Part shown: positions 1 to 64,000 of the stretch, in pieces
Layout: every line of letters starts with the position of its first letter
How positions within the stretch are numbered: position 1 is the first letter of the stretch
IMG/VR virus record: IMGVR_UViG_2974751938_000001
Location: 106-64,105 of that record
Strand: one strand, 5' to 3'
Length of the DNA stretch: 64,000 bases
From: a virus
Lineage: Duplodnaviria; Caudoviricetes
Notes under the pieces: generated by a model
Told to the model about the DNA's origin: nothing
The model's database searches: none
Seen by the model: the letters and a program-made list of their open reading frames with translations, nothing else
Made by a program: the position numbers and the translations under genes

Positions 1-16
1 CCACGAGGAGGCCCTA

Positions 17-574
17 ATGTCCGGTCCAGCAGCGAAGGCGCCGGGTACTGCCGCACGGCGTAACAAGTCCAGCACCAAGGCAGTCCTGCACCTGGCGGTC
101 GACCACGAGGTTCCGTCCCTGCCACCCGCTGAAGAGTGGCTTCCCACGATCGAGGAGGCCTTCAGCAAGGACGGCGACGAGCTACCCCCGCGGGACTGGC
201 CGGAACCGGTCGTGCGCTGGTGGAACGACATCTGGTCGTCCCCGATGAGCAACGAGTTCGTCGACTCCGACATTCACGGGCTCTACCTGGCCTGCTTCTA
301 CATGGCCCAGGTCCTCAACCCGTTCCTGAAGATGTCTGACCGGATCTCGGCGTCGAAGGCCTACGAGACCGCGGTGCGCAACTTCGGCTTGAACCCCATG
401 AGCCGCCGTACGCTCCAATGGGAGATCGAGCGGTCCGAGGAGGCCCGAGACCGCGGGAAGAAGCGCAGGGAGCGAACCAGGGGCCAGGAAGCGGCCGATG
501 ACGCGCCGACCCCGACCGACCCGCGCTACACCGACGAGTCCACGACCGAGAATCCGTTCCACGTCGTGTCCTAG
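17..574 (+). CDS. Terminase small subunit
   Basis: 185 aa with GGAGG RBS. W..IW.SP...EF and FGLNP.SR..LQWEI segments are typical of actinophage small terminases. First gene of the genome. Confidence 0.75.
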   Translation: MSGPAAKAPGTAARRNKSSTKAVLHLAVDHEVPSLPPAEEWLPTIEEAFSKDGDELPPRDWPEPVVRWWNDIWSSPMSNEFVDSDIHGLYLACFYMAQVLNPFLKMSDRISASKAYETAVRNFGLNPMSRRTLQWEIERSEEARDRGKKRRERTRGQEAADDAPTPTDPRYTDESTTENPFHVVS

Positions 575-612
575 ACTCGATCCGGACCCGAGCAGCCTGG
601 TCCACTGCACAG

Positions 613-666
613 ACCCCGTCAGCACCGCGAACTCCCCCTCGGAACGCACCGCTGGCGGGGTTTGTT
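613..666 (+). terminator. Probable terminator after small terminase
   Basis: Stem ACCCCGTCAGC (613-623) / GCTGGCGGGGT (651-661) followed by TTGTT; the loop is long (27 nt). Confidence 0.45.
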
Positions 667-1176
667 ATGTAGTGATAAAGCTGAAATCCCGAACAAAGTG
701 CTCACGAAACATGCCCTGACCTGCGGTGTAACATCAGAGTAGAAAAGGGCTGTTTTTCGACCTCGCACGGTTCCCAACTACAAAAGCGCTCCCTGACCAG
801 CACATCTCCAAGGTGTAGCGGTGTAATACAAACCATATCGGGGTGGTGGCAGTCAGCCCCTGATATGTGTGTGTGTGCGCGTGATACACACATGACCCCT
901 ATGACGTCAACCCCCTGGATGGTAACGATTGAGTAACAATATATTCTTCCTATACGCGTAGGGAGGAAAAGAGAAAATACAAGTATCTTACACCCCCACA
1001 GTTGGCAAAAGGCCAGGTCAGAGCGTAGTTTTGTAGTAGCGAAACGAGAAGCGTAATACAGAGCAGTTGTTACTACGCGAGGTAAAGTATTTTACTTCTG
1101 TAGTAGAGGCTACCGAACTCTTCTACTAACCTACGACAAACGGGGTGTAGCCAAACGTCGTCAAGAGTGGTACGGT
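667..1176. other. Non-coding, origin-like region
   Basis: No credible ORF and lower GC. Imperfect inverted repeats at ~769-801 and ~1013-1045, many GTAG/CTAC boxes, and an operator variant at 900-911. Confidence 0.4.
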
Positions 1177-1212
1177 GTGGTAGAGACCCAGAAAACAGCC
1201 CGGAAGGCTACT

Positions 1213-1674
1213 ATGAGCAACTACAACGACGAAGAGATCATCGACCCACAGGAGCAGATCGGGGACTTCCTTCGGGAGAAGACCGTCGCTCGGACCCGGA
1301 CCCAGAGCCGGGTGCCCTATGCCGATCTCTACGACGTCTACGTCCGATGGACCAGGGCTCGCGGCGAGTTCCCGGAGAGCAAGCACATCTTCGGCAAGAT
1401 CCTCCGAGAGACCTTCGACATGCCGATGAAGTCGTTCAGCCGACGGGTCGACGGGAAGGTCACGTCGATCTATTGCATCCTCGGTCTCGCGTGCGACGAG
1501 GTCCCCGATGCCTCGAATAAGCGGCTCTCGGTAAAGGACCGGGAGATTGCTCGGTTGAAAGTCGAGAATCTCGAAATGCGCGAGGCGATCTGCACCTTCG
1601 CCGGGGTCTCCGACTTCGACGCCGCTATCACCAAACTGACCGCCAGCAATACCCCGAGCACCATTCAGGAATGA
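1213..1674 (+). CDS. Stand-alone winged-helix protein resembling the D5/P4 primase C-terminal domain, plus a short coiled-coil
   Basis: FLREK..LYDVYVRW..ESKHIF..RRVDGKVTS aligns by eye with the primase C-terminus FLAEK..LFEIYKQW..MSKREF..RRGGKVSS. Alternative start at 1177. Confidence 0.6.
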   Translation: MSNYNDEEIIDPQEQIGDFLREKTVARTRTQSRVPYADLYDVYVRWTRARGEFPESKHIFGKILRETFDMPMKSFSRRVDGKVTSIYCILGLACDEVPDASNKRLSVKDREIARLKVENLEMREAICTFAGVSDFDAAITKLTASNTPSTIQE

Positions 1675-1681
1675 GGCAACA

Positions 1682-2581
1682 ATGACCGACGAAAAGCCCA
1701 ACCTCTCGATGAAGACCACCGGGCAGTCGTCCCAGGGCACCGAAGTACAGGTGCGGATCGGCGACGGCCCTCTGCGCACCGGAGTGGTCCGGGATGGTGT
1801 GCTGTTCATCTACCAGAATGCCGGTGACGCACACCGGCTTGGACGGATCGTTCCCCGGCAGGCGCCGATGAGCCCGTATGCCGACTCGTTCACCGACATC
1901 ACGATCTTCGAGGACGACTACCCCGGATCTCCGCTGATCCGCGAGTTCGCCGTGCGCAATGAGCACCCGAGCGAGACCGACGCGGCCACCGAGGAGTCGA
2001 TCAAGCAGACCACGAAGGGCTGGGAGGCCACCGTCGGCGAGGGCCAGCCCGCCGAGCCGGTCGACGTCCAGATGCTCCGGATGATGACCGAGATCCGCGA
2101 CCTGGCGAAGGAACTCGCAGCCAAGGCGAAGATCCCGCCGCAGGTCGGCCCGTTCTACCACTACGTGCCGCAGTTCTCGCCGGTGCTCCCCTCGTTCATC
2201 TCGGAGTCGGTCGACCGCACGCCGTGGCTTCAGGTCAACACCGACCAGCCCGACCAGCAGGCCTCGACCTCGGAGGAGTCGGCCAAGAAGGTGTCCGAGG
2301 GGGTCAAGAACGCGCGCCGGAAGGTCGTCGACAGCAACCGCATGTTCGTCGTGCCCGAGCCCGAGTACGGCAGCTTCGCGATCGTCGACAATCGGGTCCA
2401 CATCGACCTCCCGCGGGATCGGTTCAACGAGTACCTGCGCGAGGCTGTCGTGAAGGCCTTCGAGGAGCAGACCGGCTCGCAGTACGAGGAGGGCACGATC
2501 GTCCAGGAAGAGCGGCTGCACTTCGGCCGCCAGGTGGTCTACGCGTTCGAGCAGGCCTACTTCGACTCGGTGCGGAAGTAG
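1682..2581 (+). CDS. Hypothetical protein
   Basis: 299 aa ORF, GAGG RBS, phage-like codon usage. Confidence 0.7.
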   Translation: MTDEKPNLSMKTTGQSSQGTEVQVRIGDGPLRTGVVRDGVLFIYQNAGDAHRLGRIVPRQAPMSPYADSFTDITIFEDDYPGSPLIREFAVRNEHPSETDAATEESIKQTTKGWEATVGEGQPAEPVDVQMLRMMTEIRDLAKELAAKAKIPPQVGPFYHYVPQFSPVLPSFISESVDRTPWLQVNTDQPDQQASTSEESAKKVSEGVKNARRKVVDSNRMFVVPEPEYGSFAIVDNRVHIDLPRDRFNEYLREAVVKAFEEQTGSQYEEGTIVQEERLHFGRQVVYAFEQAYFDSVRK

Positions 2582-2591
2582 GTGAGTCCCC

Positions 2592-2846
2592 TTGGCCCAC
2601 AAGGTGAAGCTGACGTTCTACTGCGACGAGGCTGACTGCAAGGTCAACCAGACGTTCGTGACCAGCCTGGAACGCCCCTTCCACACGCTCAGCGGTCGAG
2701 GGGACAGCCAGTCGGTCATGACCGTGCTCACGAAGACGATGGGGTGGCGCGTGCTCACCGCGGGAATGGGTACTGAGCGGCGGATTGTCTCGCTGTGCCC
2801 GCGCCATGCCGAGAGTCCCTGGGATTCGGGGTTGACGTCAATATGA
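2592..2846 (+). CDS. Small Zn-binding protein (CDxxxC..GW..CxxH)
   Basis: Motifs CDEADC, GW, CPRH. Confidence 0.6.
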   Translation: MAHKVKLTFYCDEADCKVNQTFVTSLERPFHTLSGRGDSQSVMTVLTKTMGWRVLTAGMGTERRIVSLCPRHAESPWDSGLTSI

Positions 2847-2860
2847 ACACTCGGTATGGT
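2832..2860 (+). promoter_or_regulatory. SigA-type promoter with operator over the -35
   Basis: TTGACG-N17-TATGGT, ATG 6 nt later (leaderless); contains GTTGACGTCAAT. Confidence 0.75.
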
Positions 2861-2866
2861 GTTCTC

Positions 2867-3088
2867 ATGGCAAACACCACAGAGACCGTCCGCTCGACCT
2901 CGATCCTGCCGACGGCCCTGCTCATCACGTTCATCGTCCTGAAGCTCACCGGCGTCATCGCCTGGTCCTGGGTGTGGGTGCTCTCCCCGCTCTGGATTCC
3001 GCTGGTCGTCGCGCTGATCATCTCGATCATCGGAGCGATCGTCGTCATCATGATCGGAGGCCTGCGCAATGACCGACGCTGGCCGTGA
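2867..3088 (+). CDS. Membrane protein (2 TM)
   Basis: Hydrophobic LLITFIVLKLTGVIAWSWVWVLSPLWIP; leaderless start. Confidence 0.75.
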   Translation: MANTTETVRSTSILPTALLITFIVLKLTGVIAWSWVWVLSPLWIPLVVALIISIIGAIVVIMIGGLRNDRRWP

Positions 3089-3755
3089 GCGCACCGAGCG
3101 CGAGAAGCTGATCGAGGAGTACGTCGGCACCGAGTTCGGCAAGGACGCGAACGTCGACAAGATCCTCCGGTCACTCGATCCGTTGCGCGGTGAGCACCGT
3201 CAGCCGACCCCGGAGGTCGAGCGCAAGCTGCTCGATCGGATCGACGAGATGACCCGGCGCCGCGCCGAGATCCTCCGGACCGGGACGCTCCCGCCGATCT
3301 ACGGCAAGCCCGAGATCCATCCGGTGTTCGATGCCGACGGTGGCCTGATCAGCGAGGGCATGGTCGCCGACGAGCACCTGCCGAACAAGCCCTACCTGCG
3401 CGAATACCACTTCGGAGGGCCTCGTGCCGGGAAGACGCTTCGGCTGACGAACGCGATGGACGAGGTCGATCCGGAGGTCGTCAAGGAGGTCTTCGAGCGG
3501 TTCAACAAGCTCGGGAAGGACCTCGCGGAGGCCTTGGCGCCGATGATCGAGCAGTTCCGTACGGCCTTCCAGTCGATCAACGACTTCGTCGAGGCCAACC
3601 CGGAGTTGTTCGTCGACAAGCCGGTCCACCCCCACGGCGTCCGCGACGAGCGCGGCATCCCGAAGCCGAGCAACGTGGTCCCGTTCTGGGCCAACGACCC
3701 CGGTCGATCCCGACCGGCCAAGGGCCGATCCCGCGGGAAGGGCAAGAGCAGATGA
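3069..3755 (+). CDS. Hypothetical protein
   Basis: 228 aa ORF in the coupled gene run. Confidence 0.65.
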   Translation: MTDAGRERTEREKLIEEYVGTEFGKDANVDKILRSLDPLRGEHRQPTPEVERKLLDRIDEMTRRRAEILRTGTLPPIYGKPEIHPVFDADGGLISEGMVADEHLPNKPYLREYHFGGPRAGKTLRLTNAMDEVDPEVVKEVFERFNKLGKDLAEALAPMIEQFRTAFQSINDFVEANPELFVDKPVHPHGVRDERGIPKPSNVVPFWANDPGRSRPAKGRSRGKGKSR

Positions 3756-3886
3756 GCGCGAAGGTCCAGGAAGAGACCGTCTACGAGGCATTTTGCTGGG
3801 ACTGCGACTGGTTCAGCCCCAACTACGACGAAGAATCCCAGGCCGAACGAGCGGCCGAAGAACACAACGAGGAGCACCACTCATGA
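3752..3886 (+). CDS. Small C2H2-like Zn-finger protein (44 aa; not in ORF track)
   Basis: MSAKVQEETVYEAFCWDCDWFSPNYDEESQAERAAEEHNEEHHS; ATGA overlaps at both ends. Confidence 0.65.
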   Translation: MSAKVQEETVYEAFCWDCDWFSPNYDEESQAERAAEEHNEEHHS

Positions 3887-4455
3887 CAACAGAGATCGCC
3901 AACCGAGGCCCGTATCCGCCGGACAAGGTCGAGAACCACCCGGAGGCCCGTATCGACCCCGAGGACGGGTACAACTGGGGTCCCGAGGACAACGGCACGA
4001 TGCCGCGCAACGTCGAGATCCTCGGCAAGGCCGTGGTCGGCCGCCGGATCGTGCGCGCGGCCGTCGAGGAGATCCGCCCCGAGGACTTCGCCGCCGCCGA
4101 CGAGGACATCTACTGGTCGGACTACGGCCGGAGCAAGGGCCTCGTGCTCACCCTCGACGACGGCCGCCGAGTCGTGCTGGTCGACGGCGGGGACTGCTGC
4201 GCGTACACCAGCCTCGAAGAGTTCCTGCTCAACCCCGAGATGGTGGACCACGTGATCACCGGCGTCGCCTCGACCGAGGGGTTCACGAAGTGGCACATCT
4301 TCGCTGATCACGGCGACATCATGCGCCTGAAGGTCGGCTGGTCGCCCGGCAACCCGTTCTACTACGGCTACGGCTTCGACATCGCGGTCAGCAACACGAT
4401 CGAGGGAACCGTGGTCGAGAACGAACTGCCCCACGTCCAGCGGGAGTTGCCGTGA
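3883..4455 (+). CDS. Hypothetical protein
   Basis: GGAG RBS; ATGA coupling. Confidence 0.7.
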   Translation: MTTEIANRGPYPPDKVENHPEARIDPEDGYNWGPEDNGTMPRNVEILGKAVVGRRIVRAAVEEIRPEDFAAADEDIYWSDYGRSKGLVLTLDDGRRVVLVDGGDCCAYTSLEEFLLNPEMVDHVITGVASTEGFTKWHIFADHGDIMRLKVGWSPGNPFYYGYGFDIAVSNTIEGTVVENELPHVQRELP

Positions 4456-4685
4456 ACGACGCCGAGAAGCTCCGCGTCGTCGAGATCGAGGCGAAGCTGT
4501 TGGAGCGGGCCGACGAGGTCTTCCGGACCGCATGGCGAGAGGCACCCCTTGGCGCCGACGGGATCAAGGTCGGCCTGAAGGCCCTGGTCGACGCCGGTCT
4601 GCTCATCGACCTGTCGGCCTACCCGATCCGGGTGATCCAGGCCTTCGGGGACGAGGACGGCGTGCGGAGGGACCCCGATGAGTGA
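4452..4685 (+). CDS. Hypothetical protein
   Basis: GTGA coupling; 77 aa. Confidence 0.6.
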   Translation: MNDAEKLRVVEIEAKLLERADEVFRTAWREAPLGADGIKVGLKALVDAGLLIDLSAYPIRVIQAFGDEDGVRRDPDE

Positions 4686-5082
4686 GGTCACGCTGGACCG
4701 GCTGCTGATCGGCCTGCCGGACGTCTACCACCCAGCGGTCACCGCGACCTGGCGACACCGAGAGGGGTTCCGGGACCCGGTAGAGCTTCAGGCCGCGGTG
4801 GACGGTCTGCTGGCGCTCGCGTCCGAGGTCATCAACATGGCCGACGACGACCGGCAGGCCGACCTCCGGCACCCGAACCGCTGGCGACTCGATCACCAAG
4901 CCTGGGCCAGCGCCGCATGGGACGACGCCGAGGCCTGCCCGCGGGACGAGAACGGGCAGATCGAGTGGAGCCACCGAGGCCAGTTTTGGCTGCACTTCTC
5001 GGCAGGAAACCTCGCTCACGCTGGCGGTTTGCTCATCCTGATCGTCGGCGAGACCCAGGACGAACTGATGGGTCGACCATGA
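4678..5082 (+). CDS. Hypothetical protein
   Basis: GGAGG RBS; 134 aa. Confidence 0.65.
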   Translation: MSEVTLDRLLIGLPDVYHPAVTATWRHREGFRDPVELQAAVDGLLALASEVINMADDDRQADLRHPNRWRLDHQAWASAAWDDAEACPRDENGQIEWSHRGQFWLHFSAGNLAHAGGLLILIVGETQDELMGRP

Positions 5083-5336
5083 CCCTGATGCCGTCGTCAC
5101 CAGGCTCGAAGAAGGGGCTGTCGCGGCTCGGCCGTGGCGGCACGAAGGAATACCGCGACCTCGTTCGCAAGATCGAGGCCGCCGGTGGGGAGGTCCGTAA
5201 ACCCACCGGCAAGGGGCACCCGAAGGTATACCTCGGCGGCCGATTCATCATGACGCTGTGCTGTACCCCCTCCGACCACCGGTCGAGGAAGAACGAACTC
5301 GCTCGGCTACGCCGGGCTGGATTGGAGATCTCATGA
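5079..5336 (+). CDS. HicA-like toxin (dsRBD-fold mRNA interferase)
   Basis: 85 aa basic protein with GKGHPKVY (conserved GH) and TPSDHRSRKNELARLRR. Confidence 0.65.
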   Translation: MTLMPSSPGSKKGLSRLGRGGTKEYRDLVRKIEAAGGEVRKPTGKGHPKVYLGGRFIMTLCCTPSDHRSRKNELARLRRAGLEIS

Positions 5337-5812
5337 AACACAATGTGGCGCAACTGCATACGGACGCGAACGACCTCGTCCGTCGGTACCGAGAGCGCGA
5401 GGCCCAGGCCAAGAAGGACTGGTTCATCGCCCAAGAGAAGGTCTGGCGCGACCTGCGCAACATGATCACCCGGAAGCTGAAGGACGGCTCGGTGATCACC
5501 GTCAAGGACGTCAACGAGACCGCCGGAGACTGCGACCTCGACCGCTGGTACAACCGCGAGGGAGGCGACGCTCGGGTCTTCCGGAGCACGCTCGGCACGA
5601 TCGCGAACCTGCGCCAGACCCGGCCGCGCGGACACATCAGCGTCACGTTCTCGCAGTTGGTGGCCTTCCGCGACCTGGTCGCGACGCTGCCCGGCGAAGA
5701 GGTCTCCGATGCAGAACTGACCGATCTCGGCTTCAGCCGGTTCCCTGCGGTGGTCTCGCGGCTCACCCGGACCAGCGACGAGAACCTCGGGGTCACCCAG
5801 GAGATCTACTGA
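5333..5812 (+). CDS. Hypothetical protein
   Basis: GGAG RBS; ATGA coupling. Confidence 0.65.
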   Translation: MKHNVAQLHTDANDLVRRYREREAQAKKDWFIAQEKVWRDLRNMITRKLKDGSVITVKDVNETAGDCDLDRWYNREGGDARVFRSTLGTIANLRQTRPRGHISVTFSQLVAFRDLVATLPGEEVSDAELTDLGFSRFPAVVSRLTRTSDENLGVTQEIY

Positions 5813-6237
5813 TGCCGAAGAAGCACAGCCCCGAGCGGTTGCAGGTCAAGGTCGGCGACGTCGTCCAGTTGCACGAGCGGGTCCGGGACTTCGAGACCGA
5901 GTCGAAGACCCCCGGCCACGTCCGGCAGTTCAAGGACAAGATCACCCAGGTCACGATCTCGAAGGTCGGCACGAAGTACGCCTACATCGAGGAGGGGTAC
6001 CGCGAGCAGAAGTTCGACCTGGAAACCGGCCGTGAGGTCGGCTGGCGCGACGGGTCGGCGACGCTGCGCACCGAGGAGTCGCTGGCGGCCCACCTGCACC
6101 GTCGGTCGGTGCTCGACGACCTCCGACCGTTCTGCCGAGGGTACGCCAACGTGATCGAGATCAGCGCTGACCGGCTGACCACCGAGGCACTCGAAGAGCT
6201 TCGAGACCTCCTGAGCAAGAAGGGCATCCACCAGTGA
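5812..6237 (+). CDS. Hypothetical protein
   Basis: TGATG coupling; SH3-like start (VKVGDVV). Confidence 0.65.
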   Translation: MPKKHSPERLQVKVGDVVQLHERVRDFETESKTPGHVRQFKDKITQVTISKVGTKYAYIEEGYREQKFDLETGREVGWRDGSATLRTEESLAAHLHRRSVLDDLRPFCRGYANVIEISADRLTTEALEELRDLLSKKGIHQ

Positions 6238-6587
6238 GCACACCCGGTAGCCCGTCGGCCGTCGCGCCGACGGACGCACTGCGCGCGCTGCTTCAGCAGT
6301 GCCAGATGAACAACGGACCGCTCCGCGACAACGAGTCGCTGATCGACGGCTTCCTCGCCGACTGGCTGGTCATGAAGTCCTCGGACTACCAGTTCGACCT
6401 GGCCCGGCAGGCTGAGTGGCAGCAGGAGGCCAAGCTCGCGTTCGCCGTGCTGATCACGGCGATGAGCAACGTCAACAACCAGTACCCGATGCTCAACCTC
6501 GGCCCGCGGGTGTTGGAGGAGGCCGAGCGACTCATCCGGCAGAAGGGGCTCGATCCCGACGAGGTATTGCAGAGGTTCCTCCCATGA
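6234..6587 (+). CDS. Hypothetical protein
   Basis: GTGA coupling. Confidence 0.6.
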   Translation: MSTPGSPSAVAPTDALRALLQQCQMNNGPLRDNESLIDGFLADWLVMKSSDYQFDLARQAEWQQEAKLAFAVLITAMSNVNNQYPMLNLGPRVLEEAERLIRQKGLDPDEVLQRFLP

Positions 6588-6892
6588 TGCGTTTCGTCGA
6601 GGAGTACGCCGTCGAGTGGGTTCGGCAGGGTCAGTTCGGCCGGGAGGCGCACTTCGACGCGTTCTACGTGCCGCCGAAGACCCTGATGTCGGAGCCGACT
6701 CGGGACAAGCAGGTCGCGCTGAAGGCGATCGACATGCTGTCCAAACGCAACGAGATCATCCTGGCCCGGCTGATGTCGCGCACCGTGCGCGAGGAGAAGC
6801 GCTGGTGGCACCTGACGTGGGTGGTCACCGGTATCACGCGCTGGTTCGACTGGACCGAGCAGTCATGGATGAAGGAGATGCAGGACGTATGA
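6584..6892 (+). CDS. Hypothetical protein
   Basis: ATGA coupling, GAGG RBS. Confidence 0.6.
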   Translation: MMRFVEEYAVEWVRQGQFGREAHFDAFYVPPKTLMSEPTRDKQVALKAIDMLSKRNEIILARLMSRTVREEKRWWHLTWVVTGITRWFDWTEQSWMKEMQDV

Positions 6893-7086
6893 GCGCTGCG
6901 AAGATCGAAAAGACGCGCACCCTGACCGTCGGCGACGGGACTCAGCGGGAGTTGTCGACCGCGCTGATGGAGTTCCTGGAAAACGGGGCCTACACCGGGC
7001 CGATCTCGGTGTCGGTCAGCAGGGTCGAGCACGACCGGTATCCGGGGTCCTACGACTCGTCGGTCACCTTCAGCATCACCGAATGA
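6889..7086 (+). CDS. Hypothetical protein
   Basis: ATGA coupling; 65 aa. Confidence 0.6.
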   Translation: MSAAKIEKTRTLTVGDGTQRELSTALMEFLENGAYTGPISVSVSRVEHDRYPGSYDSSVTFSITE

Positions 7087-7087
7087 G

Positions 7088-7116
7088 TTGACAGAGTTGA
7101 CGTCAACGCTTACACT
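7088..7116 (+). promoter_or_regulatory. Consensus SigA promoter with operator in the spacer
   Basis: TTGACA-N17-TACACT; GTTGACGTCAAC at 7096-7107; ATG 6 nt after the -10. Confidence 0.85.
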
Positions 7117-7122
7117 GGGATC

Positions 7123-7545
7123 ATGCTAATGGGAGAAGACGACGACGGACTCGTCCGGATCGGGATCGAGAACGAAGACGGCGAGATCAAGGTCAAGGCG
7201 ATGGAACCGGTCATCGCCCGGCAACTCGGCAAGGTCATGATCGCGCTGGCCGACGAGCGTGAGGGTGTCGAGCCCCGCCACGTGGCCCTCCGGCGACGCT
7301 GGAAGCCCGGCGGTGAGCGCGACATGGCGAACTACATCGTCGGCTGGTCTGTCGGCATGGGGTTCTTCTGGGCCAACTCCGACTGGACCGGCCACTGGTG
7401 GATCTTCGGCGGCCAGATCGCCCTCGGCGCGATCATCGGTGGTGCTCGGGTCTGGCGCGACGCCGCAGACGAGGCAGAGGAGCGCCGAGAGCGCTACCAC
7501 GGCCCGTCGGTCGACGAGACCACCGGGAGGCTGCCGTGGCAGTGA
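7123..7545 (+). CDS. Membrane protein
   Basis: Two hydrophobic segments in the C-terminal half; leaderless start. Confidence 0.65.
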   Translation: MLMGEDDDGLVRIGIENEDGEIKVKAMEPVIARQLGKVMIALADEREGVEPRHVALRRRWKPGGERDMANYIVGWSVGMGFFWANSDWTGHWWIFGGQIALGAIIGGARVWRDAADEAEERRERYHGPSVDETTGRLPWQ

Positions 7546-7829
7546 AAGTCGGCTACCGGCCTTCCGGCGGCGGCGAGTCCATTGGCCTGCCCAAGCGCGC
7601 CGTGCTCGTCGCCTGCGACCAGCCGCTCTGCGAGCGAGCGCTGACGTTCCCGGTCAACCTGCAATCGACCGACAGCCAGTGCATCCGCGACACGATCCGC
7701 TTCATGGAAGCGCACAAGGGACAGGACCAGGTCAGCGGGTGGATCGTCGACACGACGGTCTCCCCGACGAAGTTCTTCTGCAAGCACCATGCCGAGAACC
7801 CGGTTCTCGGCACCATCATCCTGAAATGA
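7542..7829 (+). CDS. Small Zn-binding protein (CDxxxC..GW..CxxH)
   Basis: Motifs CDQPLC, GW, CKHH; GTGA coupling. Confidence 0.6.
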   Translation: MKVGYRPSGGGESIGLPKRAVLVACDQPLCERALTFPVNLQSTDSQCIRDTIRFMEAHKGQDQVSGWIVDTTVSPTKFFCKHHAENPVLGTIILK

Positions 7830-7834
7830 GGACC

Positions 7835-8203
7835 ATGACCGACCCCAACCTCGAAGAGCACGTGCTCTCGATCAACGACTACTACGAGGCCTCTGAGCAG
7901 GTCAAACGGGTCAAGGAGAAGCTGAAGAAGGGCCGCAAGCTCTCGGCCAAGGACCGGGCGATCCTGACCCTGGCGGCCGACAGCGTCGGCGCGCACCGCT
8001 CGGTGGATCTCTACCGCTCGCTGCTGTTCCCCAGCAACGTCCAGGTCGACGACGACACTATCGACCGGCTGAAGAAGTTCCGGTCGATGATCGCCCAGGG
8101 GCTCCGGGTCACCAAGGCCGGGAACCTCGTCGGCGAGGAGATCGCGATCGAGGCGATCCTGTCGGACTTCGAGACCACGTTCACCGCGGAGTTGGCCCGA
8201 TGA
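7835..8203 (+). CDS. Hypothetical protein
   Basis: GAGG RBS. Confidence 0.65.
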   Translation: MTDPNLEEHVLSINDYYEASEQVKRVKEKLKKGRKLSAKDRAILTLAADSVGAHRSVDLYRSLLFPSNVQVDDDTIDRLKKFRSMIAQGLRVTKAGNLVGEEIAIEAILSDFETTFTAELAR

Positions 8204-8334
8204 CCTGGACGCTGGTCGGCCAGATCGCCGTGCTCACGCTGATCCTGCTGCTCGCGATCACCGTCATCCAGAAGAACCACTGGGACGGGAAGTGCGACGC
8301 GGTCGGTCGATACCGGAGGAGTAAAGGTGAGTGA
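8200..8334 (+). CDS. Small membrane protein (44 aa; not in ORF track)
   Basis: MTWTLVGQIAVLTLILLLAITVIQKNHW...; ATGA coupling. Confidence 0.55.
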   Translation: MTWTLVGQIAVLTLILLLAITVIQKNHWDGKCDAVGRYRRSKGE

Positions 8335-8599
8335 TAGTTCCGTGGAGAACGCGGTCACCGAACTGAAGGTGACCAAGAGGATCGACGCTGATCGCGTCGG
8401 TCGAGTGCTGAAGCAGAACCGCGACACCATGCGCGAGATGGAGCCCGAGAAGCTCCAATCGCTGATCCGGCAGGCTGAAGCCGACATGAAACGATGTGCC
8501 GACGCGTCGAACGTGACGCGCAACATCGCGACCCAGTTGGCCGACGTCATGCTCATGGGGATCGAGGTGGCCGAGGCCAGACGCATCCGCATCCCGTGA
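8327..8599 (+). CDS. Hypothetical coiled-coil protein
   Basis: GGAG/AAGG RBS; helical heptads. Confidence 0.6.
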   Translation: MSDSSVENAVTELKVTKRIDADRVGRVLKQNRDTMREMEPEKLQSLIRQAEADMKRCADASNVTRNIATQLADVMLMGIEVAEARRIRIP

Positions 8600-8955
8600 C
8601 GGTGACCGAGCGCGTCGTGATGATCGTGGGAGGGTGGCTCATTCTCGCGGCCTTCGTCAACGGCGCCGACGGTCACTGGCTGGCGGTAGCGGTGTGTCTG
8701 GCCTGGGGAATAGCCTGCCTGATCTGGGTCTTCGGCCGGTCGAGAGATCGGTACGACCGGCGCCAGGCCAGGGAGAACGCCGCATTGCTCGCGCGGTTCG
8801 AGGAGGACGCGCGACGTGCGGTGGAGTCCAACCACTCCGACGAGTGGATCAAGACACGAGAGGGATTCTATGTCCGAGCACGAGACCTCTACCGAGACCG
8901 AGACTCAGATCGCGGAGGTCTCGGCGGAAGTGATCAGGAACGCGATCAACGCTGA
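8596..8955 (+). CDS. Membrane protein
   Basis: Two N-terminal TM segments; GTGA coupling. Confidence 0.55.
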   Translation: MTVTERVVMIVGGWLILAAFVNGADGHWLAVAVCLAWGIACLIWVFGRSRDRYDRRQARENAALLARFEEDARRAVESNHSDEWIKTREGFYVRARDLYRDRDSDRGGLGGSDQERDQR

Positions 8956-9175
8956 AGTCAAAGAGCGGTTTGGCGAGGAGTTCTTCGTCCGTCACTCGAT
9001 GGTCGTCGCACTCATCGAGCGTCCCCGAGGGGACCTCGAAAAGCCCACCGCAGAGCGGTTCTCGCTCTTCCTGAAGAGCCTGACCAGCATCCATCCCGGC
9101 ATCGCGATCAACATGCTTCGCGAAGCCGCAGGCCAGTTCCAGGCCAAGAAGTCCGAAATGGGAGATTCACGATGA
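8870..9175 (+). CDS. Hypothetical protein
   Basis: GAGAGGG RBS; overlaps the upstream ORF by 86 nt. Confidence 0.6.
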   Translation: MSEHETSTETETQIAEVSAEVIRNAINAEVKERFGEEFFVRHSMVVALIERPRGDLEKPTAERFSLFLKSLTSIHPGIAINMLREAAGQFQAKKSEMGDSR

Positions 9176-9564
9176 AGAAAAGCAACACCGTCCTCGCCCT
9201 GGCCGCCGTCGGAGCCGTGACCGCGGGTGTGCTCACCGGCTGTTCCTCGGACGCCGACGTGGCCGACGAGAATCTGAAGAAGGCCGCCGAGCAGTTCGAG
9301 ATCGCTCGCCGGATCACGGTGATCAACGCGATCACCGACAAGTACCTCATGGTGGTCGAGGGGAAGTGCTCGTTGGAGTTCCCCGACGGCCGCAACGAGA
9401 TCATCTGCAAGCTGGCCGACGGCAGCTTCGTCAAGCACCACGTGATGAAGGCCGACAACGTGTTCGTCATGAGCGAGCAGACCAGCGGCACGAAGGTCAG
9501 CACCGACCACTACCGGGTGATCTTCAAGCCCGAGGTCGTCGTGCCGAACGTGGACCGGCCCTGA
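9172..9564 (+). CDS. Phage lipoprotein
   Basis: Signal peptide with lipobox LTGC; DADVADENL.KAAEQFEI.RRI is typical of a common phage lipoprotein family. Confidence 0.75.
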   Translation: MKKSNTVLALAAVGAVTAGVLTGCSSDADVADENLKKAAEQFEIARRITVINAITDKYLMVVEGKCSLEFPDGRNEIICKLADGSFVKHHVMKADNVFVMSEQTSGTKVSTDHYRVIFKPEVVVPNVDRP

Positions 9565-10359
9565 TGAGCGCACCCCCCGTACACCGACGTCGTCCTGCGC
9601 TCGCTCCGCGGGACCAGCGAGCCGTTCCAGGGCTACAACGGGATCTACGGCGCCCAGCCTCGGGAGGGAGGGGCTGGGAGCAACGAGGCGAACATGATGG
9701 ACGACATCACGGTCGCGCTGCGCAACCTGGACCGGCCGGTCGGCCACTACCCGGTGCCGTACTACGCCTCGATCGCTCCGGCGGGTGGGACCAAGATGTT
9801 CCACGAGAGCTATCACGACGGGTGGCGGCGCGCGACGCTGGCCGACGCCTCGGGGCAGCCGACGATCTGGGTCGGGTACAGCCTCGGCGCGCTGATCCTT
9901 GGAGATCTCATGGCCGCCGGTGAGTTGGCGAACTGCATCGGCATGATCCTGTTCGCCGACCCGCTCCGGCCCGCCGGGGTGTGCTCGAACAAGGGTCCGT
10001 CTCCGCGCGAGTACGGCTGCGCGGGGAACCGAGCGATCAAGACCTCGGTGCCGGTGTACCAGTTCTCCGCGCCGGACGATCCGATCTCGTCCCTGTCCCG
10101 CGGGAACGGGTTCCGTCTGCTCGCGCAGGCCGTGACGGGGATGCCCCAGCCGCTCGATCCGGGGTACTTCGACATCAACGCGCTCATCGGTGCCGTGCGT
10201 CGGTACCTCGGGACCCCGCCGATCGCGGGTATCCCGGCCAAGGTCAGCCGTCACGTGGTCTACCGGACGGAGAAGGCGCCCGGCGACAGCCGGACGTACA
10301 CCAAGATCGGGGCTGACCTCGCGGTTGACCTGGTCAACAACTACAGGAGGAACCGCTGA
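9564..10359 (+). CDS. lysB: Lysin B-like cutinase/alpha-beta hydrolase; 5' end out of frame at a C6 run
   Basis: RGTSEP, GYSLG nucleophile, DDPI Asp and SRH His motifs. First in-frame ATG is 9694; the ATG at 9564 lies one base out of frame. Confidence 0.7.
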
Positions 10360-10868
10360 TGGGGTATCCGGATTACGAGAAGTACGGCCGGGAGAACGGG
10401 GGATACCCCGCTGCTCCGGCCAAGGCAGGCCCGTTCGACGTCCATCTCAACGACGAGCGTTCCACCGCGGATCTGATGGACAAGAACGGGGTGCTGACGT
10501 TCGAGGGAGAGAGCGTCATCGCGAAGGGGCTGCGCACCCTCGTCGTCGCCGCACACCGGCAGGCTGAGGCCTCCGGCTGGAACGAGAACCGCAACTCGGT
10601 CCTCGAAGAACTCATGCTCATCGTGACCGAAGCGGCCGAGGCCGCCGAGGAAGTCCGCGACGGGTGCCCTGGGATTCACGGCGTCTACTACGACACTGAG
10701 ACCCAGAAGCCGGAGGGGATCGGGAGCGAACTCGGGGACGTGCTGATCCGCGTGGCCCACCTGGCGACCAACCCCCAGTTCGGTCAGATCGACATCGTCG
10801 AGGGCACGCTGGCGAAGCTGCTGTTCAATCCCACGCGCGCACGGCGACACGGCGGCCGACTCGCGTGA
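10359..10868 (+). CDS. mazG: MazG-like nucleotide pyrophosphohydrolase
   Basis: EELMLIVTEAAEAAEE and ELGDVLIR motifs. Confidence 0.85.
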   Translation: MGYPDYEKYGRENGGYPAAPAKAGPFDVHLNDERSTADLMDKNGVLTFEGESVIAKGLRTLVVAAHRQAEASGWNENRNSVLEELMLIVTEAAEAAEEVRDGCPGIHGVYYDTETQKPEGIGSELGDVLIRVAHLATNPQFGQIDIVEGTLAKLLFNPTRARRHGGRLA

Positions 10869-10929
10869 TACGCTGACGCTGTTCGCCCCAGAGTTACGCC
10901 ACTCGCAGGTCCGGACAGCCACAGCACTA

Positions 10930-10965
10930 GGAACCCCCGGCCGGGGAAGGTCGGGGGTTTCTGGT
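10930..10965 (+). terminator. Intrinsic terminator ending the accessory operon
   Basis: GAACCCCCGGCC-GGGGAA-GGTCGGGGGTTTC followed by a T-rich tail. Confidence 0.75.
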
Positions 10966-10986
10966 GTTCGGGGGTAGGATCACCGC

Positions 10987-11262
10987 ATGGCATCTTCGAG
11001 TGGCAGTTACGCGAAGGGGAAGGCCAGCGACGGCGCACAGTTGAAGGCCTATTGGCTGACCGGCGAGGGTGCGGCGAAGATTCGCTGGAACACCCCCGGA
11101 GACTTTACGCGGTGCGTCCGACAGATCCGCAAGTACGCGGCCAAGGAGGGCTTCTCGGCCGAGGGGTACTGCTCCCGACTCCACAAGGCCGCCACCGGTG
11201 TCTACCCCGGTGACGCGAAGAACGTCGGCGGCAACGGCCGCTCGAAGAAGAGGGGCCGGTAG
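10987..11262 (+). CDS. Conserved hypothetical virion-morphogenesis-region protein
   Basis: AKIRWNTPGDFTRCV..GYCSRLHKAATG; TAGGAT-6nt-ATG leaderless arrangement. Confidence 0.65.
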   Translation: MASSSGSYAKGKASDGAQLKAYWLTGEGAAKIRWNTPGDFTRCVRQIRKYAAKEGFSAEGYCSRLHKAATGVYPGDAKNVGGNGRSKKRGR

Positions 11263-11444
11263 TGGCACAGAACATCGGGTCGGTCATCCCGACTCGCACG
11301 GCCGCCGAGTGGGCCGCGCTCAATCCGCTGATCATCAAGGGCCAGTTGGTCCACGAGTCCGACACGTTGGCCTTCAAGGTCGGTGATGGTGTCAACCGGT
11401 ACAATGACCTTCGTTACTCGGGTCTCGTCCCGAATACCGGATAG
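11262..11444 (+). CDS. Mtd_N/hyaluronidase N-terminal-like domain protein (stand-alone)
   Basis: TAAEWAALNPLIIKGQLVHESDTLAFKVGDG..YNDLRY motif. Confidence 0.65.
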   Translation: MAQNIGSVIPTRTAAEWAALNPLIIKGQLVHESDTLAFKVGDGVNRYNDLRYSGLVPNTG

Positions 11445-11456
11445 GGAGAGATCGCG

Positions 11457-11633
11457 ATGGTCAGGGCTCGGAAGCGCAAGCTGAAGTATTCCAAGAAGGG
11501 CAAGGGTATGAACGGGGCCAAGTGGGGCCACGGGTTCGTGCCGAAGAACGCCGCTGCTCGGAAGCTGAAGAAGAAGCTCGACCGAAATGGCAAGCGGCGC
11601 AAGCGGACTGCCAAGGGGTACCCGAAGAAATGA
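11457..11633 (+). CDS. Highly basic 58 aa peptide (not in ORF track)
   Basis: GGGAGAG RBS; 25 of 58 residues are K/R; ATGA-coupled to the next gene. Confidence 0.7.
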   Translation: MVRARKRKLKYSKKGKGMNGAKWGHGFVPKNAAARKLKKKLDRNGKRRKRTAKGYPKK

Positions 11634-12103
11634 GCCAAGGCCTCCGGTCTTCGCGGGCCGACGGCCTGCTCACGTGGCTGACCATCCACCATCGGGGCCA
11701 GCAGTTCGACGACTTCCGGCTACCGGCGTACTGGTTCCGGGTGAACTTCTACGAGTCGACCGAGCACGTGAAGGCCTACCGTCGTCGTCGGCTGAAGGAC
11801 ACCCCGGAGAAGGACCTCGGCGCCGCGGTGATCTGGCGCAACGACACCGTTCCGTTGAACGGCTTCCTCGGCACGCTGATCATCGCCCAGGACTGGCTCT
11901 CCCCGCGGGTTCTGATCCACGAGAGCGTTCACCTGGCCGTCAGAGCGACAAAAGTCGAGGTCGGGGCCGATAGACTGGTGATCAGCAACGGCTCGAAGGG
12001 TGTCGACAACGAGGAGACTCTGGCCTACCTCACCGACGGCATCGCCTCGGCGCTGATCGAACATTTGAGCGAATACATGGAGGACAGCAGTGGCCCAAAG
12101 TGA
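11630..12103 (+). CDS. HExxH zinc metallopeptidase-like protein
   Basis: LIHESVH plus downstream NEETLAY. Confidence 0.6.
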   Translation: MSQGLRSSRADGLLTWLTIHHRGQQFDDFRLPAYWFRVNFYESTEHVKAYRRRRLKDTPEKDLGAAVIWRNDTVPLNGFLGTLIIAQDWLSPRVLIHESVHLAVRATKVEVGADRLVISNGSKGVDNEETLAYLTDGIASALIEHLSEYMEDSSGPK

Positions 12104-12380
12104 TGAAGTCGAAGTCCCGGCTGACGAGGTCGTCGAGGAGAAGCAGCCGCGCCAGATCGCGCTGTTCATGGACGCCTCGGAGCAGCGGCTCTACGTGCGC
12201 GACGTCGGCAACGGGGTCGAGATGTACCACGAGATCGCCGACTTGGAGATCATCGCGTCCTACACCAGCCTGCCGCCGGGTTCGTATTGCGTCTCCGCGG
12301 TCGAGGACCCCAGGGACTTCGCTGTGCCGGAGGACGTCGAGGAACCCCCGAAGCGGGACCCGCTGGCTGGTCTGTCATGA
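12090..12380 (+). CDS. Hypothetical protein
   Basis: GGAGG RBS; acidic 96 aa. Confidence 0.6.
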   Translation: MAQSDEVEVPADEVVEEKQPRQIALFMDASEQRLYVRDVGNGVEMYHEIADLEIIASYTSLPPGSYCVSAVEDPRDFAVPEDVEEPPKRDPLAGLS

Positions 12381-12802
12381 CCGGCCGGGCACCGAAGATC
12401 TGCTCGTGGCGCGAGGGAGCCCGCGGGTGCTCTCGTCCGGCGGTCGAGGCGCCCAACGGTGACGACTTTCGATGTAAGGAACACTGGCGCAAGTCGACCC
12501 TGAAGGGTGCCGCCAACCGCCAGATCCGGCCGCTGACCGAGGTCGAGAAGAACTTCATCCGCGAGCGCGACTTTCACGTCTGCCGCGAGTGCGGAGAACC
12601 AGCGCACGAGGTCGACCACATCATCGAGGCTGCCGACGGCGGGACGAACGACCCGAGCAACCTGCAACTGCTTTGCGACGTCCACCACAACCGGAAGACG
12701 CGGCTCTCGCAGGAGGCCTGGAACTCCGGCATCCGACGCAATACCTCGGCCCGAGCGCAGGCCAAACGGAAGGCCCGAGCCGCGGGTCTGTACGTCCAGT
12801 GA
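12377..12802 (+). CDS. HNH endonuclease (probable packaging cofactor)
   Basis: CRECG..EVDHII..GGT...NLQLLC..HHNRKT; immediately upstream of the large terminase. Confidence 0.9.
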   Translation: MTGRAPKICSWREGARGCSRPAVEAPNGDDFRCKEHWRKSTLKGAANRQIRPLTEVEKNFIRERDFHVCRECGEPAHEVDHIIEAADGGTNDPSNLQLLCDVHHNRKTRLSQEAWNSGIRRNTSARAQAKRKARAAGLYVQ

Positions 12803-12826
12803 TCAGCGACCGGGGAGGGTCCAGAC

Positions 12827-14506
12827 ATGACGATGATCGAGTACCCAGCCGTTGACAACGACGACTTCGAGTACCCCACGCTCGGACCCCAGGTCCGCGC
12901 GTTCATCGAGGAGCGGTTCACCTTCGGGCCGGGCTCGTTGCAGGGCCAGAAGGCCAAGCTGAGCGACGACCAGTGCCGTGTCCTCTACCGGTGCTACGAG
13001 TATTATCCGAAGGACTTCCGGCTCTACGGCATCGACATGACCGGCCGCCGCCGGTTCCAGCGTGGCTCGTGGTCGGTGCGCAAGGGCTCGGCCAAGACCG
13101 AGTTCATGGCCTGGGTCACCGGCGCCGAATTGCACCCCGAGAGCCCCGTCCGGTGGACCGGCTATGACCCGACGGCCGACGGAGGGCTGAAGACCGGCCG
13201 AGCCGTCAACAACCCCTACATTCCGCTGCTGGCCTACACCAAGGACCAGACCGAGGAACTGGCCTTCGGCGCGCTCCGCTCGATCTTGGAGTCCTGCGAC
13301 GACGCCGACCTCTTCGACATCGGCAAGCAGCGCATCCTCCGGCTCAACGAGTTCGGCGCCGAGGACGGGAAGTGCCACGCACTCGCTGGCAACCCGAACT
13401 CGGCCGACGGCGCGCGCACAACCTTTCAGGGCCTCGACGAGACGCACCGTCTCTACACGCCGACCCACCGGGACGCGATCGAGACCATGCTCAACAACCT
13501 CCCGAAGCGACCCCTCGAAGATCCCTGGCAGTTGGCGATCACCACCGCGGGTGAGCCCGGCCAGGGGTCCTACGCCGAAGACGAGTTCCGCGAGGGTGTC
13601 CAGTGCGTCGAGGGCAAGAAGTCCTCGAAGGGGTTCTACTTCCTGCACCGGCAGGCACCCGACGGCTCGAAGTTCGACACGATGCAGCAGCGCATGGCGG
13701 CCGTCTGGGAGGCCACGTCGCCGTCGGTCCGGGAGTGGACGCGCTTCGACTCGATCGCCGCGCAGTGGGACCGCGAGGGAGCCGACAAGCAGTACCTCGA
13801 ACGCGTCTGGACGAACCGCTGGACCCAGACCGCCGCGCAGGCCTTCGACCGCGAGGAGTTCGAGGCCCTCGGCGACAACCGGTTCACCATCCCCGACGGC
13901 TCGTTCGTCACGGTCGGTTTCGACGGCGCGAAGTTCCAGGACTCGACCGGCTTCGTCGTCACCGACATCAGGACCGGCCGACAGAACGTGCTCGGCTTCT
14001 GGGAGCGGCCGGACGACTCGGTGCTCGGGAAGAACGAGGACGGGACCAAGGTCAAGTGGCAGGTCCCCGAGGCAGAGGTCAACGCGACCTTCGACGAGAT
14101 CATGCGCCGGTTCAAGGTCTGGCGCGTCTACGCCGACCCGCCGCACTGGGTCGAGACCGTCGCGAACTGGCACGCGAAGTACCCTGACCAGGTCTTCGAG
14201 TTCTGGACCAAGGACCCGACCCGCATGTACTACGCGGTGAAGGGCTATCGCGGAGCGATCGCCAACGGCTCGGTCTCGCACAACGGAGACCCGGATCTGG
14301 TGAAGCACATCGGCAACGCTGGCAAGCGGACCACCCGCGGGACCGACGAAGACGACGAGCCCCGTTTCGTGCTGACGAAGATCGCATACGAACGCAAGTT
14401 CGACCTCGCGGTGTGCGCGATTCTATCGTGGGAGGCGAGGATGGACGCGATCAACGAGGGTGCTCAGCCGCCCGTCGACTCGATGGAGATCATTCGTGTG
14501 CGCTGA
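12827..14506 (+). CDS. Terminase large subunit
   Basis: Walker A RKGSAKT, Walker B LDETH, nuclease GFDG..DST. Confidence 0.92.
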   Translation: MTMIEYPAVDNDDFEYPTLGPQVRAFIEERFTFGPGSLQGQKAKLSDDQCRVLYRCYEYYPKDFRLYGIDMTGRRRFQRGSWSVRKGSAKTEFMAWVTGAELHPESPVRWTGYDPTADGGLKTGRAVNNPYIPLLAYTKDQTEELAFGALRSILESCDDADLFDIGKQRILRLNEFGAEDGKCHALAGNPNSADGARTTFQGLDETHRLYTPTHRDAIETMLNNLPKRPLEDPWQLAITTAGEPGQGSYAEDEFREGVQCVEGKKSSKGFYFLHRQAPDGSKFDTMQQRMAAVWEATSPSVREWTRFDSIAAQWDREGADKQYLERVWTNRWTQTAAQAFDREEFEALGDNRFTIPDGSFVTVGFDGAKFQDSTGFVVTDIRTGRQNVLGFWERPDDSVLGKNEDGTKVKWQVPEAEVNATFDEIMRRFKVWRVYADPPHWVETVANWHAKYPDQVFEFWTKDPTRMYYAVKGYRGAIANGSVSHNGDPDLVKHIGNAGKRTTRGTDEDDEPRFVLTKIAYERKFDLAVCAILSWEARMDAINEGAQPPVDSMEIIRVR

Positions 14507-14549
14507 TGAGCCTGTTACAGTTGACGACAATCGACGAGGGAGATAGCCG

Positions 14550-16127
14550 GTGAAGGTGGTGAAGTACGGCGCCGCGGTCAAGGCCGTGCGGCCGGAGGGG
14601 AACGACGTCCCCGATCCCGACTGGTTCCTCGTCCACATGCTGAAGGACATTCTCGCAGGCAAGAGCCGGTACAACCGACTGAAGCAGTACGTCGAGGGTG
14701 ATCCGCCCAAGCCCGAGACGCCGGAGAACACCGCGGACTCGTGGAAGGAGTTCGAGGCCTTCCGGCGGAAGTCGCGCACGAACTACGCCGGACAGATCAT
14801 CGGCGCTTGCGTCGACCGTACCACCGTCCAGGGGTTCCGCACCGCGGCCGAGTACGACACCGACGGCGACAAGATCGCGCGCAAGCTCTGGGACGACAAC
14901 GACATGGACGTCAAGGGCGACAAGGCGATCTCCGACAGCTACACCTACGGCACCGGCTTCCTGCTCGCCGACCCGATCTCGAAGAAGGCCAAGAACTTTC
15001 GGCCCTGGCAGGCATTCATCATCGACGACGCCGTCGAGGACCCCCGCGCCGGGCTCTGCATCGAGCACAACCCCACCGAGGGACGCGACTACGCCTACTT
15101 GTTCCTGCGCGACGTGGACGAATACGGCGTCGCCGAGGGCAAGGTCACCGTCCACATCGCTGTGCGCGACCGGGACAATCGCAACGCCGTCCGCGGTGGG
15201 ATCTTCCAGCGCGAGGTCCCGACGAACACCTACCTCACCCAGAAGTGGACCTGGTGGAAGTCGGTCCCGACCGAACTCGACCTGATTCCCCTGGTCAACT
15301 TCGACAACCGGGACAAGCTCGGCGAGTTCGAGAACGACACCGACGTCCTCGACCGGATCAACCACATGCTGCTTCAGCGCGTGGTCATTGCGACGATGCA
15401 GGCCTTCAAGCAGCGCGGCATCAAGGGCACGTTCCAGAAGTACGACAAAGACGGCAAGCTCATCGACTACGACAAGATGTTCCCTGCCGATCCGAACGCG
15501 CTCTGGCTGCTCCCGCCGGACGCCGAGATCTGGGAGTCCGGGCAGACGTCGATCCAGGACATTCTCTCCGCGGTGAAGGACGATGTGCGCGACCTCGCGT
15601 CGGTCACCCGCACGCCGATGAACTACTTCACGTCCGACTCCGCGAACCAGAGCGCCAGCGGCGCCGAGCTTCAGAACGACAGTTACCTGCTGAAGATCCG
15701 CGACCGCAAGGCCCGGATGCGCTCTCGCTGGGTCCGTTTCATGTCGCTGATGTTCCAGATCAACGGGGACGCTCAGCGCGCCGACATGAGCAAGCTCGCC
15801 GTGATCTGGATGCCGAGCGACAACGTCTCGATCACCGACCGCTACAGCGCGGCGACCCAGGCCAAGAGCCTCGGCCTGTCGCTCCGGACGGTCATGCGCG
15901 AGGTCCTCAACTACGCTCCCGAGGACATCGAGGTCGCCGAGTTGGAGATGATCTCCGAGACGCTGAAGAACGCGATCCGCAAGGACTCCGCGGGAGAGAC
16001 CACCGGAGCGAACCCTGCCCAGCAGACGCCGCTTCAGCAGCGCGCGGCCAGCGCCACCGCGCTCGCGACCAGCAACGGCGCTACGAGTCGGTCGACCGGT
16101 GCCACCGCGGGTAGGAGCGGTCAGTGA
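14550..16127 (+). CDS. Portal protein
   Basis: 525 aa after the terminase; NY...IV, WDDNDMD and DRINH motifs of SPP1-type actinophage portals. Confidence 0.9.
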   Translation: MKVVKYGAAVKAVRPEGNDVPDPDWFLVHMLKDILAGKSRYNRLKQYVEGDPPKPETPENTADSWKEFEAFRRKSRTNYAGQIIGACVDRTTVQGFRTAAEYDTDGDKIARKLWDDNDMDVKGDKAISDSYTYGTGFLLADPISKKAKNFRPWQAFIIDDAVEDPRAGLCIEHNPTEGRDYAYLFLRDVDEYGVAEGKVTVHIAVRDRDNRNAVRGGIFQREVPTNTYLTQKWTWWKSVPTELDLIPLVNFDNRDKLGEFENDTDVLDRINHMLLQRVVIATMQAFKQRGIKGTFQKYDKDGKLIDYDKMFPADPNALWLLPPDAEIWESGQTSIQDILSAVKDDVRDLASVTRTPMNYFTSDSANQSASGAELQNDSYLLKIRDRKARMRSRWVRFMSLMFQINGDAQRADMSKLAVIWMPSDNVSITDRYSAATQAKSLGLSLRTVMREVLNYAPEDIEVAELEMISETLKNAIRKDSAGETTGANPAQQTPLQQRAASATALATSNGATSRSTGATAGRSGQ

Positions 16128-17473
16128 CGACCCCCGGCGCGCTCCCGGCGCGTCCGGCGATCCTTGACGTCCCGCCGGTCGACCCCGACCAGATGACGCC
16201 GGAGGAGCAGGAGCAGTGGACGGCCGCGCAGGTCGCCGCGATCACCCTCGCGGCAGCGGCAACGCGGTCCAACATCACGAATAACATTGTGCTGCAACTG
16301 GTTCCGCTGCTTCGCCTGATCAACCCCTACAACGAGGTCGCGGTGACGCGCTTCGCGGCGCAGGCCGCCGAACTCGTGGCGGCCGGGATCGACGAGGTCG
16401 GTCGGCTGGCATGGTCGGCCGTCGCCTCGCGACTCGAAGTCCAGGGTTACCCGCTCCGCGGGAGCTACCTGCCGCCGACCGACGGCCGGACCACCGACCT
16501 CGCGGTGGCCTACAAGCGGGTCGCCTCTGACTTCCGGCGCCGCGTGGCGGCCGGTCCGGACTCGATCAAGGCCACGGTCGCGCAGGCCGAAGAAGAGCGG
16601 TTCCAGGCAATCGGTGGCGCTGTGGTCGCCGAAGGACGACGGGGAGAGTCGAATGCCGAAGTCAAAGACACGAAAAGGGCACCGGGAGAGAGTGCAGGCC
16701 CGAAGGGATCGAGCGGCAAGGACTCGTCGGGAGGCCAAGCAGCGGGAGGCGGCTCGTCGGAACGGGCTGGATCAACCGCAGGAACTCGGGCACGCCCGGC
16801 CGCTGATCGACCCGTCAATGACGGGACCGACGATTGGTCTGCCGACGACGCCCTTGACGCTGCCGAGCAAGCCGCCCGAGACGCCGAGGATCGCGCGGAC
16901 GACGACGCTGCTCGCGCAGAGGCAGAGCTTCGCCGTCAAGCCGCACTGAGCGACGAGGAGAAGGCGATTCTCCTCGACCAGGTTGCCCAGCAGGAGATGG
17001 AGATCCGTCTCGAACGCATGGTCAACGACGACATCGGCATGGCGAACCGCTCCGCGTTCCGGAACGCGATCAACGCCGCGCCGGACGGCGTGATCACCGG
17101 CTACCGGCGGGTGCTGCACCCCGAGCTTGCCCAGTCCGGCCAGTCGTGCGGGCTGTGCGTCGCCGCGTCGACCCGGATCTACAAGAAGAAGGACCTGATG
17201 CCGTTGCACAACCTGTGCAACTGCGAGCCCCAGGAGATCGTCAAGGGACGCGACATCGGGAACCAGATCAACGACGAGGATCTGGGTATCCTCTACGGAG
17301 CCGCTGGTGATTCCACCGAGCGGCAGGACTTGTCGAACACCAAGTGGACGGTGTTCGATCATCCGGAGCTTGGGCCGGTTCTCCGGTCGGTGCCTCGGAG
17401 CAAGAAGCGGGAGCCGGTCGACATCGCGTTCGGCTCCCGAGAATCAGCAACCGACCGGGGAGGTCAGTCATGA
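16124..17473 (+). CDS. Capsid maturation protease / MuF-like head morphogenesis protein
   Basis: GYRRVLHPE..SCGLC.AASTRIY..LMPLH..CNC motif; position after the portal. Confidence 0.75.
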   Translation: MTTPGALPARPAILDVPPVDPDQMTPEEQEQWTAAQVAAITLAAAATRSNITNNIVLQLVPLLRLINPYNEVAVTRFAAQAAELVAAGIDEVGRLAWSAVASRLEVQGYPLRGSYLPPTDGRTTDLAVAYKRVASDFRRRVAAGPDSIKATVAQAEEERFQAIGGAVVAEGRRGESNAEVKDTKRAPGESAGPKGSSGKDSSGGQAAGGGSSERAGSTAGTRARPAADRPVNDGTDDWSADDALDAAEQAARDAEDRADDDAARAEAELRRQAALSDEEKAILLDQVAQQEMEIRLERMVNDDIGMANRSAFRNAINAAPDGVITGYRRVLHPELAQSGQSCGLCVAASTRIYKKKDLMPLHNLCNCEPQEIVKGRDIGNQINDEDLGILYGAAGDSTERQDLSNTKWTVFDHPELGPVLRSVPRSKKREPVDIAFGSRESATDRGGQS

Positions 17474-18198
17474 GGCTCAACAACAGGGCTCGGATCATTG
17501 CCGAGGGGATCAACCTCGACGGCGTCGATATGTTCGGCGGCAAGCCGCGCCGCTCGATCCCGATGCGCGATCCCAACGGGCACCCGCACAACAACGGCGG
17601 GAAGCCCGGTGCCGGAGACGGCAAGGGTGGCGACGGCGACGGAGACAAGGACAAGAACAAGTCCGGCGACGGTTCCGGCGACGGTGATGGTGGCAAGGGT
17701 GGCGATGGGGACGGCGACAACAAGCCGGACCCGAAGCCGGTCGACGTCACCAAGACCAAGGCCTACAAGGACGAGAAGAAGCGCGCCGACGATGCCGAGG
17801 CCGAGCTTCAGAAGCTCCGCGAGGCGGGGATGAACGACGACGAGAAGGCTCGCGAGGCCGAGAAGAAGACCGCGGTGACTGCCGCGGTGTCGGCCAAGGA
17901 GACCGAACTCACCGATCACTACGAGGGTGTTGTTGCTGGTCTTCAGCAGCAGATCATCGAGTCCGTCATCGACGGAGTCTTCGAGGCGAGCCCTCTGGAC
18001 AAGAAGGACTTCAACGACGTTCTCGCGACTTTGGACACGAGCCGCTTCATCAATGATGATGGGTCTGTCGATCGAGAGAAGGTCAAGAAGACGCTCGCCC
18101 CGATCACCGGAGCGGCGACCTCGCGGCCTCCGCGCACCGGCGGTGGACGTACCACGGCTCGGGACAACGGCTTCGGCCGATACCTGAAGCAGGACTAG
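17470..18198 (+). CDS. Scaffolding protein
   Basis: GD-rich low-complexity linker and coiled-coil; upstream of the capsid genes. Confidence 0.75.
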   Translation: MRLNNRARIIAEGINLDGVDMFGGKPRRSIPMRDPNGHPHNNGGKPGAGDGKGGDGDGDKDKNKSGDGSGDGDGGKGGDGDGDNKPDPKPVDVTKTKAYKDEKKRADDAEAELQKLREAGMNDDEKAREAEKKTAVTAAVSAKETELTDHYEGVVAGLQQQIIESVIDGVFEASPLDKKDFNDVLATLDTSRFINDDGSVDREKVKKTLAPITGAATSRPPRTGGGRTTARDNGFGRYLKQD

Positions 18199-18213
18199 AC
18201 AAAGGAGAGGCCA

Positions 18214-18633
18214 ATGGCCGGTTTGATCCCGCAGCGGACGACCAACTTCAATATCCGGGATCACACCTGGCTTGCGTCGGCAGAGGGCCTGGAATACGCC
18301 CAGAGCGCCACGCTGCACGGTGCGAGCCTTCGTGCTGCCGGTAACCACCGGGAGCAGAACTGGGTCAAGGGAGGCACCCCTCTCGGCGAGATCACCGCCG
18401 CAGGCGCCACCCAGGGTCAGTTGGGTCTCTACGACCCCGCCGCCACCGACGGTCGACAGAAGCACGTCGGGTTCCTCGTGGACTCGATTCAGGTCGTCGA
18501 CCCGGTGACCGGAGCGAACAACGAGCCCCTGACCGGTGCCGTGCTCCGTCGCGGTCAGGTCATCGTCAACCGGCTTCCGGTGACGTTCGATGCGACCGAC
18601 GCTGATGCGTCGCCGCACTTCATCTACCGGTAG
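18214..18633 (+). CDS. Head decoration protein
   Basis: GTPLG..T..LGLYD..DGRQ..GFL pattern between scaffold and capsid. Confidence 0.7.
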   Translation: MAGLIPQRTTNFNIRDHTWLASAEGLEYAQSATLHGASLRAAGNHREQNWVKGGTPLGEITAAGATQGQLGLYDPAATDGRQKHVGFLVDSIQVVDPVTGANNEPLTGAVLRRGQVIVNRLPVTFDATDADASPHFIYR

Positions 18634-18671
18634 ATCTCGGACGACGAGACACAAGGACAGGAGAGGCTGTT

Positions 18672-19733
18672 ATGCCCATCAATCGCGATTACGTCGACCC
18701 CGCGGAGTTGACGGATCAGGTGCGAGTCGCGCTCGCGGACCAGGAGATCAACGGTCCGAACTCGCTCGCTCCGTACCTGCCGTCCGAGACCCTGGACGAC
18801 ATCGAGTACGAGGCCGACACCGGCCAGGGTGGTCTGATCGAAGCGGCGATGTACCGCAGCTTCGACGCCGAACTGCCCCTGGCGAACGATGAGGCCCTCG
18901 GGCAGCTTCGTGGTCGCATCCACCCGCTCGGCCAGAAGATCCCTCTCCTGGAAGAGGATCGTCTGCGCCTGCGCGCCGGTGCGGAGGACGGCCTTCGTGC
19001 CTACATCGAGCGCGTCTCCAAGCGCGTCGCTCGCGCCGTCGCTCTTCAGATCAACCTGAAGCGCGCCGAGGCTCTGGCAACCGGCAAGCTCGTCTTCGTC
19101 GGCAACAACCAGAACTTCGAGGTCCCGTTCGGCCGTCGGCCGGACTTCACCACGGCTGCGACCGACCTCTGGACGGACCCGGACGCGGACCCGATCGCCT
19201 ACCTCACCGATCTCAACGAGACCTACCTCGACGAGAACGGCTTCGAGATCGGTCAGTTCCTCGTCTCGACCCGCGTCAAGTCGGCCTTCTACCGGCACCC
19301 CAAGGTGACGAACGCGGCCCTCGGTCGCGACGCCGCCCAGTACGGCACCCAGGCTCCGGCCTCCGCGGTCGACGCGCTGCTCGCGCAGCACGACCTCCCC
19401 GGCTTCAAGGTGCTCGGTGGCCGGATCAAGGTCCGCAACCGCGACGAGTCGACGACCGTCAAGGACCTGCTGCCGCGGGACTCGATCATCGCCGTTCCCG
19501 GCGCTGGCGATCCGGCCGTCGCGGGTTCGAGCGAACTCGGATCGACCTACTGGGGTCGCACCATCGAGGCCGACAAGCCGGAGTGGGGCATCTCGCCCGA
19601 GGAAGGCGCCGGGATCGTGGCCTGCGTCGAGGACAACAGCGGCGTCCCCGCCCGCATGTGGGTCTCGGCCACCGCGATCGCGATGCCGGTTCTGGTCAAC
19701 CCGAACTACTCGCTCTGCTCGAAGGTGATCTGA
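18672..19733 (+). CDS. Major capsid protein (lambda E-like family)
   Basis: 353 aa, strong RBS, YRSFDAE..AMPVLVNP; position. Confidence 0.85.
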   Translation: MPINRDYVDPAELTDQVRVALADQEINGPNSLAPYLPSETLDDIEYEADTGQGGLIEAAMYRSFDAELPLANDEALGQLRGRIHPLGQKIPLLEEDRLRLRAGAEDGLRAYIERVSKRVARAVALQINLKRAEALATGKLVFVGNNQNFEVPFGRRPDFTTAATDLWTDPDADPIAYLTDLNETYLDENGFEIGQFLVSTRVKSAFYRHPKVTNAALGRDAAQYGTQAPASAVDALLAQHDLPGFKVLGGRIKVRNRDESTTVKDLLPRDSIIAVPGAGDPAVAGSSELGSTYWGRTIEADKPEWGISPEEGAGIVACVEDNSGVPARMWVSATAIAMPVLVNPNYSLCSKVI

Positions 19734-19734
19734 C

Positions 19735-20175
19735 ATGGCCCGTAAGCTCACGACCTACGTGTGGCTTCGGGACCCGAAGTCCGACGAGATGAACTCGTTC
19801 GGCCCGGACGACAAACTGCCGGGCTGGGCCGAGAAGCTCTTGGAGGGCAAGGACCACCTGTTCGACGGCAAGGCCCCGGAGTACAACGAGGTCGACCAGG
19901 ATCTTCCACGCGATCGGAAGACCGACGTCGACTACGTTGCCGGTGGCCCTGCCGTCGGCAAGGAGCCAGCGGCCAGCGAACAGGGTCAGACCGAACTCAC
20001 CAACGACGAGGGTGATGACGGCGACGACGAAGACGAGACCGACGAGCAGCCGAAGGGCAACGCCTCGCGCGAGGCCTGGGCTCTGTTCGCCACCGACAAC
20101 GGTGTCCCCGTGACCGACGAGATGGGTCGCGACGACATCAAGGCGGCGGCTCGCGAAGCCGGAGTCATCGAGTAA
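19735..20175 (+). CDS. Hypothetical head-associated protein
   Basis: Acidic linker and C-terminal ASREAW..A..GV....GRDDI repeat-like domain. Confidence 0.6.
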   Translation: MARKLTTYVWLRDPKSDEMNSFGPDDKLPGWAEKLLEGKDHLFDGKAPEYNEVDQDLPRDRKTDVDYVAGGPAVGKEPAASEQGQTELTNDEGDDGDDEDETDEQPKGNASREAWALFATDNGVPVTDEMGRDDIKAAAREAGVIE

Positions 20176-20222
20176 GACCGCGGGAGGCCCGCGCCAGCAA
20201 GAACACCAGGGAGGATCGGAAC

Positions 20223-20681
20223 ATGGCCGCACTTGCCACGTTTGACCACGTGCAACGCGGATTCGAGAAGCCGATCCCCAACACCTTGAAGCCCAAGGTG
20301 GAGGAGTTCTTGGCGCGGGCCTCTCGTCGTCTCCACATGATCGTCGGCGCGCAGCTTCAGACCGCGCTCGACAAGGCGATCATCGAGAGCAACTACGACC
20401 CGGAGCAGCCCGAGGACGACGACAACGTCGTGCCTCACGTGGTCGGCTTCGCCCGCGACATGGTCGTGCAGGCGGCCGAGAACAAGCTCCGCAACTTCGG
20501 CGGGTACACGTCCGAGAGCGCCGGTGTGTTCTCCGTGACCCGCGACGACTACTGGGGACGAGGTCGAGTGACCTTCGAGCCCGAGGACCTCGCACTGCTA
20601 CAGCAGGCGATCGACGACACCTTCGGCGAGACCATCCGCGGGCCTATCCGCTCGCCCATCCCGGCCCATCGGTGGCCGTGA
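20223..20681 (+). CDS. Head-to-tail adaptor
   Basis: ATFDHV start, SESAGVFSVT motif; synteny. Confidence 0.7.
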   Translation: MAALATFDHVQRGFEKPIPNTLKPKVEEFLARASRRLHMIVGAQLQTALDKAIIESNYDPEQPEDDDNVVPHVVGFARDMVVQAAENKLRNFGGYTSESAGVFSVTRDDYWGRGRVTFEPEDLALLQQAIDDTFGETIRGPIRSPIPAHRWP

Positions 20682-21082
20682 TGATCGGACTGAATGCCTG
20701 GGTCGGCGGGATCGACGTCGAGGTATGGCGCGTCGCCAACGGTGAGCAGGACTCGTGGGGAGACAAGAAGCCCGACGAGAAGCTGTTCACCCTTGAAAGC
20801 ATCCCGTGCGTTCCTCGCACGACGACAATGGCGACCAACGACTCGTTCCGCGAGCGCATCGAGAGCGGCTACACGCTCTACCTCTCCTCCGAGGAGATCG
20901 CCAAGCTCCGCGAGGACCACGAGTTCCGCATGACGTTCCCGTCCGGCCAGAAGGCCGCGTTCGCGCTCGACGGCTCGCTGGAAGGCCTCATGTGGGACCT
21001 GAACCCGCTGTCGAGCTTCGACGCTGGCAACGAGGTCAACCTGAAGTTCCTGCGCCGGATTGGAAACCGCAATGGCGTCTGA
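20678..21082 (+). CDS. Head-to-tail stopper
   Basis: DSWG motif; synteny. Confidence 0.6.
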   Translation: MMIGLNAWVGGIDVEVWRVANGEQDSWGDKKPDEKLFTLESIPCVPRTTTMATNDSFRERIESGYTLYLSSEEIAKLREDHEFRMTFPSGQKAAFALDGSLEGLMWDLNPLSSFDAGNEVNLKFLRRIGNRNGV

Positions 21083-21425
21083 AGACCGGATGATCAACGG
21101 GTACAAGCAGAACACCAAGGGGTTCGGCCGACTGCTCCGGCACTCCCAGCCCCTCGACCGAGCACTGCGCTACTCCGCGGTGCAGGTCGCCTGGTACTAC
21201 CGGCGCAAGCTCCCCCGGTCGAATGACGTCGCCGGTATCCACTCGGCCGACCAGGTCAAGGTCTTCAAGCGCGTGCCCGGCGGCCGACGCAAGGACCGCA
21301 TGGAGATGATGGTCGTCGCCTACGACCAGAAGAACCTGAAGAACATGGCAGAGACCCTCCGGGGAGGGCTTCGACACGTGTCGGGTGGTCGCACGATCAG
21401 CCGACGAGGGAGGGTGTCAGGATGA
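21072..21425 (+). CDS. Neck/tail-completion protein (putative)
   Basis: Basic 117 aa; synteny. Confidence 0.5.
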   Translation: MASEDRMINGYKQNTKGFGRLLRHSQPLDRALRYSAVQVAWYYRRKLPRSNDVAGIHSADQVKVFKRVPGGRRKDRMEMMVVAYDQKNLKNMAETLRGGLRHVSGGRTISRRGRVSG

Positions 21426-21937
21426 GTTGGACCCAGCCGAGCCTGGACGATCTGGTCGCGCAAGCGTCCGAGACGATCCCCGGCTTCAACAGTGACTTCC
21501 CCGAGGGTGCTCGGTACCCCGACATCGAGAAGCTCTTCGGGAAGGTCCTCCGACCGCTGGTCGAGAAGGACAGCTTCATCGGCAACTTCGTGATTGCCGA
21601 CTACGACAAAGACTCGATCGACGAAGACACCGGTCAGGTGGTCGAGAGCCCCTTCATCGAGATCCACCGCCGCGGGGGTGAGTACGATCCTGACGACTTT
21701 TCGTACTACCCGAATGTGGAGGTACTGTTCTGGGGTAAGTCGAGGTCGGTGGCGAACGACACCGCGGCCAAGGGAGCAATCCTGCTTCTCGGGTGCGGCG
21801 GCGCCGAAGTCGATGGTGTCCTGATCGACCTTGTCGAGGACGCGACGGGAGACGAGGAAGTGCGTCAGAACAACTTCGACGACCGTTGCGTCACACGGCA
21901 GTTCCGAGCAGGATACCGCCCCATCTACCCCGACTGA
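21422..21937 (+). CDS. Tail terminator
   Basis: P.IEIHRRGG motif; directly upstream of the major tail gene. Confidence 0.7.
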   Translation: MSWTQPSLDDLVAQASETIPGFNSDFPEGARYPDIEKLFGKVLRPLVEKDSFIGNFVIADYDKDSIDEDTGQVVESPFIEIHRRGGEYDPDDFSYYPNVEVLFWGKSRSVANDTAAKGAILLLGCGGAEVDGVLIDLVEDATGDEEVRQNNFDDRCVTRQFRAGYRPIYPD

Positions 21938-21967
21938 GTCGGGCTGAAGAGAGAAGGAGTAAGGCCG

Positions 21968-22651
21968 ATGCCTTCGTTTTCCGCACTGGCAAAGCGTCAG
22001 GGTGAACTGATCCGGAAGCCCCTGGCGGGCATCATCGGCGTCGCCGACGAGGATCTCGAACTGGACGCCGATTTCAAGCTCACCACGCTCGCGGCGGGTG
22101 GAGCGATCGAACTCACCGCGCTCGACGACTGGGACCAGCTTGGCTGGGTCTCGAAGTCGGACGGCGTCGTGTTCTCGGCCGACACCGAGACCAGCGACGT
22201 CGAGTCGTGGGGTGCCCTCGAACCGACTCGGTCGGACATCACCAAGGACGTGACCTCCGCGCAGTTCACGTGCCAGGAGACCAACAAGAAGGTCTTGGAG
22301 ATGTTCTACAACGTGGACCTCTCCACGGTCCTCGGGGACTTCGACACCGGTGAGGTCGACTTCAACCAGTCGATCGAGCCGTCGACCACCTACCGCCGGA
22401 TGCTGTTCCTCTCGAAGGACGGCAGCGGGCCGAAGGAGGTCTTCATCGCGAAGCTCATGCCTCGCTCGAACGTCTCGGCCAAGTCGGACCAGAACTGGAA
22501 CTCCGAGGACGCCCTGACCCACGGCATGACGATCACCGCCAAGGTCGACGACGAACTCGGCTACGCGGTTCGCCACATGTTCGGTGGTGCGGGCTGGAAG
22601 GCCCAGTTGACCAAGATGGGCTTCACGCTGGCGCCCGACCCCACCCCGTAG
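21968..22651 (+). CDS. Major tail protein
   Basis: LGW.SKSDGV.FS.D.ETSDVESWG..EPTRSDI motif. Confidence 0.88.
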   Translation: MPSFSALAKRQGELIRKPLAGIIGVADEDLELDADFKLTTLAAGGAIELTALDDWDQLGWVSKSDGVVFSADTETSDVESWGALEPTRSDITKDVTSAQFTCQETNKKVLEMFYNVDLSTVLGDFDTGEVDFNQSIEPSTTYRRMLFLSKDGSGPKEVFIAKLMPRSNVSAKSDQNWNSEDALTHGMTITAKVDDELGYAVRHMFGGAGWKAQLTKMGFTLAPDPTP

Positions 22652-22658
22652 TGACCCC

Positions 22659-22714
22659 GGCCCGACTCGCCTTTCCTCCCCGGTGGCGAGTCGGGTCGGA
22701 CTCCACCGGGGAGG
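22659..22714 (+). other. Interlocking stems (pseudoknot or switch) after the major tail stop
   Basis: 22659-22671 pairs with 22685-22697; 22675-22686 pairs perfectly with 22703-22714. Confidence 0.6.
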
Positions 22715-22737
22715 CACTTCATCAAGGAGAAGATCTC

Positions 22738-23121
22738 ATGGCATTCGATCCCGTTCACCTGGTTCACCCGAAGACCGGCGTGGTCGTCGAGGCGACCACC
22801 GCGGTCGACCTGACCAACTTCCGCTTCAACGACGGCTACGTGCCCTTCGAGACCGCCACGGCCCTGACCAAGGCCGAGGGTGGCGAGGAGAAGTACCCGA
22901 AGCTCGTCGAGGGCCTGAAGCAGGTTGAGACGATCAACAAGGAGCGCGCCGAGGCCGAGTCGAAGTCCGACGACGCACCGGCCGAGACCGAGACCGCCGA
23001 CACCGCTGGTGCCGACGAGAAGGCCGCCAAGGCTCCGGCCTCCAAGCCCGCGGGCAGCGCCAAGTCCGGTACGGCCAAGAGCGGTACCGACGCGTCGGGC
23101 AATCAGGTCGGCGTCAACTGA
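22738..23121 (+). CDS. Hypothetical tail-region protein
   Basis: AAGGAGA RBS; low-complexity A/K/S tail. Confidence 0.65.
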   Translation: MAFDPVHLVHPKTGVVVEATTAVDLTNFRFNDGYVPFETATALTKAEGGEEKYPKLVEGLKQVETINKERAEAESKSDDAPAETETADTAGADEKAAKAPASKPAGSAKSGTAKSGTDASGNQVGVN

Positions 23122-23220
23122 TACAGTGTGAGCAGCCCGGCATCGGGTTGACGGGAGCATAGCTTCGGGTCAACGGGTGCCGGGCCTCACCACCAACAAC
23201 TACCGGGGAGGTAGCAGAGA

Positions 23221-23535
23221 ATGGCAACCAGCTTCGAGTCGCTCGTCGAACGGGCCAACAAGCGCGCCAAGGGCAAGAACCGTCAGCCGTACGTCCTCAC
23301 GGTCGAAGGCGACGACGACATCGTCATCAAGTACCCCGACTCGATCAAGTCGATGGAGTACGAGCGCGCTCAGACCGTCTGGGACCAGCTTCAGATCCTC
23401 GCCGGACCGGAGTTCCCGCGTCTGCTCGACCTGTTCCGCGGCAAGGACATCGCCGTCGTCCAGATCCTCATCACTGAGATGTGGGACCAGTGGAACGACG
23501 ACTCGGGTCAGGTGCCTGGGGGAAAAGAGGTCTGA
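23221..23535 (+). CDS. Tail assembly chaperone (short form)
   Basis: Position; ends VPGGKEV across the slippery site. Confidence 0.85.
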   Translation: MATSFESLVERANKRAKGKNRQPYVLTVEGDDDIVIKYPDSIKSMEYERAQTVWDQLQILAGPEFPRLLDLFRGKDIAVVQILITEMWDQWNDDSGQVPGGKEV

Positions 23536-24023
23536 TTGACCTCTTCGACCAATACGGTCGAGAGATCAATCTGGACTTCCGAGATCACTGGAACGGCCTC
23601 GACGTCCTCGATTACTTCGACGGCACGAGGTCATGGTTCGAGTTCTACGAGTTCCTCAACGGACTCCCGTCGTACTCCCGCTTCAAGGCCACCCTCGCTC
23701 TCGACCCCGAGTTCGCTCGGATGGTCAAGGAGAGGATGGAGGAAGCCGCCGACGCCGAGGACGATGAAGACGACGAGGACGCGGACTGGAAGCCGCAGAC
23801 GCGGTCGCAGGAGGGGTACACCCCCGAGATCGCCGCGCTGTACTCGCTGATCGAAGCGGTCAACGAGGTTCCCCGGACTCTCATCGCGGTCAACGGCAAG
23901 AAGCCGCCGAAGGCCAACAAGATCCCCCGGCCGGTCAGTGCGCTCGACGTGCTCGAACTCGAAGACGAGCGGGACGAAATGCACGACTTGGCCGCGAGAT
24001 TTGGAATGCGCCAGCCGAGTTGA
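23221..24023 (+). CDS. Tail assembly chaperone, -1 frameshifted long form
   Basis: G_GGA_AAA heptamer at 23520-23526; the -1 frame is open to 24023. Confidence 0.85.
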
Positions 24024-24044
24024 GATAAGATCGAACTGCCTACC

Positions 24045-24088
24045 GAGAGGGCACCAGCGTAAGGAAACCGCTGGTGCCCTTTCGCATA
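24045..24088 (+). terminator. Hairpin / partial terminator before the tape measure gene
   Basis: 15-bp stem GAGAGGGCACCAGCG / CGCTGGTGCCCTTTC. Confidence 0.55.
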
Positions 24089-24109
24089 TTCGGAGAGGGG
24101 TGAGACTGC

Positions 24110-27100
24110 ATGGCGAAGACCTTCCTGGTCGGTGAAGGCGCCGTTCGTCTCGTCCCCAACGCCGCGGGGTTCCACCAGCGGGCACGCAAGGATCTCGCAG
24201 GCACCAAGCTCAACGTCGGCGTCGATCTCCGGCCGGACGCGAAGGGGTTCCGCCAGGAGGCCCGCTCCCGTCTTCAGCCGATCAAGCTCACCCATGACGT
24301 GAAGCTCCGGGCTGACGCGACCGGGTTCTCCCGTGACGCGAAGGCCAAGCTCGACGCGCGTAAGCAGTTGGTGGTCAAGGCCAAGATCGAGGCCACCGTC
24401 GACCGCGGGTCGATCGCCACCGCTCACAAGGAGATGCAGGCCCAACTCTCCGCGATGGGTCCGCTGAAGGTCGAGATCGGAGCGTCGGTCGACAACGCAA
24501 GTCTCCGGCGGGCACTGGACTTCCTGCGCGCGAAGGTCGAAGCCGCGCGGATCACCGCGAACATCAACAGCCGCAACGGCGCGAACCGTGGAGGGTACGG
24601 CGCTGGCGGCGGTGGTCGGGGTGGATCTGGCGGTGGTCGAGGCCGACCGGCGCGCACCGCGGCGATCACGACCGGCGTCGTCATGGCTCCGATCGTCACC
24701 AAGGCCGCAGTCGGTGGTCTCACCGCGCTCGTCGGAGCCGCTTCGCAGGCTGCCGGAGCCCTCGGCCTCCTCCCGGCGGCGGCCACCGCTGCCGGGGCTG
24801 GACTCGCCGCGATCGCCATTGGCGCCGCGGGCATTGGCGGCGCGTTCTCTGCGCTCGGAAAGGAGTCCGCGTCGGCCGGGAACGCCGTCGAGCAGAGCGC
24901 CAGCCAGCAGGCCAGCGCGCAGCGGCAGATCGAGCAGGCCGACCGCGGGCTCGCCACCGCCCACCGCGGGGTCACCCGAGCGCTCGAAGACCTCAACGCT
25001 GCGCGGAAGGACGCCGTTCGTCGCCTCCGCGACATGAACGACGAACTCAAAATGGCACCGCTCAACGAGCGCGAGGCCGCTCTGGCGATCAAGGAAGCCA
25101 CCAAGCGGCTTCAGGAGGCCTACGCCTCCGGCGACTCGTTGGAGATCGAGGGTGCCCAGATCGACTTGGAGAAGTCGAAGCTCCAATACGATCAACTGAA
25201 GAAGCAGAACTCCGACCTCGCGGCCGACGTCGCCGAGGCGAACAAGAAGGGTGTGGAGGGAGACTCCCAGGTCATCCAGGCCAAGGACGGCGTGACCGAC
25301 GCCGTCAACGGACTGAAGGACGCCCAGGACGCGCTCGCGAGCGCGATGGAGTCGGCCGCCGAGTCGACGAAGAGCATGGCCGGTGGGGTCGATCAGCTTG
25401 CGCAGGCAATGGCGAAGCTGTCCCCCAACGCACAGGACTTCGTGCGCAAGGTCCACGCGCTCGGCCCGGCCTGGACCGAGACCCGCAAGTTCATCCAGGA
25501 CCGGCTGTTCGAGGGGATGGGTGACGCCGTCACCAACCTCGCGACCCGTCAGCTTCCCGTCCTGAAGATTGGCCTGGCCGGGATCGCCGGAGAACTCAAC
25601 GGCGGGGTCCGCGAGGCCCTCGGCGTCTTCTCGACCGCGTCGGCCGCCAAGGACTTCGCGACCACGCTCGAAAATATCCGGCAGATGTGGTCCGGCATCG
25701 CCGACAGCTTCGCCCCCTTCTCCCAGGGGTTCATCGACGTCACCACCGTCGGCTCGGAGTTCATGCCGCGACTCGGGACCGCCGTGCGCGACATGGCCTT
25801 CTCGTTCCGCGACAGCATGGCCGAGTGGCGCGCCGACGGCACGATGCAGAACTTCTTCGAGACCTCGCTGACAATGGCGAAGCAGCTTGGTCGCATCCTC
25901 GGCAACGTCGGAGCGATCCTCTACCAGGTCTTCTCCGCTGGCGCCGAAGTCGGTGGCGGGTTCCTCAACACCATCGAGACCGCGACCGCCGAACTGCGCG
26001 AGTTCCTCGGCTCGGCCGAGGGCCAGGAGGGACTGAAGACCTTCTTCGAGGGGGTCAAGGTCGCCGTCCAGACCCTCGCCCCGATCATCCAGATCGTCGC
26101 GTCGACCCTGCTCACTACCCTCGGACCGGCCCTGACCGACCTCGTGATCGGACTTGGCCCCGGCCTCGTCGCCATGTTCGAGGGGCTGTCCCAGGGTCTC
26201 GGCGCGATCCAGCCCGTCATGTCTGTCGTCGGTGAAGCCCTCGGCGGGCTCGGCCGTGAACTCGGCGAGGTCTTCAAGGTCCTCGGACCCGTCATCGCCG
26301 AGACCCTCGCCGCGCTCGCACCGGCGGTCACCCCGCTCGCGCAACTGCTCGGCAGCATCATCAAGGGCCTGGCCCCCATCCTGCCGCTGATCGGCACCGT
26401 CGTCGGTGCCCTGGTCGGCGCGCTCGCCCCTGCCTTCCAGAAGATCACCGACGCGCTCGGCCCCGTGATCCAGTCGCTCGTCGATGCCCTGATGCCGGTG
26501 ATCCCTCCGCTCGCAGAGGCCTTCGGTCAGGTCGCCTCGGTGCTCGGTGGCGCGCTCGCCGAGATCATCACCGCGCTCGCCCCGGTGATCGGCGAGATCG
26601 CACTCGGGTTCGCCGACCTGGTCATGGCCCTGCTGCCGATCCTGCCGGTGCTCGCCGATCTGGTCACCGACCTCCTGCCCGGCATCATGACCGTGCTCAA
26701 CGCGATCCTCCCGATCATCCCCACGATCGTGCAGGCCCTCGTGTCGGTGGTGAACTTCATCGTCCCGATCCTGATCCCGGTGCTCAACGTGCTCAGCACC
26801 GTCGTGTCGACCGTCTTCACCTGGATCGCCAACATCATCGGATGGGCTATCCGCAACGTCGTCGTGCCCGTCCTGACCTTCGTGATCAAGGCCGTCACCA
26901 ACGTCGGAGACATCTTCACCTGGCTCTGGAACAACGCGATCAAGCCCGCGTGGGACGGCCTGTCGACGGCGATCAAGTGGGCCTGGGAGAACGTGATCTC
27001 CCCCGTCTTCGAGTCCCTGAAGACGGGCATCTCCAAGGTCGGCGACTTCTTCTCCAACGTGGTCGACGGGATCAAGAAGACCTGGGAGACCCTGAAGAAC

Positions 27101-29653
27101 GCCGCCGCGACGCCGATCAACTGGGTCATCAACCACGTGATCAACGGTGGTATCGGCCGAGCATGGAAGGCCGTCGACAACTTCCTCGGTGGGCACCTGC
27201 CCGACTGGAAGGACGTCGGTACCATCGGCGGCGAGCAGCCTGGCGCACCCGGCATGGCCCGCGGTGGTGTCGTCCCGATGGAGCCCGGCGCCGTCGCTGG
27301 CAAGGACTCGGTCAACCGCGTCCTGATGCCCGGCGAGTTCGTGCTGTCGGTCCCCGCCGTGAAGGCCGTTGGACTCGGCAACCTCATGAACCTCAACACC
27401 GCGGCGCTCAACGGCAACCGCAGTGCGAACCAGGGCATGATCCCGCAGACCAACGCCGGTGCCGTCCGGCTGGCGAACCGCCAGTACGGCATGGAAGGTG
27501 GCGGCGAGGTCAAGAAGGGCGACCCGGCGTGGGAGGCCGTCAAGCGCGGCATGGACTACGCGCAGCGTCACCAGCCCCGGCCCTACGTCTGGGGTGGCTC
27601 GTCCGGCCCCGACGGCGGTACCGACTGCTCCGGCTGGATGAGCGAGATCGCCGACGTCGTGCTCGGCGGGGGAGGCCTTCAGCGCAAGTGGGCCACCGGC
27701 GCGTTCCCCGGCGGCGGCGGCACCCAGGGAGACACCGTCAACGCTGGCGGTCAGACCTGGAAGGGTGGCCTGAAGGCCGGTATGTCCATCGGCGTCTCCA
27801 CGGTCCACACCGCGGGCACGATCGGCGGGCTCCCCGGCCTGGCGGCCACCAACATCGAGTCCGGCGGCAACACCGGCCAGGGTCCGACCTTCGGCGGTCC
27901 GGCCGTCGGCGCCGACCACGGCCAGTTCCCGTCGCGCTACCACCTGCCCATCGTTGACGGCGAGTTCGTCGGCGGTGGCGGTGGCGACGACACCGAGCAG
28001 GTCCGCAAGGGCATCACGCGCTGGGCCGAGAAGGCCTTCGACACCGCGCTCTCGCCGGTCAAGAACCTGCTCAACAGCGCGATCTTCAACCCGCCGCCCA
28101 TGCTCCGAGAGGTCCCTCGGAACATGTACAACGGCATGGTCGAACCGGCCAAGGACAAGCTGCTCGACAAGGTCTCCGATCTGACCTCGGTCAGCGGGTG
28201 GAAGAACCGTCTCGGCGGCGCCGTCTCCTCGATCCGCAAGGGAGTCGGCGGCGCGCTCGAAGGGGTCAAGAACTTCCTCTTCGACACCGGCGGCGTCATC
28301 CGCCCCGGCACCACCGTGGTCCAGAACGACACCGGCCAGGACGAGTACCTGCTCAACCCGCTCGACACCGTCCTGCTCCGCGGGCTCACGTCGGCGCTCC
28401 GCGCACTCGGCGTCAACCCGTCGATCAATGCCACCCCGAGCACCCCGACCACGCCGAGCACGACTACGACGCCCGACACCCAGGACGTCAACATCTCCTC
28501 GGTCGGCGGGAAGAACACCACCCCCGGAGAACTGCCGGTCCCTGAGCAGAAGGAGATCGCGCCGCCGACGGAGGCCGACCTCAACGACGGCGTCACCAAC
28601 GACGGCCAGCAGAAGCAGCGCACCATCGACGCTGTCATCGCCGAGGGCAAGCGCCGCAACCTCTCTGACGACGACATCAAGGCCGCGATCGCGACCGTGC
28701 TCGTCGAGTCCGAGGGCGAGATCTACGCGAACGAGTCGGTCCCCGAGTCGATGCAGATCGCGCACACCAAGGTCGGCAGCGACCACGACTCGGTCGGCCC
28801 GTTCCAGCAGCGGAACTCGTGGGGCAGCGCGGCCGATCGTATGGACCCGACCAAGTCCGCGGGCCTGTTCTACGACGCGCTCGCCAAGTCCGGCGCTACC
28901 GGCACCACCGGCCAGCGCGCGCAGGCCGTCCAGCGGTCCGCGTTCCCGGAGAAGTACGACCAGCGCACCGAGGAGGCCGCCGGGTACCTCGCGAACTACA
29001 AGCCTGCCGGTGACACCCCGGCTGGGACCAAGAACGACCCGGTCAACGTCACCACTAACGACGACTGGCCGACCACCGCGAAGGGGGTCGAGCCTGGCGA
29101 CAAGACGGGGAGTGCCTACGACCAGAACCTTCAGGGTGCGGCGATCGGCAAGGACGGCTCGTACAAGCCGGACAACAACGTCACCCCCGGAACCGACAAG
29201 GGAGGGCTCGCCAAGCAGAGCCCGACCCTTCAGCAGTTGTGGGACTCGCAGTACGGCAAGACCGCGCAGAGCTTCGCCAAGCACACCCCGCTCGGCATCG
29301 GCGGCCCCCAGATGGAGACCATCGGCAAGAAGATCCCCGCGATCAGCGAGCTTGCCACCGGCGTCGCCAAGGCCGCCCCGTCGTGGGCCGCAGCGCTCGC
29401 TGGTGACCCGACCCAGTTGGCCGCCAACGTCGCCACGGCGACCGGCGCCTGGGCCACGAAGACCGCGACTGACTTCGCCAGCTACATTCCGGAGAACGCC
29501 GGAGGCATGTTCGAGTCGCTGCTGTCGGCCGCCGCTGGACCGCTCATTGGTACTGTCAACACCGGTATGAGCAAGGACGACTTGACGTCAACTATGGAAG
29601 ACGTGCAGAACCGGCAAGCCCGCCGTACCAAGACCGGACGACGGAGGTACTGA
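24110..29653 (+). CDS. Tape measure protein with C-terminal NlpC/P60-like and lysozyme-like domains
   Basis: 1847 aa with amphipathic repeats; YVWGG..TDCSG; IATVLVES..HDSVGPFQQR. Confidence 0.93.
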   Translation: MAKTFLVGEGAVRLVPNAAGFHQRARKDLAGTKLNVGVDLRPDAKGFRQEARSRLQPIKLTHDVKLRADATGFSRDAKAKLDARKQLVVKAKIEATVDRGSIATAHKEMQAQLSAMGPLKVEIGASVDNASLRRALDFLRAKVEAARITANINSRNGANRGGYGAGGGGRGGSGGGRGRPARTAAITTGVVMAPIVTKAAVGGLTALVGAASQAAGALGLLPAAATAAGAGLAAIAIGAAGIGGAFSALGKESASAGNAVEQSASQQASAQRQIEQADRGLATAHRGVTRALEDLNAARKDAVRRLRDMNDELKMAPLNEREAALAIKEATKRLQEAYASGDSLEIEGAQIDLEKSKLQYDQLKKQNSDLAADVAEANKKGVEGDSQVIQAKDGVTDAVNGLKDAQDALASAMESAAESTKSMAGGVDQLAQAMAKLSPNAQDFVRKVHALGPAWTETRKFIQDRLFEGMGDAVTNLATRQLPVLKIGLAGIAGELNGGVREALGVFSTASAAKDFATTLENIRQMWSGIADSFAPFSQGFIDVTTVGSEFMPRLGTAVRDMAFSFRDSMAEWRADGTMQNFFETSLTMAKQLGRILGNVGAILYQVFSAGAEVGGGFLNTIETATAELREFLGSAEGQEGLKTFFEGVKVAVQTLAPIIQIVASTLLTTLGPALTDLVIGLGPGLVAMFEGLSQGLGAIQPVMSVVGEALGGLGRELGEVFKVLGPVIAETLAALAPAVTPLAQLLGSIIKGLAPILPLIGTVVGALVGALAPAFQKITDALGPVIQSLVDALMPVIPPLAEAFGQVASVLGGALAEIITALAPVIGEIALGFADLVMALLPILPVLADLVTDLLPGIMTVLNAILPIIPTIVQALVSVVNFIVPILIPVLNVLSTVVSTVFTWIANIIGWAIRNVVVPVLTFVIKAVTNVGDIFTWLWNNAIKPAWDGLSTAIKWAWENVISPVFESLKTGISKVGDFFSNVVDGIKKTWETLKNAAATPINWVINHVINGGIGRAWKAVDNFLGGHLPDWKDVGTIGGEQPGAPGMARGGVVPMEPGAVAGKDSVNRVLMPGEFVLSVPAVKAVGLGNLMNLNTAALNGNRSANQGMIPQTNAGAVRLANRQYGMEGGGEVKKGDPAWEAVKRGMDYAQRHQPRPYVWGGSSGPDGGTDCSGWMSEIADVVLGGGGLQRKWATGAFPGGGGTQGDTVNAGGQTWKGGLKAGMSIGVSTVHTAGTIGGLPGLAATNIESGGNTGQGPTFGGPAVGADHGQFPSRYHLPIVDGEFVGGGGGDDTEQVRKGITRWAEKAFDTALSPVKNLLNSAIFNPPPMLREVPRNMYNGMVEPAKDKLLDKVSDLTSVSGWKNRLGGAVSSIRKGVGGALEGVKNFLFDTGGVIRPGTTVVQNDTGQDEYLLNPLDTVLLRGLTSALRALGVNPSINATPSTPTTPSTTTTPDTQDVNISSVGGKNTTPGELPVPEQKEIAPPTEADLNDGVTNDGQQKQRTIDAVIAEGKRRNLSDDDIKAAIATVLVESEGEIYANESVPESMQIAHTKVGSDHDSVGPFQQRNSWGSAADRMDPTKSAGLFYDALAKSGATGTTGQRAQAVQRSAFPEKYDQRTEEAAGYLANYKPAGDTPAGTKNDPVNVTTNDDWPTTAKGVEPGDKTGSAYDQNLQGAAIGKDGSYKPDNNVTPGTDKGGLAKQSPTLQQLWDSQYGKTAQSFAKHTPLGIGGPQMETIGKKIPAISELATGVAKAAPSWAAALAGDPTQLAANVATATGAWATKTATDFASYIPENAGGMFESLLSAAAGPLIGTVNTGMSKDDLTSTMEDVQNRQARRTKTGRRRY

Positions 29654-30573
29654 TGAACGGCGGTCTCAGCCGAGGCGACAAGACCTGGATCATCTTCCGA
29701 GGTCCGGAGGGTGGTCGGTTCTGGCTGTCCGGGATGCGCGGACGCGGCAAGCAGGGGGTCGAACTCTCCAACGGTCTCGTCGGCCTCGACCGGCCGCCGA
29801 CCGAACTCGTGTGGCTTCAGGAAGCCCACCAGAACGGTGCCGACCTCGTCGGCTCGAACGTGGACGTCCGCACGATCAAGGGTGCCGTCAACATTCTCGG
29901 CAAGACCCCGCGGGACCTGCGCGCGGCCTACGACGACTGGCAGCGCAACAACTTCGTCGACCGCTACTCGCGCATGTTCTTCATCAACAGCTACAGCGGC
30001 GTCCGGTTCCTCGACGTCCTGCTGGCCGAGAGCCCGAACACGTCGATCGAGAAGGACCCGGCGCTGCTGAAGCGACTGGTCGACTACTCGTGGTCGTGGG
30101 TTTCGCCGAACCCCTACTACAAGGGCTACTCCGAAACCTTCACCGCCAAGGTCCCGGCCAGCGGCGAAACCACCGTCCGAGTGAAGGTCCGCAACCTCGG
30201 CTCGGCGCCGCGCACGTACCCCCGGATCTACCTGCCCGGCCCCGGTACCTGGCACATTCCCCGCGGTACCCGCGAGGTCAACTGGCGCGGCGAAGAGGGG
30301 CTCGGCCCCCTCGTCGAGGCCGATACCATCCCGCTCCCCACGCTGAAGTCCGGCGAGGGGATCTGGCTCAACCCCGACCCTCGCGTCGAGACGATCACCC
30401 GAGTCAGCGCCGACGGCAAGGAGAAGAACCTCTGGGCACAGATGAGCGGCCAACGGCCGAAGCTCTGGCTCAACCCCCGGTCGCAGGAGGACTGGGCCTT
30501 CCGCGTGACCGGCGGGCTTCAGGGCCGCGAGGTCAAGATGATCGTCCAGCCCCTCTACCTCTCGTTCTGGTGA
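29653..30573 (+). CDS. Minor tail protein (distal tail, Dit-like)
   Basis: First gene after the tape measure; GPEG..FWLSG motif. Confidence 0.8.
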   Translation: MNGGLSRGDKTWIIFRGPEGGRFWLSGMRGRGKQGVELSNGLVGLDRPPTELVWLQEAHQNGADLVGSNVDVRTIKGAVNILGKTPRDLRAAYDDWQRNNFVDRYSRMFFINSYSGVRFLDVLLAESPNTSIEKDPALLKRLVDYSWSWVSPNPYYKGYSETFTAKVPASGETTVRVKVRNLGSAPRTYPRIYLPGPGTWHIPRGTREVNWRGEEGLGPLVEADTIPLPTLKSGEGIWLNPDPRVETITRVSADGKEKNLWAQMSGQRPKLWLNPRSQEDWAFRVTGGLQGREVKMIVQPLYLSFW

Positions 30574-30577
30574 CCAC

Positions 30578-32197
30578 ATGACCGCCGCACTGATGGACGC
30601 ACCCCCGATCCCGCTGGACGACCGCGGGATCGTGCCGCGCTGGCGCTCGGAGACCGAGATCGAGATCCGCCGGTGGATCGACGACGATCCAATGGGCCTC
30701 GAAGGCTACTGCAACGACTTCATCGAGGCCGAGGTCGAGTTCGCCGAGAACGAAACCGGCCCCGGCCAGATCGAGGTGCCCCACAACTCGAAGTGGGCCA
30801 AGATCTTCGCCAACTGCGACAACGAGAACATCTTCGTCCACGTCAAGGTCAACGGCGAGTGGTGGACCGGCCGCGTCGACAAGTGCCGGAAGAAGCGCAA
30901 GGGCAAGAAGCGCACCGTCATCGCCGAACTGGTCAACGACTACGTCTGGCTCGAAGCTATGTTCTGCTGGCCGAACAACTTCGCCCCGCTCGGGGTCCAG
31001 TGGCCGAAGAAGAACGTCAAGCTCATGCCGTCGAAGAGCATGATCGAGGCCTACCTGTTCGAGGTCATCTTCCGGTTGCAGGCCTTCGGCAGCGGGCTCT
31101 ACCGGTTCCCCATCGGGTTCTTCAACAACCCCGGTGAGAACTGGTGGTCGATGAACGTCAAGGACTGGGCTCAGCCGTGCGTGGTGATCCCCGGCAACAT
31201 CTTGTACGACACGACCCGCTGGAACACCCTCCTCGCGCGCATGACGCCGCTCGACGAACTGTTCAAGGACGTGCTCTACGACGAGCACCTGGTCCTGTCG
31301 GCGAAGGCCTGGGTCCGCGGACGAGACCCGCAGCCGTCGAAGTCGATCACGCTCGAAAAGTCGTGTATCTACTTCGAGGTCAAGGACAAGCGCGGCGTCG
31401 TCGGCCGCACCGGCACGCTGCTTGACGGCCTGTTCAACACGGTCATCGACACCCTCGACCCGATCGTCGGCAGCGTGATCGGAGCGTTCACCGAGAACTC
31501 CGAGATGTACTCGCTGAGCAAGTTCTTCGGCACCGACCCCAAGGACCCCTGGGTGGTGATCCGCGAGGACGACCTCGACGACGACATCGAAGAGTCCGAG
31601 GTCATCATCAACTCCCCGCAGGCCGTCACCGGGATCGTCGGCGGCCAGAGCCCGGAGTGGCTGAACAAGGGGATCGAGATGGTCGCCAACGCGGCGATCT
31701 CCGGCCTGCTCGCAATGGCCGGGATCTCGTTCCTGTCCGACCTGATCTCCGGCGAACTCTCCGACATCTTCCTCGCCTTCCAGAGCCAGACCGACGAGCG
31801 TCGCCGGGCCAAGTTCGGCATCTTCGCGCTCCCCGAGGCCTACAGCGGGACCGGCACTACCGCGTACACCTTCGACGCGGTCCAGGCCCTCCGCAAGATC
31901 ATGTTCGAGACCCGGCCGTACCGGTCGTTCTCGGTCACGCTCAACGACGGGAAGCCGTTCATCCCGTTCGTCCACTTCGGCATCGGCGACCCGATCGGCT
32001 GGGAGGACGAGGGCGAGATCCACGTCGACTACGTCCGGCGGATCACCGTCACGATGAGCCGCGACAACAAGACCCGACTCACCATCAAGGTCGGCGACGA
32101 CCAGGGGTTGAAGGACCCGATGGAACTGGCGATGAAGCGTATCCAGGGGGTCAAGCAGGCCTTCGACTTCTGGACTTTGTCGGATGCCGGGTCCTGA
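30578..32197 (+). CDS. Minor tail protein (baseplate hub)
   Basis: 539 aa; synteny; HFGIGD.IG..RITVT motif. Confidence 0.8.
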   Translation: MTAALMDAPPIPLDDRGIVPRWRSETEIEIRRWIDDDPMGLEGYCNDFIEAEVEFAENETGPGQIEVPHNSKWAKIFANCDNENIFVHVKVNGEWWTGRVDKCRKKRKGKKRTVIAELVNDYVWLEAMFCWPNNFAPLGVQWPKKNVKLMPSKSMIEAYLFEVIFRLQAFGSGLYRFPIGFFNNPGENWWSMNVKDWAQPCVVIPGNILYDTTRWNTLLARMTPLDELFKDVLYDEHLVLSAKAWVRGRDPQPSKSITLEKSCIYFEVKDKRGVVGRTGTLLDGLFNTVIDTLDPIVGSVIGAFTENSEMYSLSKFFGTDPKDPWVVIREDDLDDDIEESEVIINSPQAVTGIVGGQSPEWLNKGIEMVANAAISGLLAMAGISFLSDLISGELSDIFLAFQSQTDERRRAKFGIFALPEAYSGTGTTAYTFDAVQALRKIMFETRPYRSFSVTLNDGKPFIPFVHFGIGDPIGWEDEGEIHVDYVRRITVTMSRDNKTRLTIKVGDDQGLKDPMELAMKRIQGVKQAFDFWTLSDAGS

Positions 32198-32233
32198 CCG
32201 ATAGACTGACCCCGACCGAGGGAGACAAGCACC

Positions 32234-33352
32234 ATGACTACACCCGTGACCACCGTCAAAGAGGCGATCGTCAAGCTGATCCTGCGCTGGGACGGCGACG
32301 CGATGGACTACGAGTCCGAGCGTCGAGCGATCATCGAGGTCACCAACGGAGTCGGCGAGCTTCTTCTCCCTCGCGGCCGACAGGGCGACAAGGGTCTGGA
32401 TGGAGAGCCCGGACCCAAGCTGGCCCCGGACCTCATCGTGAACTACGCCGACGACGGGGTGGCCCACGCGAACCTCCCGAGCGGTCTCGCCGACGGCGAC
32501 CGCGGGTACGTCGTGCTCAACGACACCACCAAGACCGCGTTCTTCTGGAACGGCGAAGACTGGACCGTCGTTCACGACGTCGTCGGCCTCCAAGGCGAGA
32601 TGGGACCCTCGGTCGGCTTTACCATCGGCACCGTGACCACGTCGCCGTCCGGCGGCTCCGCACAGGTCTCGATCGACCCCTCCTCGACCGCGACGAACAA
32701 GGTGCTCAACTTCGTCCTGCCCCGTGGTGGTCAGGGAGCCGTCGGTGTCGGCCAGAAGGGCGAGCCCGGCGATGCGCTCTCCGGCGCCGGAGACGTCGAC
32801 ATGGGAGAGGACGGGCCGGTCGACGGCCAGGTCCTCGTCTACGACACCACCATCGGCAAGTGGCGGCCCATGAGCTTCGCCAGCGGGCCGGTAGGACCCT
32901 ACGGCCTTGGCCCCAACGACTTCACCGCGATCAACGACAACAACTGGTCGCAGGACTACAAGACCGTCGCCCAGATCCAGATCCCCGAGCAGGGGTTCGC
33001 CTGGCACCCGCGGGTCTTCGCGCAGTGCGACGTCCGGCTCACCGGCATCCAGGCCCGAGTCGACCTCGAAGCTCGCCTCGGCTCGCCGACCGGCCCCGTC
33101 GTCGGCCGCGGGCCTGGCAACACCGTGACCACCCTGCTCGACAACTACTACCCCCGAGACCTCTCCCCGGCTTTCGAGGGTGGACCCATGACCCCCGAGT
33201 CGACGAGCTACTCGGTTCCCAAGGGCACCGTCGGCAACATCTACCTCACCCTGCGCCGCATCGACACGCTGGCGACCTTCGGCGTCTCCACCCGGAAGGA
33301 CCGAGCTTCGATGGTGGTGTACTGCGACCCGATCCCCGGATCGGAGACGTAG
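32234..33352 (+). CDS. Minor tail protein with short collagen-like Gly-X-Y runs
   Basis: GRQGDKGLDGEPGP, GQKGEPGD. Confidence 0.78.
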   Translation: MTTPVTTVKEAIVKLILRWDGDAMDYESERRAIIEVTNGVGELLLPRGRQGDKGLDGEPGPKLAPDLIVNYADDGVAHANLPSGLADGDRGYVVLNDTTKTAFFWNGEDWTVVHDVVGLQGEMGPSVGFTIGTVTTSPSGGSAQVSIDPSSTATNKVLNFVLPRGGQGAVGVGQKGEPGDALSGAGDVDMGEDGPVDGQVLVYDTTIGKWRPMSFASGPVGPYGLGPNDFTAINDNNWSQDYKTVAQIQIPEQGFAWHPRVFAQCDVRLTGIQARVDLEARLGSPTGPVVGRGPGNTVTTLLDNYYPRDLSPAFEGGPMTPESTSYSVPKGTVGNIYLTLRRIDTLATFGVSTRKDRASMVVYCDPIPGSET

Positions 33353-33355
33353 TCG

Positions 33356-35293
33356 ATGAGCGACGCTATCGAGCACAACCGGGGGACACCCGAAGAGCTT
33401 CTGCTCGCCGGTAAGCAACTCGCGCTGAAGAGCGATGCCTGGTCGGATCTCAGCGTCGAGCAGATCGTCCAGAAGATCCTCGACCTGTTCGGTCTCGACA
33501 TTCCGAACTGGCAGGAGATCATCGCCAACTTCGAGGACCTCCGCAAGGCGATCGAGGGGACCTACGTCGGTTCGGACGCCGCGCTCAACGCGATCCAGGC
33601 CGTCATCGGGACCATCCGGCGGCTGGCGACCGGCATCATCAACCCGTCGCGACTCCCGCTGATCCCGTTCTCCCACATCGGCGAGGCCTACCCCAACCTC
33701 CTCGAAAACGGAGGCTTCGACGGTTCCGATTCCCTTGACGGAGAAGGGATCTGGACCTGGGACTCGACAGAGGGCCACACGGCTCCCGGCGCAGCGAAGG
33801 CCGTTGCCGACGGCACCCGGAAAGTCCTGCTGTCGAACTCGGTCCCGGCCACGCCCGAACAGAAGTTCGACTTCGCCGGTTGGGTGAAGTGGACCGGCGT
33901 CACCGGTGGCATGGCCTCCTTCCGCGTGAGCGCCGTCGCCTTCAGCGGGACCGCGGTCGTCGAGGAGAAGGTCGTCGCCAACATCGACGCTCCCGTGGCG
34001 AACAAGACCTGGACCGAGATGGTCGGCACCTACCAGGTCCCCACCGGCGCCGACAGCGTCCGCGTGCAGGTCGAGATCGGAGCCACCGTCACCGCGGGCA
34101 CCGTGTGGTGGGACGACATGAAGGTGTCGAAGTACGGCACCCTGCCCCAGCGCTTCGTCAACGGCCTTATCGACGCGCTCGGCGATCTTGGCGCCGGGAT
34201 CGTCTCGGTGGTCACTCAAATCGGCAACCTCTTCGACAAGATCACCGGTGTCGTCGGAGCCACGATCAGCGATGTCCAGCAATGGATCTCGCAACTGAAG
34301 ACGATCCTCTCCGGCGGGACCGTCGGCTCCGGCCTGCTCCCGACCCTGTCCGAGGCCCTGCGCTCGTCGCTCGGGAACCTTCAGACCTTCGTCCAGGATC
34401 TCGTCAACGCGATCATCCAGGCGATCCGCGGAGTCCCCGTCGTCGGCGGGACCCTGGCGAATATCCTCACCGACCTCACCGGCCTCCGGACCACGGCCGA
34501 CGTCGCCAAGGTCACCGCGATCACCGCGGACCTGAAGGCCGACGACAACGCGTCCGCGATCTCCGACCTCGGGAACCGGCTCCGGGCAATGGCGGTGACC
34601 CAGCAGTGGGTCTCTCTCTCGACTCAGGACATGGCCTCGTTCCCGCGGGTGCTGCTCGGCCTGGGAACCTCCGATCGCACCGGGACCTACACCGTGTCGG
34701 GCACCACGGGCTCCGGCGGCGCCTCCGGCGGTTCGCACACCCACAGTTTCAACGACGGTTCGCACAGTCACACGATGGGTAGCTCGATGCCGACGCTGTC
34801 GCCGGGCAAGAGTTCGGTCGCCTACGTGCCGATCGTCGTCGACCGCTACTGCCGTCCGCGGTACCTGAAGCTCATCACCGGCTCGTCCGGCTGGTCGCTG
34901 TTCACCATCGACAACTGGTACGTCGCGCTCTGCAAGTACAACCCCAATACCGGGAAGGTCGTCAAGATCTGGGACGGCGGGGACCAGAAGAGCGTGATCG
35001 GCACAGCCCGACGCCTCTTCGCCTTCGACATGGGGACCGCGATGGACAACCTCGTGCCGGGTGAACTGCTCTTCGCCGCGCAGGTCCAGAACGCCGGGCT
35101 CGTCGTCAGCACGCGTCCCCTGGCCGGTCTCTGGCAGCCTGGCCTGACCGACCCGACGGCCGACATTCTCGTCGCCCCGTTCTACCGCTACAGCGGGTCC
35201 AGCATCCCCAACGAGGTCGACCTGTCAGCCCTCACCCCCGACAACGATCAGTTGCCCTGGATGGGTGTCGGTACGATCCCCGCGGCGGCCTGA
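33356..35293 (+). CDS. Minor tail protein with a carbohydrate-binding-like module
   Basis: NLLENGGFDG..VWWDDM galactose-binding-like domain. Confidence 0.75.
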   Translation: MSDAIEHNRGTPEELLLAGKQLALKSDAWSDLSVEQIVQKILDLFGLDIPNWQEIIANFEDLRKAIEGTYVGSDAALNAIQAVIGTIRRLATGIINPSRLPLIPFSHIGEAYPNLLENGGFDGSDSLDGEGIWTWDSTEGHTAPGAAKAVADGTRKVLLSNSVPATPEQKFDFAGWVKWTGVTGGMASFRVSAVAFSGTAVVEEKVVANIDAPVANKTWTEMVGTYQVPTGADSVRVQVEIGATVTAGTVWWDDMKVSKYGTLPQRFVNGLIDALGDLGAGIVSVVTQIGNLFDKITGVVGATISDVQQWISQLKTILSGGTVGSGLLPTLSEALRSSLGNLQTFVQDLVNAIIQAIRGVPVVGGTLANILTDLTGLRTTADVAKVTAITADLKADDNASAISDLGNRLRAMAVTQQWVSLSTQDMASFPRVLLGLGTSDRTGTYTVSGTTGSGGASGGSHTHSFNDGSHSHTMGSSMPTLSPGKSSVAYVPIVVDRYCRPRYLKLITGSSGWSLFTIDNWYVALCKYNPNTGKVVKIWDGGDQKSVIGTARRLFAFDMGTAMDNLVPGELLFAAQVQNAGLVVSTRPLAGLWQPGLTDPTADILVAPFYRYSGSSIPNEVDLSALTPDNDQLPWMGVGTIPAAA

Positions 35294-36375
35294 TGTGGTC
35301 GCCGACGCCGGTCCCCGACGAGGACGTCAACCACGGTCTCGGCTGGTCGGCCGACGGACCCCCTGACGTCCCGATCGACCCTGTCGTCGGCTGGTGGGTC
35401 AAGAAGCAGTTGCTCGGCCAGTCGATCAGCTACGCCGAGTTCACCGCCGTCATCAAGGCCTACCTCACCGCGCTCTCCGCAGCACAGGCCAGCTTCCCGA
35501 CCCAGGTATTCGTACACCTGTTCGGAACGCACTACGCCCGAGGCGGGTTCGAGGGTGGAGCCGAGGTCGCCGACGCTCTGCTGAAGGCCTACCTGGATGC
35601 GTGGACCCGAGTCTCGGCCGAGTTCACCGCGCGCGCGGTGCTTGCTCCGAAGGGCACCTACGTCGCGTCGGCCGTCTTCACCGCAGCGATCAAGGCCCGG
35701 CTCACCGCCCAGTCCGTCGGTGTGCTCGTGTCGACGGCGAACCCCTTCACCCATCTCGCCGGAACGGTGTCCGGTCTCAGCGTGCCCTCCGCGGCAGCCG
35801 CATTCAGCGCCGCAGGCCCCGCATTGACGACGTACTCGACCTCCGGGGCATTCTCCTACCCCATCCCTCCCTGGGCTCTCTACATCGACATCATCCTGCT
35901 CGGCGCTGGTGGCGGTGGCTCGGGAGGCAACTCGTTCGGTGCCGACGGCCGCGGTGGCTTCGCCGGGTCCTGGAACGCGATCCGACTGGTGCGGGGGTCC
36001 GACATTCCCTGGACCGAGAGCACGATCACCGGCACGGTCGGCACCCGAGGCAACGGCGGCGCACGAGGCAACGGCGCGGGAACGGCAGGCACCGCGACGA
36101 GCGCGACCTCGGCCAGCGCCGGGACGCTCTCGGCCGACGGCGGCGGCGGCGCATCGGGAACGAACCCGGTGGGAGGCAACTACGTCAACGGCCTGTCCCC
36201 TGGCGACTACTCGTTCCAGGGACAGAACTACACCGGCGGCGCGCAGGTCGGGAAGGACACCGACGGATCTGCGCCCGGCGGTGGTGGCGGCGCCGGTTCC
36301 GGCGGCGTGTTCGGTGGCGACAAGGCCGGACGACCGGGAGCCCCCGGCAGGGCTATATTCAGGGCATATCAGTAG
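35293..36375 (+). CDS. Glycine-rich minor tail protein
   Basis: IILLGAGGGG..GAPGRAIFRAY glycine-rich domain. Confidence 0.75.
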   Translation: MWSPTPVPDEDVNHGLGWSADGPPDVPIDPVVGWWVKKQLLGQSISYAEFTAVIKAYLTALSAAQASFPTQVFVHLFGTHYARGGFEGGAEVADALLKAYLDAWTRVSAEFTARAVLAPKGTYVASAVFTAAIKARLTAQSVGVLVSTANPFTHLAGTVSGLSVPSAAAAFSAAGPALTTYSTSGAFSYPIPPWALYIDIILLGAGGGGSGGNSFGADGRGGFAGSWNAIRLVRGSDIPWTESTITGTVGTRGNGGARGNGAGTAGTATSATSASAGTLSADGGGGASGTNPVGGNYVNGLSPGDYSFQGQNYTGGAQVGKDTDGSAPGGGGGAGSGGVFGGDKAGRPGAPGRAIFRAYQ

Positions 36376-36387
36376 AGGGAGAGACTC

Positions 36388-36732
36388 ATGGCAGCAACGA
36401 ACGCCGACAAGCAGGCGATCGCCGACTACATCGCCAGCCGCGGTGCGAAGATCACCGCGCACAGTGGTGACCCCGGCACCAACGGTGCCAACCAGATCGG
36501 CTCGTCGAGCGGCAACACCACGTGGGGAGCCGCAGCGATCGTCGGCTCCGACGCCGTCGTGACGGGCTCGGCCGTGCCGTTCACCATCCCGGCCAGCACC
36601 ACGGTCTCGCACTTCGGCATCTGGAACGGCTCGACCTTCCTCCGCGGGTACGCGCTCGACGCCTCGATCACGGTCAACGCGACCGGCTCGGCGCCCGTCG
36701 ACATCACCCCGAAGATCAAGTACAGCGGGTAG
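36388..36732 (+). CDS. Minor tail protein
   Basis: HSGDPG..GANQI..FTIPASTTVSHFGIW motif. Confidence 0.7.
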   Translation: MAATNADKQAIADYIASRGAKITAHSGDPGTNGANQIGSSSGNTTWGAAAIVGSDAVVTGSAVPFTIPASTTVSHFGIWNGSTFLRGYALDASITVNATGSAPVDITPKIKYSG

Positions 36733-36743
36733 CTGAGTTTCGA

Positions 36744-36787
36744 CTCTTCTCCGGTCGCGGTGATACGTTCGGACGACCGGAGAGGGG
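36744..36787 (+). promoter_or_regulatory. RBS-sequestering hairpin with an internal extended -10
   Basis: TCTCCGGTCG (36748-57) pairs with CGACCGGAGA (36774-83), covering the SD; TGATACGTT at 36761-69 lies in the loop. Confidence 0.6.
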
Positions 36788-36793
36788 TTATTC

Positions 36794-37417
36794 ATGGCTG
36801 CTGGCGACGTCCTGCTGAAGTTCAACAACAGCATCATCCCGCAGGAGACGTACTACTGGTGCGGACCTGCGACGATGCAAGTTCTTCTGTCGGCCAGGGG
36901 GATCGACGTCTCCGAGGCAGACATGGCCCGAGCGCTCGGCACCACCGTCAACGGCACCGACTACATCGGCTACCTCACCCGCGAGTTGAACAAGCGCGTC
37001 GGTGACGTCTACCGCACCGTCGACTTCGCGCAGGAGACCCCGTCGATCATCGAGCAGTTCCGGAAGGACCTGAAGAAGTCGGTCGACGCCGGGTTCGGCA
37101 TCGGTGCGAATATCATGGTCCCGCCGACCAACTACCCCCGCACCACTCGCGGAGAGCGTGCGGCGTACAGCGGTGGGTGGGTCTACCACTACTTCTCGGT
37201 CATGGGGTATAACCTCGGTTCCGACGAGGCCGCCGTCGCCGACAGCGGGTTCCGCGACTACTTCTACTGGATCAAGATCCCGCAGTTGGTCAGCATGATC
37301 GCCGGGAAGGGATACACCGCGGCGCGCAACGCGAAGTCGCCGGAGTTCCTCGGAGCGCTCAGCACTGACCGCCAGCGTCGCATCGCCGACGAGTTCGCAC
37401 AGCTTGGGGAGTTCTGA
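36794..37417 (+). CDS. lysA: Lysin A, peptidase C39-like domain
   Basis: QETYYWCGPA catalytic Cys; HY..VMGY; ADSG. Confidence 0.85.
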   Translation: MAAGDVLLKFNNSIIPQETYYWCGPATMQVLLSARGIDVSEADMARALGTTVNGTDYIGYLTRELNKRVGDVYRTVDFAQETPSIIEQFRKDLKKSVDAGFGIGANIMVPPTNYPRTTRGERAAYSGGWVYHYFSVMGYNLGSDEAAVADSGFRDYFYWIKIPQLVSMIAGKGYTAARNAKSPEFLGALSTDRQRRIADEFAQLGEF

Positions 37418-38430
37418 TGGATCGCGCAACGCTGAAGAAGGCGATGAGCAACGAGGTCATCTCCGACGGAGAGACGACCGCCGTCAACGAGGCCCTCGTC
37501 CGAGCCGGGTGTACCACCGTTCGCCGCGCAGCGATGTTCCTCGCGCAGATCGGTCACGAGTGCGTCGGAATGCGCTACTACAGCGAGATCTGGGGACCGT
37601 CGGCGCAACAGTTGACCTACCAGGGCCGGATGGGGAACAACAACCCCGGCGACGGCTACCGCTACCGCGGGTCCGGACCCCTTCAGATCACGGGCAAGGA
37701 CAACTTTCGCAGCCTCTCGGCCTGGGCACACGGCAAGGGATACGTCCCGACGCCGACCTACTTCGTGGACAACCCCGACCTGCTCCGATCGGAGAAGTTC
37801 GGGTTCCTCGGAGCGGTCTGGTATTGGACCGTCGCACGGCCGATGAACGACCTGGTCGATGCCGGGGACTCCGCGACGTGGAACGGCTACCGCGGGTTCG
37901 AGGCCGTCACCGCGGCGATCAACGGCGGCACCTACGGCCTCGACGACCGCAAGGCTCGATACCAGCGCTGCCTGGCGCTCGGAGAAGCGATACTACCTAC
38001 AGGATCAGGAGAGGGGTTCCTCATGGCACTCGACGACAACGCACAGAATCGACTGGACGCCGAAGCGAAGCAGCTTGGCGACTCGAAGGTTCACTGGGAC
38101 GGCGCTACCAGCGAGAAGCTGGCCGCCGACTACAACCCGAAGACGACCGGCTGGGCTCGACGCGCGATCGAGCGCGCCGCGCTGACCGCATGGCACCTGG
38201 TGCAGCGTCGGCCGTCGACCTCGCCGTACCGTGACAGCGACAACGCGATCGGCACCACCCTGGACTTCGCGCAGTGGGCCGACGGCACCGCTCACGCGAT
38301 CTTCATCGAGCAGGGAGCGATCTTCGGTGACCCGGACTCGCTGGCGCGCGTCAAGAAGGCCGCCACCGCGGGCTCGACCCGCGCGAAGGCTCTGCTCGCT
38401 TACATCGAGAAGAACGGAGGCAGCAAGTGA
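37417..38430 (+). CDS. lysA: Lysin A, GH19 glycoside hydrolase domain
   Basis: FLAQIGHE, YRGSGPLQITGKDNF, INGG..GL.DR. Confidence 0.88.
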   Translation: MDRATLKKAMSNEVISDGETTAVNEALVRAGCTTVRRAAMFLAQIGHECVGMRYYSEIWGPSAQQLTYQGRMGNNNPGDGYRYRGSGPLQITGKDNFRSLSAWAHGKGYVPTPTYFVDNPDLLRSEKFGFLGAVWYWTVARPMNDLVDAGDSATWNGYRGFEAVTAAINGGTYGLDDRKARYQRCLALGEAILPTGSGEGFLMALDDNAQNRLDAEAKQLGDSKVHWDGATSEKLAADYNPKTTGWARRAIERAALTAWHLVQRRPSTSPYRDSDNAIGTTLDFAQWADGTAHAIFIEQGAIFGDPDSLARVKKAATAGSTRAKALLAYIEKNGGSK

Positions 38431-38741
38431 CGCTCCCCAACGTCCCCCAGGTGCCCGCGAGCGACGTCGTTGACGAGCTACGCGAGCGTCTCGAAGCTCA
38501 GCCCTGGTACAAACGGTTCTCGAACACCGTGACTTCGGCCGTCGGCGTGCTGTCCATCCTGATCTGGGTGGCGGCGTCCAACGGAGTCGACCTCCCCGGC
38601 GGGGTCGAGACCGGCATCGGATCGGGGCTCGCTGTCCTGACGGTGCTCGGTGTGCTGAAGACCAAGAACGGTGTCACCCCTCGCGGCATTGCCGTCGTCG
38701 AGGAAGCGGCCCAGTATGTCGGACGACATCGAACGGAGTAA
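38427..38741 (+). CDS. Holin
   Basis: Two TM helices, KNGVTP tail; follows the endolysin. Confidence 0.75.
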   Translation: MTLPNVPQVPASDVVDELRERLEAQPWYKRFSNTVTSAVGVLSILIWVAASNGVDLPGGVETGIGSGLAVLTVLGVLKTKNGVTPRGIAVVEEAAQYVGRHRTE

Positions 38742-39255
38742 GCCAGTGCTCGATCGCCTGAAGTCTCTTCTCCCCCGCAAGGGGAACTGGACCCCGCTGA
38801 TCCCGATTCACATTCGGGCAGTGATCCTCGCACTTTGGGCGATCGAGCCGATCACACGAGGACTGGACTACATCACCGGAGACAAGCCCGGAGTGACCCA
38901 GAGCTTGTCGGCCGTCGAGGGAGCGTTCCCGCTTCAGGTGTGGGGTGCCTTCTGCCTCACCGGCGGGGTGCTCATCCTGACAGGTTTCGCGGGCCGCTGG
39001 CGCCGCGTCGCAATCACCGGACTCCACATCGCCGGAGCCACCTACTGCGCGTTGGCGATCGGCCTGACCGACACCGCTATCGGGAGGGGTGGTGACGGTT
39101 TCCGGACGCCGGTGATGTTCTTCGTCTTCGCGTTGACCTTCTGGTCCGCAGCTATTGGATACGCGGTGATTCGCCGCGACCGACTGGTGGTCATCGAGGA
39201 TGACGACCCCGACGCGAAGGCTCTCGATGGAAGTCCCACTCCCGACCACGGATAA
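38716..39255 (+). CDS. Membrane protein (4 TM), lysis cassette
   Basis: Four hydrophobic segments. Confidence 0.7.
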   Translation: MSDDIERSKPVLDRLKSLLPRKGNWTPLIPIHIRAVILALWAIEPITRGLDYITGDKPGVTQSLSAVEGAFPLQVWGAFCLTGGVLILTGFAGRWRRVAITGLHIAGATYCALAIGLTDTAIGRGGDGFRTPVMFFVFALTFWSAAIGYAVIRRDRLVVIEDDDPDAKALDGSPTPDHG

Positions 39256-39640
39256 CTTCTGGCTCACACTACTGGTATTCATTCTCTTCGGCTCCCCGGC
39301 CCTCTTCAGCAAGGGCATGGCGAAGGTGCCGGGGTTTCTCGGCGCTGGTGCCCGCTGGTGGCAGGGCCGGTCGGAGCGCAACTCGTCGGCGGCCCGCGTG
39401 GTCACCGCAGCGAACCTCGATCGGATCATCGACGAGCGGGTGAGCGAGAAGGTCGGCCATATCGAGAAGGAAGTCGACGAGCTTCGCGAGGACGTGGACG
39501 ACTACTCCGAGTACCTGACCTACGACGCCGGTTGGCATCGAGAGACCAACATCTACGCTGCTCAGATGGGGTTCGAGTTTCCACCCCCGCCGCACATGAC
39601 CTTCACCCAGTGGCGGGAGCGGAAGCGAGCCGGGGTCTGA
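39227..39640 (+). CDS. Membrane protein with coiled-coil, lysis cassette
   Basis: N-terminal TM followed by a coiled-coil. Confidence 0.7.
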   Translation: MEVPLPTTDNFWLTLLVFILFGSPALFSKGMAKVPGFLGAGARWWQGRSERNSSAARVVTAANLDRIIDERVSEKVGHIEKEVDELREDVDDYSEYLTYDAGWHRETNIYAAQMGFEFPPPPHMTFTQWRERKRAGV

Positions 39641-42175
39641 TCAGGCCAGGGTGATCCCTCGGTACCCATGCTCCGAGGACACCTTGCCTCCACGGCGAAC
39701 GGTCATCCGTTGTGACGGGTGGCCGTTCTCGTTCATCCGGGCCATGAACTCCCGCTTGCTCATCGGGTCCCGGACGTCTTCGAGCTTGCACCACTGCTTG
39801 TAGATCTCGAACAGCTTGGTCGCGGTGATCTTGCCCTTCGACTCGACGCGGATCTTCTCGGCCAGGAATGTCTGGAACGCCGAGGTCCCCGAGATGAAGG
39901 TCCGGCGCCGGGCCAGGACCTCCTTCGGCACGTTGTTGTCGAGGCCTTCCATGAGGTAGTCGATCAGGCCGTCGACCAGCCAGCAGAGCACGGCGCGCAG
40001 GGCCTCGGGGACGTTCTTGATCGGCGTCACGTCGGGACCGTTGAGCGGCACGGTCGAGTCGAAGGGGAGCACGAGCAGACGCCGCCACAGAGCCGCGTCG
40101 CCGTCGTCGATGGTCGGCATCGAGTTCGTCGCGATGATCGGGGTGAACATCGGGGTCCGCTGGACCATGACGTTCGAGTAGAGCGCACGGGCAGTGACCG
40201 AGTCACCACCGGTGAGCCTCTTGATCACGTCGGAGTGGAGCTTGTTGCGCTGGCCGACCTCGGACGCGAAGACCACCCGACGCGGGAATGCCGCGATGAT
40301 CTCGGGCATCGGACCGGCGTCGCGCTTCTGCCGGAAGAGGCCGTTCATGTCGATCGACGCGGCGTAGTCGCCGAGCGCCGCCTGGCAGGCCTCGATGATG
40401 GTCGTCTTGCCGGTCGAGGTCCCTCCCTGAAGGAAGACGATGCGGCGCTGGGGATTGCCGCCCATGAACGCGTAGCCGAGCACCTTCCGGACGTACCGGC
40501 GATAGTCGGGGTCGGGCAGGAACGTGGCGAGGTAGTTGTCCCAGAGCGCGTGAGTGAACTTCGGCTCGTAGGCGACCGGGGTGTGCTGAAGAATCAGGTC
40601 CTCGGGCTTGCCCTTCCGGCACAACTCGTCGTAGCTGTCGACCGCCCCGCGGGCTTTGACGGCGCGCAGATCGAGGACGCCGTTGCCGACTCCCCACGTG
40701 AGCGGTTCGATGTCGAAGTCCGCGGGATCGACGGGGTGCGTCGAGAACGCGTGGGCCAGGCTCATCGAGTGCTCGATCTTGGTACGGTTCCCGGCCTCGG
40801 TGGCGCGTTTCTCGTAGGCCTTGGCCTGCTTCAGCGTGTCGTCGGCCTCGGACATGCCCTGTTCCTCCTGGGCCGACCCGAGACGCCACATGCCCTCGGC
40901 AGCGGCCCGGAGGGAGGCCTGCACGGTGCGCGACCACAGCAGGCCGTAGGTCTCGGCCTTCGAGAGCTTGACCAGGCGACCGATCTCGTCGTCCCACCAG
41001 GCCCACTCGTCGGCGCCGGAGCGGATCGGACGGATCGCATCACCGAGAGCGTCGAGGAACATGTGAGCGCGGCCGGAGTCGCTGTCCTCGTACTCGGTGG
41101 CATCGACGATGGTGTTGCGGCGCTCGATCCACTGCGCGAGGGTCTTCTCCCGGAACACCGAGAGGTCGATGTCGCCGTCGGCCGCGGTGTACCCGCCGAC
41201 GGTCGAGATCCGGATGAGGTCGTTGGCGATGTCCGCGCGGAGCTTGGAGACTTCCCCGCACAGAGCGCGCCGCCACTCCAACTTTGACGTGGTCAGGTCA
41301 CGCCGGGCCTCGCTGTCCTTGGCGCCGAGCACGTCCTCGAAGAAGGCCTTCCGCACGCGGCTCAGACCGATCTTCAGCCCGTGGTGCCCCTCGGCCGCCA
41401 ACTGGACGATCTCGTGGACCCGGTTGACCATCATGTCGTGCGCGCCGCTGGACATCTCGTCTTCGAGCTTGGCGGGGTCGGTGGTTCGGTCCATCGCGCC
41501 GGACGGATCGGAGTCGTAGCCGGGGATCTCGCGTTCGAGCCACTCGAACGCCTCTTCGATGTCGTCGATCTCCTCGATCACCCGGACCTGACCGGCGTCG
41601 CCCTTGCAGAGGCCTTCGATCCAGGCCTGGGGGAGCTTCGGGAGGTCCTTCACCCGCGGGGGAGCGTCGGTCGGGTGCTCGTCGAGGTCGTACCACCGGT
41701 AGGTGCGATCGGAGACGGTCGAGGGCCATACAACGGCGTAGCGGTGGGTGCGCTGGATGATCTCGATGTCCGGGCCGGGCTTGCCCTTCCACTTCAGACC
41801 GGCGGGGACGAGGTAGAACCGGATGCCCGACGGGTTCTCCGGGTCGCGCGAGGTCGAGCGCCACGTCCGCGGGAGCGAGCCGTACTCGGCAATCAGATCG
41901 GTCAGCGTTTCGCCGCCGGTCTTGTTGTCGTACTGGTCCACGTCGAGGCCGATGACCTCGTACTTCTCGCCGTCGATCGTGACGGTCGGCATCCGGAGTC
42001 CGATGTTGGACTCGGGGATCTCCTCGGCCCAGTTCTCGATGTCGTTGGGGTCGACATATGGCTTGTTGCCGGTGGTGTCGTCAGGTGGTGGGTACTTCAT
42101 CCCCTCGGGTAGAGGTAGAGGGCTCGCCCAGCCCTGGCGAAGGTACAGACCGGCGTGGTCACCGTATGTCGTCAC
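39641..42175 (-). CDS. DNA primase-polymerase / SF3 helicase (Prim-Pol + D5-like)
   Basis: NIGL..GLDVD Prim-Pol motifs, Walker A GGTSTGKTT, C-terminal winged helix. Confidence 0.9.
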   Translation of the reverse strand: MTTYGDHAGLYLRQGWASPLPLPEGMKYPPPDDTTGNKPYVDPNDIENWAEEIPESNIGLRMPTVTIDGEKYEVIGLDVDQYDNKTGGETLTDLIAEYGSLPRTWRSTSRDPENPSGIRFYLVPAGLKWKGKPGPDIEIIQRTHRYAVVWPSTVSDRTYRWYDLDEHPTDAPPRVKDLPKLPQAWIEGLCKGDAGQVRVIEEIDDIEEAFEWLEREIPGYDSDPSGAMDRTTDPAKLEDEMSSGAHDMMVNRVHEIVQLAAEGHHGLKIGLSRVRKAFFEDVLGAKDSEARRDLTTSKLEWRRALCGEVSKLRADIANDLIRISTVGGYTAADGDIDLSVFREKTLAQWIERRNTIVDATEYEDSDSGRAHMFLDALGDAIRPIRSGADEWAWWDDEIGRLVKLSKAETYGLLWSRTVQASLRAAAEGMWRLGSAQEEQGMSEADDTLKQAKAYEKRATEAGNRTKIEHSMSLAHAFSTHPVDPADFDIEPLTWGVGNGVLDLRAVKARGAVDSYDELCRKGKPEDLILQHTPVAYEPKFTHALWDNYLATFLPDPDYRRYVRKVLGYAFMGGNPQRRIVFLQGGTSTGKTTIIEACQAALGDYAASIDMNGLFRQKRDAGPMPEIIAAFPRRVVFASEVGQRNKLHSDVIKRLTGGDSVTARALYSNVMVQRTPMFTPIIATNSMPTIDDGDAALWRRLLVLPFDSTVPLNGPDVTPIKNVPEALRAVLCWLVDGLIDYLMEGLDNNVPKEVLARRRTFISGTSAFQTFLAEKIRVESKGKITATKLFEIYKQWCKLEDVRDPMSKREFMARMNENGHPSQRMTVRRGGKVSSEHGYRGITLA

Positions 42176-42576
42176 AGCATCTCCTCGGTATCCTGCTCAT
42201 CGAGCAGGATCTCAGCCACAGAATCGAAATGGACCCCGCACCCCGGACAGAGGAACGGGTAAGTCAGGTAGTTCTTGAAGTAGCTCTCGTGAGCAGCGCA
42301 GAGCATGATCTTACTCACCAGCAGGCCGCCGACGTAGGTGTACTCGGTGAAGTCCTCGCCGTGCCGAACGAACTTCCGCGGGTCTGACCAGCAGGGGCAC
42401 AGACGCATGAAAAACATCTTTGTAGTGCGGTTTTGGCAGCCCTGGGGGTCGATCTCGGCGAGTCGAAGCTCAGACGGCAGCGGCTTCCCCGTGGTCAGCC
42501 AGAGCATCTTCTTGGTCTCGCAGATCATCCCCTTCGACTGGAAGTCGAGGCCCGCGAGAGCCTTGTCGATGTCCAC
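42172..42576 (-). CDS. Cys-rich hypothetical protein
   Basis: CPC, CAAH and CPGC motifs; GAAGGA RBS. Confidence 0.6.
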   Translation of the reverse strand: MDIDKALAGLDFQSKGMICETKKMLWLTTGKPLPSELRLAEIDPQGCQNRTTKMFFMRLCPCWSDPRKFVRHGEDFTEYTYVGGLLVSKIMLCAAHESYFKNYLTYPFLCPGCGVHFDSVAEILLDEQDTEEML

Positions 42577-42925
42577 GTGGGGTTCCTTCTGGTCGGGATC
42601 GGTTGTTGATCAACTCCCCGCCGTAGATGCCCTCGGCGAGGGGGTCGGAGCGCGCCGCCGAGAGGCAGGTGGCGCGCTCCGGACAGGCCCGGCAGACGGC
42701 CTTGGCCGCCTCGTATCGGTGTGCTCGGGCTACTGCGCTCTCGCCCTTCGCGTTCTTCTCGCCGCCCCCGTCCAACTCGGCATCCCAGAGCCAGGCGCCG
42801 ATGAACCGACCCCGTTGGGAGCACAGTGCGCGCTTCCAGTTCACCGCCTGTCGGACGGGGGAGGCGAGATTCTCGATGAGCATGTCGGCGAGTTCCTCGA
42901 CGCTCATCCTGTTCTTGCTGGTCAC
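42470..42925 (-). CDS. whiB: WhiB family transcription factor
   Basis: Four Cys (ALC, CRAC, ATC) and GIYGG; the C-terminal extension overlaps the next gene by 107 nt. Confidence 0.85.
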   Translation of the reverse strand: MTSKNRMSVEELADMLIENLASPVRQAVNWKRALCSQRGRFIGAWLWDAELDGGGEKNAKGESAVARAHRYEAAKAVCRACPERATCLSAARSDPLAEGIYGGELINNRSRPEGTPRGHRQGSRGPRLPVEGDDLRDQEDALADHGEAAAV

Positions 42926-43203
42926 TCGGGTCGCTTCACTCGATCGACGGCCGAGATGATGTTCTCTCGGACGACCTCGGGGCTGAAGTAGACCAGGATG
43001 CCCTGCATTTCGAGCCGCTCGGCCAGCAGGCGCATCATGTTCTCGTTCGAGATCCCCTGCTCGGGGTCCCAGTCGTCGTCGAGTCGCTTCACCGGGTGGA
43101 CGTTTTTGCCCACCGACAGCTTGCCCTCTTCGTAGTCGTTGGCGATCGAAGCGATCGTCGTCGACAGCCGGTCCGCGACCTCCGCGGGATCGAGCCGCTT
43201 CAC
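42922..43203 (-). CDS. Hypothetical protein
   Basis: GTGA coupling on both sides. Confidence 0.6.
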   Translation of the reverse strand: MKRLDPAEVADRLSTTIASIANDYEEGKLSVGKNVHPVKRLDDDWDPEQGISNENMMRLLAERLEMQGILVYFSPEVVRENIISAVDRVKRPE

Positions 43204-43676
43204 GCGAGCTTCCCAGCGTGTTCGAGCGAGCGGATCGACTCGCGGTAGTAGCGGATCTTCTTGCCTCCGAGCGGCCGGACGCCGATGATCTTGCCCTCGC
43301 GCTCCCACCGGCGCAGCGTCGGCCGGGAGACACCCATGCGGTACGCGACGGAGTCGGCGTCCTCGGTCTCCTCGATGGTCTCGCGCAGATCGCGGGCAGC
43401 CTTCATCGCCTCGTCGGCATCTTCCGAGCCCCAGAACGGGCTGGCCGGAGAGATCCGTCGCAGACTGGCGACGATCTCCTCGTGGTTGTCGAGGATCGAC
43501 GCGAGCCAATACTGACGGAAAGAGTTGCCCTTCTTCGCCTCGCGCAGACCGTCCACCTTGTACTGGGTCACCGCGCGCCGGAGGATATGTTCGGGGATTC
43601 CGAGCAGCTTGGAGGTCTGCTCCAAGCTCACGAGTCCCTTTTCCTTCGATGCCATTCTATTCCCTTCAGTGTTCAT
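43200..43676 (-). CDS. Tandem MerR/Xis-like helix-turn-helix DNA-binding protein
   Basis: SLEQTSKLLGIPEHILRR and DSVAYRMGVSRPTLRRWEREGKI..IRY. Alternative start at 43655. Confidence 0.8.
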   Translation of the reverse strand: MNTEGNRMASKEKGLVSLEQTSKLLGIPEHILRRAVTQYKVDGLREAKKGNSFRQYWLASILDNHEEIVASLRRISPASPFWGSEDADEAMKAARDLRETIEETEDADSVAYRMGVSRPTLRRWEREGKIIGVRPLGGKKIRYYRESIRSLEHAGKLA

Positions 43677-44419
43677 GTTGACTCCAACCCTAGCATACCC
43701 CGGCGGTTTGCCTCGGCCAAGATCGGCCATGCGGCGAAGATCTTGGAGCGCTGCTCGCGGGTCTTGCGGACGAACAAAATCGCATGTCGATCGGCATCGC
43801 GAGCGTGCCGGGAGCCGGGGGTCCAGAACCCCCATTGCTTCAGCCGGTCGTCGGTGCAGGTGGTCTTCGCCTCCGACGGCTGCTGCTTGTACGTCGTGAC
43901 GTCCTTGCCCTCCCAGAGCAACTGTTGAAGCGCCGCGGTGATCCGGACCGGCGACAGTGCGTCGCGGGCCTGGGTCTGGGTGCGCAAGATGAAGTCCTCG
44001 ATCACGACCGCGGACCGCGGGATGCCGCCGCCGAGATGGATCAGACGCTCGCAGAGGAACACTCCGGCCGCCTCGCCAGTCTCGGACTCACCGAGGTCGT
44101 ACCCCTGCGCCAGCGCCGACGAGCCCGCGTTGCCGGACATGGCACCGCAGTCGATCTCGCCGTGCCACCACTGGGTGATCATCTCGTGCGGCCGAGTCTT
44201 CTTGTCGAACAGACGTTCGATGTCCAGGCGCATGATCGACCAACCGGTCGTACCGCCGGGGTCGAAGGCGACCACGCTCACCCCGCGGGAGAGGAGGGCC
44301 TTCAGCCTGTCGTCGGAGAGCGCGGCAACCCGATCCACCAGCGGGTCCGGGTACTCGGGGTTCTCGCCGAAGGCCTGCTTGCGATCGAGCCAGGTCTTCG
44401 GGGTGTCGCGTGCCTTCAC
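43673..44419 (-). CDS. ruvC: RuvC-like Holliday junction resolvase
   Basis: VAFDPGGTTGWS, VIEDF and HARDA motifs. Confidence 0.85.
   Translation of the reverse strand: MKARDTPKTWLDRKQAFGENPEYPDPLVDRVAALSDDRLKALLSRGVSVVAFDPGGTTGWSIMRLDIERLFDKKTRPHEMITQWWHGEIDCGAMSGNAGSSALAQGYDLGESETGEAAGVFLCERLIHLGGGIPRSAVVIEDFILRTQTQARDALSPVRITAALQQLLWEGKDVTTYKQQPSEAKTTCTDDRLKQWGFWTPGSRHARDADRHAILFVRKTREQRSKIFAAWPILAEANRRGMLGLEST
44205..44220. promoter_or_regulatory. Perfect actinobacterial LexA/SOS-box match inside ruvC
   Basis: TCGAAC-AGAC-GTTCGA. Confidence 0.35.
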
Positions 44420-44508
44420 AGCCGGGTACTCCTGTCGATGATGCCTCCGCAGAGGACGATGATGCCGACGTAGATCCATAGTTCGGCGAGGTCGAGGAGG
44501 GTCTTCAC
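44416..44508 (-). CDS. 30 aa membrane peptide
   Basis: VKTLLDLAELWIYVGIIVLCGGIIDRSTRL; GTGA coupling at both ends. Confidence 0.5.
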   Translation of the reverse strand: MKTLLDLAELWIYVGIIVLCGGIIDRSTRL

Positions 44509-47500
44509 AGATCTTCCAACTCGATCAGGGCCAGGTCCTCGGCCTGGACGCTCGGCCCGTGCCCGTCGCGGGAGAGGCCGAGCACGTGGACGGCCGTGCT
44601 GGTGTTCCAGTCGGCCAGGGTGCTCGCGTGCTCGGGGTAGAGGAACCGATGGACGTAGATGTGGACCTCGATGCCCTCGGCGTCCTCGGCGATGATGGTG
44701 GCCTTGGTCGTCTTGTCCGGGTCGTTGGTCTCGGCCCGGATCTGCTCGACCGACTTGCCGGAGCGCTTGCGCAGTTGTTCGATGTGGTCCTTGATCACGA
44801 CCTCCTTGATCAGGCCGATGAAGACGATCTTCTCGTCGACCGATTCGAGCAGGAGGTTCGAGGGGGTCGCCCCGCCGAGCAGACCGAGTTCGCCGTCGGC
44901 GATCGCCTCCTCGATCCGGTCGACCGCACGAGCAGCGCGGTTGAGCCCGAAGGGGTCTTTGGACTCGCACATCTGTTCGATCTTCTCGATCATCTTCGGG
45001 CCGACGCCGGGCACCCCCTTCGAGGGCTCGTCCGGCTTCGTCTTCCGGCCCTTCTTCGCCGCGACGTAGCGCATCTCCGACCAGGACCGGTCGAGCGCCG
45101 CGAAGTTGATCGCCTTGCCCTTCACCGGCGCCCCGATCTCCCGATCGCGCCACTGGATCATCTTCGCCCCGACCTTGTCGCCGACGCCGACGATCTGGGT
45201 GAAGCCAGCGCGCAGGCTGTCGTAGCTCGGGCCGACGAACCCCCTCTTCGGGGTGCCGTCCTCGCGGAGCCCGTCGAACGAGCGGGTGTTGCCCGGCTCC
45301 CAGGTCAGCCGGGACTTGCCCAGGTCGGGACCGAGCACGCGGATCTCGTGGCGAACGGCGTCCTGCATCAGCACGACGTCCTGTCCCTTCGTCACGTCGG
45401 CACGCCGGAGGGCCGCCGCGTAGAACTCGGTCGGGTAGTAGAACTTCAGCCAGGCCAGCCAGTAGCCGACGACGGCGTAGCAGACCGCGTGCGCGATGTT
45501 GAAGAGGTAGCTCGACGAGGCCGCCATGTAGTCCCACAACTCGCGTGCGTCGGCCTCGGGCATCCCGATCTCCCGCTGCATCCCGTCGCGAAACTCCTCC
45601 CAGAAGGCCTCGAACGCGCCGCCCTGTTTCTTCTTGCCGATGATCCGGCGCAGCGCGCCGACTCGCTCGCCCGGCATCCCGGCGACGCGGCCCATCCCCA
45701 TGACCTGTTCCTGGTACACCAGGCAGCCGTTGGTCGAGGACAGCACGTCGTTGATCTCGGGGTATCCCCAGTCGCGAGGAGGCTCGGTGCCAAGCTCGAC
45801 GGCCTCGTAGTGCGAGGTCTGGCCGGAGATGAGCGCGCCGGGCCGAGAGAGCGCGTTGATGTCGGCCAGGTGCCGGAACTCGAAGGTCGTCTGACCGGCG
45901 AGCTTGTCGACGATCCCGCGGGTCGTGCGACCGTCGAACTGGAAGATGCCGGTGAGATCTCCGGTCCCGAAGACGCCGTCGAGCACGGCCTGGTCGTCCA
46001 GCGGAAGCGCATAGAGTTCGTTGTGCGTCATGCCGATCCAGTCGAGCACGTCGGTGATCAGGCCCATCGTCTTCAGCCCGAGAATGTCCATCTTCAACAT
46101 GCCGAGGTACTCGGCGTCGCGCTTGTCGTAGGCGATGCCTCGACGGGTCACCCCGTCCTTGGTCTGGGTGTAGATCGCGCACGTGTCGGCGATCGGCTTC
46201 GTCGAGATCACCAGACCGGCCGCGTGAATGCCCATTCCGCGGTAGTCGCCCTCGATGTCGCGAGCCATGAGCAGGTCAGGGTACTTCTTGACGATCTGCT
46301 TGGCCCGATCGAACCCGGCGATCGCGTCGACCACCGAGTAGTTCTCCCGCGGGTCGCCGTCGTCGCGGTCCACGATCAGGTCCTTCAGTTCGTAGACCTC
46401 GGAGAAGTCGTCGAGTTCGTGTGCCCTGGCGACGTCCTGGATCGCGGTGCGACCGCGGTAGCGCATGTAGTTGGCGATGTGGCTGGTGTGGGCCTCGCCG
46501 TACTTCTGCCGCGCGTACTCGAAGACGGCCGCGGGGTTGGCGAAGTCGATGTCGATGTCCGGCTCATCCGGCCGCGAGGGGTCGATGAAGCGCTCGAACT
46601 GCATGAGCGGGAACTGCATCGGGTCGATCTCGGTGATCCGGAGCAGGTAGCAGATCAGCGATCCGGCGGCCGAACCACGTCCGGGACCAACGCCCTGCTT
46701 GTCGACGTCCTTGGCCCATACGACCAGGTCAGCGGTGACGAGGAAGTAGTCGCAGAACCCCTTCGGCTCGATCAGGCTGAACTCGTATCGCACCCGCTCG
46801 ACGTAGCGGTCGGGGTCCGAGTCGAACCTTTGTGCGAACCGCTCGTCGTTCTCGGCCCGGAACTCGATACCGTCGTTGATCCACTGCTTCAGCCGGTCGG
46901 CGGCCGACATCTGCTTGCCGCGCGCCACGAAGACGGTGCGCTCCGACTTCGGCAACTCGACGTTGCACCGATCAGCGATCTCGCGTGCGCCGTCGACCGC
47001 GGCCTGGGCTTCCATCGGGTCGAGGTCGCAGGCCATGAGCTTCTCGACGCACTGCTCGTCGGACTCGGGGTAGGTCAGCCGGACGTCGTACTCCCAGTCG
47101 GCGTCCTGGGTCGAGACCGTGCCGCCGCGGTGCGCCGCGTGCAGCATCCGCTGGATCGCGTTCTGCTCCGGGTAGGGGTAGTGGACGTCGGCCGTCGCCA
47201 CCGTGGGGATGCCGTCGGCCGCCGCGACGTCGCCGAAGAACTGGTTGAGCAGGACGGCGCGCTCCAACTCGGGGAACATCTGCATTTCGAGGTAGAACCG
47301 GTCCCCGTAGCACTTGACGAACCGGCTGATCAGCGCGCGGGTCTCGTCCACGCTCTCGTCGTCCCAGTCGTCGCGCCGGTCGCCGAGCGACTTGCCGCCC
47401 AGCAGCGTGCAGGAGATCCACGAGTCCGCGCACCCGCTGGTCACGATGAGGCCCTGGGTCAACTCGGGGTTGAGGATCTGGTTCGTGTGCAGCCGCGGGA

Positions 47501-47894
47501 CGTACTTGGTCTGCTCCCAGGCCAGGCCGACAAGCCGATTGAGGTTGCGGTAGCCCTCCTGGTTCATCGCCAGCACGGTCTGGTGGAAGTGACGGCGCCG
47601 GGGCTCGTCGGGGTGCGCGACGTCGAACTCGACACCGAAGATCGGCTTGATCCCGGCCGCGTTGGCGGCCTGCTCCAACTGAGCGTGCGAGGAGACGTTG
47701 CGGTGCTCGGTGAGTGCCAGCGCGTCCATCCCGAGTTCGACCACACGTTCGACGTGCGCCTTCGGCGATCGGTAGCCGTCACCGTGGCTGAAGGTGCTGT
47801 GGGTGTGCAGGGAGACCCACTTCATCGACGGTGTGCTCGGCTCGGTCACGGGTGTTTCCTCTCGCTCGCGTTCCATTCGGTCCAGGTAGTTCAC
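44505..47894 (-). CDS. dnaE: DnaE-like DNA polymerase III alpha subunit with PHP domain
   Basis: LHTHS, ALTEH and DVHY PHP motifs; GPGRGSAAGS, PDIDIDF, KMDILGL. Alternative start at 47849. Confidence 0.95.
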   Translation of the reverse strand: MNYLDRMEREREETPVTEPSTPSMKWVSLHTHSTFSHGDGYRSPKAHVERVVELGMDALALTEHRNVSSHAQLEQAANAAGIKPIFGVEFDVAHPDEPRRRHFHQTVLAMNQEGYRNLNRLVGLAWEQTKYVPRLHTNQILNPELTQGLIVTSGCADSWISCTLLGGKSLGDRRDDWDDESVDETRALISRFVKCYGDRFYLEMQMFPELERAVLLNQFFGDVAAADGIPTVATADVHYPYPEQNAIQRMLHAAHRGGTVSTQDADWEYDVRLTYPESDEQCVEKLMACDLDPMEAQAAVDGAREIADRCNVELPKSERTVFVARGKQMSAADRLKQWINDGIEFRAENDERFAQRFDSDPDRYVERVRYEFSLIEPKGFCDYFLVTADLVVWAKDVDKQGVGPGRGSAAGSLICYLLRITEIDPMQFPLMQFERFIDPSRPDEPDIDIDFANPAAVFEYARQKYGEAHTSHIANYMRYRGRTAIQDVARAHELDDFSEVYELKDLIVDRDDGDPRENYSVVDAIAGFDRAKQIVKKYPDLLMARDIEGDYRGMGIHAAGLVISTKPIADTCAIYTQTKDGVTRRGIAYDKRDAEYLGMLKMDILGLKTMGLITDVLDWIGMTHNELYALPLDDQAVLDGVFGTGDLTGIFQFDGRTTRGIVDKLAGQTTFEFRHLADINALSRPGALISGQTSHYEAVELGTEPPRDWGYPEINDVLSSTNGCLVYQEQVMGMGRVAGMPGERVGALRRIIGKKKQGGAFEAFWEEFRDGMQREIGMPEADARELWDYMAASSSYLFNIAHAVCYAVVGYWLAWLKFYYPTEFYAAALRRADVTKGQDVVLMQDAVRHEIRVLGPDLGKSRLTWEPGNTRSFDGLREDGTPKRGFVGPSYDSLRAGFTQIVGVGDKVGAKMIQWRDREIGAPVKGKAINFAALDRSWSEMRYVAAKKGRKTKPDEPSKGVPGVGPKMIEKIEQMCESKDPFGLNRAARAVDRIEEAIADGELGLLGGATPSNLLLESVDEKIVFIGLIKEVVIKDHIEQLRKRSGKSVEQIRAETNDPDKTTKATIIAEDAEGIEVHIYVHRFLYPEHASTLADWNTSTAVHVLGLSRDGHGPSVQAEDLALIELEDL

Positions 47895-48133
47895 TTCCCG
47901 ATGCCCGCGTCCCTGGGGTTCACGGGATCGAACGAGTCGACCCACTCGGCGACGGCCTTCGGGTCGGCCAGAGCCTCGCGGAGCTTGGCCGCGTATTCGG
48001 CGTACTCACGGGTGCCCTCGGGGAACTCCGGGATCACCTGGGCCTGGATCTCCGGCGGCAGGTCGGACAGCCCGCGCTCGGCGGCGTAGCGCGCACGAGC
48101 CTCGGCGGGTTCGAGATAGGTCTCGCTCACCAC
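47891..48133 (-). CDS. Hypothetical protein
   Basis: GAGGAG RBS. Confidence 0.6.
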   Translation of the reverse strand: MVSETYLEPAEARARYAAERGLSDLPPEIQAQVIPEFPEGTREYAEYAAKLREALADPKAVAEWVDSFDPVNPRDAGIGK

Positions 48134-48354
48134 ATTCTCCTCATCGGTACGGTCGGCCCATGCTCGGGGCAGTAGGTCCGGCGGTTGCGCTGGCCGACCC
48201 AGAGCGACCAGCCTTCCTCGATCAGCTTCGGCACGGCGTAGTGGGACGTGTCCAGATGGGTGCCCCACAACACCTGCTCGAAGTTGACCCGGCGAGGGCA
48301 GTTCGGCCGGTCGCAGGTGATGCCGGTCAGCGCCGTGTTGGTGATCTCGGCCAT
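48127..48354 (-). CDS. Small Zn-binding protein (CDxxxC..GW..CxxH)
   Basis: Motifs CDRPNC, GW, CPEH; GGAGG RBS. Confidence 0.65.
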   Translation of the reverse strand: MAEITNTALTGITCDRPNCPRRVNFEQVLWGTHLDTSHYAVPKLIEEGWSLWVGQRNRRTYCPEHGPTVPMRRMW

Positions 48355-48355
48355 G

Positions 48356-48589
48356 TCAGGCCTCCTGGGGGAGCTTGACGCACGGCGCGAACTGGTAGCC
48401 GTAGGCCGCCGGGTCCTCGCCCTCGCTCTCGGCCCAGCAGGTGACGCCGTCGGCCAGTCGGACGGCCTCGTCCTTCGAGAGCGCGTCACCGATCGGCTCG
48501 GGGTCGTGGAGATCTCGGCATCCGGTCTTGTGGATCTTGCCGTAGTCGCTCTGGCGCGATCCGTTGCCGAACTCGATCGAGAGTTGCAT
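48356..48589 (-). CDS. Hypothetical protein (H..GC.D..CV)
   Basis: AGGAGG RBS; first gene after the promoter at 48640-68. Confidence 0.65.
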   Translation of the reverse strand: MQLSIEFGNGSRQSDYGKIHKTGCRDLHDPEPIGDALSKDEAVRLADGVTCWAESEGEDPAAYGYQFAPCVKLPQEA

Positions 48590-48639
48590 GTGGTCCTCCT
48601 GGAAAAGTTGCCTGAAAATCTGGGGGATTCTCTGGGACC

Positions 48640-48668
48640 AGTGTAAGAGTTGACGTCAACCCTGTCAA
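48640..48668 (-). promoter_or_regulatory. Consensus SigA promoter with operator in the spacer
   Basis: Minus strand TTGACA-N17-TACACT; GTTGACGTCAAC at 48649-60. Confidence 0.85.
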
Positions 48669-48886
48669 GGACGGTTCCGGCCCGCGGAGCCGATCAGCCA
48701 CTTCTTGAAGGTGATCATGTCGTGGGTCTGGTTGTACTCGGCGATCTCGGTCGCGTAGTCCATGCACTCGCCCTCGCGCACGATCTCCTGGCGGTAGCGC
48801 TCTTCGCGGTACTCGTCGACCAGCCGCGCGTGATCGACCGAGCACTGGACGTGGCCCGGCGTGCAGCGCAGGTGCCGCGGGATCAC
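48665..48886 (-). CDS. Conserved hypothetical protein
   Basis: Y..E..EY....ITFK.WL motif; GTGA coupling. Confidence 0.55.
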   Translation of the reverse strand: MIPRHLRCTPGHVQCSVDHARLVDEYREERYRQEIVREGECMDYATEIAEYNQTHDMITFKKWLIGSAGRNRP

Positions 48887-49395
48887 GCGGGGTCGGTGCA
48901 GTCCGGGCATCCACCGCCGTCGCAGGTGGAACAGTCGGGGTGTCCGGCCTCGGTGCGGTGCAGCGGCAGATCGGGGACCGGTCCAGCGGCTTCCATCTCG
49001 GCGATCATGTCGTCGATCCGGTCCTGGGGCCGGTTGGTGCAGAGGTCGTCGATTGCGCTCTTCAGCCGGTCGAACGGGATCGCGCCGGTGATCATGGCCT
49101 CCTGGTTGCCCTTCCGGATCAGCAGGATCGCGGGGGTCGAGGAGACCATGTGCTCTTCGAGGAAGAGCCGGAGATCGGGGTACAGCGAGCCGTCGTCGCC
49201 GAACCAGGTGTCCGCGGTACCGAAGTGCAGACGTCGGCGGCCCTTCGGGTAGTTGTTGAGGCTGTCGAGCAGGTACTCGAACAGGACCTCTTCGCGCTGG
49301 CCGACCAGGATCACCCAGCGGTCGTTGCCGTGGCGGTCGGTCACGTGTTCGAGCACGTCTTCGTTGCGCAGATCTGAGAATGTCTGGTGTGGCAT
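48883..49395 (-). CDS. Thioredoxin-fold-like protein lacking CxxC, with a C-terminal Cys cluster
   Basis: VSSTPAILLIRKG...GAIPFDRLKSAID (cis-Pro region); CSTCDGGGCPDC. Confidence 0.55.
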   Translation of the reverse strand: MPHQTFSDLRNEDVLEHVTDRHGNDRWVILVGQREEVLFEYLLDSLNNYPKGRRRLHFGTADTWFGDDGSLYPDLRLFLEEHMVSSTPAILLIRKGNQEAMITGAIPFDRLKSAIDDLCTNRPQDRIDDMIAEMEAAGPVPDLPLHRTEAGHPDCSTCDGGGCPDCTDPA

Positions 49396-49409
49396 GAGTT
49401 CCTCCGGGA

Positions 49410-49456
49410 ACGAGAACGGCGGGTGAGCCGACCCCCTCGAATCGGCCCACCCGCCG
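49410..49456 (-). terminator. Terminator after the SSB gene
   Basis: Stem 49417-31 / 49442-56 followed by TTCTCGTT on the minus strand. Confidence 0.6.
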
Positions 49457-49465
49457 GTGGATGAA

Positions 49466-50341
49466 TCAGAACGCGCTACGGCGACCGCGACGCGTGGTCT
49501 TCTTCGGCTCGGGCTCCGGCTCCGGATCTTCCTCCGGCTCCGGGTCCTCGTCCTCGTCGACCTCGACCATCTCGCCCTCGGCGAGGTCTTCGTCGGCGTC
49601 TTCGTCGGCGTCTTCGTCGACCTCCGGGTCCTCGGACTCCTCCTCGACGTCCGAGTCGTCGGTCTCGTCCTCGTCGGCTTCGTTCTCGTCGACCTCGGGC
49701 TCGTCGGCCTCGATGTCGGCGTCGTCGATGATGTCCTCATCGGGGCCGATCTCGTCGGGCTCGGGCTCGCTGCTCGGAAGCTCGTGGTCGGCCGGGTAGA
49801 TGTCGTTCACCCGGAGCGAGCGAACGGTCTCGGTCTTGACCTTGCCGTCCTTCCCCTTGGACTTCCGGGTGTAGCTGTCGTTGCGGGCCGACACCACGAC
49901 CGAGATGCCCTTGAAGGCCTTGCCCGCGGTGACGAGCTTGCCGATCTTCAGGACCTTCTCGCCCTTGTCGTCGAGGACCGCGTTGCCACCCCAGAACACC
50001 GCGCGGAGCTTCTGGTCGCCGGAGATCGCGTCGAGCAGGCGATTGATCCGGCCGACGAACAGATCCGCGTTCTCGTCGGACATGCTCTCCGGGATGACCA
50101 GGCGATCGAAGATCGCGTAGCCGTCGTACTTCGATGCGTCGCTGCCCTTCGGCGCCGCGAACTCGATCACGGCGACGAGCATCGTCTTGTCACCGGCCTT
50201 GTTGGGCTTGATCTGCAACGTCTTGACCTGGGCCTTGTAGACCCCCGGCGGCGGTACTTCGCCGACGTACTGACTGAATCCCGCGGTGGCCTCGACCTTG
50301 GCGGCCTCGGCACCGATCTTCAGCTTCAGCTTGGTTGCCAT
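49466..50341 (-). CDS. ssDNA-binding protein-like (OB-like core, long acidic tail)
   Basis: VPPPGVYKAQV start, D/E-rich tail; follows the AAA ATPase. Confidence 0.65.
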   Translation of the reverse strand: MATKLKLKIGAEAAKVEATAGFSQYVGEVPPPGVYKAQVKTLQIKPNKAGDKTMLVAVIEFAAPKGSDASKYDGYAIFDRLVIPESMSDENADLFVGRINRLLDAISGDQKLRAVFWGGNAVLDDKGEKVLKIGKLVTAGKAFKGISVVVSARNDSYTRKSKGKDGKVKTETVRSLRVNDIYPADHELPSSEPEPDEIGPDEDIIDDADIEADEPEVDENEADEDETDDSDVEEESEDPEVDEDADEDADEDLAEGEMVEVDEDEDPEPEEDPEPEPEPKKTTRRGRRSAF

Positions 50342-50357
50342 TCTGGGTTATCTCCCT

Positions 50358-51149
50358 CTACTGCGGGTCGACGGAGTTCGACGACTCGATGATCTTCTGA
50401 ATGTCGGACAGCCCCTTGCCGACGGTGCGAGCACCGAGAGCGTCGAAGCGATCCTTGGCACGCACCGAGTCGGTACCGCGCCACTGGATGACTCGCGCGG
50501 AGCGCGTGCCAGCCTTGGTCTTCACCTGAGCGAAGTGCATGTAGCCGACGCAGTGCATCTGCGCGGCGATCCAGTTCGCGACCTGGTAGCCCTTGCCGTG
50601 GAACTGCGGGAGCCGGAACTCCTCGCCCTCCTCGTTGGTCGCGAGCATCGCGTGGGCCGTCCAGAGCACGTTGACCGGCAAGTCGTTGATCAGGGTCACG
50701 TAGCGCATGAGCCGCTGTTGCTCTTCGCCGTACTCCTGAAGCTCGACCTTGTCGGGGTTGCGGCTGTCGTCGACCTCGGCGTCGGCATCGACGATGTCGC
50801 GCCGGATCTGAAGCTGCATCTGGGTCCCGGTGTCGATACAGACCCAGTCGAAGGGGAATCCCGGCTTGGACGCGTTGTCGAGCAGCCACTCGTAGGCCTC
50901 GACGACGTTCTCCCACTTCGGGCACTTCCAGACCTTCGAGTCGCCACCGGACTTCTTCGCCGCGATGGTCCCGTTCTCGACCGCGAGGATCAGGGTCCGG
51001 GCCGTTCCGGCGAAGCGGGTCTTGCCGATCCCCGGATCTCCGTAGATGAGCATGGTGATGTTCTCGGTGTAGTCGTCGATGTCAACGATGTCATCCGGAA
51101 GCTCGAAAGTTGCCAGGTCGTCAGCCTGATCAGCGATGTCTTCGGTCAT
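50358..51149 (-). CDS. AAA ATPase (Sak4/RecA-like recombinase)
   Basis: YGDPGIGKT, VCIDT, NVLWTAH, AKDR. Confidence 0.82.
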   Translation of the reverse strand: MTEDIADQADDLATFELPDDIVDIDDYTENITMLIYGDPGIGKTRFAGTARTLILAVENGTIAAKKSGGDSKVWKCPKWENVVEAYEWLLDNASKPGFPFDWVCIDTGTQMQLQIRRDIVDADAEVDDSRNPDKVELQEYGEEQQRLMRYVTLINDLPVNVLWTAHAMLATNEEGEEFRLPQFHGKGYQVANWIAAQMHCVGYMHFAQVKTKAGTRSARVIQWRGTDSVRAKDRFDALGARTVGKGLSDIQKIIESSNSVDPQ

Positions 51150-51166
51150 GGTCTCCTCTTGTCTAT

Positions 51167-51186
51167 GTTGACGTCAACTCTACCAC
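51167..51186 (-). promoter_or_regulatory. Extended -10 promoter with operator over the +1
   Basis: Minus strand TGGTAGAGT directly followed by the rest of TTGACGTCAAC, then GAGGAG-ATG. Confidence 0.65.
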
Positions 51187-51203
51187 ACTCGGGAGAGGAC
51201 GTG

Positions 51204-52394
51204 TCAGAACTCGCCGCGCTTCTCGCGGTGGGCCTCGTAGGGATCTCGCACCCGGAACGCGGTCTGCTTCAGCATCTCGACGTCGCCGCCCTGCTCATCG
51301 GTCATGCACAGGTCGTAGAAGTCACAGTCCCAGGTGCAGTCGCGCGTGGGGTTCTTGAACAACGGGAGCCGACCCTCGCGGTACTCGTTCATCGCGGCGA
51401 CCTCGTCGGAGATCCGCTGGATCTGCTTGCGCCGTTCCTTCGAGGTCCGGTAGACGTTCTCACGGTGGAACCGCGGGCTCGGCTGCTGGTTCGAGACGTC
51501 CCCGAGCACGGTCAGTTGGCGCTCTTCGGCGGCCTCGACCAGGTCCGCCAGCTTCATCTTGGCGAACTCCTTCTCGACCGCCGGGCCGGAGACGTTGATC
51601 CACTCGTCCTCGATCCCGGCCTTCGTCGCCAGATCCGCATGATGCTTCATCAGCGCGGCAAGGTAGTGCTCTTTGCGCGGCTTGTTCGTCGCTCGACCCG
51701 ATGAATCGACCGGCCGCTCGTCCGGCGGGGCCTTCATCAGGAAGTTGTAGAGGATGCCCGTGAGCCGATCTCGCGGACCGATGATGCCCTGACGCCGGAG
51801 CGTCGTGTCGGCGACCGCCCAGTAGCCGCCAGCCTGGTCGTCGAGCGGCAGGTGGTTGGTCTTGATCGACTTCGCCGTCTTGTGGTCCCAGAGCCAGATC
51901 TTGCCGGTACCGAGGTTGCGTGCGGTGATGTCGAAGGTGCCGAGGAACTTCGCGACCGGGGTCTTGTCGACGCCGACCTCCCGCGGGATGCGGACGGCGA
52001 AGGTCTGCTCGGGTGAGAGGATCTCCCACTCCTCGTCCTGGCCGTACTCGACGAGGTAGTTGTCCAACATCGCCAGGCCGACGCCCTCGGCGTCCATGAT
52101 GACCTGCTCGTAGTCGCCGGGCAGGGACCCGGAGCGCACCTCGACGCGCATGAGTTCGGAGACGCCCTCGCAGTATTCCGACCACGTCTCGCGCAGGTCA
52201 CGGCCGCGCTTGACGCCCGGAACGTACCACTGCTCGAAGGCCAGGTGGATGCCGGTACCGAACCACAGCGGCATCTTCTGCCGGTTCGATTCGAGACCGT
52301 CGCGCCAGCCCCACCACCAGCGTTGCGGGCACCGCTTGAAGTCCTTGCGCTCGGACCCGCGGAGCATCGGCAGGTCGAGATCGACTGTCGTCAC
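51204..52394 (-). CDS. PD-(D/E)XK / Cas4-like exonuclease
   Basis: RCP..W, GTFD..LWDHKT, C.WDCDF..LC. Confidence 0.85.
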   Translation of the reverse strand: MTTVDLDLPMLRGSERKDFKRCPQRWWWGWRDGLESNRQKMPLWFGTGIHLAFEQWYVPGVKRGRDLRETWSEYCEGVSELMRVEVRSGSLPGDYEQVIMDAEGVGLAMLDNYLVEYGQDEEWEILSPEQTFAVRIPREVGVDKTPVAKFLGTFDITARNLGTGKIWLWDHKTAKSIKTNHLPLDDQAGGYWAVADTTLRRQGIIGPRDRLTGILYNFLMKAPPDERPVDSSGRATNKPRKEHYLAALMKHHADLATKAGIEDEWINVSGPAVEKEFAKMKLADLVEAAEERQLTVLGDVSNQQPSPRFHRENVYRTSKERRKQIQRISDEVAAMNEYREGRLPLFKNPTRDCTWDCDFYDLCMTDEQGGDVEMLKQTAFRVRDPYEAHREKRGEF

Positions 52395-52753
52395 TTCTGG
52401 CCCTCCTCGAACTTGCTCCGGAAGTCGGCGAAGGCCTCTCCGATCTGGATCTTGGCCGATCGCAGCCGCAAGGCAGAGAGGTTGGTTGCCAGTTCCTCGG
52501 GCAGGTTGTCGATGAGTTCGAGGCTGCCCATGTCGAAGTGTACGAAGTCCTCCGGGCTCAACGTCGTCGTCGGCGACCGATGGAAGACCACCGGATCGAC
52601 GGCGAATGCGCGCGAGATCCACCAGACGTGCGAGGGGGTGCGGGGGTGCTTCTCGTCGAGGTAGAAGAACTCGATCGTCGGCCAGAGCGGCGGCCCGGAC
52701 TTCGGTACGAACATGTCCGACCATCCGGGAGAGGGGTAGTTCGGCTCAGTCAT
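52391..52753 (-). CDS. Hypothetical protein
   Basis: GGAGG RBS. Confidence 0.6.
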   Translation of the reverse strand: MTEPNYPSPGWSDMFVPKSGPPLWPTIEFFYLDEKHPRTPSHVWWISRAFAVDPVVFHRSPTTTLSPEDFVHFDMGSLELIDNLPEELATNLSALRLRSAKIQIGEAFADFRSKFEEGQK

Positions 52754-53081
52754 CCTCGACCTCCGGGAACCGGGCCTGCACGGCGATCGAGACGATCCGG
52801 GCCTTCGAGAGCGCGACCAGGGTGATCGTCTTCGAGTCCGGGCCGTTGATCGCCTTGCTGGCCTGCTGGTCGCCGTCGGCGCCGACGTAGCGCAGCGGCA
52901 GGACGTGGATGAAGTCGGGGTCGTCGTTCTCCCCGATGATCTCGTAGCCGACCACCGCGCGCAGCACGCCGCCGGTGCCGTACTCGTAGGTGATCGTCGA
53001 GGGGTTGTCGGCCACGCGGCCGAAGTGATCGGTGGCCCAGTCGTAGACCTGGTCCGAGAGATGGGGTCGCCCATAGGACAT
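52746..53081 (-). CDS. Hypothetical protein
   Basis: GAAGGA RBS. Confidence 0.6.
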   Translation of the reverse strand: MSYGRPHLSDQVYDWATDHFGRVADNPSTITYEYGTGGVLRAVVGYEIIGENDDPDFIHVLPLRYVGADGDQQASKAINGPDSKTITLVALSKARIVSIAVQARFPEVEDD

Positions 53082-53125
53082 ATTCGAGGTTCCTTCCACA
53101 GCAGCAGTTCGACGGTAGCAGTGCG

Positions 53126-53314
53126 CTACGACATTCGGACCGGGGTCTTGTTCTCGGCACCGCAATCCAGGCACACCCGGTAGCCGATCGAGACGGTGCC
53201 CGCTGGCTCGCCGTTCTCCACCGCGGGCTTGGTCATCATGTGCTTGACCACGGTGTTCTTGTGCTTGCAGGTCCGGCGCAGTCGTTGGGTGGCCCGACGT
53301 TCGGCGCGGTTCAC
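53126..53314 (-). CDS. Small Zn-ribbon protein
   Basis: NRAERRA start; CKH..CLDC. Confidence 0.55.
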   Translation of the reverse strand: MNRAERRATQRLRRTCKHKNTVVKHMMTKPAVENGEPAGTVSIGYRVCLDCGAENKTPVRMS

Positions 53315-53640
53315 TCGAACACCCCTCCCCGGAATACGTGCCAGACGAACGGGCCGTCGATCACGGTCGCGATGTGGGAGTTCTTCGCGCACGGGTCCTC
53401 GGGGTACTTCGCGTTGTAGTGCGAGAGCCGCTCTTCGTGCAGCGGGTGGCCGGTGCCGCGGATCTCGATCGGCACGTACTCGGCAGAGCCGGGGTGCGCG
53501 TCGACCACCGCCCAGATGTCGATGTAGCCGGGCTCTCCGGCGGCCCTCTTCGCGTCGAGGATCTCGACCAGAGTGGCGCCGTCGATCTTGATCTGCTGGC
53601 TGTCGGTCACCGGGACGGTGAACTTCCAGATGGTCTTCAT
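53311..53640 (-). CDS. Conserved hypothetical protein
   Basis: MKTIWKF..GTGH..VWHVF motif. Confidence 0.65.
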   Translation of the reverse strand: MKTIWKFTVPVTDSQQIKIDGATLVEILDAKRAAGEPGYIDIWAVVDAHPGSAEYVPIEIRGTGHPLHEERLSHYNAKYPEDPCAKNSHIATVIDGPFVWHVFRGGVFE

Positions 53641-53801
53641 TGGTGCTCCAACTCGGTAACCGCGGCCATGACCGCGTCGTGCAGGGTCGGCCACTCCTGC
53701 CGAAGCTCTTCGAGCTTGGCGAAGTGGTACCGCGGGTGAGATCCGGCATTGCGGATCGCAGAGACGAGCCGGGAGGCCGTCTGCTCAGACAGGTGGGCCA
53801 C
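53637..53801 (-). CDS. Hypothetical protein
   Basis: 54 aa; coupled. Confidence 0.5.
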   Translation of the reverse strand: MAHLSEQTASRLVSAIRNAGSHPRYHFAKLEELRQEWPTLHDAVMAAVTELEHQ

Positions 53802-53989
53802 TACCGGACCTTCTGGAAGCCCGACGCTGGGCCGTGGTGGGTGACCTTGCCGTCGTCGCTGGCGACGAAGACGTTGCCGTTCTGGTAGACGGTGATCACC
53901 TGGCACGGGGTCATTTTCTCGGTCACGTCCCCGACCTCTTCGATCTCGGTGATCTTGCGGACGTAGTCGCCCTTCTTCAACATCGCCAT
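53801..53989 (-). CDS. Hypothetical SH3-like protein
   Basis: LKKGDYVR; coupled to the helicase. Confidence 0.55.
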   Translation of the reverse strand: MAMLKKGDYVRKITEIEEVGDVTEKMTPCQVITVYQNGNVFVASDDGKVTHHGPASGFQKVR

Positions 53990-56037
53990 TAGGCTGCCTT
54001 CTCTCGGTTGATGGGTGTGAGCAGGGCCTTCGCGAACCCGACCCCGCGCTGGCCGTCGATGAGCATCTTCGTCAGACGCTCCCGAGAGCCCGCTGTGAGC
54101 GCGATATTCTCCTCGACGGTCTCCAAGGTGCGGAGGTAGTGGATCGTCACCTGGTGGAGCCGTGAGACGCGGTGAATGCGGTCCTCGACCTGCTCTTGGT
54201 CGTCGGGAATCCAGGTCTCGTCGAGGAACACCAGGTCGTCGGCCGCGTCGAGCGTGAGCGAGACACCACCGGCGACGGTGTTGAGCAGGAAGACCCGCGG
54301 GCCGCCCCGTTCCTGCCAGCGGTCCTTGTTGGCTTTGCGCTGGGCCTGGGACACCTTGCCGGTGATCTTCAGGCACTCGATCCCGAGCTTGTTCAACTCC
54401 TGCTCGTACATGTCGAGGATGCCGGTGAACTGCGAGGCCACGACGACCTTGCGCTCGTCCTCGTCGGGCTCCATCGACGAGTGCTTGTTGATCCCGAGCG
54501 AGTCCAGGAACTCGACCAGCCAGTCGAACTTCGCCGACGGCAGCTTGGGCAGGAAGCGGTAGGCCTCGTTGCCCTTCGAGTCGATGTAGGTCTCGACGTC
54601 GCCGTAGCAGATCGCGAACTGCTTCAGCCGGGTCAACTCGGCGAGCACGCCGTTGGCCGTGAGCACGCCGGAGTCGAGGATCGTCTCGGCCTGGTCCCGG
54701 ATCTCGTTGTAGGCCTTCGCCTGCTTCGGGCTCATCGGCACCCAGTGACCGATCGGGTTGTGCTCGTCAAAGGTGCCGTCGGGGTAGGGCAGCGGCGTCC
54801 CGGCGTAGAGCTTGTCGGGTAGCTCGGCCCGGACTTCCTTCTTCGTCCGGCGCAGCATGATCGGCGCGATGTCCTCGTAGAACATCTTCGCCTTGTTCTC
54901 GTCGAGGCCTGCGATCTCCATGTTGGACTTCGGATCTCGGACGTCACCGAGCACGTGGAACCACTGCGAGGCCCAGGTCCAGTAGGCGTGATACTTCTCC
55001 GGGTAGAGCCAGTTGAGCGTGCCCCACAGGTTCTCCGGCTTGCCGCGCATCGGGGTACCCGAGAGCGCGATCTTCAGGCCGTCCTCGGCGACCGGGACCA
55101 TCCCGGCACCGGCGCGGACCTGGGTCTGGCTCTGTGGCTTCGCTGAGTGGCAGATCAGGCACCGGTGCGACTCGTCGATCACGAATGCCGCCCACTCCCG
55201 CTCGTGGATCTCGGGGTAGCGGTGAGCCCACCAGCCCTTCTCCTCGAACCAGCCCATCTTGCCGGTCTGCTTGTGCGGCCGACGCACGCGTGTGGGCTTG
55301 ATCCACTCCGAGCGCAGCATTTCGAGGTTGACGATGACCCATCGGCGGTGATCGGTCGGCGCTGGCCCGAGGGCCTCGAAGATCTTGTGCCGCTTCGGGC
55401 CGGTGCCCATGACGGTGACGCACTCGTCGTTCGGTGCCCACATCGCCAGTTCGTCCGGCCAGGTGGTCGCGACGGCGGCCGATGGTGCGGCCACGAGAAT
55501 GTCGCCGACGATGCCCGCGTTGCTCATGGCGCCGACGGTCTGAAGAGTCTTGCCCAGGCCCGGCTGATCGGCCAGCAGAGCGCGGCGTGTGTGCGTCAGG
55601 AAGGCGACACCGGCGCGCTGGTAGGCGTGGACCATCCGAGCGAGCGCAGGGAGTTCCTGGGCCACACGAGGGTCCAGTTCGGCGTCGCTGCTGGCGCTGG
55701 CGAAGTTCTCGATAGCTCCGAGACGCTCGATCTCGTCGAGTGCCCAGTTGTTGAGCCCCTCGGAGATGTCGAGATCCTCGCCGAACACTCGACGGAGTTC
55801 CTTGCAGTTGGTCAGGCTCAGCGGGAGTGAGCCGCCGCCGCCCTGGGACTTGCCGCCGAGCGACTTCACCTTCTCGGTGAGCACCTGGTGCTTGTTCTTG
55901 CCCGAGGGCCACCAGATCTCGATGGTGTGCTTCGACGTGTCGTCGTCGGCGAGTTCGGCCCAGATCAGGCCCTCCCGGATCGCCTCGATGCGCTCGGCTG
56001 CCGCGGGGTTGTCCGCGACCAGTTCGATCGCGCTCAC
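53989..56037 (-). CDS. SNF2/DEAD-like DNA helicase
   Basis: DQPGLGKT, DESH, ALSGTP, QVEDRIHR. Confidence 0.92.
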   Translation of the reverse strand: MSAIELVADNPAAAERIEAIREGLIWAELADDDTSKHTIEIWWPSGKNKHQVLTEKVKSLGGKSQGGGGSLPLSLTNCKELRRVFGEDLDISEGLNNWALDEIERLGAIENFASASSDAELDPRVAQELPALARMVHAYQRAGVAFLTHTRRALLADQPGLGKTLQTVGAMSNAGIVGDILVAAPSAAVATTWPDELAMWAPNDECVTVMGTGPKRHKIFEALGPAPTDHRRWVIVNLEMLRSEWIKPTRVRRPHKQTGKMGWFEEKGWWAHRYPEIHEREWAAFVIDESHRCLICHSAKPQSQTQVRAGAGMVPVAEDGLKIALSGTPMRGKPENLWGTLNWLYPEKYHAYWTWASQWFHVLGDVRDPKSNMEIAGLDENKAKMFYEDIAPIMLRRTKKEVRAELPDKLYAGTPLPYPDGTFDEHNPIGHWVPMSPKQAKAYNEIRDQAETILDSGVLTANGVLAELTRLKQFAICYGDVETYIDSKGNEAYRFLPKLPSAKFDWLVEFLDSLGINKHSSMEPDEDERKVVVASQFTGILDMYEQELNKLGIECLKITGKVSQAQRKANKDRWQERGGPRVFLLNTVAGGVSLTLDAADDLVFLDETWIPDDQEQVEDRIHRVSRLHQVTIHYLRTLETVEENIALTAGSRERLTKMLIDGQRGVGFAKALLTPINREKAA

Positions 56038-56201
56038 TCGTTACCCACGATCGTCGGGTCCGTCCGGTTGCTCTCGCTGTGGATCGGCACCCCGAGTTCG
56101 GCGTACCGCTGGATCGCCTCGTCGCCGTCGGCGACCTTGTCGGCGGGCACGGCGTAGGTGGTCGTGGTCGTCTGGGTGACCTCGACGAGGTAGTCGGCCA
56201 T
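56034..56201 (-). CDS. Hypothetical protein (55 aa; not in ORF track)
   Basis: GAAGGA RBS; MADYLVEVTQTTTTTY... Confidence 0.6.
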   Translation of the reverse strand: MADYLVEVTQTTTTTYAVPADKVADGDEAIQRYAELGVPIHSESNRTDPTIVGNE

Positions 56202-56256
56202 GATGTGTGTCCTTCGGTCGGTGGCTGGGTGAAGCCAGCGTAGTCGGCAGCCCCGA

Positions 56257-56379
56257 CTACAGGTGGAAGAAGTGGTTCGGGCTCACCGCGTAGTAGACGG
56301 TCGGAATCCACAGGAGGAAGCCGCCAAACAGCAGGTGAAGCACGATCGAATGTCCCGTCTGGACCCTGGTGTAGTTCAT
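56257..56379 (-). CDS. Small membrane protein (40 aa; not in ORF track)
   Basis: MNYTRVQTGHSIVLHLLFGGFLLWIPTVYYAVSPNHFFHL; leaderless start. Confidence 0.7.
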   Translation of the reverse strand: MNYTRVQTGHSIVLHLLFGGFLLWIPTVYYAVSPNHFFHL

Positions 56380-56385
56380 GCCACC

Positions 56386-56414
56386 AGTGTAAGGCTTGAC
56401 GTCAACAGTGTCAA
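56386..56414 (-). promoter_or_regulatory. Consensus SigA promoter with operator in the spacer
   Basis: Minus strand TTGACA-N17-TACACT-6nt-ATG; CTTGACGTCAAC at 56395-406. Confidence 0.85.
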
Positions 56415-56842
56415 CCATTGTTGCGCTCGTCGAGCATCTCGTCCTCGGCGCTGAGCGGGGCCTTTTCGACCCGGTCGCCGTAGACGATGATCATGTCGTT
56501 GGACCGGAAGCGGTACTCCTGCGGGTCGCAGGTGCCGACCGAGAGCGTGATGTCGTCGCCGCCGTCGCCGACCATGTAGATCTGGCGAAGCTCGCCGATC
56601 ACGATGCGGACGGACTCATTCTCGCCACCGAAGCGCTCGACGAACCGGATGAACCGACCGATGTCGCGGCCCATGATCTCGCACGCGGCGATCGCGACGC
56701 TCTGGGTCGGTTCGCTGGCCGCGGGCTCTTCTCGCACGATGTAGCCCATCTTCTTCGGACCAGCGGGCTTCAGATCGGTCATGCCGATCGTCCCTGCCTT
56801 GTCCATCATGTTCACGTGCTTGGTCTGCTGGGGGTTGGTCAT
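56411..56842 (-). CDS. Hypothetical protein
   Basis: GGAG RBS. Confidence 0.6.
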   Translation of the reverse strand: MTNPQQTKHVNMMDKAGTIGMTDLKPAGPKKMGYIVREEPAASEPTQSVAIAACEIMGRDIGRFIRFVERFGGENESVRIVIGELRQIYMVGDGGDDITLSVGTCDPQEYRFRSNDMIIVYGDRVEKAPLSAEDEMLDERNNG

Positions 56843-56852
56843 GGGGCTCCAA

Positions 56853-57830
56853 TCAGCCGATCTTGCGGATGCGGGCGACGGCCACCGAACGGAAGCCGCC
56901 GTTGAGTTCGAGGAAGTGGAGAATGCGCAGGTCCTCGCCGTACTCGTCGGGATCGAAGTCCGCGGGAGTGATGTGCGGAGGGTACTTCTCGGCGCCACCG
57001 GAGACCACCGCGCGGTCGAGCGTGCCGGACAGCGAGTTCATCCACACGACCTCGACGTTGTTGTTCGTCTTCCGGTTCACCCCGAGCTTGGTCAGGATCT
57101 CGCTGGTGGTGAGCACCGAGGCCACGCCAGACCAGTTGCGGTGCGGGTTGACCTGCTGCTGGCGCACGGCGCCGTAGGTGTCCTGCTGGGACCACACGGC
57201 CTGCTGATCCTTCCCGGCGGCCTTCTCGGCGGCGTCGCGGTGCAGGAGAGACTCGCGGGCGACCTCAGCCTCGTCAGCGGGCGGCACAATGCCGAAGTGC
57301 TCGACCACGGTGGTGCCAGTGGGCGGCACATCGAGTTCGGCGTCCAGTTCGTCGAGCGTCTCTTGGGCGGCAGTATGGGCGGCACTCAGGTCCTCTTCGG
57401 CCTGGTGGGCGGCACTCTGCGCTTCAGCAGCCGTATGGGCGGCACTGGTGGGCGGCACTGGGTCGTCCGTGCCGTCCTGCTCGTTGTACTCGGTGAGTTC
57501 CTCGTCGGCTGACGGGTTCGTGATACGCGAGCGCGTCACCACGCCGCGCACCTGGCCGCCCTCGGGGTCGAGCACGGTCTGGGTGCCGTCGTCGTCCACG
57601 TGCGTGACCTGGTCGTCGTCGGAGTCCGGGTCGATCGCGTAGAACGCGCGCAGTTCCTCCTGGGCCTCGCCGCCCCACTCGCGCCGGAGCGTGGTGAAGG
57701 CGAACTTCTTGTTGGCCTTGGGTGCTCGGACTACCGTCCAGCCGTTTTCGGTGGCGAACTGGACAAGCTCGGCGGCCATGTCCAGTGCTTCGCTCTTGGC
57801 CTGCTCGAACTCGCTCGATGTCAGGGTCAC
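56853..57830 (-). CDS. Hypothetical protein with an Ala/Glu-rich AAHTAA repeat
   Basis: GAGGAG RBS; SAAHTAA repeated three times. Confidence 0.65.
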   Translation of the reverse strand: MTLTSSEFEQAKSEALDMAAELVQFATENGWTVVRAPKANKKFAFTTLRREWGGEAQEELRAFYAIDPDSDDDQVTHVDDDGTQTVLDPEGGQVRGVVTRSRITNPSADEELTEYNEQDGTDDPVPPTSAAHTAAEAQSAAHQAEEDLSAAHTAAQETLDELDAELDVPPTGTTVVEHFGIVPPADEAEVARESLLHRDAAEKAAGKDQQAVWSQQDTYGAVRQQQVNPHRNWSGVASVLTTSEILTKLGVNRKTNNNVEVVWMNSLSGTLDRAVVSGGAEKYPPHITPADFDPDEYGEDLRILHFLELNGGFRSVAVARIRKIG

Positions 57831-58000
57831 GTGGTACTCCTCGCGGTGTGCTGATGGGTGATCGGATGATCTGCTCAATGCTGAGATCTGTTGCGATTAG
57901 CGGATATTCCCTAGTACCGGCTGTACCGGCGTACCGGGCTCGACCTGGGTCGGCTCTGTGGTCTCTCGGGTCTCGCGAGTGGCTGGTCTTCGTGCGTCTG

Positions 58001-58016
58001 TCGAACGTCTGTTCGA
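58001..58016. promoter_or_regulatory. Perfect actinobacterial LexA/SOS-box match (intergenic)
   Basis: TCGAAC-GTCT-GTTCGA; reverse complement of the copy at 44205. Confidence 0.45.
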
Positions 58017-58172
58017 TCTCGGGTGTCTCTGCGGGGTCCGGTCTTCTCGACCGTTGGTCACTGTGCCGTGACCCCTACCGCTCACACCCGGCGCTCTTAC
58101 CCTGTCGCCTACTCGCGTGCCCGTCACGCTCGCCGTGTCCGCTATTCGGTTGTCAATCTTCGTTCTGACTCA

Positions 58173-58201
58173 ACTGTAACAGTTGACGTCAACCGGGTCA
58201 A
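58173..58201 (-). promoter_or_regulatory. Leftward SigA promoter with operator in the spacer
   Basis: Minus strand TTGACC-N17-TACAGT; operator at 58182-93. Confidence 0.75.
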
Positions 58202-58341
58202 GTCCCGGCGTGGTCCCGGTGCCTACGCACCCGGTAGCACCGTGTCCGGTGCGCTCTGTTCTTCGTCATGACACCAACATACACACGTAAGGGTTGACGA
58301 TCAACCCAAACAACTGTGATCCACGTCACACACTGTGCGAC

Positions 58342-58370
58342 TTGACGTCAACCCTGACACGGCATAACGT
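58342..58370 (+). promoter_or_regulatory. Rightward promoter of the early cassette, operator over the -35
   Basis: TTGACG-N17-TAACGT. Confidence 0.75.
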
Positions 58371-58420
58371 AGTGATCACCGGTGAGGCACACGGCGTCAC
58401 CACACACGAAGGAACCGATC

Positions 58421-58837
58421 ATGGCTTACCGCAACGTCTACAACCACACCAGCGCCGACTACCGGGCCGAAGCGCTCGAACGGCTCCGCAAGATCTTCCC
58501 GCCGAAGTCGACCGCGACGACGATTGTCCGACACGTGACCGCGTCGGGTATGGGCCGTTCCATCTCTGTGCTCGCACCGACCGGCGACCCGGCAACCGAC
58601 CGGTACCCGATCATGGACGTGTCCGGCGACGTCGCCCGCGTGCTCGGTTGGAAGATCGACAACGATCGCGGCGGTGTCTATGTCCAGGGTTGCGGTATGG
58701 ATATGACTTTTCACCTGGTCTACTCACTCGCCCGCGCTCTGTACGCGGACGTTCTCAGCGACAGTGAGCGCCGCGCGCTTGCCGGTCCGCACGGGAGTGC
58801 GGACGCCGGTTACCTGATCAACAACCGGTCTATCTGA
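58421..58837 (+). CDS. Conserved hypothetical early protein
   Basis: VRHV..SGM.R.I..GCGMDM.FHLVY motif; CGAAGGAAC leader. Confidence 0.7.
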   Translation: MAYRNVYNHTSADYRAEALERLRKIFPPKSTATTIVRHVTASGMGRSISVLAPTGDPATDRYPIMDVSGDVARVLGWKIDNDRGGVYVQGCGMDMTFHLVYSLARALYADVLSDSERRALAGPHGSADAGYLINNRSI

Positions 58838-58878
58838 CCACTGACCAACCGACCACACACCACACGAAGGAACGAACG

Positions 58879-59340
58879 ATGACCTACACACCCGCACCCG
58901 GCGACGTGATCACGTCGCGCACCCTGGACCCGGTCGACGGTTTCGACCTGATCGCCTATGAGGTCTACGACACCGATAGTTCACCGATCGGTGAGGAGAC
59001 AGAGAACGGGGGTTGCTATGACCGGGCCGACATCGAAGCGTGGCGCAATGATGAATGGTATTACGCCGGTGTCGTGGTGGTCGCGTCGCGCGCCGGTATC
59101 CCGCTCGGCTCCGGTGCGATATGGGGGTGCGACACCGGCGATTACTGGGACCGTGGAGACGGTACCTACTCCGAACTGTTGGACGTGACCACACGACCGG
59201 CGGGCACGTATCAGACTCTCAGCGGTCCAGTCGCGCGTCCCGCTGGTGTTGAGTTCGCCCACGGCTACGGGGACGACCTGATCGCCGAAGCACTCATCGA
59301 AGCGCGCGCCACGCTCGCACGATTGGGGGTGTCCGCATGA
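58879..59340 (+). CDS. Hypothetical early protein
   Basis: AW.NDEWYY.GVVV motif; leader repeat. Confidence 0.7.
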   Translation: MTYTPAPGDVITSRTLDPVDGFDLIAYEVYDTDSSPIGEETENGGCYDRADIEAWRNDEWYYAGVVVVASRAGIPLGSGAIWGCDTGDYWDRGDGTYSELLDVTTRPAGTYQTLSGPVARPAGVEFAHGYGDDLIAEALIEARATLARLGVSA

Positions 59341-59741
59341 TCGCGACGAACGTCGCCGAACGTGTCCAGACCGGCACGCTAGACGTCGAAGTAAGCGCAC
59401 CGGCGGTCTATGCGCGCGGCGCTCGCGTCACGGCCGCCGGGTACGTCTGGGACGTGCTCACCGACGACGATGACACCGGCGCGCCACGCGTGCGCGTCAT
59501 CTGCCACGGCCGCCGGGTGTCTGCCGTATTCAATCGGTGGCAGTACCCCCGCGCCGACATCTACGAAGCGGTAGGGCGTGCGGCCGTCGGCGTGCTCACC
59601 GGCGCGACGTCGGTAGCGCTCGCACACGTCCCGGCCGGACCCGGTCAATCGGGGTACGTCGGCCGGGTCCCGATCGCCGACTCTGATCGGCCGTTCACTG
59701 ACCAGCACGCGCGATTCTTTGCCGTACTTGACCTGATCTAA
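59337..59741 (+). CDS. Hypothetical early protein
   Basis: ATGA coupling. Confidence 0.6.
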   Translation: MIATNVAERVQTGTLDVEVSAPAVYARGARVTAAGYVWDVLTDDDDTGAPRVRVICHGRRVSAVFNRWQYPRADIYEAVGRAAVGVLTGATSVALAHVPAGPGQSGYVGRVPIADSDRPFTDQHARFFAVLDLI

Positions 59742-59769
59742 CCGACCACCACACACGAAAGAACACACC

Positions 59770-60195
59770 ATGACCACACACACCGCACCCGCTGACCTGA
59801 CCGGCCGTACAGTCGACCGGGTCACTATCGGGGGACATCTTCAGCGCACGGGGACCGTCGTCACCGACAACGGCGCGCACGCCGTCCTAGTCCACTGGGA
59901 GAACGTGCCCGATCATTCTCGTGAGTCGTGGGTAGCGCGCGCGACGCTCCGTGTCCACCCTGACACCGCGCCGGGTGCGGTGTGCGTTGATTGTGCCCTT
60001 ATGCACGCGAACGGGGAGAACGGCGCGGGTGACGATTGGGACCGCGACGCTTTCGCGGCGTCGGGTGATTGGGCACTCAACGGACCGACCGACGACGACG
60101 CCGACAACGCGGGAGAGTTCTTCAGTTGGTCAGCGTGCGACGCGTGCGGGTCGACGTTAGGGGGTGACCGGTTCCCCGTTACATTCTTCGTCTGA
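59770..60195 (+). CDS. Hypothetical protein with an SH3-like N-terminus and a CxxC..CxxC Zn module
   Basis: CVDC and CDAC; leader repeat. Confidence 0.65.
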   Translation: MTTHTAPADLTGRTVDRVTIGGHLQRTGTVVTDNGAHAVLVHWENVPDHSRESWVARATLRVHPDTAPGAVCVDCALMHANGENGAGDDWDRDAFAASGDWALNGPTDDDADNAGEFFSWSACDACGSTLGGDRFPVTFFV

Positions 60196-60207
60196 CCAGC
60201 GCACACG

Positions 60208-60242
60208 ACACCCCGTTACCCTCACCGGTAGCGGGGTGTTTT
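60208..60242 (+). terminator. Intrinsic terminator
   Basis: ACACCCCGTTACC / GGTAGCGGGGTGT followed by TTT. Confidence 0.75.
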
Positions 60243-60280
60243 GTGTAAGGGTTGACGTCAACGCGAACACGCGCTACTGT
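60243..60280 (+). promoter_or_regulatory. Promoter with 20-bp extended operator
   Basis: GTGTAAGGGTTGACGTCAAC; TTGACG-N17-TACTGT. Confidence 0.8.
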
Positions 60281-60326
60281 TCACCTATCGGCACGAACGG
60301 CGCGCCGCACACCGAAGGATTACGAC

Positions 60327-61016
60327 ATGAGGATTACGACAACCGACGGCCGGACACTGGGACACGTCACGCTGACCGGCGACGACATCGGCGCACTAGC
60401 GCGCGGTGTCGGTGACGACATCGAACGGCGCACCCGTGCCCTGATCGCCGACGCGCGCCGTGCGTCCATTACCGGGGGACCGGCGGCCGGTGCTCCGGTC
60501 CCAGCCGGACGAAGCGACGTCACCCCGGCGGGTGAGGGTGCACCGCGACGGCGTCGGCGCTGGTGGCCGTGGCTGGTGCTCGCGTTACTTGGGTTCGGCA
60601 TTATCGGCGCACTCAGCGACTCAGACGATGACGCCGGGAAGAACTGGACACCCCCGGCCGCGACTGTCGCACCGCAAGAGACGAACGCACTACGCGCCAC
60701 GGTGAGCGCCGACGGTTCGATCGTGATCGGCGGGACCGAAGTCGACAACGTCTACCGTCTCGACTCTCCGCTACGGCAACGGTTCGCCGACGTGATCAAG
60801 TCGCACGGCGTGACCGGTGTCAGCGGCTCACTGTTGGACGCGAACCTACGCGACGGTGTCACGTTCTGCCGTGCGCTCGCACACGGTGACGTCACCGCTC
60901 AGCGTCACGCCGAAGTCGTGACCGGTATCGCCGACGAAGCGACGGCGTACGGCGTCGGCAAGCAACGGCGCGCCGTGGTCACGGCCGCACTGTCGGCACT
61001 GTGCCCGGCACTCTGA
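60327..61016 (+). CDS. Membrane-anchored protein with a DUF732-like C-terminal domain
   Basis: TM segment WWPWLVLALLGFGIIGAL; F...I..HGV...G..FCR..AALSALCP. Confidence 0.6.
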   Translation: MRITTTDGRTLGHVTLTGDDIGALARGVGDDIERRTRALIADARRASITGGPAAGAPVPAGRSDVTPAGEGAPRRRRRWWPWLVLALLGFGIIGALSDSDDDAGKNWTPPAATVAPQETNALRATVSADGSIVIGGTEVDNVYRLDSPLRQRFADVIKSHGVTGVSGSLLDANLRDGVTFCRALAHGDVTAQRHAEVVTGIADEATAYGVGKQRRAVVTAALSALCPAL

Positions 61017-61027
61017 CACCCGTAACC

Positions 61028-61065
61028 GTGTAAGGGTTGACGTCAACCTACACACCCTGTAATGT
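61028..61065 (+). promoter_or_regulatory. Promoter with 20-bp extended operator
   Basis: GTGTAAGGGTTGACGTCAAC; TTGACG-N17-TAATGT. Confidence 0.8.
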
Positions 61066-61098
61066 CTTCCATGTCAGCAACGAACGAAGGAACCGACG

Positions 61099-61395
61099 AT
61101 GACCAGCACATACACCCTTGAACTGACCGACATCGAGCGCGCGTGCGGTGTGACCCTTGACCAGGTCGCCGACGTCCTGCCGAAGGTCGCACTTCGCGAG
61201 AACTGGCAAGAGCGCGCGGTGTGGGTCCCCGACACCCACAACGGTAAGAGCGTCGGCCCGGCGCTCGCCGGTGCCGTGGCACGCGCCGCGCTCGCCGGTC
61301 CGGTTGAGTTCCGCTCTTCGCGCTTCGGCGTGCTGGTGTACGTCCCCGACTACACCCCTCCCGCACCCCCGGCCGGTCTCGCCGGTCTGCTTTGA
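61099..61395 (+). CDS. Hypothetical early protein
   Basis: Leader repeat CGAAGGAACCGACGATG. Confidence 0.65.
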   Translation: MTSTYTLELTDIERACGVTLDQVADVLPKVALRENWQERAVWVPDTHNGKSVGPALAGAVARAALAGPVEFRSSRFGVLVYVPDYTPPAPPAGLAGLL

Positions 61396-61426
61396 TCACT
61401 CACCCACAACCACGAAGGAACCGACG

Positions 61427-61948
61427 ATGAAACTGCACACAAACACCCTGACCGCGGCCGACATCAGCGACGCCGCACGACTGGCAAGCGCCGCGTACAC
61501 CACCGACGACAACGGCAAGACACCCCGGCCGATAGCGGCCGTCGGCGTCGCTCGCGACTCACGGCACGGTAGCCGATCGCGTGCCCGTGCGTTCGATGTC
61601 ATCCTGACCGGCGACGCGACGCACGCGACACAATCGGGTGACGGTCGCGGCGCGTCGTGGGACCAATGGGGCCTGTTCTTGGCGGTTCTCTTCGACCGTG
61701 ACCCGTCGCTCACCGTGCCCGGCGTCTATGTCGACGCTGAGCACTTCGCATGGTCGACCGGCGACCGGTACGGCGTCGGCCGCGACGGTTCCCCGTTCAT
61801 CGTCGGGCACGACTACCACCGACGGCACCGCTGGGAGTACACCGGCACGGCCGCGGGCAACCGGTACGCCGTGAACACGTGCAACGGGTGCGCCGCACAC
61901 ACCCGGCGTCTGATCGGTGGTCACCAGTGGGAAGAACTGAGCGCATGA
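61427..61948 (+). CDS. Hypothetical early protein
   Basis: Leader repeat; SRSR.RAFDV.LTG..ASWDQWG.FLA.LF..DP. Confidence 0.65.
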   Translation: MKLHTNTLTAADISDAARLASAAYTTDDNGKTPRPIAAVGVARDSRHGSRSRARAFDVILTGDATHATQSGDGRGASWDQWGLFLAVLFDRDPSLTVPGVYVDAEHFAWSTGDRYGVGRDGSPFIVGHDYHRRHRWEYTGTAAGNRYAVNTCNGCAAHTRRLIGGHQWEELSA

Positions 61949-62124
61949 GGGCACGCGAACGGCGCGCGCTTCGCGCGGTGACGGCTGACGCGCTCGCCGG
62001 TGTCGTCGCCATTCCGACCGGTTCCCCGGCGTACTGGCAAGCGCTCGCCACACTGCACACCGCACGCGCTCACCGGCGCGCACTACTGACCACCGACCAC
62101 GACGAACGAAGGAACGAACGATGA
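61945..62124 (+). CDS. Hypothetical protein
   Basis: ATGA coupling at both ends. Confidence 0.5.
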   Translation: MRARERRALRAVTADALAGVVAIPTGSPAYWQALATLHTARAHRRALLTTDHDERRNER

Positions 62125-62651
62125 ACGCACTAGACCGGACCGCCGGGGAGTACACCGACGAAGAGCGCCGGGAACTGATCGCCTACGAACACGTGTTCGG
62201 AATAGGCGACGCGACGCACTACCGCGAAGGTCTCGCCGACATGGCGCGCGGATACTTTGCCGCTCTGCTCTGGACACAACCGGACTACGACGACGAAGAG
62301 AACGAAGACGGGGACCGCACCCTAGACCAGGATTACGGGGTGAGCGACGTACACCCGGCCGACGTCGCCGACATGGTCGAAGAGTTCCGCGCGCTGGTGG
62401 TCGCTCACCCGTTGGCGCTGGCACTCTATCGCGAGCGCTCAGCGCACCGGGTAGACGCGAGTGAGGGCACGGTCTGGGACTACTTCGGACATGACTACTT
62501 GCTCACCCGTGACCACCACGGCGCCGGATTCTGGGACCGCGGACTAGGCGACCTTGGGGAGTACCTGACCGGTATCGTGCACGCCGCGGGGGAGCACGAC
62601 ACCCTAACCGAAGAGTTCGGACAACTGACCAGCACACCCGGCCGCGGGTAG
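62121..62651 (+). CDS. Conserved hypothetical early protein
   Basis: GHDYLLTRDHHGAGFWDR motif; leader repeat. Confidence 0.7.
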   Translation: MNALDRTAGEYTDEERRELIAYEHVFGIGDATHYREGLADMARGYFAALLWTQPDYDDEENEDGDRTLDQDYGVSDVHPADVADMVEEFRALVVAHPLALALYRERSAHRVDASEGTVWDYFGHDYLLTRDHHGAGFWDRGLGDLGEYLTGIVHAAGEHDTLTEEFGQLTSTPGRG

Positions 62652-62676
62652 CGCTGACCAGCACCAACCACCGACG

Positions 62677-62710
62677 CACCCGGCACCGGCACACGGTCGC
62701 CGGGTGTTGT
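62677..62710 (+). terminator. Probable terminator hairpin
   Basis: CACCCGGC-ACCG..CGGT-C-GCCGGGTG followed by TTGT. Confidence 0.55.
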
Positions 62711-62713
62711 CGT

Positions 62714-62751
62714 GTGTAAGGGTTGACGTCAACGCGCACGCCGGGTACTGT
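62714..62751 (+). promoter_or_regulatory. Promoter with 20-bp extended operator
   Basis: GTGTAAGGGTTGACGTCAAC; TTGACG-N17-TACTGT. Confidence 0.8.
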
Positions 62752-62787
62752 GAGTGCATACCAACCGAACGAACGAAGGAACCGGAC

Positions 62788-63078
62788 ATGATTCACACCC
62801 TGTACACCGCAACCACGACCACCGACTACGCGACGCGCGACGAAGCGCGCACGGCGCAACTGGCACACCCGGAGCGTCTAGGCTCTTCGATCGAAGCGCG
62901 GCCGGGCTACCTGGTCACGTTCAACGCTGGCAACGTGCGGCCGATCGCCGGGGACATCGAAGAGATGACCGAACGTGCGGCGCGTCTGCTCACCGTGCGG
63001 ACCGTGCGCGCGCTCGCCGACGGTCGCCTAGTCGACGCCGGTTGCGGCATGACGGTCGGCCGGTACGCCGTCGCCTGA
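62788..63078 (+). CDS. Hypothetical early protein
   Basis: Leader repeat CGAAGGAACCGGACATG. Confidence 0.65.
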   Translation: MIHTLYTATTTTDYATRDEARTAQLAHPERLGSSIEARPGYLVTFNAGNVRPIAGDIEEMTERAARLLTVRTVRALADGRLVDAGCGMTVGRYAVA

Positions 63079-63093
63079 TCGCTGAAGACTCAC

Positions 63094-63126
63094 ACCCCTG
63101 TTACCACCAGGTAGCGGGGGTTTCTT
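63094..63126 (+). terminator. Intrinsic terminator (near-copy of 60208)
   Basis: ACCCCTGTTACC / GGTAGCGGGGGT followed by TTCTT. Confidence 0.75.
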
Positions 63127-63133
63127 CGTGTGT

Positions 63134-63961
63134 GGGTAGGGGTGTCACGGGGTAGGGGTGTCTGGGAGGGGTCGCCATATGGCGCGCTCTGAGCGACGCT
63201 CAGCGGGTGTTACGGCGTGGCCTGGTGTCGGTGCCCTGGTGTGTCGTCGCTTCGTTGTCGGCGCGCTGATCGGCGTCTATGGGTAGGCCTATGGGGAGGG
63301 GTAGGCGATATTTTTTTATTTATCAATGTGCATTGCAATGGTGAATAAATGGCATTGTGTGAATGGATAAATAAATGATTGTTTCAGAATAAATAAATGT
63401 GTGAATATGAATGGCATATATAGGTAGGGGGTAGGGGTCCTATATAGGGGGTAATATGTGCATATCCATATATATTTAGATATGCTAATAATAATCAATA
63501 TGATTGTGAGATATTATTATGTTTGATTGTTTATGTTGACGTCAATATAGATATATGAATGGTGATTGATTGTGTGTGTGGTGTGAGCAGATAGGGGAGG
63601 GGGTAGGGGGTGTCATGGGGTACGGGGGTGTCTTCGTGTGGCGCGCGCTGGTGGTGTGATCGGTTGCGGCCGTTGGCCTATGGGGTAGGCAGTGGGTAGG
63701 GGTGCGGTGTGGTGGTGGTGTGGTTGGCCTGGTGGTGTGCTGGTGGGTGTTGGTGCGGCCGTTGGGGTGTCGGCGTCGTCGGGTGTGTGGTGGCCGTGCG
63801 TAGCGGTGTCTGAGCGTGCCGTGTGCGGGTCCGATCGGGTGAGGGTAGTCGGCTGGTGGTCGGTGTGATTCTGTCGTGTGTGCGTGGCTCTGACCTGGTG
63901 GTATGGCATGGCTGAAGGGGTCCGGTGTCGGGGGAGGATCGCGAAGGGTACCGGGGGTGTC
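63134..63961 (+). repeat. GGGTA(N0-2)GGGG(G)TGTC repeats near the right end
   Basis: Copies at 63134, 63150, 63601, 63618 and 63946. Confidence 0.65.
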
Positions 63962-63990
63962 ACCCCTCCCCCGGCGCTGGCCCAGCGTCC

Positions 63991-64000
63991 CGCCGCGTAC
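63991..64000 (+). other. Probable 10-nt 3' cohesive end (CGCCGCGTAC)
   Basis: Terminal sequence after a long non-coding region. HNH plus terminase is consistent with cos packaging. It matches an overhang I recall for Gordonia CR phages (unverified). Confidence 0.55.

Follow-up and report, generated by a model that had tools for sequence, protein, structure and literature searches.

What might a phage do with a second, unattached copy of the winged helix that ends its own primase-helicase, and what does it mean that this copy is encoded directly beyond a conserved non-coding gap? These are the questions raised by gene 2 of the window (the whole stretch of DNA analysed, 64,000 nucleotides), which covers almost the whole genome of a Gordonia-type actinophage with a GC content of 65%. 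Its product, gp2, is encoded by the first gene after the small terminase gene 1 and a 638-bp low-GC gap. The reading frame proposed by the initial annotation runs from an ATG at 1213 to a stop at 1672-1674 and gives 153 aa, with GC contents at codon positions 1, 2 and 3 of 0.55, 0.42 and 0.83, and the next gene begins 8 nt past the gp2 stop. One close homologue of gp2 was found, P0002, which is 78% identical and has an identical start and the N-terminus MTNYDDEEII. Given the third-position GC of 0.83, the GGAAGG ribosome-binding site, the 8-nt spacing and the conservation of the N-terminally shorter form in P0002, gp2 is a real and apparently functional gene, and its proposed placement stands. 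The features concerned are as follows.

1213-1674, plus strand: gp2 coding sequence, for a stand-alone winged helix with a predicted zipper (list of open reading frames, GC3, P0002 homologue, family HMM)
1202-1207, plus strand: Shine-Dalgarno sequence GGAAGG, 5 nt before the ATG (read from the sequence)
575-1212, no strand: non-coding gap from gene 1 to gp2, 638 bp, 51% GC (composition, eight-phage alignment), not a demonstrated target of gp2

Gene 1 itself (17-574) has conflicting annotations, since Pfam assigns it to Terminase_7 (small terminase) at E 2e-15 and PHROGs labels it 'minor tail protein'. A large terminase candidate is located at 12827-14506, about 12 kb from gene 1, with about 20 small genes between the two.

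The winged helix and its primase-helicase counterpart

The primase-helicase of the window, 844 aa long and encoded on the minus strand at 39641-42175, shares about 75% identity with its counterparts in the Gordonia phages GTE5, GRU1 and Turuncu (Emilbogenvirinae). Its Pfam domains run in the order Prim-Pol, D5_N, DUF5906 and a weak Pox_D5 at residues 778-817, which is the D5-like architecture (PMC9611036). Residues 19-92 of gp2 align with residues 770-841 of this enzyme at 27% identity over about 75 residues, with a BLASTP E value of 0.003 that is marginal alone and firm when taken with profiles. A family HMM was built from 10 family members, leaving out the gp2 of the window and its 78% relative P0002, and it matched only two of the 827 six-frame open reading frames of the window: gp2 (E 8e-37) and the primase (E 1.7e-9), the latter over residues 774-849 of its open reading frame, that is about primase residues 767-842. 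The resemblance between the two proteins, noticed originally in an alignment by eye, is thus upheld by BLASTP and by an independent profile.

[quoted passage not shown]

Searches started from the family member P0003, which matches gp2 at E 2e-15, lead to the same enzymes. By tblastn against 50,697 phage records its only matches were the C-terminal ends of primase-helicases of the Gordonia/Rhodococcus Emilbogenvirinae type and one gene-2 N-terminus, the best being the Commandaria primase tail (44% identity, E 2e-11). A related primase is present in 1131 phage records, and the winged helix of P0003 matches the primase in only 30, all Gordonia/Rhodococcus. Pfam scores of gp2 itself stay below threshold, at 18.5 bits for Pox_D5 (PF03288; threshold 21.4; E 0.003) and 23.3 bits for RFX_DNA_binding (PF02257; cut-off 27; E 1e-4), and P0003 and P0004 pass the Pox_D5 threshold with 26.7 bits. 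The PHROG and NCBIfam primase models reach gp2 only through the C-terminal ends of the models, and a word-index search with the primase tail returned the query itself only.

Judged by sequence, the winged helix at the C-terminus of the primase-helicase has a second, separate copy in gp2. Since that of the primase is still in place, gp2 is an extra copy, and the earlier wording of a 'split initiator' is misleading. That the winged helix is nearest to the primase tail of its own phage lineage suggests that the gp2 family captured it from there by duplication or recombination. Residues common to gp2 and the primase tails, FGK..R and (S.)RR..GKV.S.Y...G, are largely found in RFX5 too and so are fold-wide, which indicates a shared binding mode and is not proof of a shared DNA specificity or target.

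The AlphaFold2 model of gp2, made with a 12-sequence alignment (pLDDT 82.8), has a classic winged-helix topology: helix 12-23, two short strands, helices 36-49 and 57-66, a beta-hairpin wing at 72-90, and then helices 107-130 and 135-144. The fold that had been anticipated is therefore what structure prediction returns, and the comparisons with 1ka8 and the D5-like tail of ASFV given below agree with it.

1237-1500, plus strand: predicted winged-helix domain, residues 9-96, with H12-23, short strands, H36-49 (LYDVY), H57-66 and wing 72-90 (AlphaFold2 pLDDT about 90, VIA-align, pI 9.4)

The best structural neighbours of the model (Foldseek, VIA-align) are RFX5 (Z 10.8) and RFX1 (Z 10.0), with an rmsd of 2.3-2.4 over 75-80 residues. 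The ASFV PrimPol tail (residues 833-910) gives Z 8.6 and the P4 origin-binding domain 1ka8 gives Z 7.6 with an rmsd of 2.5 over 74 residues, and all of these are above the generic winged helices (Cdc6/cullin/PadR), which reach only Z of about 6. An unbiased, Foldseek-independent scan of 48,161 chains with the P0003 model placed RFX5, RFX1 and 1ka8 as the top three, and the results of a fold search with the full P0003 model were filled by winged-helix matches. The RFX DNA-binding domain (PF02257; 1dp7, 8zjr) is the best structural, Pfam and PDB sequence match of gp2, and FGK..R and RR..G...S.Y...G are in both; however, RFX proteins are eukaryotic transcription factors that dimerise via a separate domain, and the gp2 match is below the Pfam cut-off.

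The fold of gp2 is also that of the P4 alpha origin-binding domain (1ka8), the ASFV C962R tail and residues 752-844 of pRN1 ORF904. A published description likens the ASFV tail to both Rfx1 and the P4 origin-binding domain (PMC10516667), and the pRN1 ORF904 tail (pfam03288/pfam02257) has been aligned to the P4 domain and Rfx1 (PMC2777425). Two conserved tyrosines (LYxxY) are a feature of helix 2 in pRN1-type tails (Sanchez et al. 2009, PMC2777425), and gp2 keeps the pair as L39-Y40-D-V-Y43 in helix 36-49; the Pox_D5 (PF03288) primase tails, which have sequence homology with gp2, also have LYxxY in helix 2. In P4 alpha and Pox_D5 proteins the tails are attached to a helicase, whereas gp2 is unattached and has a zipper-like helix instead. 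Origin binding has been demonstrated for P4 alpha and is putative for gp2 and the actinophage primases.

The calculated pI is 9.4 for the winged-helix domain of gp2, 9.5 for the recognition helix plus wing and 5.0 for the acidic C-terminal third. Because the domain is basic and its isolated equivalent from pRN1 ORF904 (residues 752-844) binds DNA, for which no specific site was found (PMC2777425), DNA binding by gp2 appears plausible from the model. Against a DNA-binding reading counts that winged helices can also be protein-binding modules, as in the cullin WHB domains (Z about 6 versus gp2).

Downstream of the winged helix lies the element that the initial annotation had taken for a coiled coil, and which is indeed predicted as an amphipathic helix with a heptad pattern.

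1531-1602, plus strand: predicted amphipathic helix over residues 107-130, putatively a leucine zipper for dimerisation (AlphaFold2 pLDDT about 91, family alignments)

Over its 24 residues the a/d positions would be filled by I112, L115, N119, M122, I126 and F129, with Asn119 at an 'a' position, and the motif ARLxVENLELxEAI, with its heptad pattern, is kept throughout the family; phmmer matches of the helix to the geminin coiled coil are weak and non-significant. The layout with a long C-terminal helix behind the winged helix is also that of the B. subtilis RTP and PadR/LmrR dimers (Foldseek probability up to 0.98), but the whole-chain rmsd to gp2 is poor, at 12-17 A, and the likeness is architectural only. 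Among Pfam matches at E up to 1 there was none that would make gp2 a member of the PadR or RTP families. The conserved heptad-pattern helix with its Asn119, together with the presence of the RTP and PadR/LmrR dimers in the Foldseek list, makes dimerisation of gp2 plausible.

A rare family at a module-swapping position

The gp2 family is very rare and is absent from cultured phages. An exhaustive HMMER search of 1.84 billion representatives yielded only nine proteins (clusters) of the family at E 1e-3 or better, two of which score above the Pfam cut-off for Pox_D5, gp2 had no tblastn match in 50,697 phage records, and scans of IMG/VR, of JGI metagenomes and of GTDB genomes found no relative of the gp2 locus. 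The single IMG/VR match, L002, was rejected as a related locus, since its shared word falls by chance within a large virion protein. None of the family members that the exhaustive search returned has a helicase attached, nor is gp2 itself at the C-terminus of an SF3 helicase.

All more distant relatives (P0003-P0008 and P0010-P0015, 196-340 aa) start with a further stretch of about 70 residues, patterned CDxxxC…W…YCPxH, ahead of the winged helix and the zipper, and P0004 has two winged helices in tandem. Alignments place gp2 and P0002 without this N-terminal Cys/His domain, and tblastn found no remnant of the Cys domain upstream of gp2, only a separate paralogue elsewhere in the window.

48130-48354, minus strand: stand-alone Cys-domain paralogue, 75 aa, CDxxxC…YCPEH, directly upstream of the DNA polymerase gene (tblastn)

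This 75-aa frame has no Pfam family. Cys-domain homologues adjoin DNA polymerase I in the Gordonia phages Puppers and Widow, and homologues are present in Microbacterium phages too. Since the domain that is fused in the full-length relatives has a stand-alone paralogue beside DNA polymerase, a replication link for the gp2 family can be argued; and gp2, which lacks this domain, may have an altered function or be only a partial form.

Gene 2 of cultured Emilbogenvirinae occupies the same genomic position as gp2, first after a gap of about 640 bp that follows gene 1. For six of these phages (Turuncu, RedRaider, Commandaria, Tracker, NadineRae and HubbaBubba) it consists of the Cys domain and a K/R-rich tail, and gene 2 of six of the seven relatives matches the family profile at E 5e-24 to 9e-8 through the Cys-domain (N-terminal) half. 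In the seventh relative, CoffeeBean (L005), gene 2 codes for an unrelated protein of 331 aa without a match to the family profile. A winged helix is found in gene 2 of none of the seven, and the cultured form with its Cys domain and basic tail has no domain in common with gp2, which has the winged helix and zipper. Gene 2 is annotated as hypothetical in the records L001 (1342-1752), L003, L004, L006, L007 and L008, in each of which a Cys domain is followed by a strongly basic C-terminal tail. As read from the alignments, gp2 and P0002 are N-terminally shortened forms, winged helix plus zipper, at a fixed genomic site of module exchange.

A different combination is seen in P0009, a distant metagenomic relative of 584 aa, which is an ECF-type sigma factor (Sigma70_r2 and r4) whose sigma part is followed by a sigma region-4-like HTH and a Pox_D5/RFX-type winged helix, repeated three times. 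Because an ECF sigma factor carries three such winged helices, a link of the gp2 family with transcription may be drawn as well. P0009 is an unusual use of a primase-tail domain in a transcription factor, and P0016, a member of the same cluster, was named 'phage/plasmid-associated DNA primase' by its source.

The initial annotation had regarded a split initiator/inhibitor arrangement as unfamiliar from actinophages; stand-alone proteins of this fold as such are known from viruses. Small Pox_D5/RFX-like proteins that stand alone occur in viruses, bacteria and archaea: ESM Atlas contains PF03288 clusters of 85-163 aa, and the top fold matches in BFVD (E 3e-6) are viral proteins of 152-162 aa. 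They are not close in sequence, none of them being recovered by the exhaustive HMMER search with E 1e-3 or better. A text search of the PF03288/Pox_D5 literature returned only primase-helicase and satellite papers, none describing a gp2-like stand-alone protein. Small stand-alone proteins of gp2's fold are thus already in the structure and sequence catalogues, and none is characterised.

The upstream gap, the right end and the promoter boxes

The initial annotation had suggested an origin-binding role for gp2 next to an origin-like region, and the comparison with cultured relatives bears on this. Seven of these have a gap of 589-686 bp and 49-54% GC after the small terminase gene 1.

Gaps of the relatives: L001 689-1341, L003 701-1326, L004 711-1348, L005 668-1306, L006 702-1290, L007 710-1347, L008 688-1373

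Three CTGACC(W)G boxes are invariant in the alignment of the eight gaps (window plus seven cultured relatives). Two are direct (716-723 and 793-800 in the window) and one is inverted (1014-1021), the inverted box being about 220-300 bp downstream of the direct pair; the rest of the gap has diverged beyond blastn detection, and blastn of the gap against other phages gave no similarity. Three invariant boxes across eight phages argue that the gap is a functional cis-region. As the gap is equally conserved where gene 2 has no winged helix, it needs no gp2-type winged helix, and whatever the conserved gap does can be done without the gp2 module. Adjacency to a gap whose length and boxes persist in seven relatives without the gene-2 winged helix is therefore no sign of a partnership. 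The boxes may serve as an array of sites bound by a conserved protein with a part in packaging, replication or regulation.

Within the gap no iteron array was found, and scans of 400-1800 gave no RNA family with Rfam and no sigma-70 consensus promoter with a simple consensus. A terminator-like hairpin is present at the start of the gap and is not significant versus shuffles. GTAGTAG boxes in the gap were discarded as a signal, their genome-wide excess being explained by Tyr codons on coding strands.

Besides the gap there is only one other low-GC region, at 63200-63550 (down to 30% GC), which belongs to a right-end non-coding region at 63100-63720 with a 30%-GC core (63300-63590). Six same-strand copies of GGTAGGGG are in and around this core, from a total of 8 in the window versus about 1.0 expected, and the right-end region has longer G-rich repeats too. 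With an AT-rich core and the GGTAGGGG repeats, the segment at 63.1-63.7 kb looks the most origin-like in the genome and a better origin candidate than the gap.

A further set of boxes is formed by the palindromic core TTGACGTCAA, of which the window has 12 exact copies, mostly intergenic, seven of them as the full 12-bp palindrome GTTGACGTCAAC.

2832, 7097, 29582, 48650, 51168, 56396, 58183, 58342, 60252, 61037, 62723 and 63536: exact copies of TTGACGTCAA
901-910: promoter-box variant ATGACGTCAA, inside the gap 575-1212

A TAnnnT hexamer is mostly about 17-18 bp downstream of TTGACGTCAA (upstream on the other strand), and from this spacing the core is read as a promoter -35 element. It is probably the -35 box of phage consensus promoters, and possibly an operator too.

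Possible roles of gp2

The account that we prefer, with a confidence only a little above even, is that gp2 is a non-enzymatic, primase-tail-derived winged-helix and zipper protein acting as a dimer that occupies DNA sites. Homology, fold, architecture and family context are observed; dimerisation, DNA binding, a target and a role are inferred. The winged helix would have been copied from the tail of an Emilbogenvirinae-type primase-helicase, and gp2 would be a shortened member of the rare gene-2 family whose full-length form has the Cys domain, winged helix and zipper. Expressed as the first product of a left-arm operon, it would form a homodimer via its zipper-like helix and occupy specific double-stranded sites on the phage genome. 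Without a catalytic or helicase-loading module its effect would come from site occupancy, by blocking or bridging sites, and the outcome could about equally be replication control, at sites that the primase tail also reads, or transcriptional regulation, autoregulation included. A free, putatively dimerising copy of an initiator tail would be a handle on how actinophage primase-helicases of the D5/P4 type find origins and control initiation, and the binding sites of gp2 would probably point either to the origin or to those sites that the primase tail reads.

A bolder version, which is tentative and to which we give a low probability, makes gp2 a domain-captured antagonist or co-factor of the primase-helicase, either its own or that of competing relatives. 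The zipper dimer would then either take up the initiator's sites or form a pair with its tail, and so time or limit initiation or exclude relatives. To our knowledge, a control layer made of a DNA-binding domain only is undescribed for actinophage D5-like primase-helicases.

The proposal with which the analysis of this locus began, that gp2 binds the replication origin (taken to be the gap at 667-1176) and there helps to load the primase-helicase or competes with its tail, now seems unlikely. Its competitor logic is comparable to that of the papillomavirus E8^E2 repressor form, and it can call on the derivation of the winged helix from the lineage's primase tail, on the P4 alpha origin-binding domain (1ka8) having the fold of gp2, on a gap conserved in eight phages in its length, low GC and three invariant CTGACC(W)G boxes, and on the DNA polymerase genes that the family's Cys-domain partner adjoins. 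However the gap and boxes are equally conserved where gene 2 is without a winged helix, the gap was found to have no iteron array, and the iteron-like 30%-GC region sits elsewhere, at 63.1-63.7 kb. Nor is specificity indicated by the residues common to gp2 and the primase, which are fold-wide and in RFX too, and for the pRN1 ORF904 tail no specific site was found (PMC2777425). It is likewise improbable that gp2 works as a repressor or autoregulator of the ordinary kind, an early transcription factor with operators in the upstream gap or at TTGACGTCAA-type promoters, and in that case the result would be modest. Such a role would leave the primase-tail derivation unexplained, and similar TTGACG promoter boxes are also in those aligned gaps where the gene 2 of the relative has no winged helix, so that no gp2-type binder is needed there. 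It would fit with the position of gp2 as first gene after a promoter-bearing gap with a terminator-like hairpin at its start, with the 12-bp palindrome GTTGACGTCAAC, which would suit a dimer, with the 12 exact copies of TTGACGTCAA and the variant at 901, and with the RFX proteins being transcription factors and P0009 a sigma factor fusion. Phage proteins that are small winged-helix dimers are in most cases regulators, which counts in the same direction.

Two further readings take gp2 away from DNA sites or from function altogether. In one, which we hold to be quite improbable, gp2 acts on a protein, pairing with the primase-helicase tail of its own phage or of a co-infecting relative and disturbing initiator assembly by the logic of P4 Cnr, for copy control or exclusion. 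The title of Yeo et al. (2002) has the P4 domain regulated by homo- and heterodimerisation of winged-helix proteins, and the gene-2 position is variable, as is often so for accessory genes. Counted from the alignment, the wing of gp2 is nearer to Foxborovirus primase wings (about 12 of 20) than to that of its own primase (7 of 20), although this comparison rests on few residues, and the basic recognition surface favours nucleic acid over a protein partner. The other reading, a decaying and functionless remnant of a gene for Cys domain, winged helix and zipper, would account for the missing N-terminal domain that all more distant relatives have and for the rarity of the family. It is very improbable in view of the intact frame, strong Shine-Dalgarno sequence and third-position GC of 0.83, the recurrence of the N-terminally shorter form in a second phage at 78% identity (P0002), a preceding gap of the same length as in relatives and a confident fold prediction. 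Whichever role applies to the site-occupying dimer that we prefer, gene 2 documents domain shuffling at a fixed position, with the Cys domain joined either to a basic tail or to a primase-derived winged helix and zipper, and with the Cys domain lost in gp2.

Follow-up and report, generated by a model that had tools for sequence, protein, structure and literature searches.

The 10-bp palindrome TTGACGTCAA is probably the dyad-symmetric core of an operator read by one sequence-specific protein that the phage itself encodes; judged by sequence comparison, this protein would probably bind as a dimer and would most likely act as a repressor. The window, by which we mean the whole 64-kb stretch of DNA analysed, comes from a lytic Gordonia phage of Cluster CR, subfamily Emilbogenvirinae. 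Cluster CR has been described as lytic (PMC13313380). No earlier description of the palindrome network was found in the literature.

Enrichment of the palindrome

The original prediction had reported 12 exact copies of TTGACGTCAA, from 2832 to 63536, and all 12 are in place. The mean in 100 dinucleotide-preserving shuffles of the window is 0.02, and none of the shuffles reached 12. No other 10-bp palindrome of the window is nearly as common, the runner-up having four copies. Three variants reported with it are also present: ATGACGTCAA (901), GTTGACGATCAAC (58293) and TTGACTCCAA (43678, described below with the gene that it precedes). Two perfect LexA-type boxes also occur in the window. Four of the sites, listed without strand, are:

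901..910, variant ATGACGTCAA with one mismatch, between the small terminase gene and gene 2, where there are no ORFs
29582..29591, core copy within the tape-measure gene, lacking both promoter geometry and outer arms
58293..58305, variant GTTGACGATCAAC with a one-base insertion, between two divergent promoters
63536..63545, core copy in an AT-rich island near the right end, of ambiguous geometry in the window

The variant at 901 also shows no promoter geometry and has no conserved counterpart in phage Flapper. Flapper, GTE5 and RedRaider, whose coding sequences are highly identical around it, retain the copy at 29582, which Wheezy, Bonum, IDyn and MerCougar lack. At 63536 a consensus scan flags a class 2-like match on the minus strand (TTGACG, 18 bp, CATAAT; classes are defined below), and in Wheezy and Bonum the counterpart of this copy lies inside a class 1 promoter on the plus strand.

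Promoter architecture

Ten of the 12 copies lie inside predicted SigA-type promoters, in three fixed registers; the exceptions are 29582 and 63536. The core is in the spacer in class 1, serves as the -35 element in class 2 and covers -7 to +3 in class 3. These are the arrangements first proposed (17-bp spacer, over the -35, over the +1), and an independent consensus scan and a separate classifier both recovered them. The promoters are:

2832..2860, plus strand, class 2: core 2832-2841 as the -35 (TTGACG), 17-bp spacer, -10 TATGGT at 2855-2860
7088..7116, plus strand, class 1: -35 TTGACA at 7088-7093, core 7097-7106, -10 TACACT at 7111-7116
48640..48668, minus strand, class 1, DnaE / RuvC operon: -35 at 48668-48663, core 48659-48650, -10 TACACT at 48645-48640
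51168..51185, minus strand, class 3: extended -10 TGgTAGAGT at 51185-51177, its last T being the first core base; core at about -7 to +3
56386..56414, minus strand, class 1, helicase / RecB-like operon: -35 TTGACA at 56414-56409, core 56405-56396, -10 TACACT at 56391-56386
58173..58201, minus strand, class 1, first leftward promoter of the divergent control region: -35 TTGACC, core 58192-58183, -10 TACAGT
58342..58370, plus strand, class 2, first rightward promoter of the divergent region: core as the -35, -10 TAACGT at 58365-58370
60252..60280, plus strand, class 2 cassette: -10 TACTGT; preceded by GTGTAAGGG and followed by a shared leader of the AACGAACG type
61037..61065, plus strand, class 2 cassette: -10 TAATGT
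62723..62751, plus strand, class 2 cassette: -10 TACTGT

In the five class 2 promoters a -10 of the form TAnnGT follows the core by exactly 17 bp. In the four class 1 promoters the core lies between TTGAC(A/C) and TACA(C/G)T; the spacer is 17 bp in all four, and across the phages compared class 1 spacers span 16-18 bp. The single class 3 promoter is upstream of a Sak4-like ATPase gene (ATG at 51149). Every promoter that the scan found in the two non-structural arms with 10 of 12 consensus bases includes the core. The distance from the -10 to the ATG is exactly 6 nt at 2832 (ATG 2867), 7097 (ATG 7123) and 56396 (ATG 56379), and since the identical gap recurs in relatives, the view that these promoters are real and leaderless is supported. 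When seven related phages are added to the window, about 50 of 60 sites in the eight genomes fit one of the three registers and overlap a predicted promoter.

Copies also lie at operon boundaries, the 901 variant falls in an origin-like region and the 63536 copy in the AT-rich end island, as might be seen if the palindrome served recombination, replication or packaging by marking the limits of modules, its link to promoters being secondary. A palindromic core could moreover permit the exchange of flanks whichever way round they lie, a possible reason for GTGTAAGGG upstream of class 2 promoters. However, base-exact -10 and -35 registers at about 50 sites in eight genomes are unexpected for a recombination or packaging signal, a loopless 10-bp palindrome cannot form a stable cruciform, and the structural half holds only one of the 12 copies, inside a gene, against the ten in promoters. 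We consider a non-transcriptional role highly improbable.

Symmetry and extent of the site

The core is a perfect 10-bp palindrome, with the dyad symmetry of a classical promoter-overlapping operator, and seven of the 12 sites have the 12-mer form GTTGACGTCAAC. Beyond it lie outer arms, A(C/A)A at +6 to +8 on both sides (TGT-N5-core-N5-ACA), which are weak but symmetric. They are found in 9 of 13 class 2 spacers, against a background of 1%, at positions where sigma makes no base contacts. The original prediction had instead described an asymmetric site of about 20 bp, extended by GTGTAAG(G/A/C)(G/C) and differing in orientation between promoter classes. The flank is indeed found at seven sites, but an asymmetric site is not supported, the core being symmetric. 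In the spacer class the flank is merely the complement of the -10 (cTTACACt), and at 60252, 61037 and 62723 it belongs to duplicated paralogous cassettes, whose equivalent promoters in relatives lack GTGTAAG.

The symmetry bears on whether any separate regulator is needed. The palindrome could simply belong to the promoter and consist of two -35 elements (TTGAC) placed back to back, which cassette duplication has spread and host RNA polymerase alone reads. TTGACG, close to the -35 consensus, serves as the -35 in class 2, the three right-arm promoters (60252, 61037 and 62723) are clearly paralogous promoter-leader cassettes, and class 1 promoters contain a direct TTGAC repeat 9 bp apart. Because the TTGAC consensus is present on both strands of the core, part of its conservation in class 2 is due to RNA polymerase alone. 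However, a -35 would be functionless where the class 1 and class 3 cores lie (the spacer and -7 to +3), and most of these cores have no usable -10 at 16-18 bp on either strand. Bases 7-10 of the core have no -35 role and are still invariant in class 2 promoters, the non-sigma half (TCAA) being as invariant as the sigma half. At syntenic promoters that are not paralogous, the core is retained while hexamers and spacers drift. The occurrence of three registers relative to the -10 likewise argues against a fixed RNA polymerase element, and an explanation without a regulator seems unlikely.

Conservation and distribution

The comparison with relatives and host that the original prediction had called for revealed syntenic copies in seven phages and no enrichment in the host. 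Exact copies number nine in Flapper, eight in GTE5, eight in MerCougar, seven in Wheezy, six in Bonum and five in IDyn; RedRaider has three, with ten one-mismatch copies, mostly TTGACGCCAA. In these seven relatives, from diverged lineages, the copies sit at syntenic promoters. Class 2 leaderless promoters syntenic to 2832 are found in Wheezy, Bonum, IDyn and MerCougar. Sites syntenic to the 7088 promoter are present in Flapper (6939), GTE5, Wheezy, IDyn and RedRaider, and those syntenic to 58342 in Flapper (60699), GTE5, Bonum and MerCougar. The geometry at 51168 is identical in all seven relatives examined. At three syntenic promoters core identity is 0.99-1.00 against 0.52-0.71 in the 35-bp flanks (0.99 against 0.61-0.71 for 48640..48668), the syntenic sites of related phages being non-independent observations. 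Judging from these alignments, the core is under purifying selection across related phages.

Outside this group, none of the Rhodococcus, Nocardia and Corynebacterium relatives has the motif, and no copy occurs in three unrelated phages, Madi and Apeppi (both of Gordonia) and PLot. Its confinement to subclusters that infect Gordonia would suit a DNA-binding protein of the host that the phage exploits, and the LexA-type boxes in the window point the same way. However, 41 Gordonia genomes (about 193 Mb) together hold 48 copies, 0-4 each, half of the 100 found for the reversed control. This frequency, at or below chance, makes a host regulon very unlikely. The recurrence above chance that marks the boxes of a host transcription factor (LexA, Crp or IdeR type) is thus not seen in these 41 genomes, and two other Mycobacteriales, Nocardia wallacei and Millisia brevis, contain no copy. 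Madi, which infects the same host strain, and Apeppi, which infects the same genus, likewise lack the site. A host reader thus appears very improbable.

Candidate binding proteins

Three candidates had been named: a tandem helix-turn-helix protein, the winged-helix protein of gene 2 (1213) and a WhiB protein. The first is still the best, though unproven; the other two fared worse. Gene 2 has no detectable homologue in the motif-bearing phages Flapper, Wheezy and IDyn and is rejected as the common binder. So is the second WhiB of the relatives, which is missing from the window. The single WhiB of the window is an unlikely binder; this first WhiB also occurs in CoffeeBean, a phage that lacks the motif. 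The remaining candidate and its promoter are:

43200..43676, minus strand, tandem winged-helix gene, 158 aa, with two Xis/BldC/MerR-type domains (Pfam MerR/HTH_17)
43678..43695, minus strand, class 3-type extended -10 promoter (TGcTAGGGT) of this gene, with the degenerate core TTGGAGTCAA (two mismatches)

Homologues of the tandem protein are present in all CR phages, including all that bear the motif. Its AlphaFold2 model, a confident one (pLDDT 87.8, pTM 0.79), shows a DNA-binding fold and has as best structural matches Pukovnik Xis (4j2n), BldC (6ama/6amk) and the tandem-HTH protein TraN (4p0z). Each of its domains matches these with a TM-score to the target of 0.7-0.8, and like TraN it carries two such units in one chain. 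Unlike it, BldC and Xis have a single domain each and bind to direct repeats in head-to-tail fashion, and neither they nor TraN are known to bind the TTGACGTCAA palindrome. The promoter directly precedes the gene, whose ATG (43676) comes one base after the degenerate core. It is conserved in Flapper, RedRaider, Wheezy, IDyn and CoffeeBean, and the core-like sequence weakens progressively outside the group of the window and Flapper. Against the candidate, its C-terminal recognition helix SRPTLRRWEREGKI is identical in CoffeeBean and MacGully, Rhodococcus phages that lack the motif, and the N-terminal helix varies among phages whose core is invariant. Since CoffeeBean has no alternative enriched palindrome, there is no co-variation of operator and protein to lean on. 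From the model and these comparisons, the tandem protein is a tentative candidate for the operator-binding protein, at somewhat less than even chance.

The proteins encoded also raise the possibility that the site serves to recruit an activator or a modifier of sigma, such as a WhiB-like protein bound to SigA region 4 or a spacer activator of the MerR type. The phage encodes both a WhiB-like protein and a MerR/Xis-type HTH protein. MerR-family activators bind dyads in promoter spacers and so provide a precedent, and from class 1 to class 2 the core is shifted by 9 bp, roughly one turn of the helix. However, MerR activation needs spacers of 19-20 bp, and the spacers here are not over-long: they are about 17-18 bp, which is optimal, with near-consensus hexamers. 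A site at -7 to +3 is incompatible with activation, the second WhiB is absent from the window, and the first is also present in CoffeeBean. Activation is accordingly quite unlikely.

Relation to known systems

The stoperators of Cluster A mycobacteriophages (PMC9283540, PMC6550527) are many genome-wide copies of a short phage-specific site, read by one phage protein. The palindrome is alike in being one short phage-specific site in many copies, for which a single phage protein is proposed as reader. Stoperators are 13-14 bp long, asymmetric and orientation-dependent; they lie mostly in transcribed intergenic DNA and stop elongation. Through them an immunity repressor of the L5 gp71 type, a monomer, controls most non-structural transcription, in temperate phages with integration or partition functions. 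In contrast, the palindrome described here is perfect and forms part of the promoter, with no conserved asymmetric extension, and the phages are lytic, with no gp71-like protein seen. The original prediction that the site is distinct from stoperators is thus borne out, as is its view that integrase and immunity repressor are absent: none was found in Pfam scans of the non-structural ORFs, and none is annotated in relatives.

In λ (OR/OL) and P22, dyad operators overlap the -35, the spacer or the +1 of sigma-70-type promoters and shut RNA polymerase out. P22 also has the late-acting repressors Arc and Mnt, of which Arc acts during lytic growth. The sites studied here resemble lambdoid operators in overlapping the same elements of predicted promoters. 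However, a temperate phage has only a few lambdoid operators, clustered in one control region or two, whereas here about ten dispersed promoters have one identical core each, in three registers, and there is no lysogeny module.

Cluster O mycobacteriophages have a 17-bp dyad repeat, TGTTCGG-N3-CCGAACA, in more than 30 scattered copies of unknown function and binding protein, in genomes with strongly predicted SigA promoters and leaderless starts (PMC4351075). Both repeats are invariant, dyad-symmetric and scattered through actinobacteriophage genomes with such promoters and starts. The Cluster O repeats are unrelated in sequence and lie mostly outside promoters, many within genes or at their ends, whereas the palindrome is part of the promoter architecture and is not dispersed independently of promoters.

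A proposed global regulator of non-structural transcription

The proposal of one sequence-specific factor acting on nearly all non-structural promoters of an apparently lytic phage fits the conservation of the core, its absence from the host and its RNA polymerase-occluding positions. The fuller operator would be about 26 bp, roughly TGT-N5-TTGACGTCAA-N5-ACA, probably bound by a dimer, and would be built into the host-SigA-type promoter that heads almost every unit of the two non-structural arms. The rightward units would begin at 58342, 60252, 61037, 62723, 2832 and 7097, and the leftward units at 58183, 56396, 51168 and 48650. All three registers overlap the footprint of RNA polymerase. Because a protein bound at -35 to -26, -26 to -17 or -7 to +3 would compete with RNA polymerase in each position, it is most likely a repressor, and sites at the -35, in the spacer and across the +1 speak for a repressor of phage origin rather than for activation or a simple promoter element. 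What we infer is that the protein binds, in which direction it regulates and when, the switching of "early and middle" promoters in the original prediction included. Such a repressor would switch off, or limit by feedback, the whole of non-structural transcription at once, while the operator-free structural operon continues.

It is possible, though on balance doubtful, that throughout the Emilbogenvirinae, as strictly lytic actinobacteriophages, one self-encoded global repressor of a new type, a tandem Xis/BldC-like winged-helix dimer with a site of about 26 bp, runs all non-structural transcription, its operator frozen across the sampled lineages and used in three registers. With one operator shared unchanged throughout the subfamily, the repressor of one phage should then act on any other member. 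If true, this would provide cross-phage exclusion, an "immunity without lysogeny".

Phage identity and genome layout

The window covers 64,000 of the 64,105 bases of the IMG/VR virus record, and its structural genes share about 79% DNA identity with the Gordonia phages Flapper, GTE5, GRU1, Patio and others. Cluster CR phages of the Flapper/GTE5 type are classified as Zierdtviridae, Emilbogenvirinae; genomes of the cluster are circularly permuted (PMC5559632), and their lifestyle is predicted to be lytic (PMC13313380). Because no close record exists (at most 85% identity for TerL and at most 47% for the helix-turn-helix (HTH) protein encoded at 43200-43676), the window is a new, divergent member of Cluster CR. 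Its gene layout is typical of the cluster:

17-574, small terminase gene
up to about 12.8 kb, + strand, rightward arm of small genes
up to 39.6 kb, structural and lysis operon
39.6-58.1 kb, - strand, leftward replication arm: primase-polymerase, WhiB-like protein, tandem HTH protein, RuvC, DnaE, Sak4-like ATPase, RecB-like nuclease and helicase
58.4 kb to the end, + strand, rightward arm of small genes

Pfam scans of the non-structural open reading frames showed neither an integrase nor an immunity repressor, and Rfam and tRNA scans gave no matches. A HicA-like toxin homologue lies at 5100-5330 (47% identical to Flapper gp08; Wheezy and IDyn also have one), and no obvious HicB partner was noted.

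Abundance and conservation of the core

The 10-bp palindrome TTGACGTCAA, here called the core, is present in 12 exact copies at the positions where the original prediction had placed them, against 0.02 expected, and none of 100 shuffled sequences came near this number. It is the commonest 10-bp palindrome of the window (the runner-up has 4 copies), and seven copies extend to the 12-bp form GTTGACGTCAAC. The variants that had been proposed exist as well, at 901, 58293 (one-base insertion) and 43678 (two mismatches). The structural operon holds a single copy, within the tape-measure gene and without promoter context.

Core copies in other phages

Flapper, 9 exact copies
GTE5, 8 exact copies
MerCougar, 8 exact copies
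Wheezy, 7 exact copies
Bonum, 6 exact copies
IDyn, 5 exact copies
RedRaider, 3 exact and 10 one-mismatch copies, mostly TTGACGCCAA at syntenic promoters
CoffeeBean (Rhodococcus, CR6), 0 exact copies
MacGully (Rhodococcus, CR7), 0 exact copies
Nocardia phage NC1, 0 exact copies
Corynebacterium phage Darwin, 0 exact copies
Madi and Apeppi (Gordonia) and PLot (Mycobacterium), unrelated controls, 0 exact copies

Judged from these genomes, the core is a trait of the Gordonia-infecting CR subclusters. When three syntenic leftward promoters were aligned, each from six or seven of the phages examined, conservation was 0.99-1.00 in the core versus 0.52-0.71 in the 35-bp flanks, and the -35 and -10 hexamers drifted (TACACT, TACATT, TAAAGT, TACAGT, TATCAT). 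The core is held constant as its flanks and hexamers drift, so strong purifying selection acts on the element. An IMG/VR pattern scan for the architecture with the core in the promoter spacer (class 1, below) returned mostly single chance matches, with several per genome only in CR.

Some departures from the common pattern were seen. RedRaider (PV329801) carries TTGACGCCAA in place of the perfect palindrome at five promoters (54099, 61973, 62110, 64504 and 66642), including a non-paralogous site with the core over +1, which could reflect a concerted shift in operator preference or gene conversion between cassettes. CoffeeBean (PP978888), otherwise devoid of the motif, has a lone TTGACGACAA at 45718-45727, in the 25-bp gap before the DnaE gene and in the exact register of such +1 sites (TGaTAGCTT, then the core); it could be what is left of the putative operator network, or a forerunner of it. 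The right end of the window (63079-64000) is apparently non-coding and consists of a G/T-rich tract and a sharply AT-rich island (about 63350-63600) with one core copy inside. Relatives retain such an island at their right ends, containing the core in exact form or with one mismatch (Wheezy 66586, Bonum 64047, MerCougar 68411, Flapper 67107, RedRaider 67996).

Promoter geometry

The proposal that the core occupies three geometries in SigA-type promoters was borne out by a consensus scan of both non-structural arms and by a separate classifier. The best matches to the sigma-70-like consensus fall on the core: it is held by all matches at 10 of 12 positions, both in 46-64 kb (3/3) and in 1-13 kb (1/1). 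The classifier, applied to the window and its seven relatives, placed about 50 of 60 sites in three registers, each oriented to downstream genes.

Promoter classes and their sites in the window

Class 1, core in the spacer at about -26 to -17: -35 TTGACx, 2-4 bases, core, 4-5 bases, -10 TAnnnT, spacer 16-18 bp; 7097 (+), 48650 (-), 56396 (-), 58183 (-)
Class 2, core at -35 to -26: its first six bases are the -35, with a TAnnGT -10 17-18 bp downstream; 2832, 58342, 60252, 61037, 62723 (all +)
Class 3, core at -7 to +3: extended -10 TGnTAnnGT, its last T being the first T of the core; 51168 (-), upstream of the Sak4-like ATPase gene

The class 3 arrangement is found in 7/7 relatives. The promoters at 2832, 7097 and 56396 and their equivalents in relatives have a gap of exactly 6 nt between the -10 and the ATG, the spacing of leaderless actinobacterial mRNAs, which supports the predicted promoters being real. 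Virtually all transcription units in the two non-structural arms start at a core site.

The leftward promoter at 58183 is separated from the first leftward gene, which starts at 57878, by some 300 nt (57879-58172) with no convincing open reading frame (GC3 0.64) and no Rfam match; the matching gap is about 350-590 nt in Flapper and Wheezy. This stretch might represent a long leader or an RNA that lacks annotation. LexA-type boxes of perfect sequence (TCGAAC-N4-GTTCGA) occur at 44205-44220 and 58001-58016, one the mirror image of the other. The latter lies shortly after the 58183 promoter, in untranslated sequence, and host LexA may therefore act on this operon as well.

Shape of the site

The site had been read as a probable asymmetric element of about 20 bp. 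The extension on which this rested, GTGTAAG(G/A/C)(G/C), is real in the window, but it is not part of a conserved asymmetric operator. In class 1 GTGTAAG is the complement of the -10 (cTTACACt), and three paralogous promoter-leader cassettes, at 60252, 61037 and 62723, include it and share the leader AACGAACGnAGG; class 2 promoters of relatives lack it. The repeated leader or ribosome-site cassette AACGAACGnAGG (60285-60330, 61070-61100 and 62755-62790) is common to the right-arm genes. CoffeeBean, which lacks the operator, has a related cassette of 12-20 nt, ACGAACGGAGCAAGGCA, seven times in front of its right-arm genes.

Pooling 92 half-sites from six genomes revealed symmetric outer arms. 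C follows the core in 67% of the half-sites. On either side of the core, positions +6 to +8 outward read A(C/A)A, the A at +8 being found in 72%. The outer arm is found in 9/13 class 2 spacers, against a background rate of 1%, at about -20 to -18, a region without base contacts to sigma. In class 3 it stands on the transcribed side in the window and in IDyn, AAG or AAT taking its place in Bonum and Wheezy, and in class 1 the arms coincide with TGxCA of the -35 and ACA of TACAnT. From the pooled half-sites, the best description of the putative site is TGT-N5-TTGACGTCAA-N5-ACA, a dyad spanning about 26 bp in which the core is invariant and the arms are soft. Some 9 bp separate its inner from its outer elements, which share one helix face.

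Proposed mode of action

Since the core lies at the -35, in the spacer and over +1, it is no fixed RNA polymerase element, and the half of the palindrome that sigma does not read is as invariant as the half that it does. Both features suggest that the core is read by a separate binding protein, probably dimeric. The geometry points to repression rather than activation: all three registers are inside the polymerase footprint, and promoters so near the consensus, with optimal spacers, should be strong unaided. Activation of the MerR type requires spacers of 19-20 bp, which the core promoters lack, and that of the WhiB7 type requires a site upstream of the -35. A phage-encoded repressor would thus bind the core dyad in the promoters of the non-structural operons and shut off, or feedback-limit, all of them together. 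We infer the binding, sign and timing of regulation by this putative repressor from sequence.

The motif does not appear to have been borrowed from a host regulon. In 41 Gordonia genomes (about 193 Mb) it occurs 48 times (0-4 per genome) and the reversed control 100 times, so it is at or below chance there, and an origin in a host regulon was rejected. Its density in the phage is about 750 times that in the host, and the genomes of Nocardia wallacei and Millisia brevis have no copy. A host transcription factor as the binder is implausible, as it would lack a regulon of its own.

Candidate binding proteins

Only three proteins of DNA-binding type were recognized in the non-structural arms by Pfam and PHROGs:

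1177-1674, gene 2, primase-type winged helix
42470-42907, WhiB-like protein
43200-43676, MerR/HTH_17-type protein of 158 aa

Gene 2, a candidate in the original prediction (at 1213), was rejected as a common binder, tblastn detecting no homologue in Flapper, Wheezy or IDyn; so was a second WhiB (Flapper gp76), which is absent from the window. At 42470-42576, as in Flapper, the WhiB-like open reading frame shares about 100 nt with the beginning of the next gene, in a different frame, and the C-terminal tail RG(H/L)RQ(G/D) of the WhiB-like protein is confined to Gordonia phages and absent from CoffeeBean.

The AlphaFold2 model of the 158-aa protein, whose Flapper counterpart is gp61, is confident (pLDDT 87.8, pTM 0.79) and shows a pair of winged-helix domains connected through two long helices. 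Both domains are similar to Pukovnik Xis (4j2n) and BldC (6ama, 6amk), their tandem arrangement is reminiscent of TraN (4p0z), and both recognition helices contain x-(I/T/V)-LRR. A dimer, having two domains on each chain, could span four consecutive major grooves, in keeping with the 26-bp dyad. The gene is preceded by a class 3-type promoter of its own, TGcTAGGGT, where the core is degenerate, TTGGAGTCAA, and lies one base ahead of the ATG, as might be expected of a regulator gene that is autoregulated or escapes repression. However, the C-terminal recognition helix is identical in the motif-less CoffeeBean and MacGully, and the N-terminal helix varies among phages with the same invariant core. 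Operator-protein co-variation gave no signal, and CoffeeBean has no alternative enriched palindrome. This tandem winged-helix protein is the best candidate for the binder, a tentative assignment at rather less than an even chance.

The binder may instead be an unrecognized phage protein, which we also put somewhat below one half. About a dozen small genes share the phyletic pattern of the motif, being found in motif-bearing phages and undetected in CoffeeBean, and none has a recognizable DNA-binding family in Pfam or PHROGs. They include 53129-53314 (-), whose small basic product has a zinc-ribbon-like motif (CxH...CxxC) and is 65-72% conserved in motif-bearing relatives, and 61948-62121, whose arginine-rich product of 57-59 aa matches no family and keeps 75-84% identity among Gordonia CR phages, its neighbours being far less conserved. 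The latter was suspected to be a ribbon-helix-helix binder; its AlphaFold2 model is a plain helical hairpin and lends no support.

Relation to known systems and significance

The network of core sites is confirmed and conserved, and is directly testable as a proposed regulatory system. It would act as a classical operator-repressor regulon. Its spread over the whole genome resembles that of the stoperators of Cluster A and of the unexplained dyad repeats of Cluster O (PMC4351075), but it is a member of neither: the site is symmetric and part of the promoter, the phages are lytic, and no immunity repressor or integrase was found. No description of the motif in a phage context was found in the searchable literature, which included Cluster CR and Gordonia papers.

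Temporal control has, to our knowledge, hardly been studied in lytic actinobacteriophages. For one subfamily the sequence lays out the complete wiring diagram, with about ten host-type promoters bearing the same putative operator on one side and an operator-free structural operon on the other. One site and a few candidate proteins give a handle on early-gene shut-off without a sigma factor or an RNA polymerase-modifying enzyme, and from the invariance of the putative operator one would expect relatives that co-infect a cell to cross-regulate each other. Genetic tools are scarce for Gordonia and other mycolata, and a 10-bp putative operator that Gordonia genomes hardly contain, together with promoters predicted to be strong and leaderless, may provide a compact, orthogonal switch for these bacteria.
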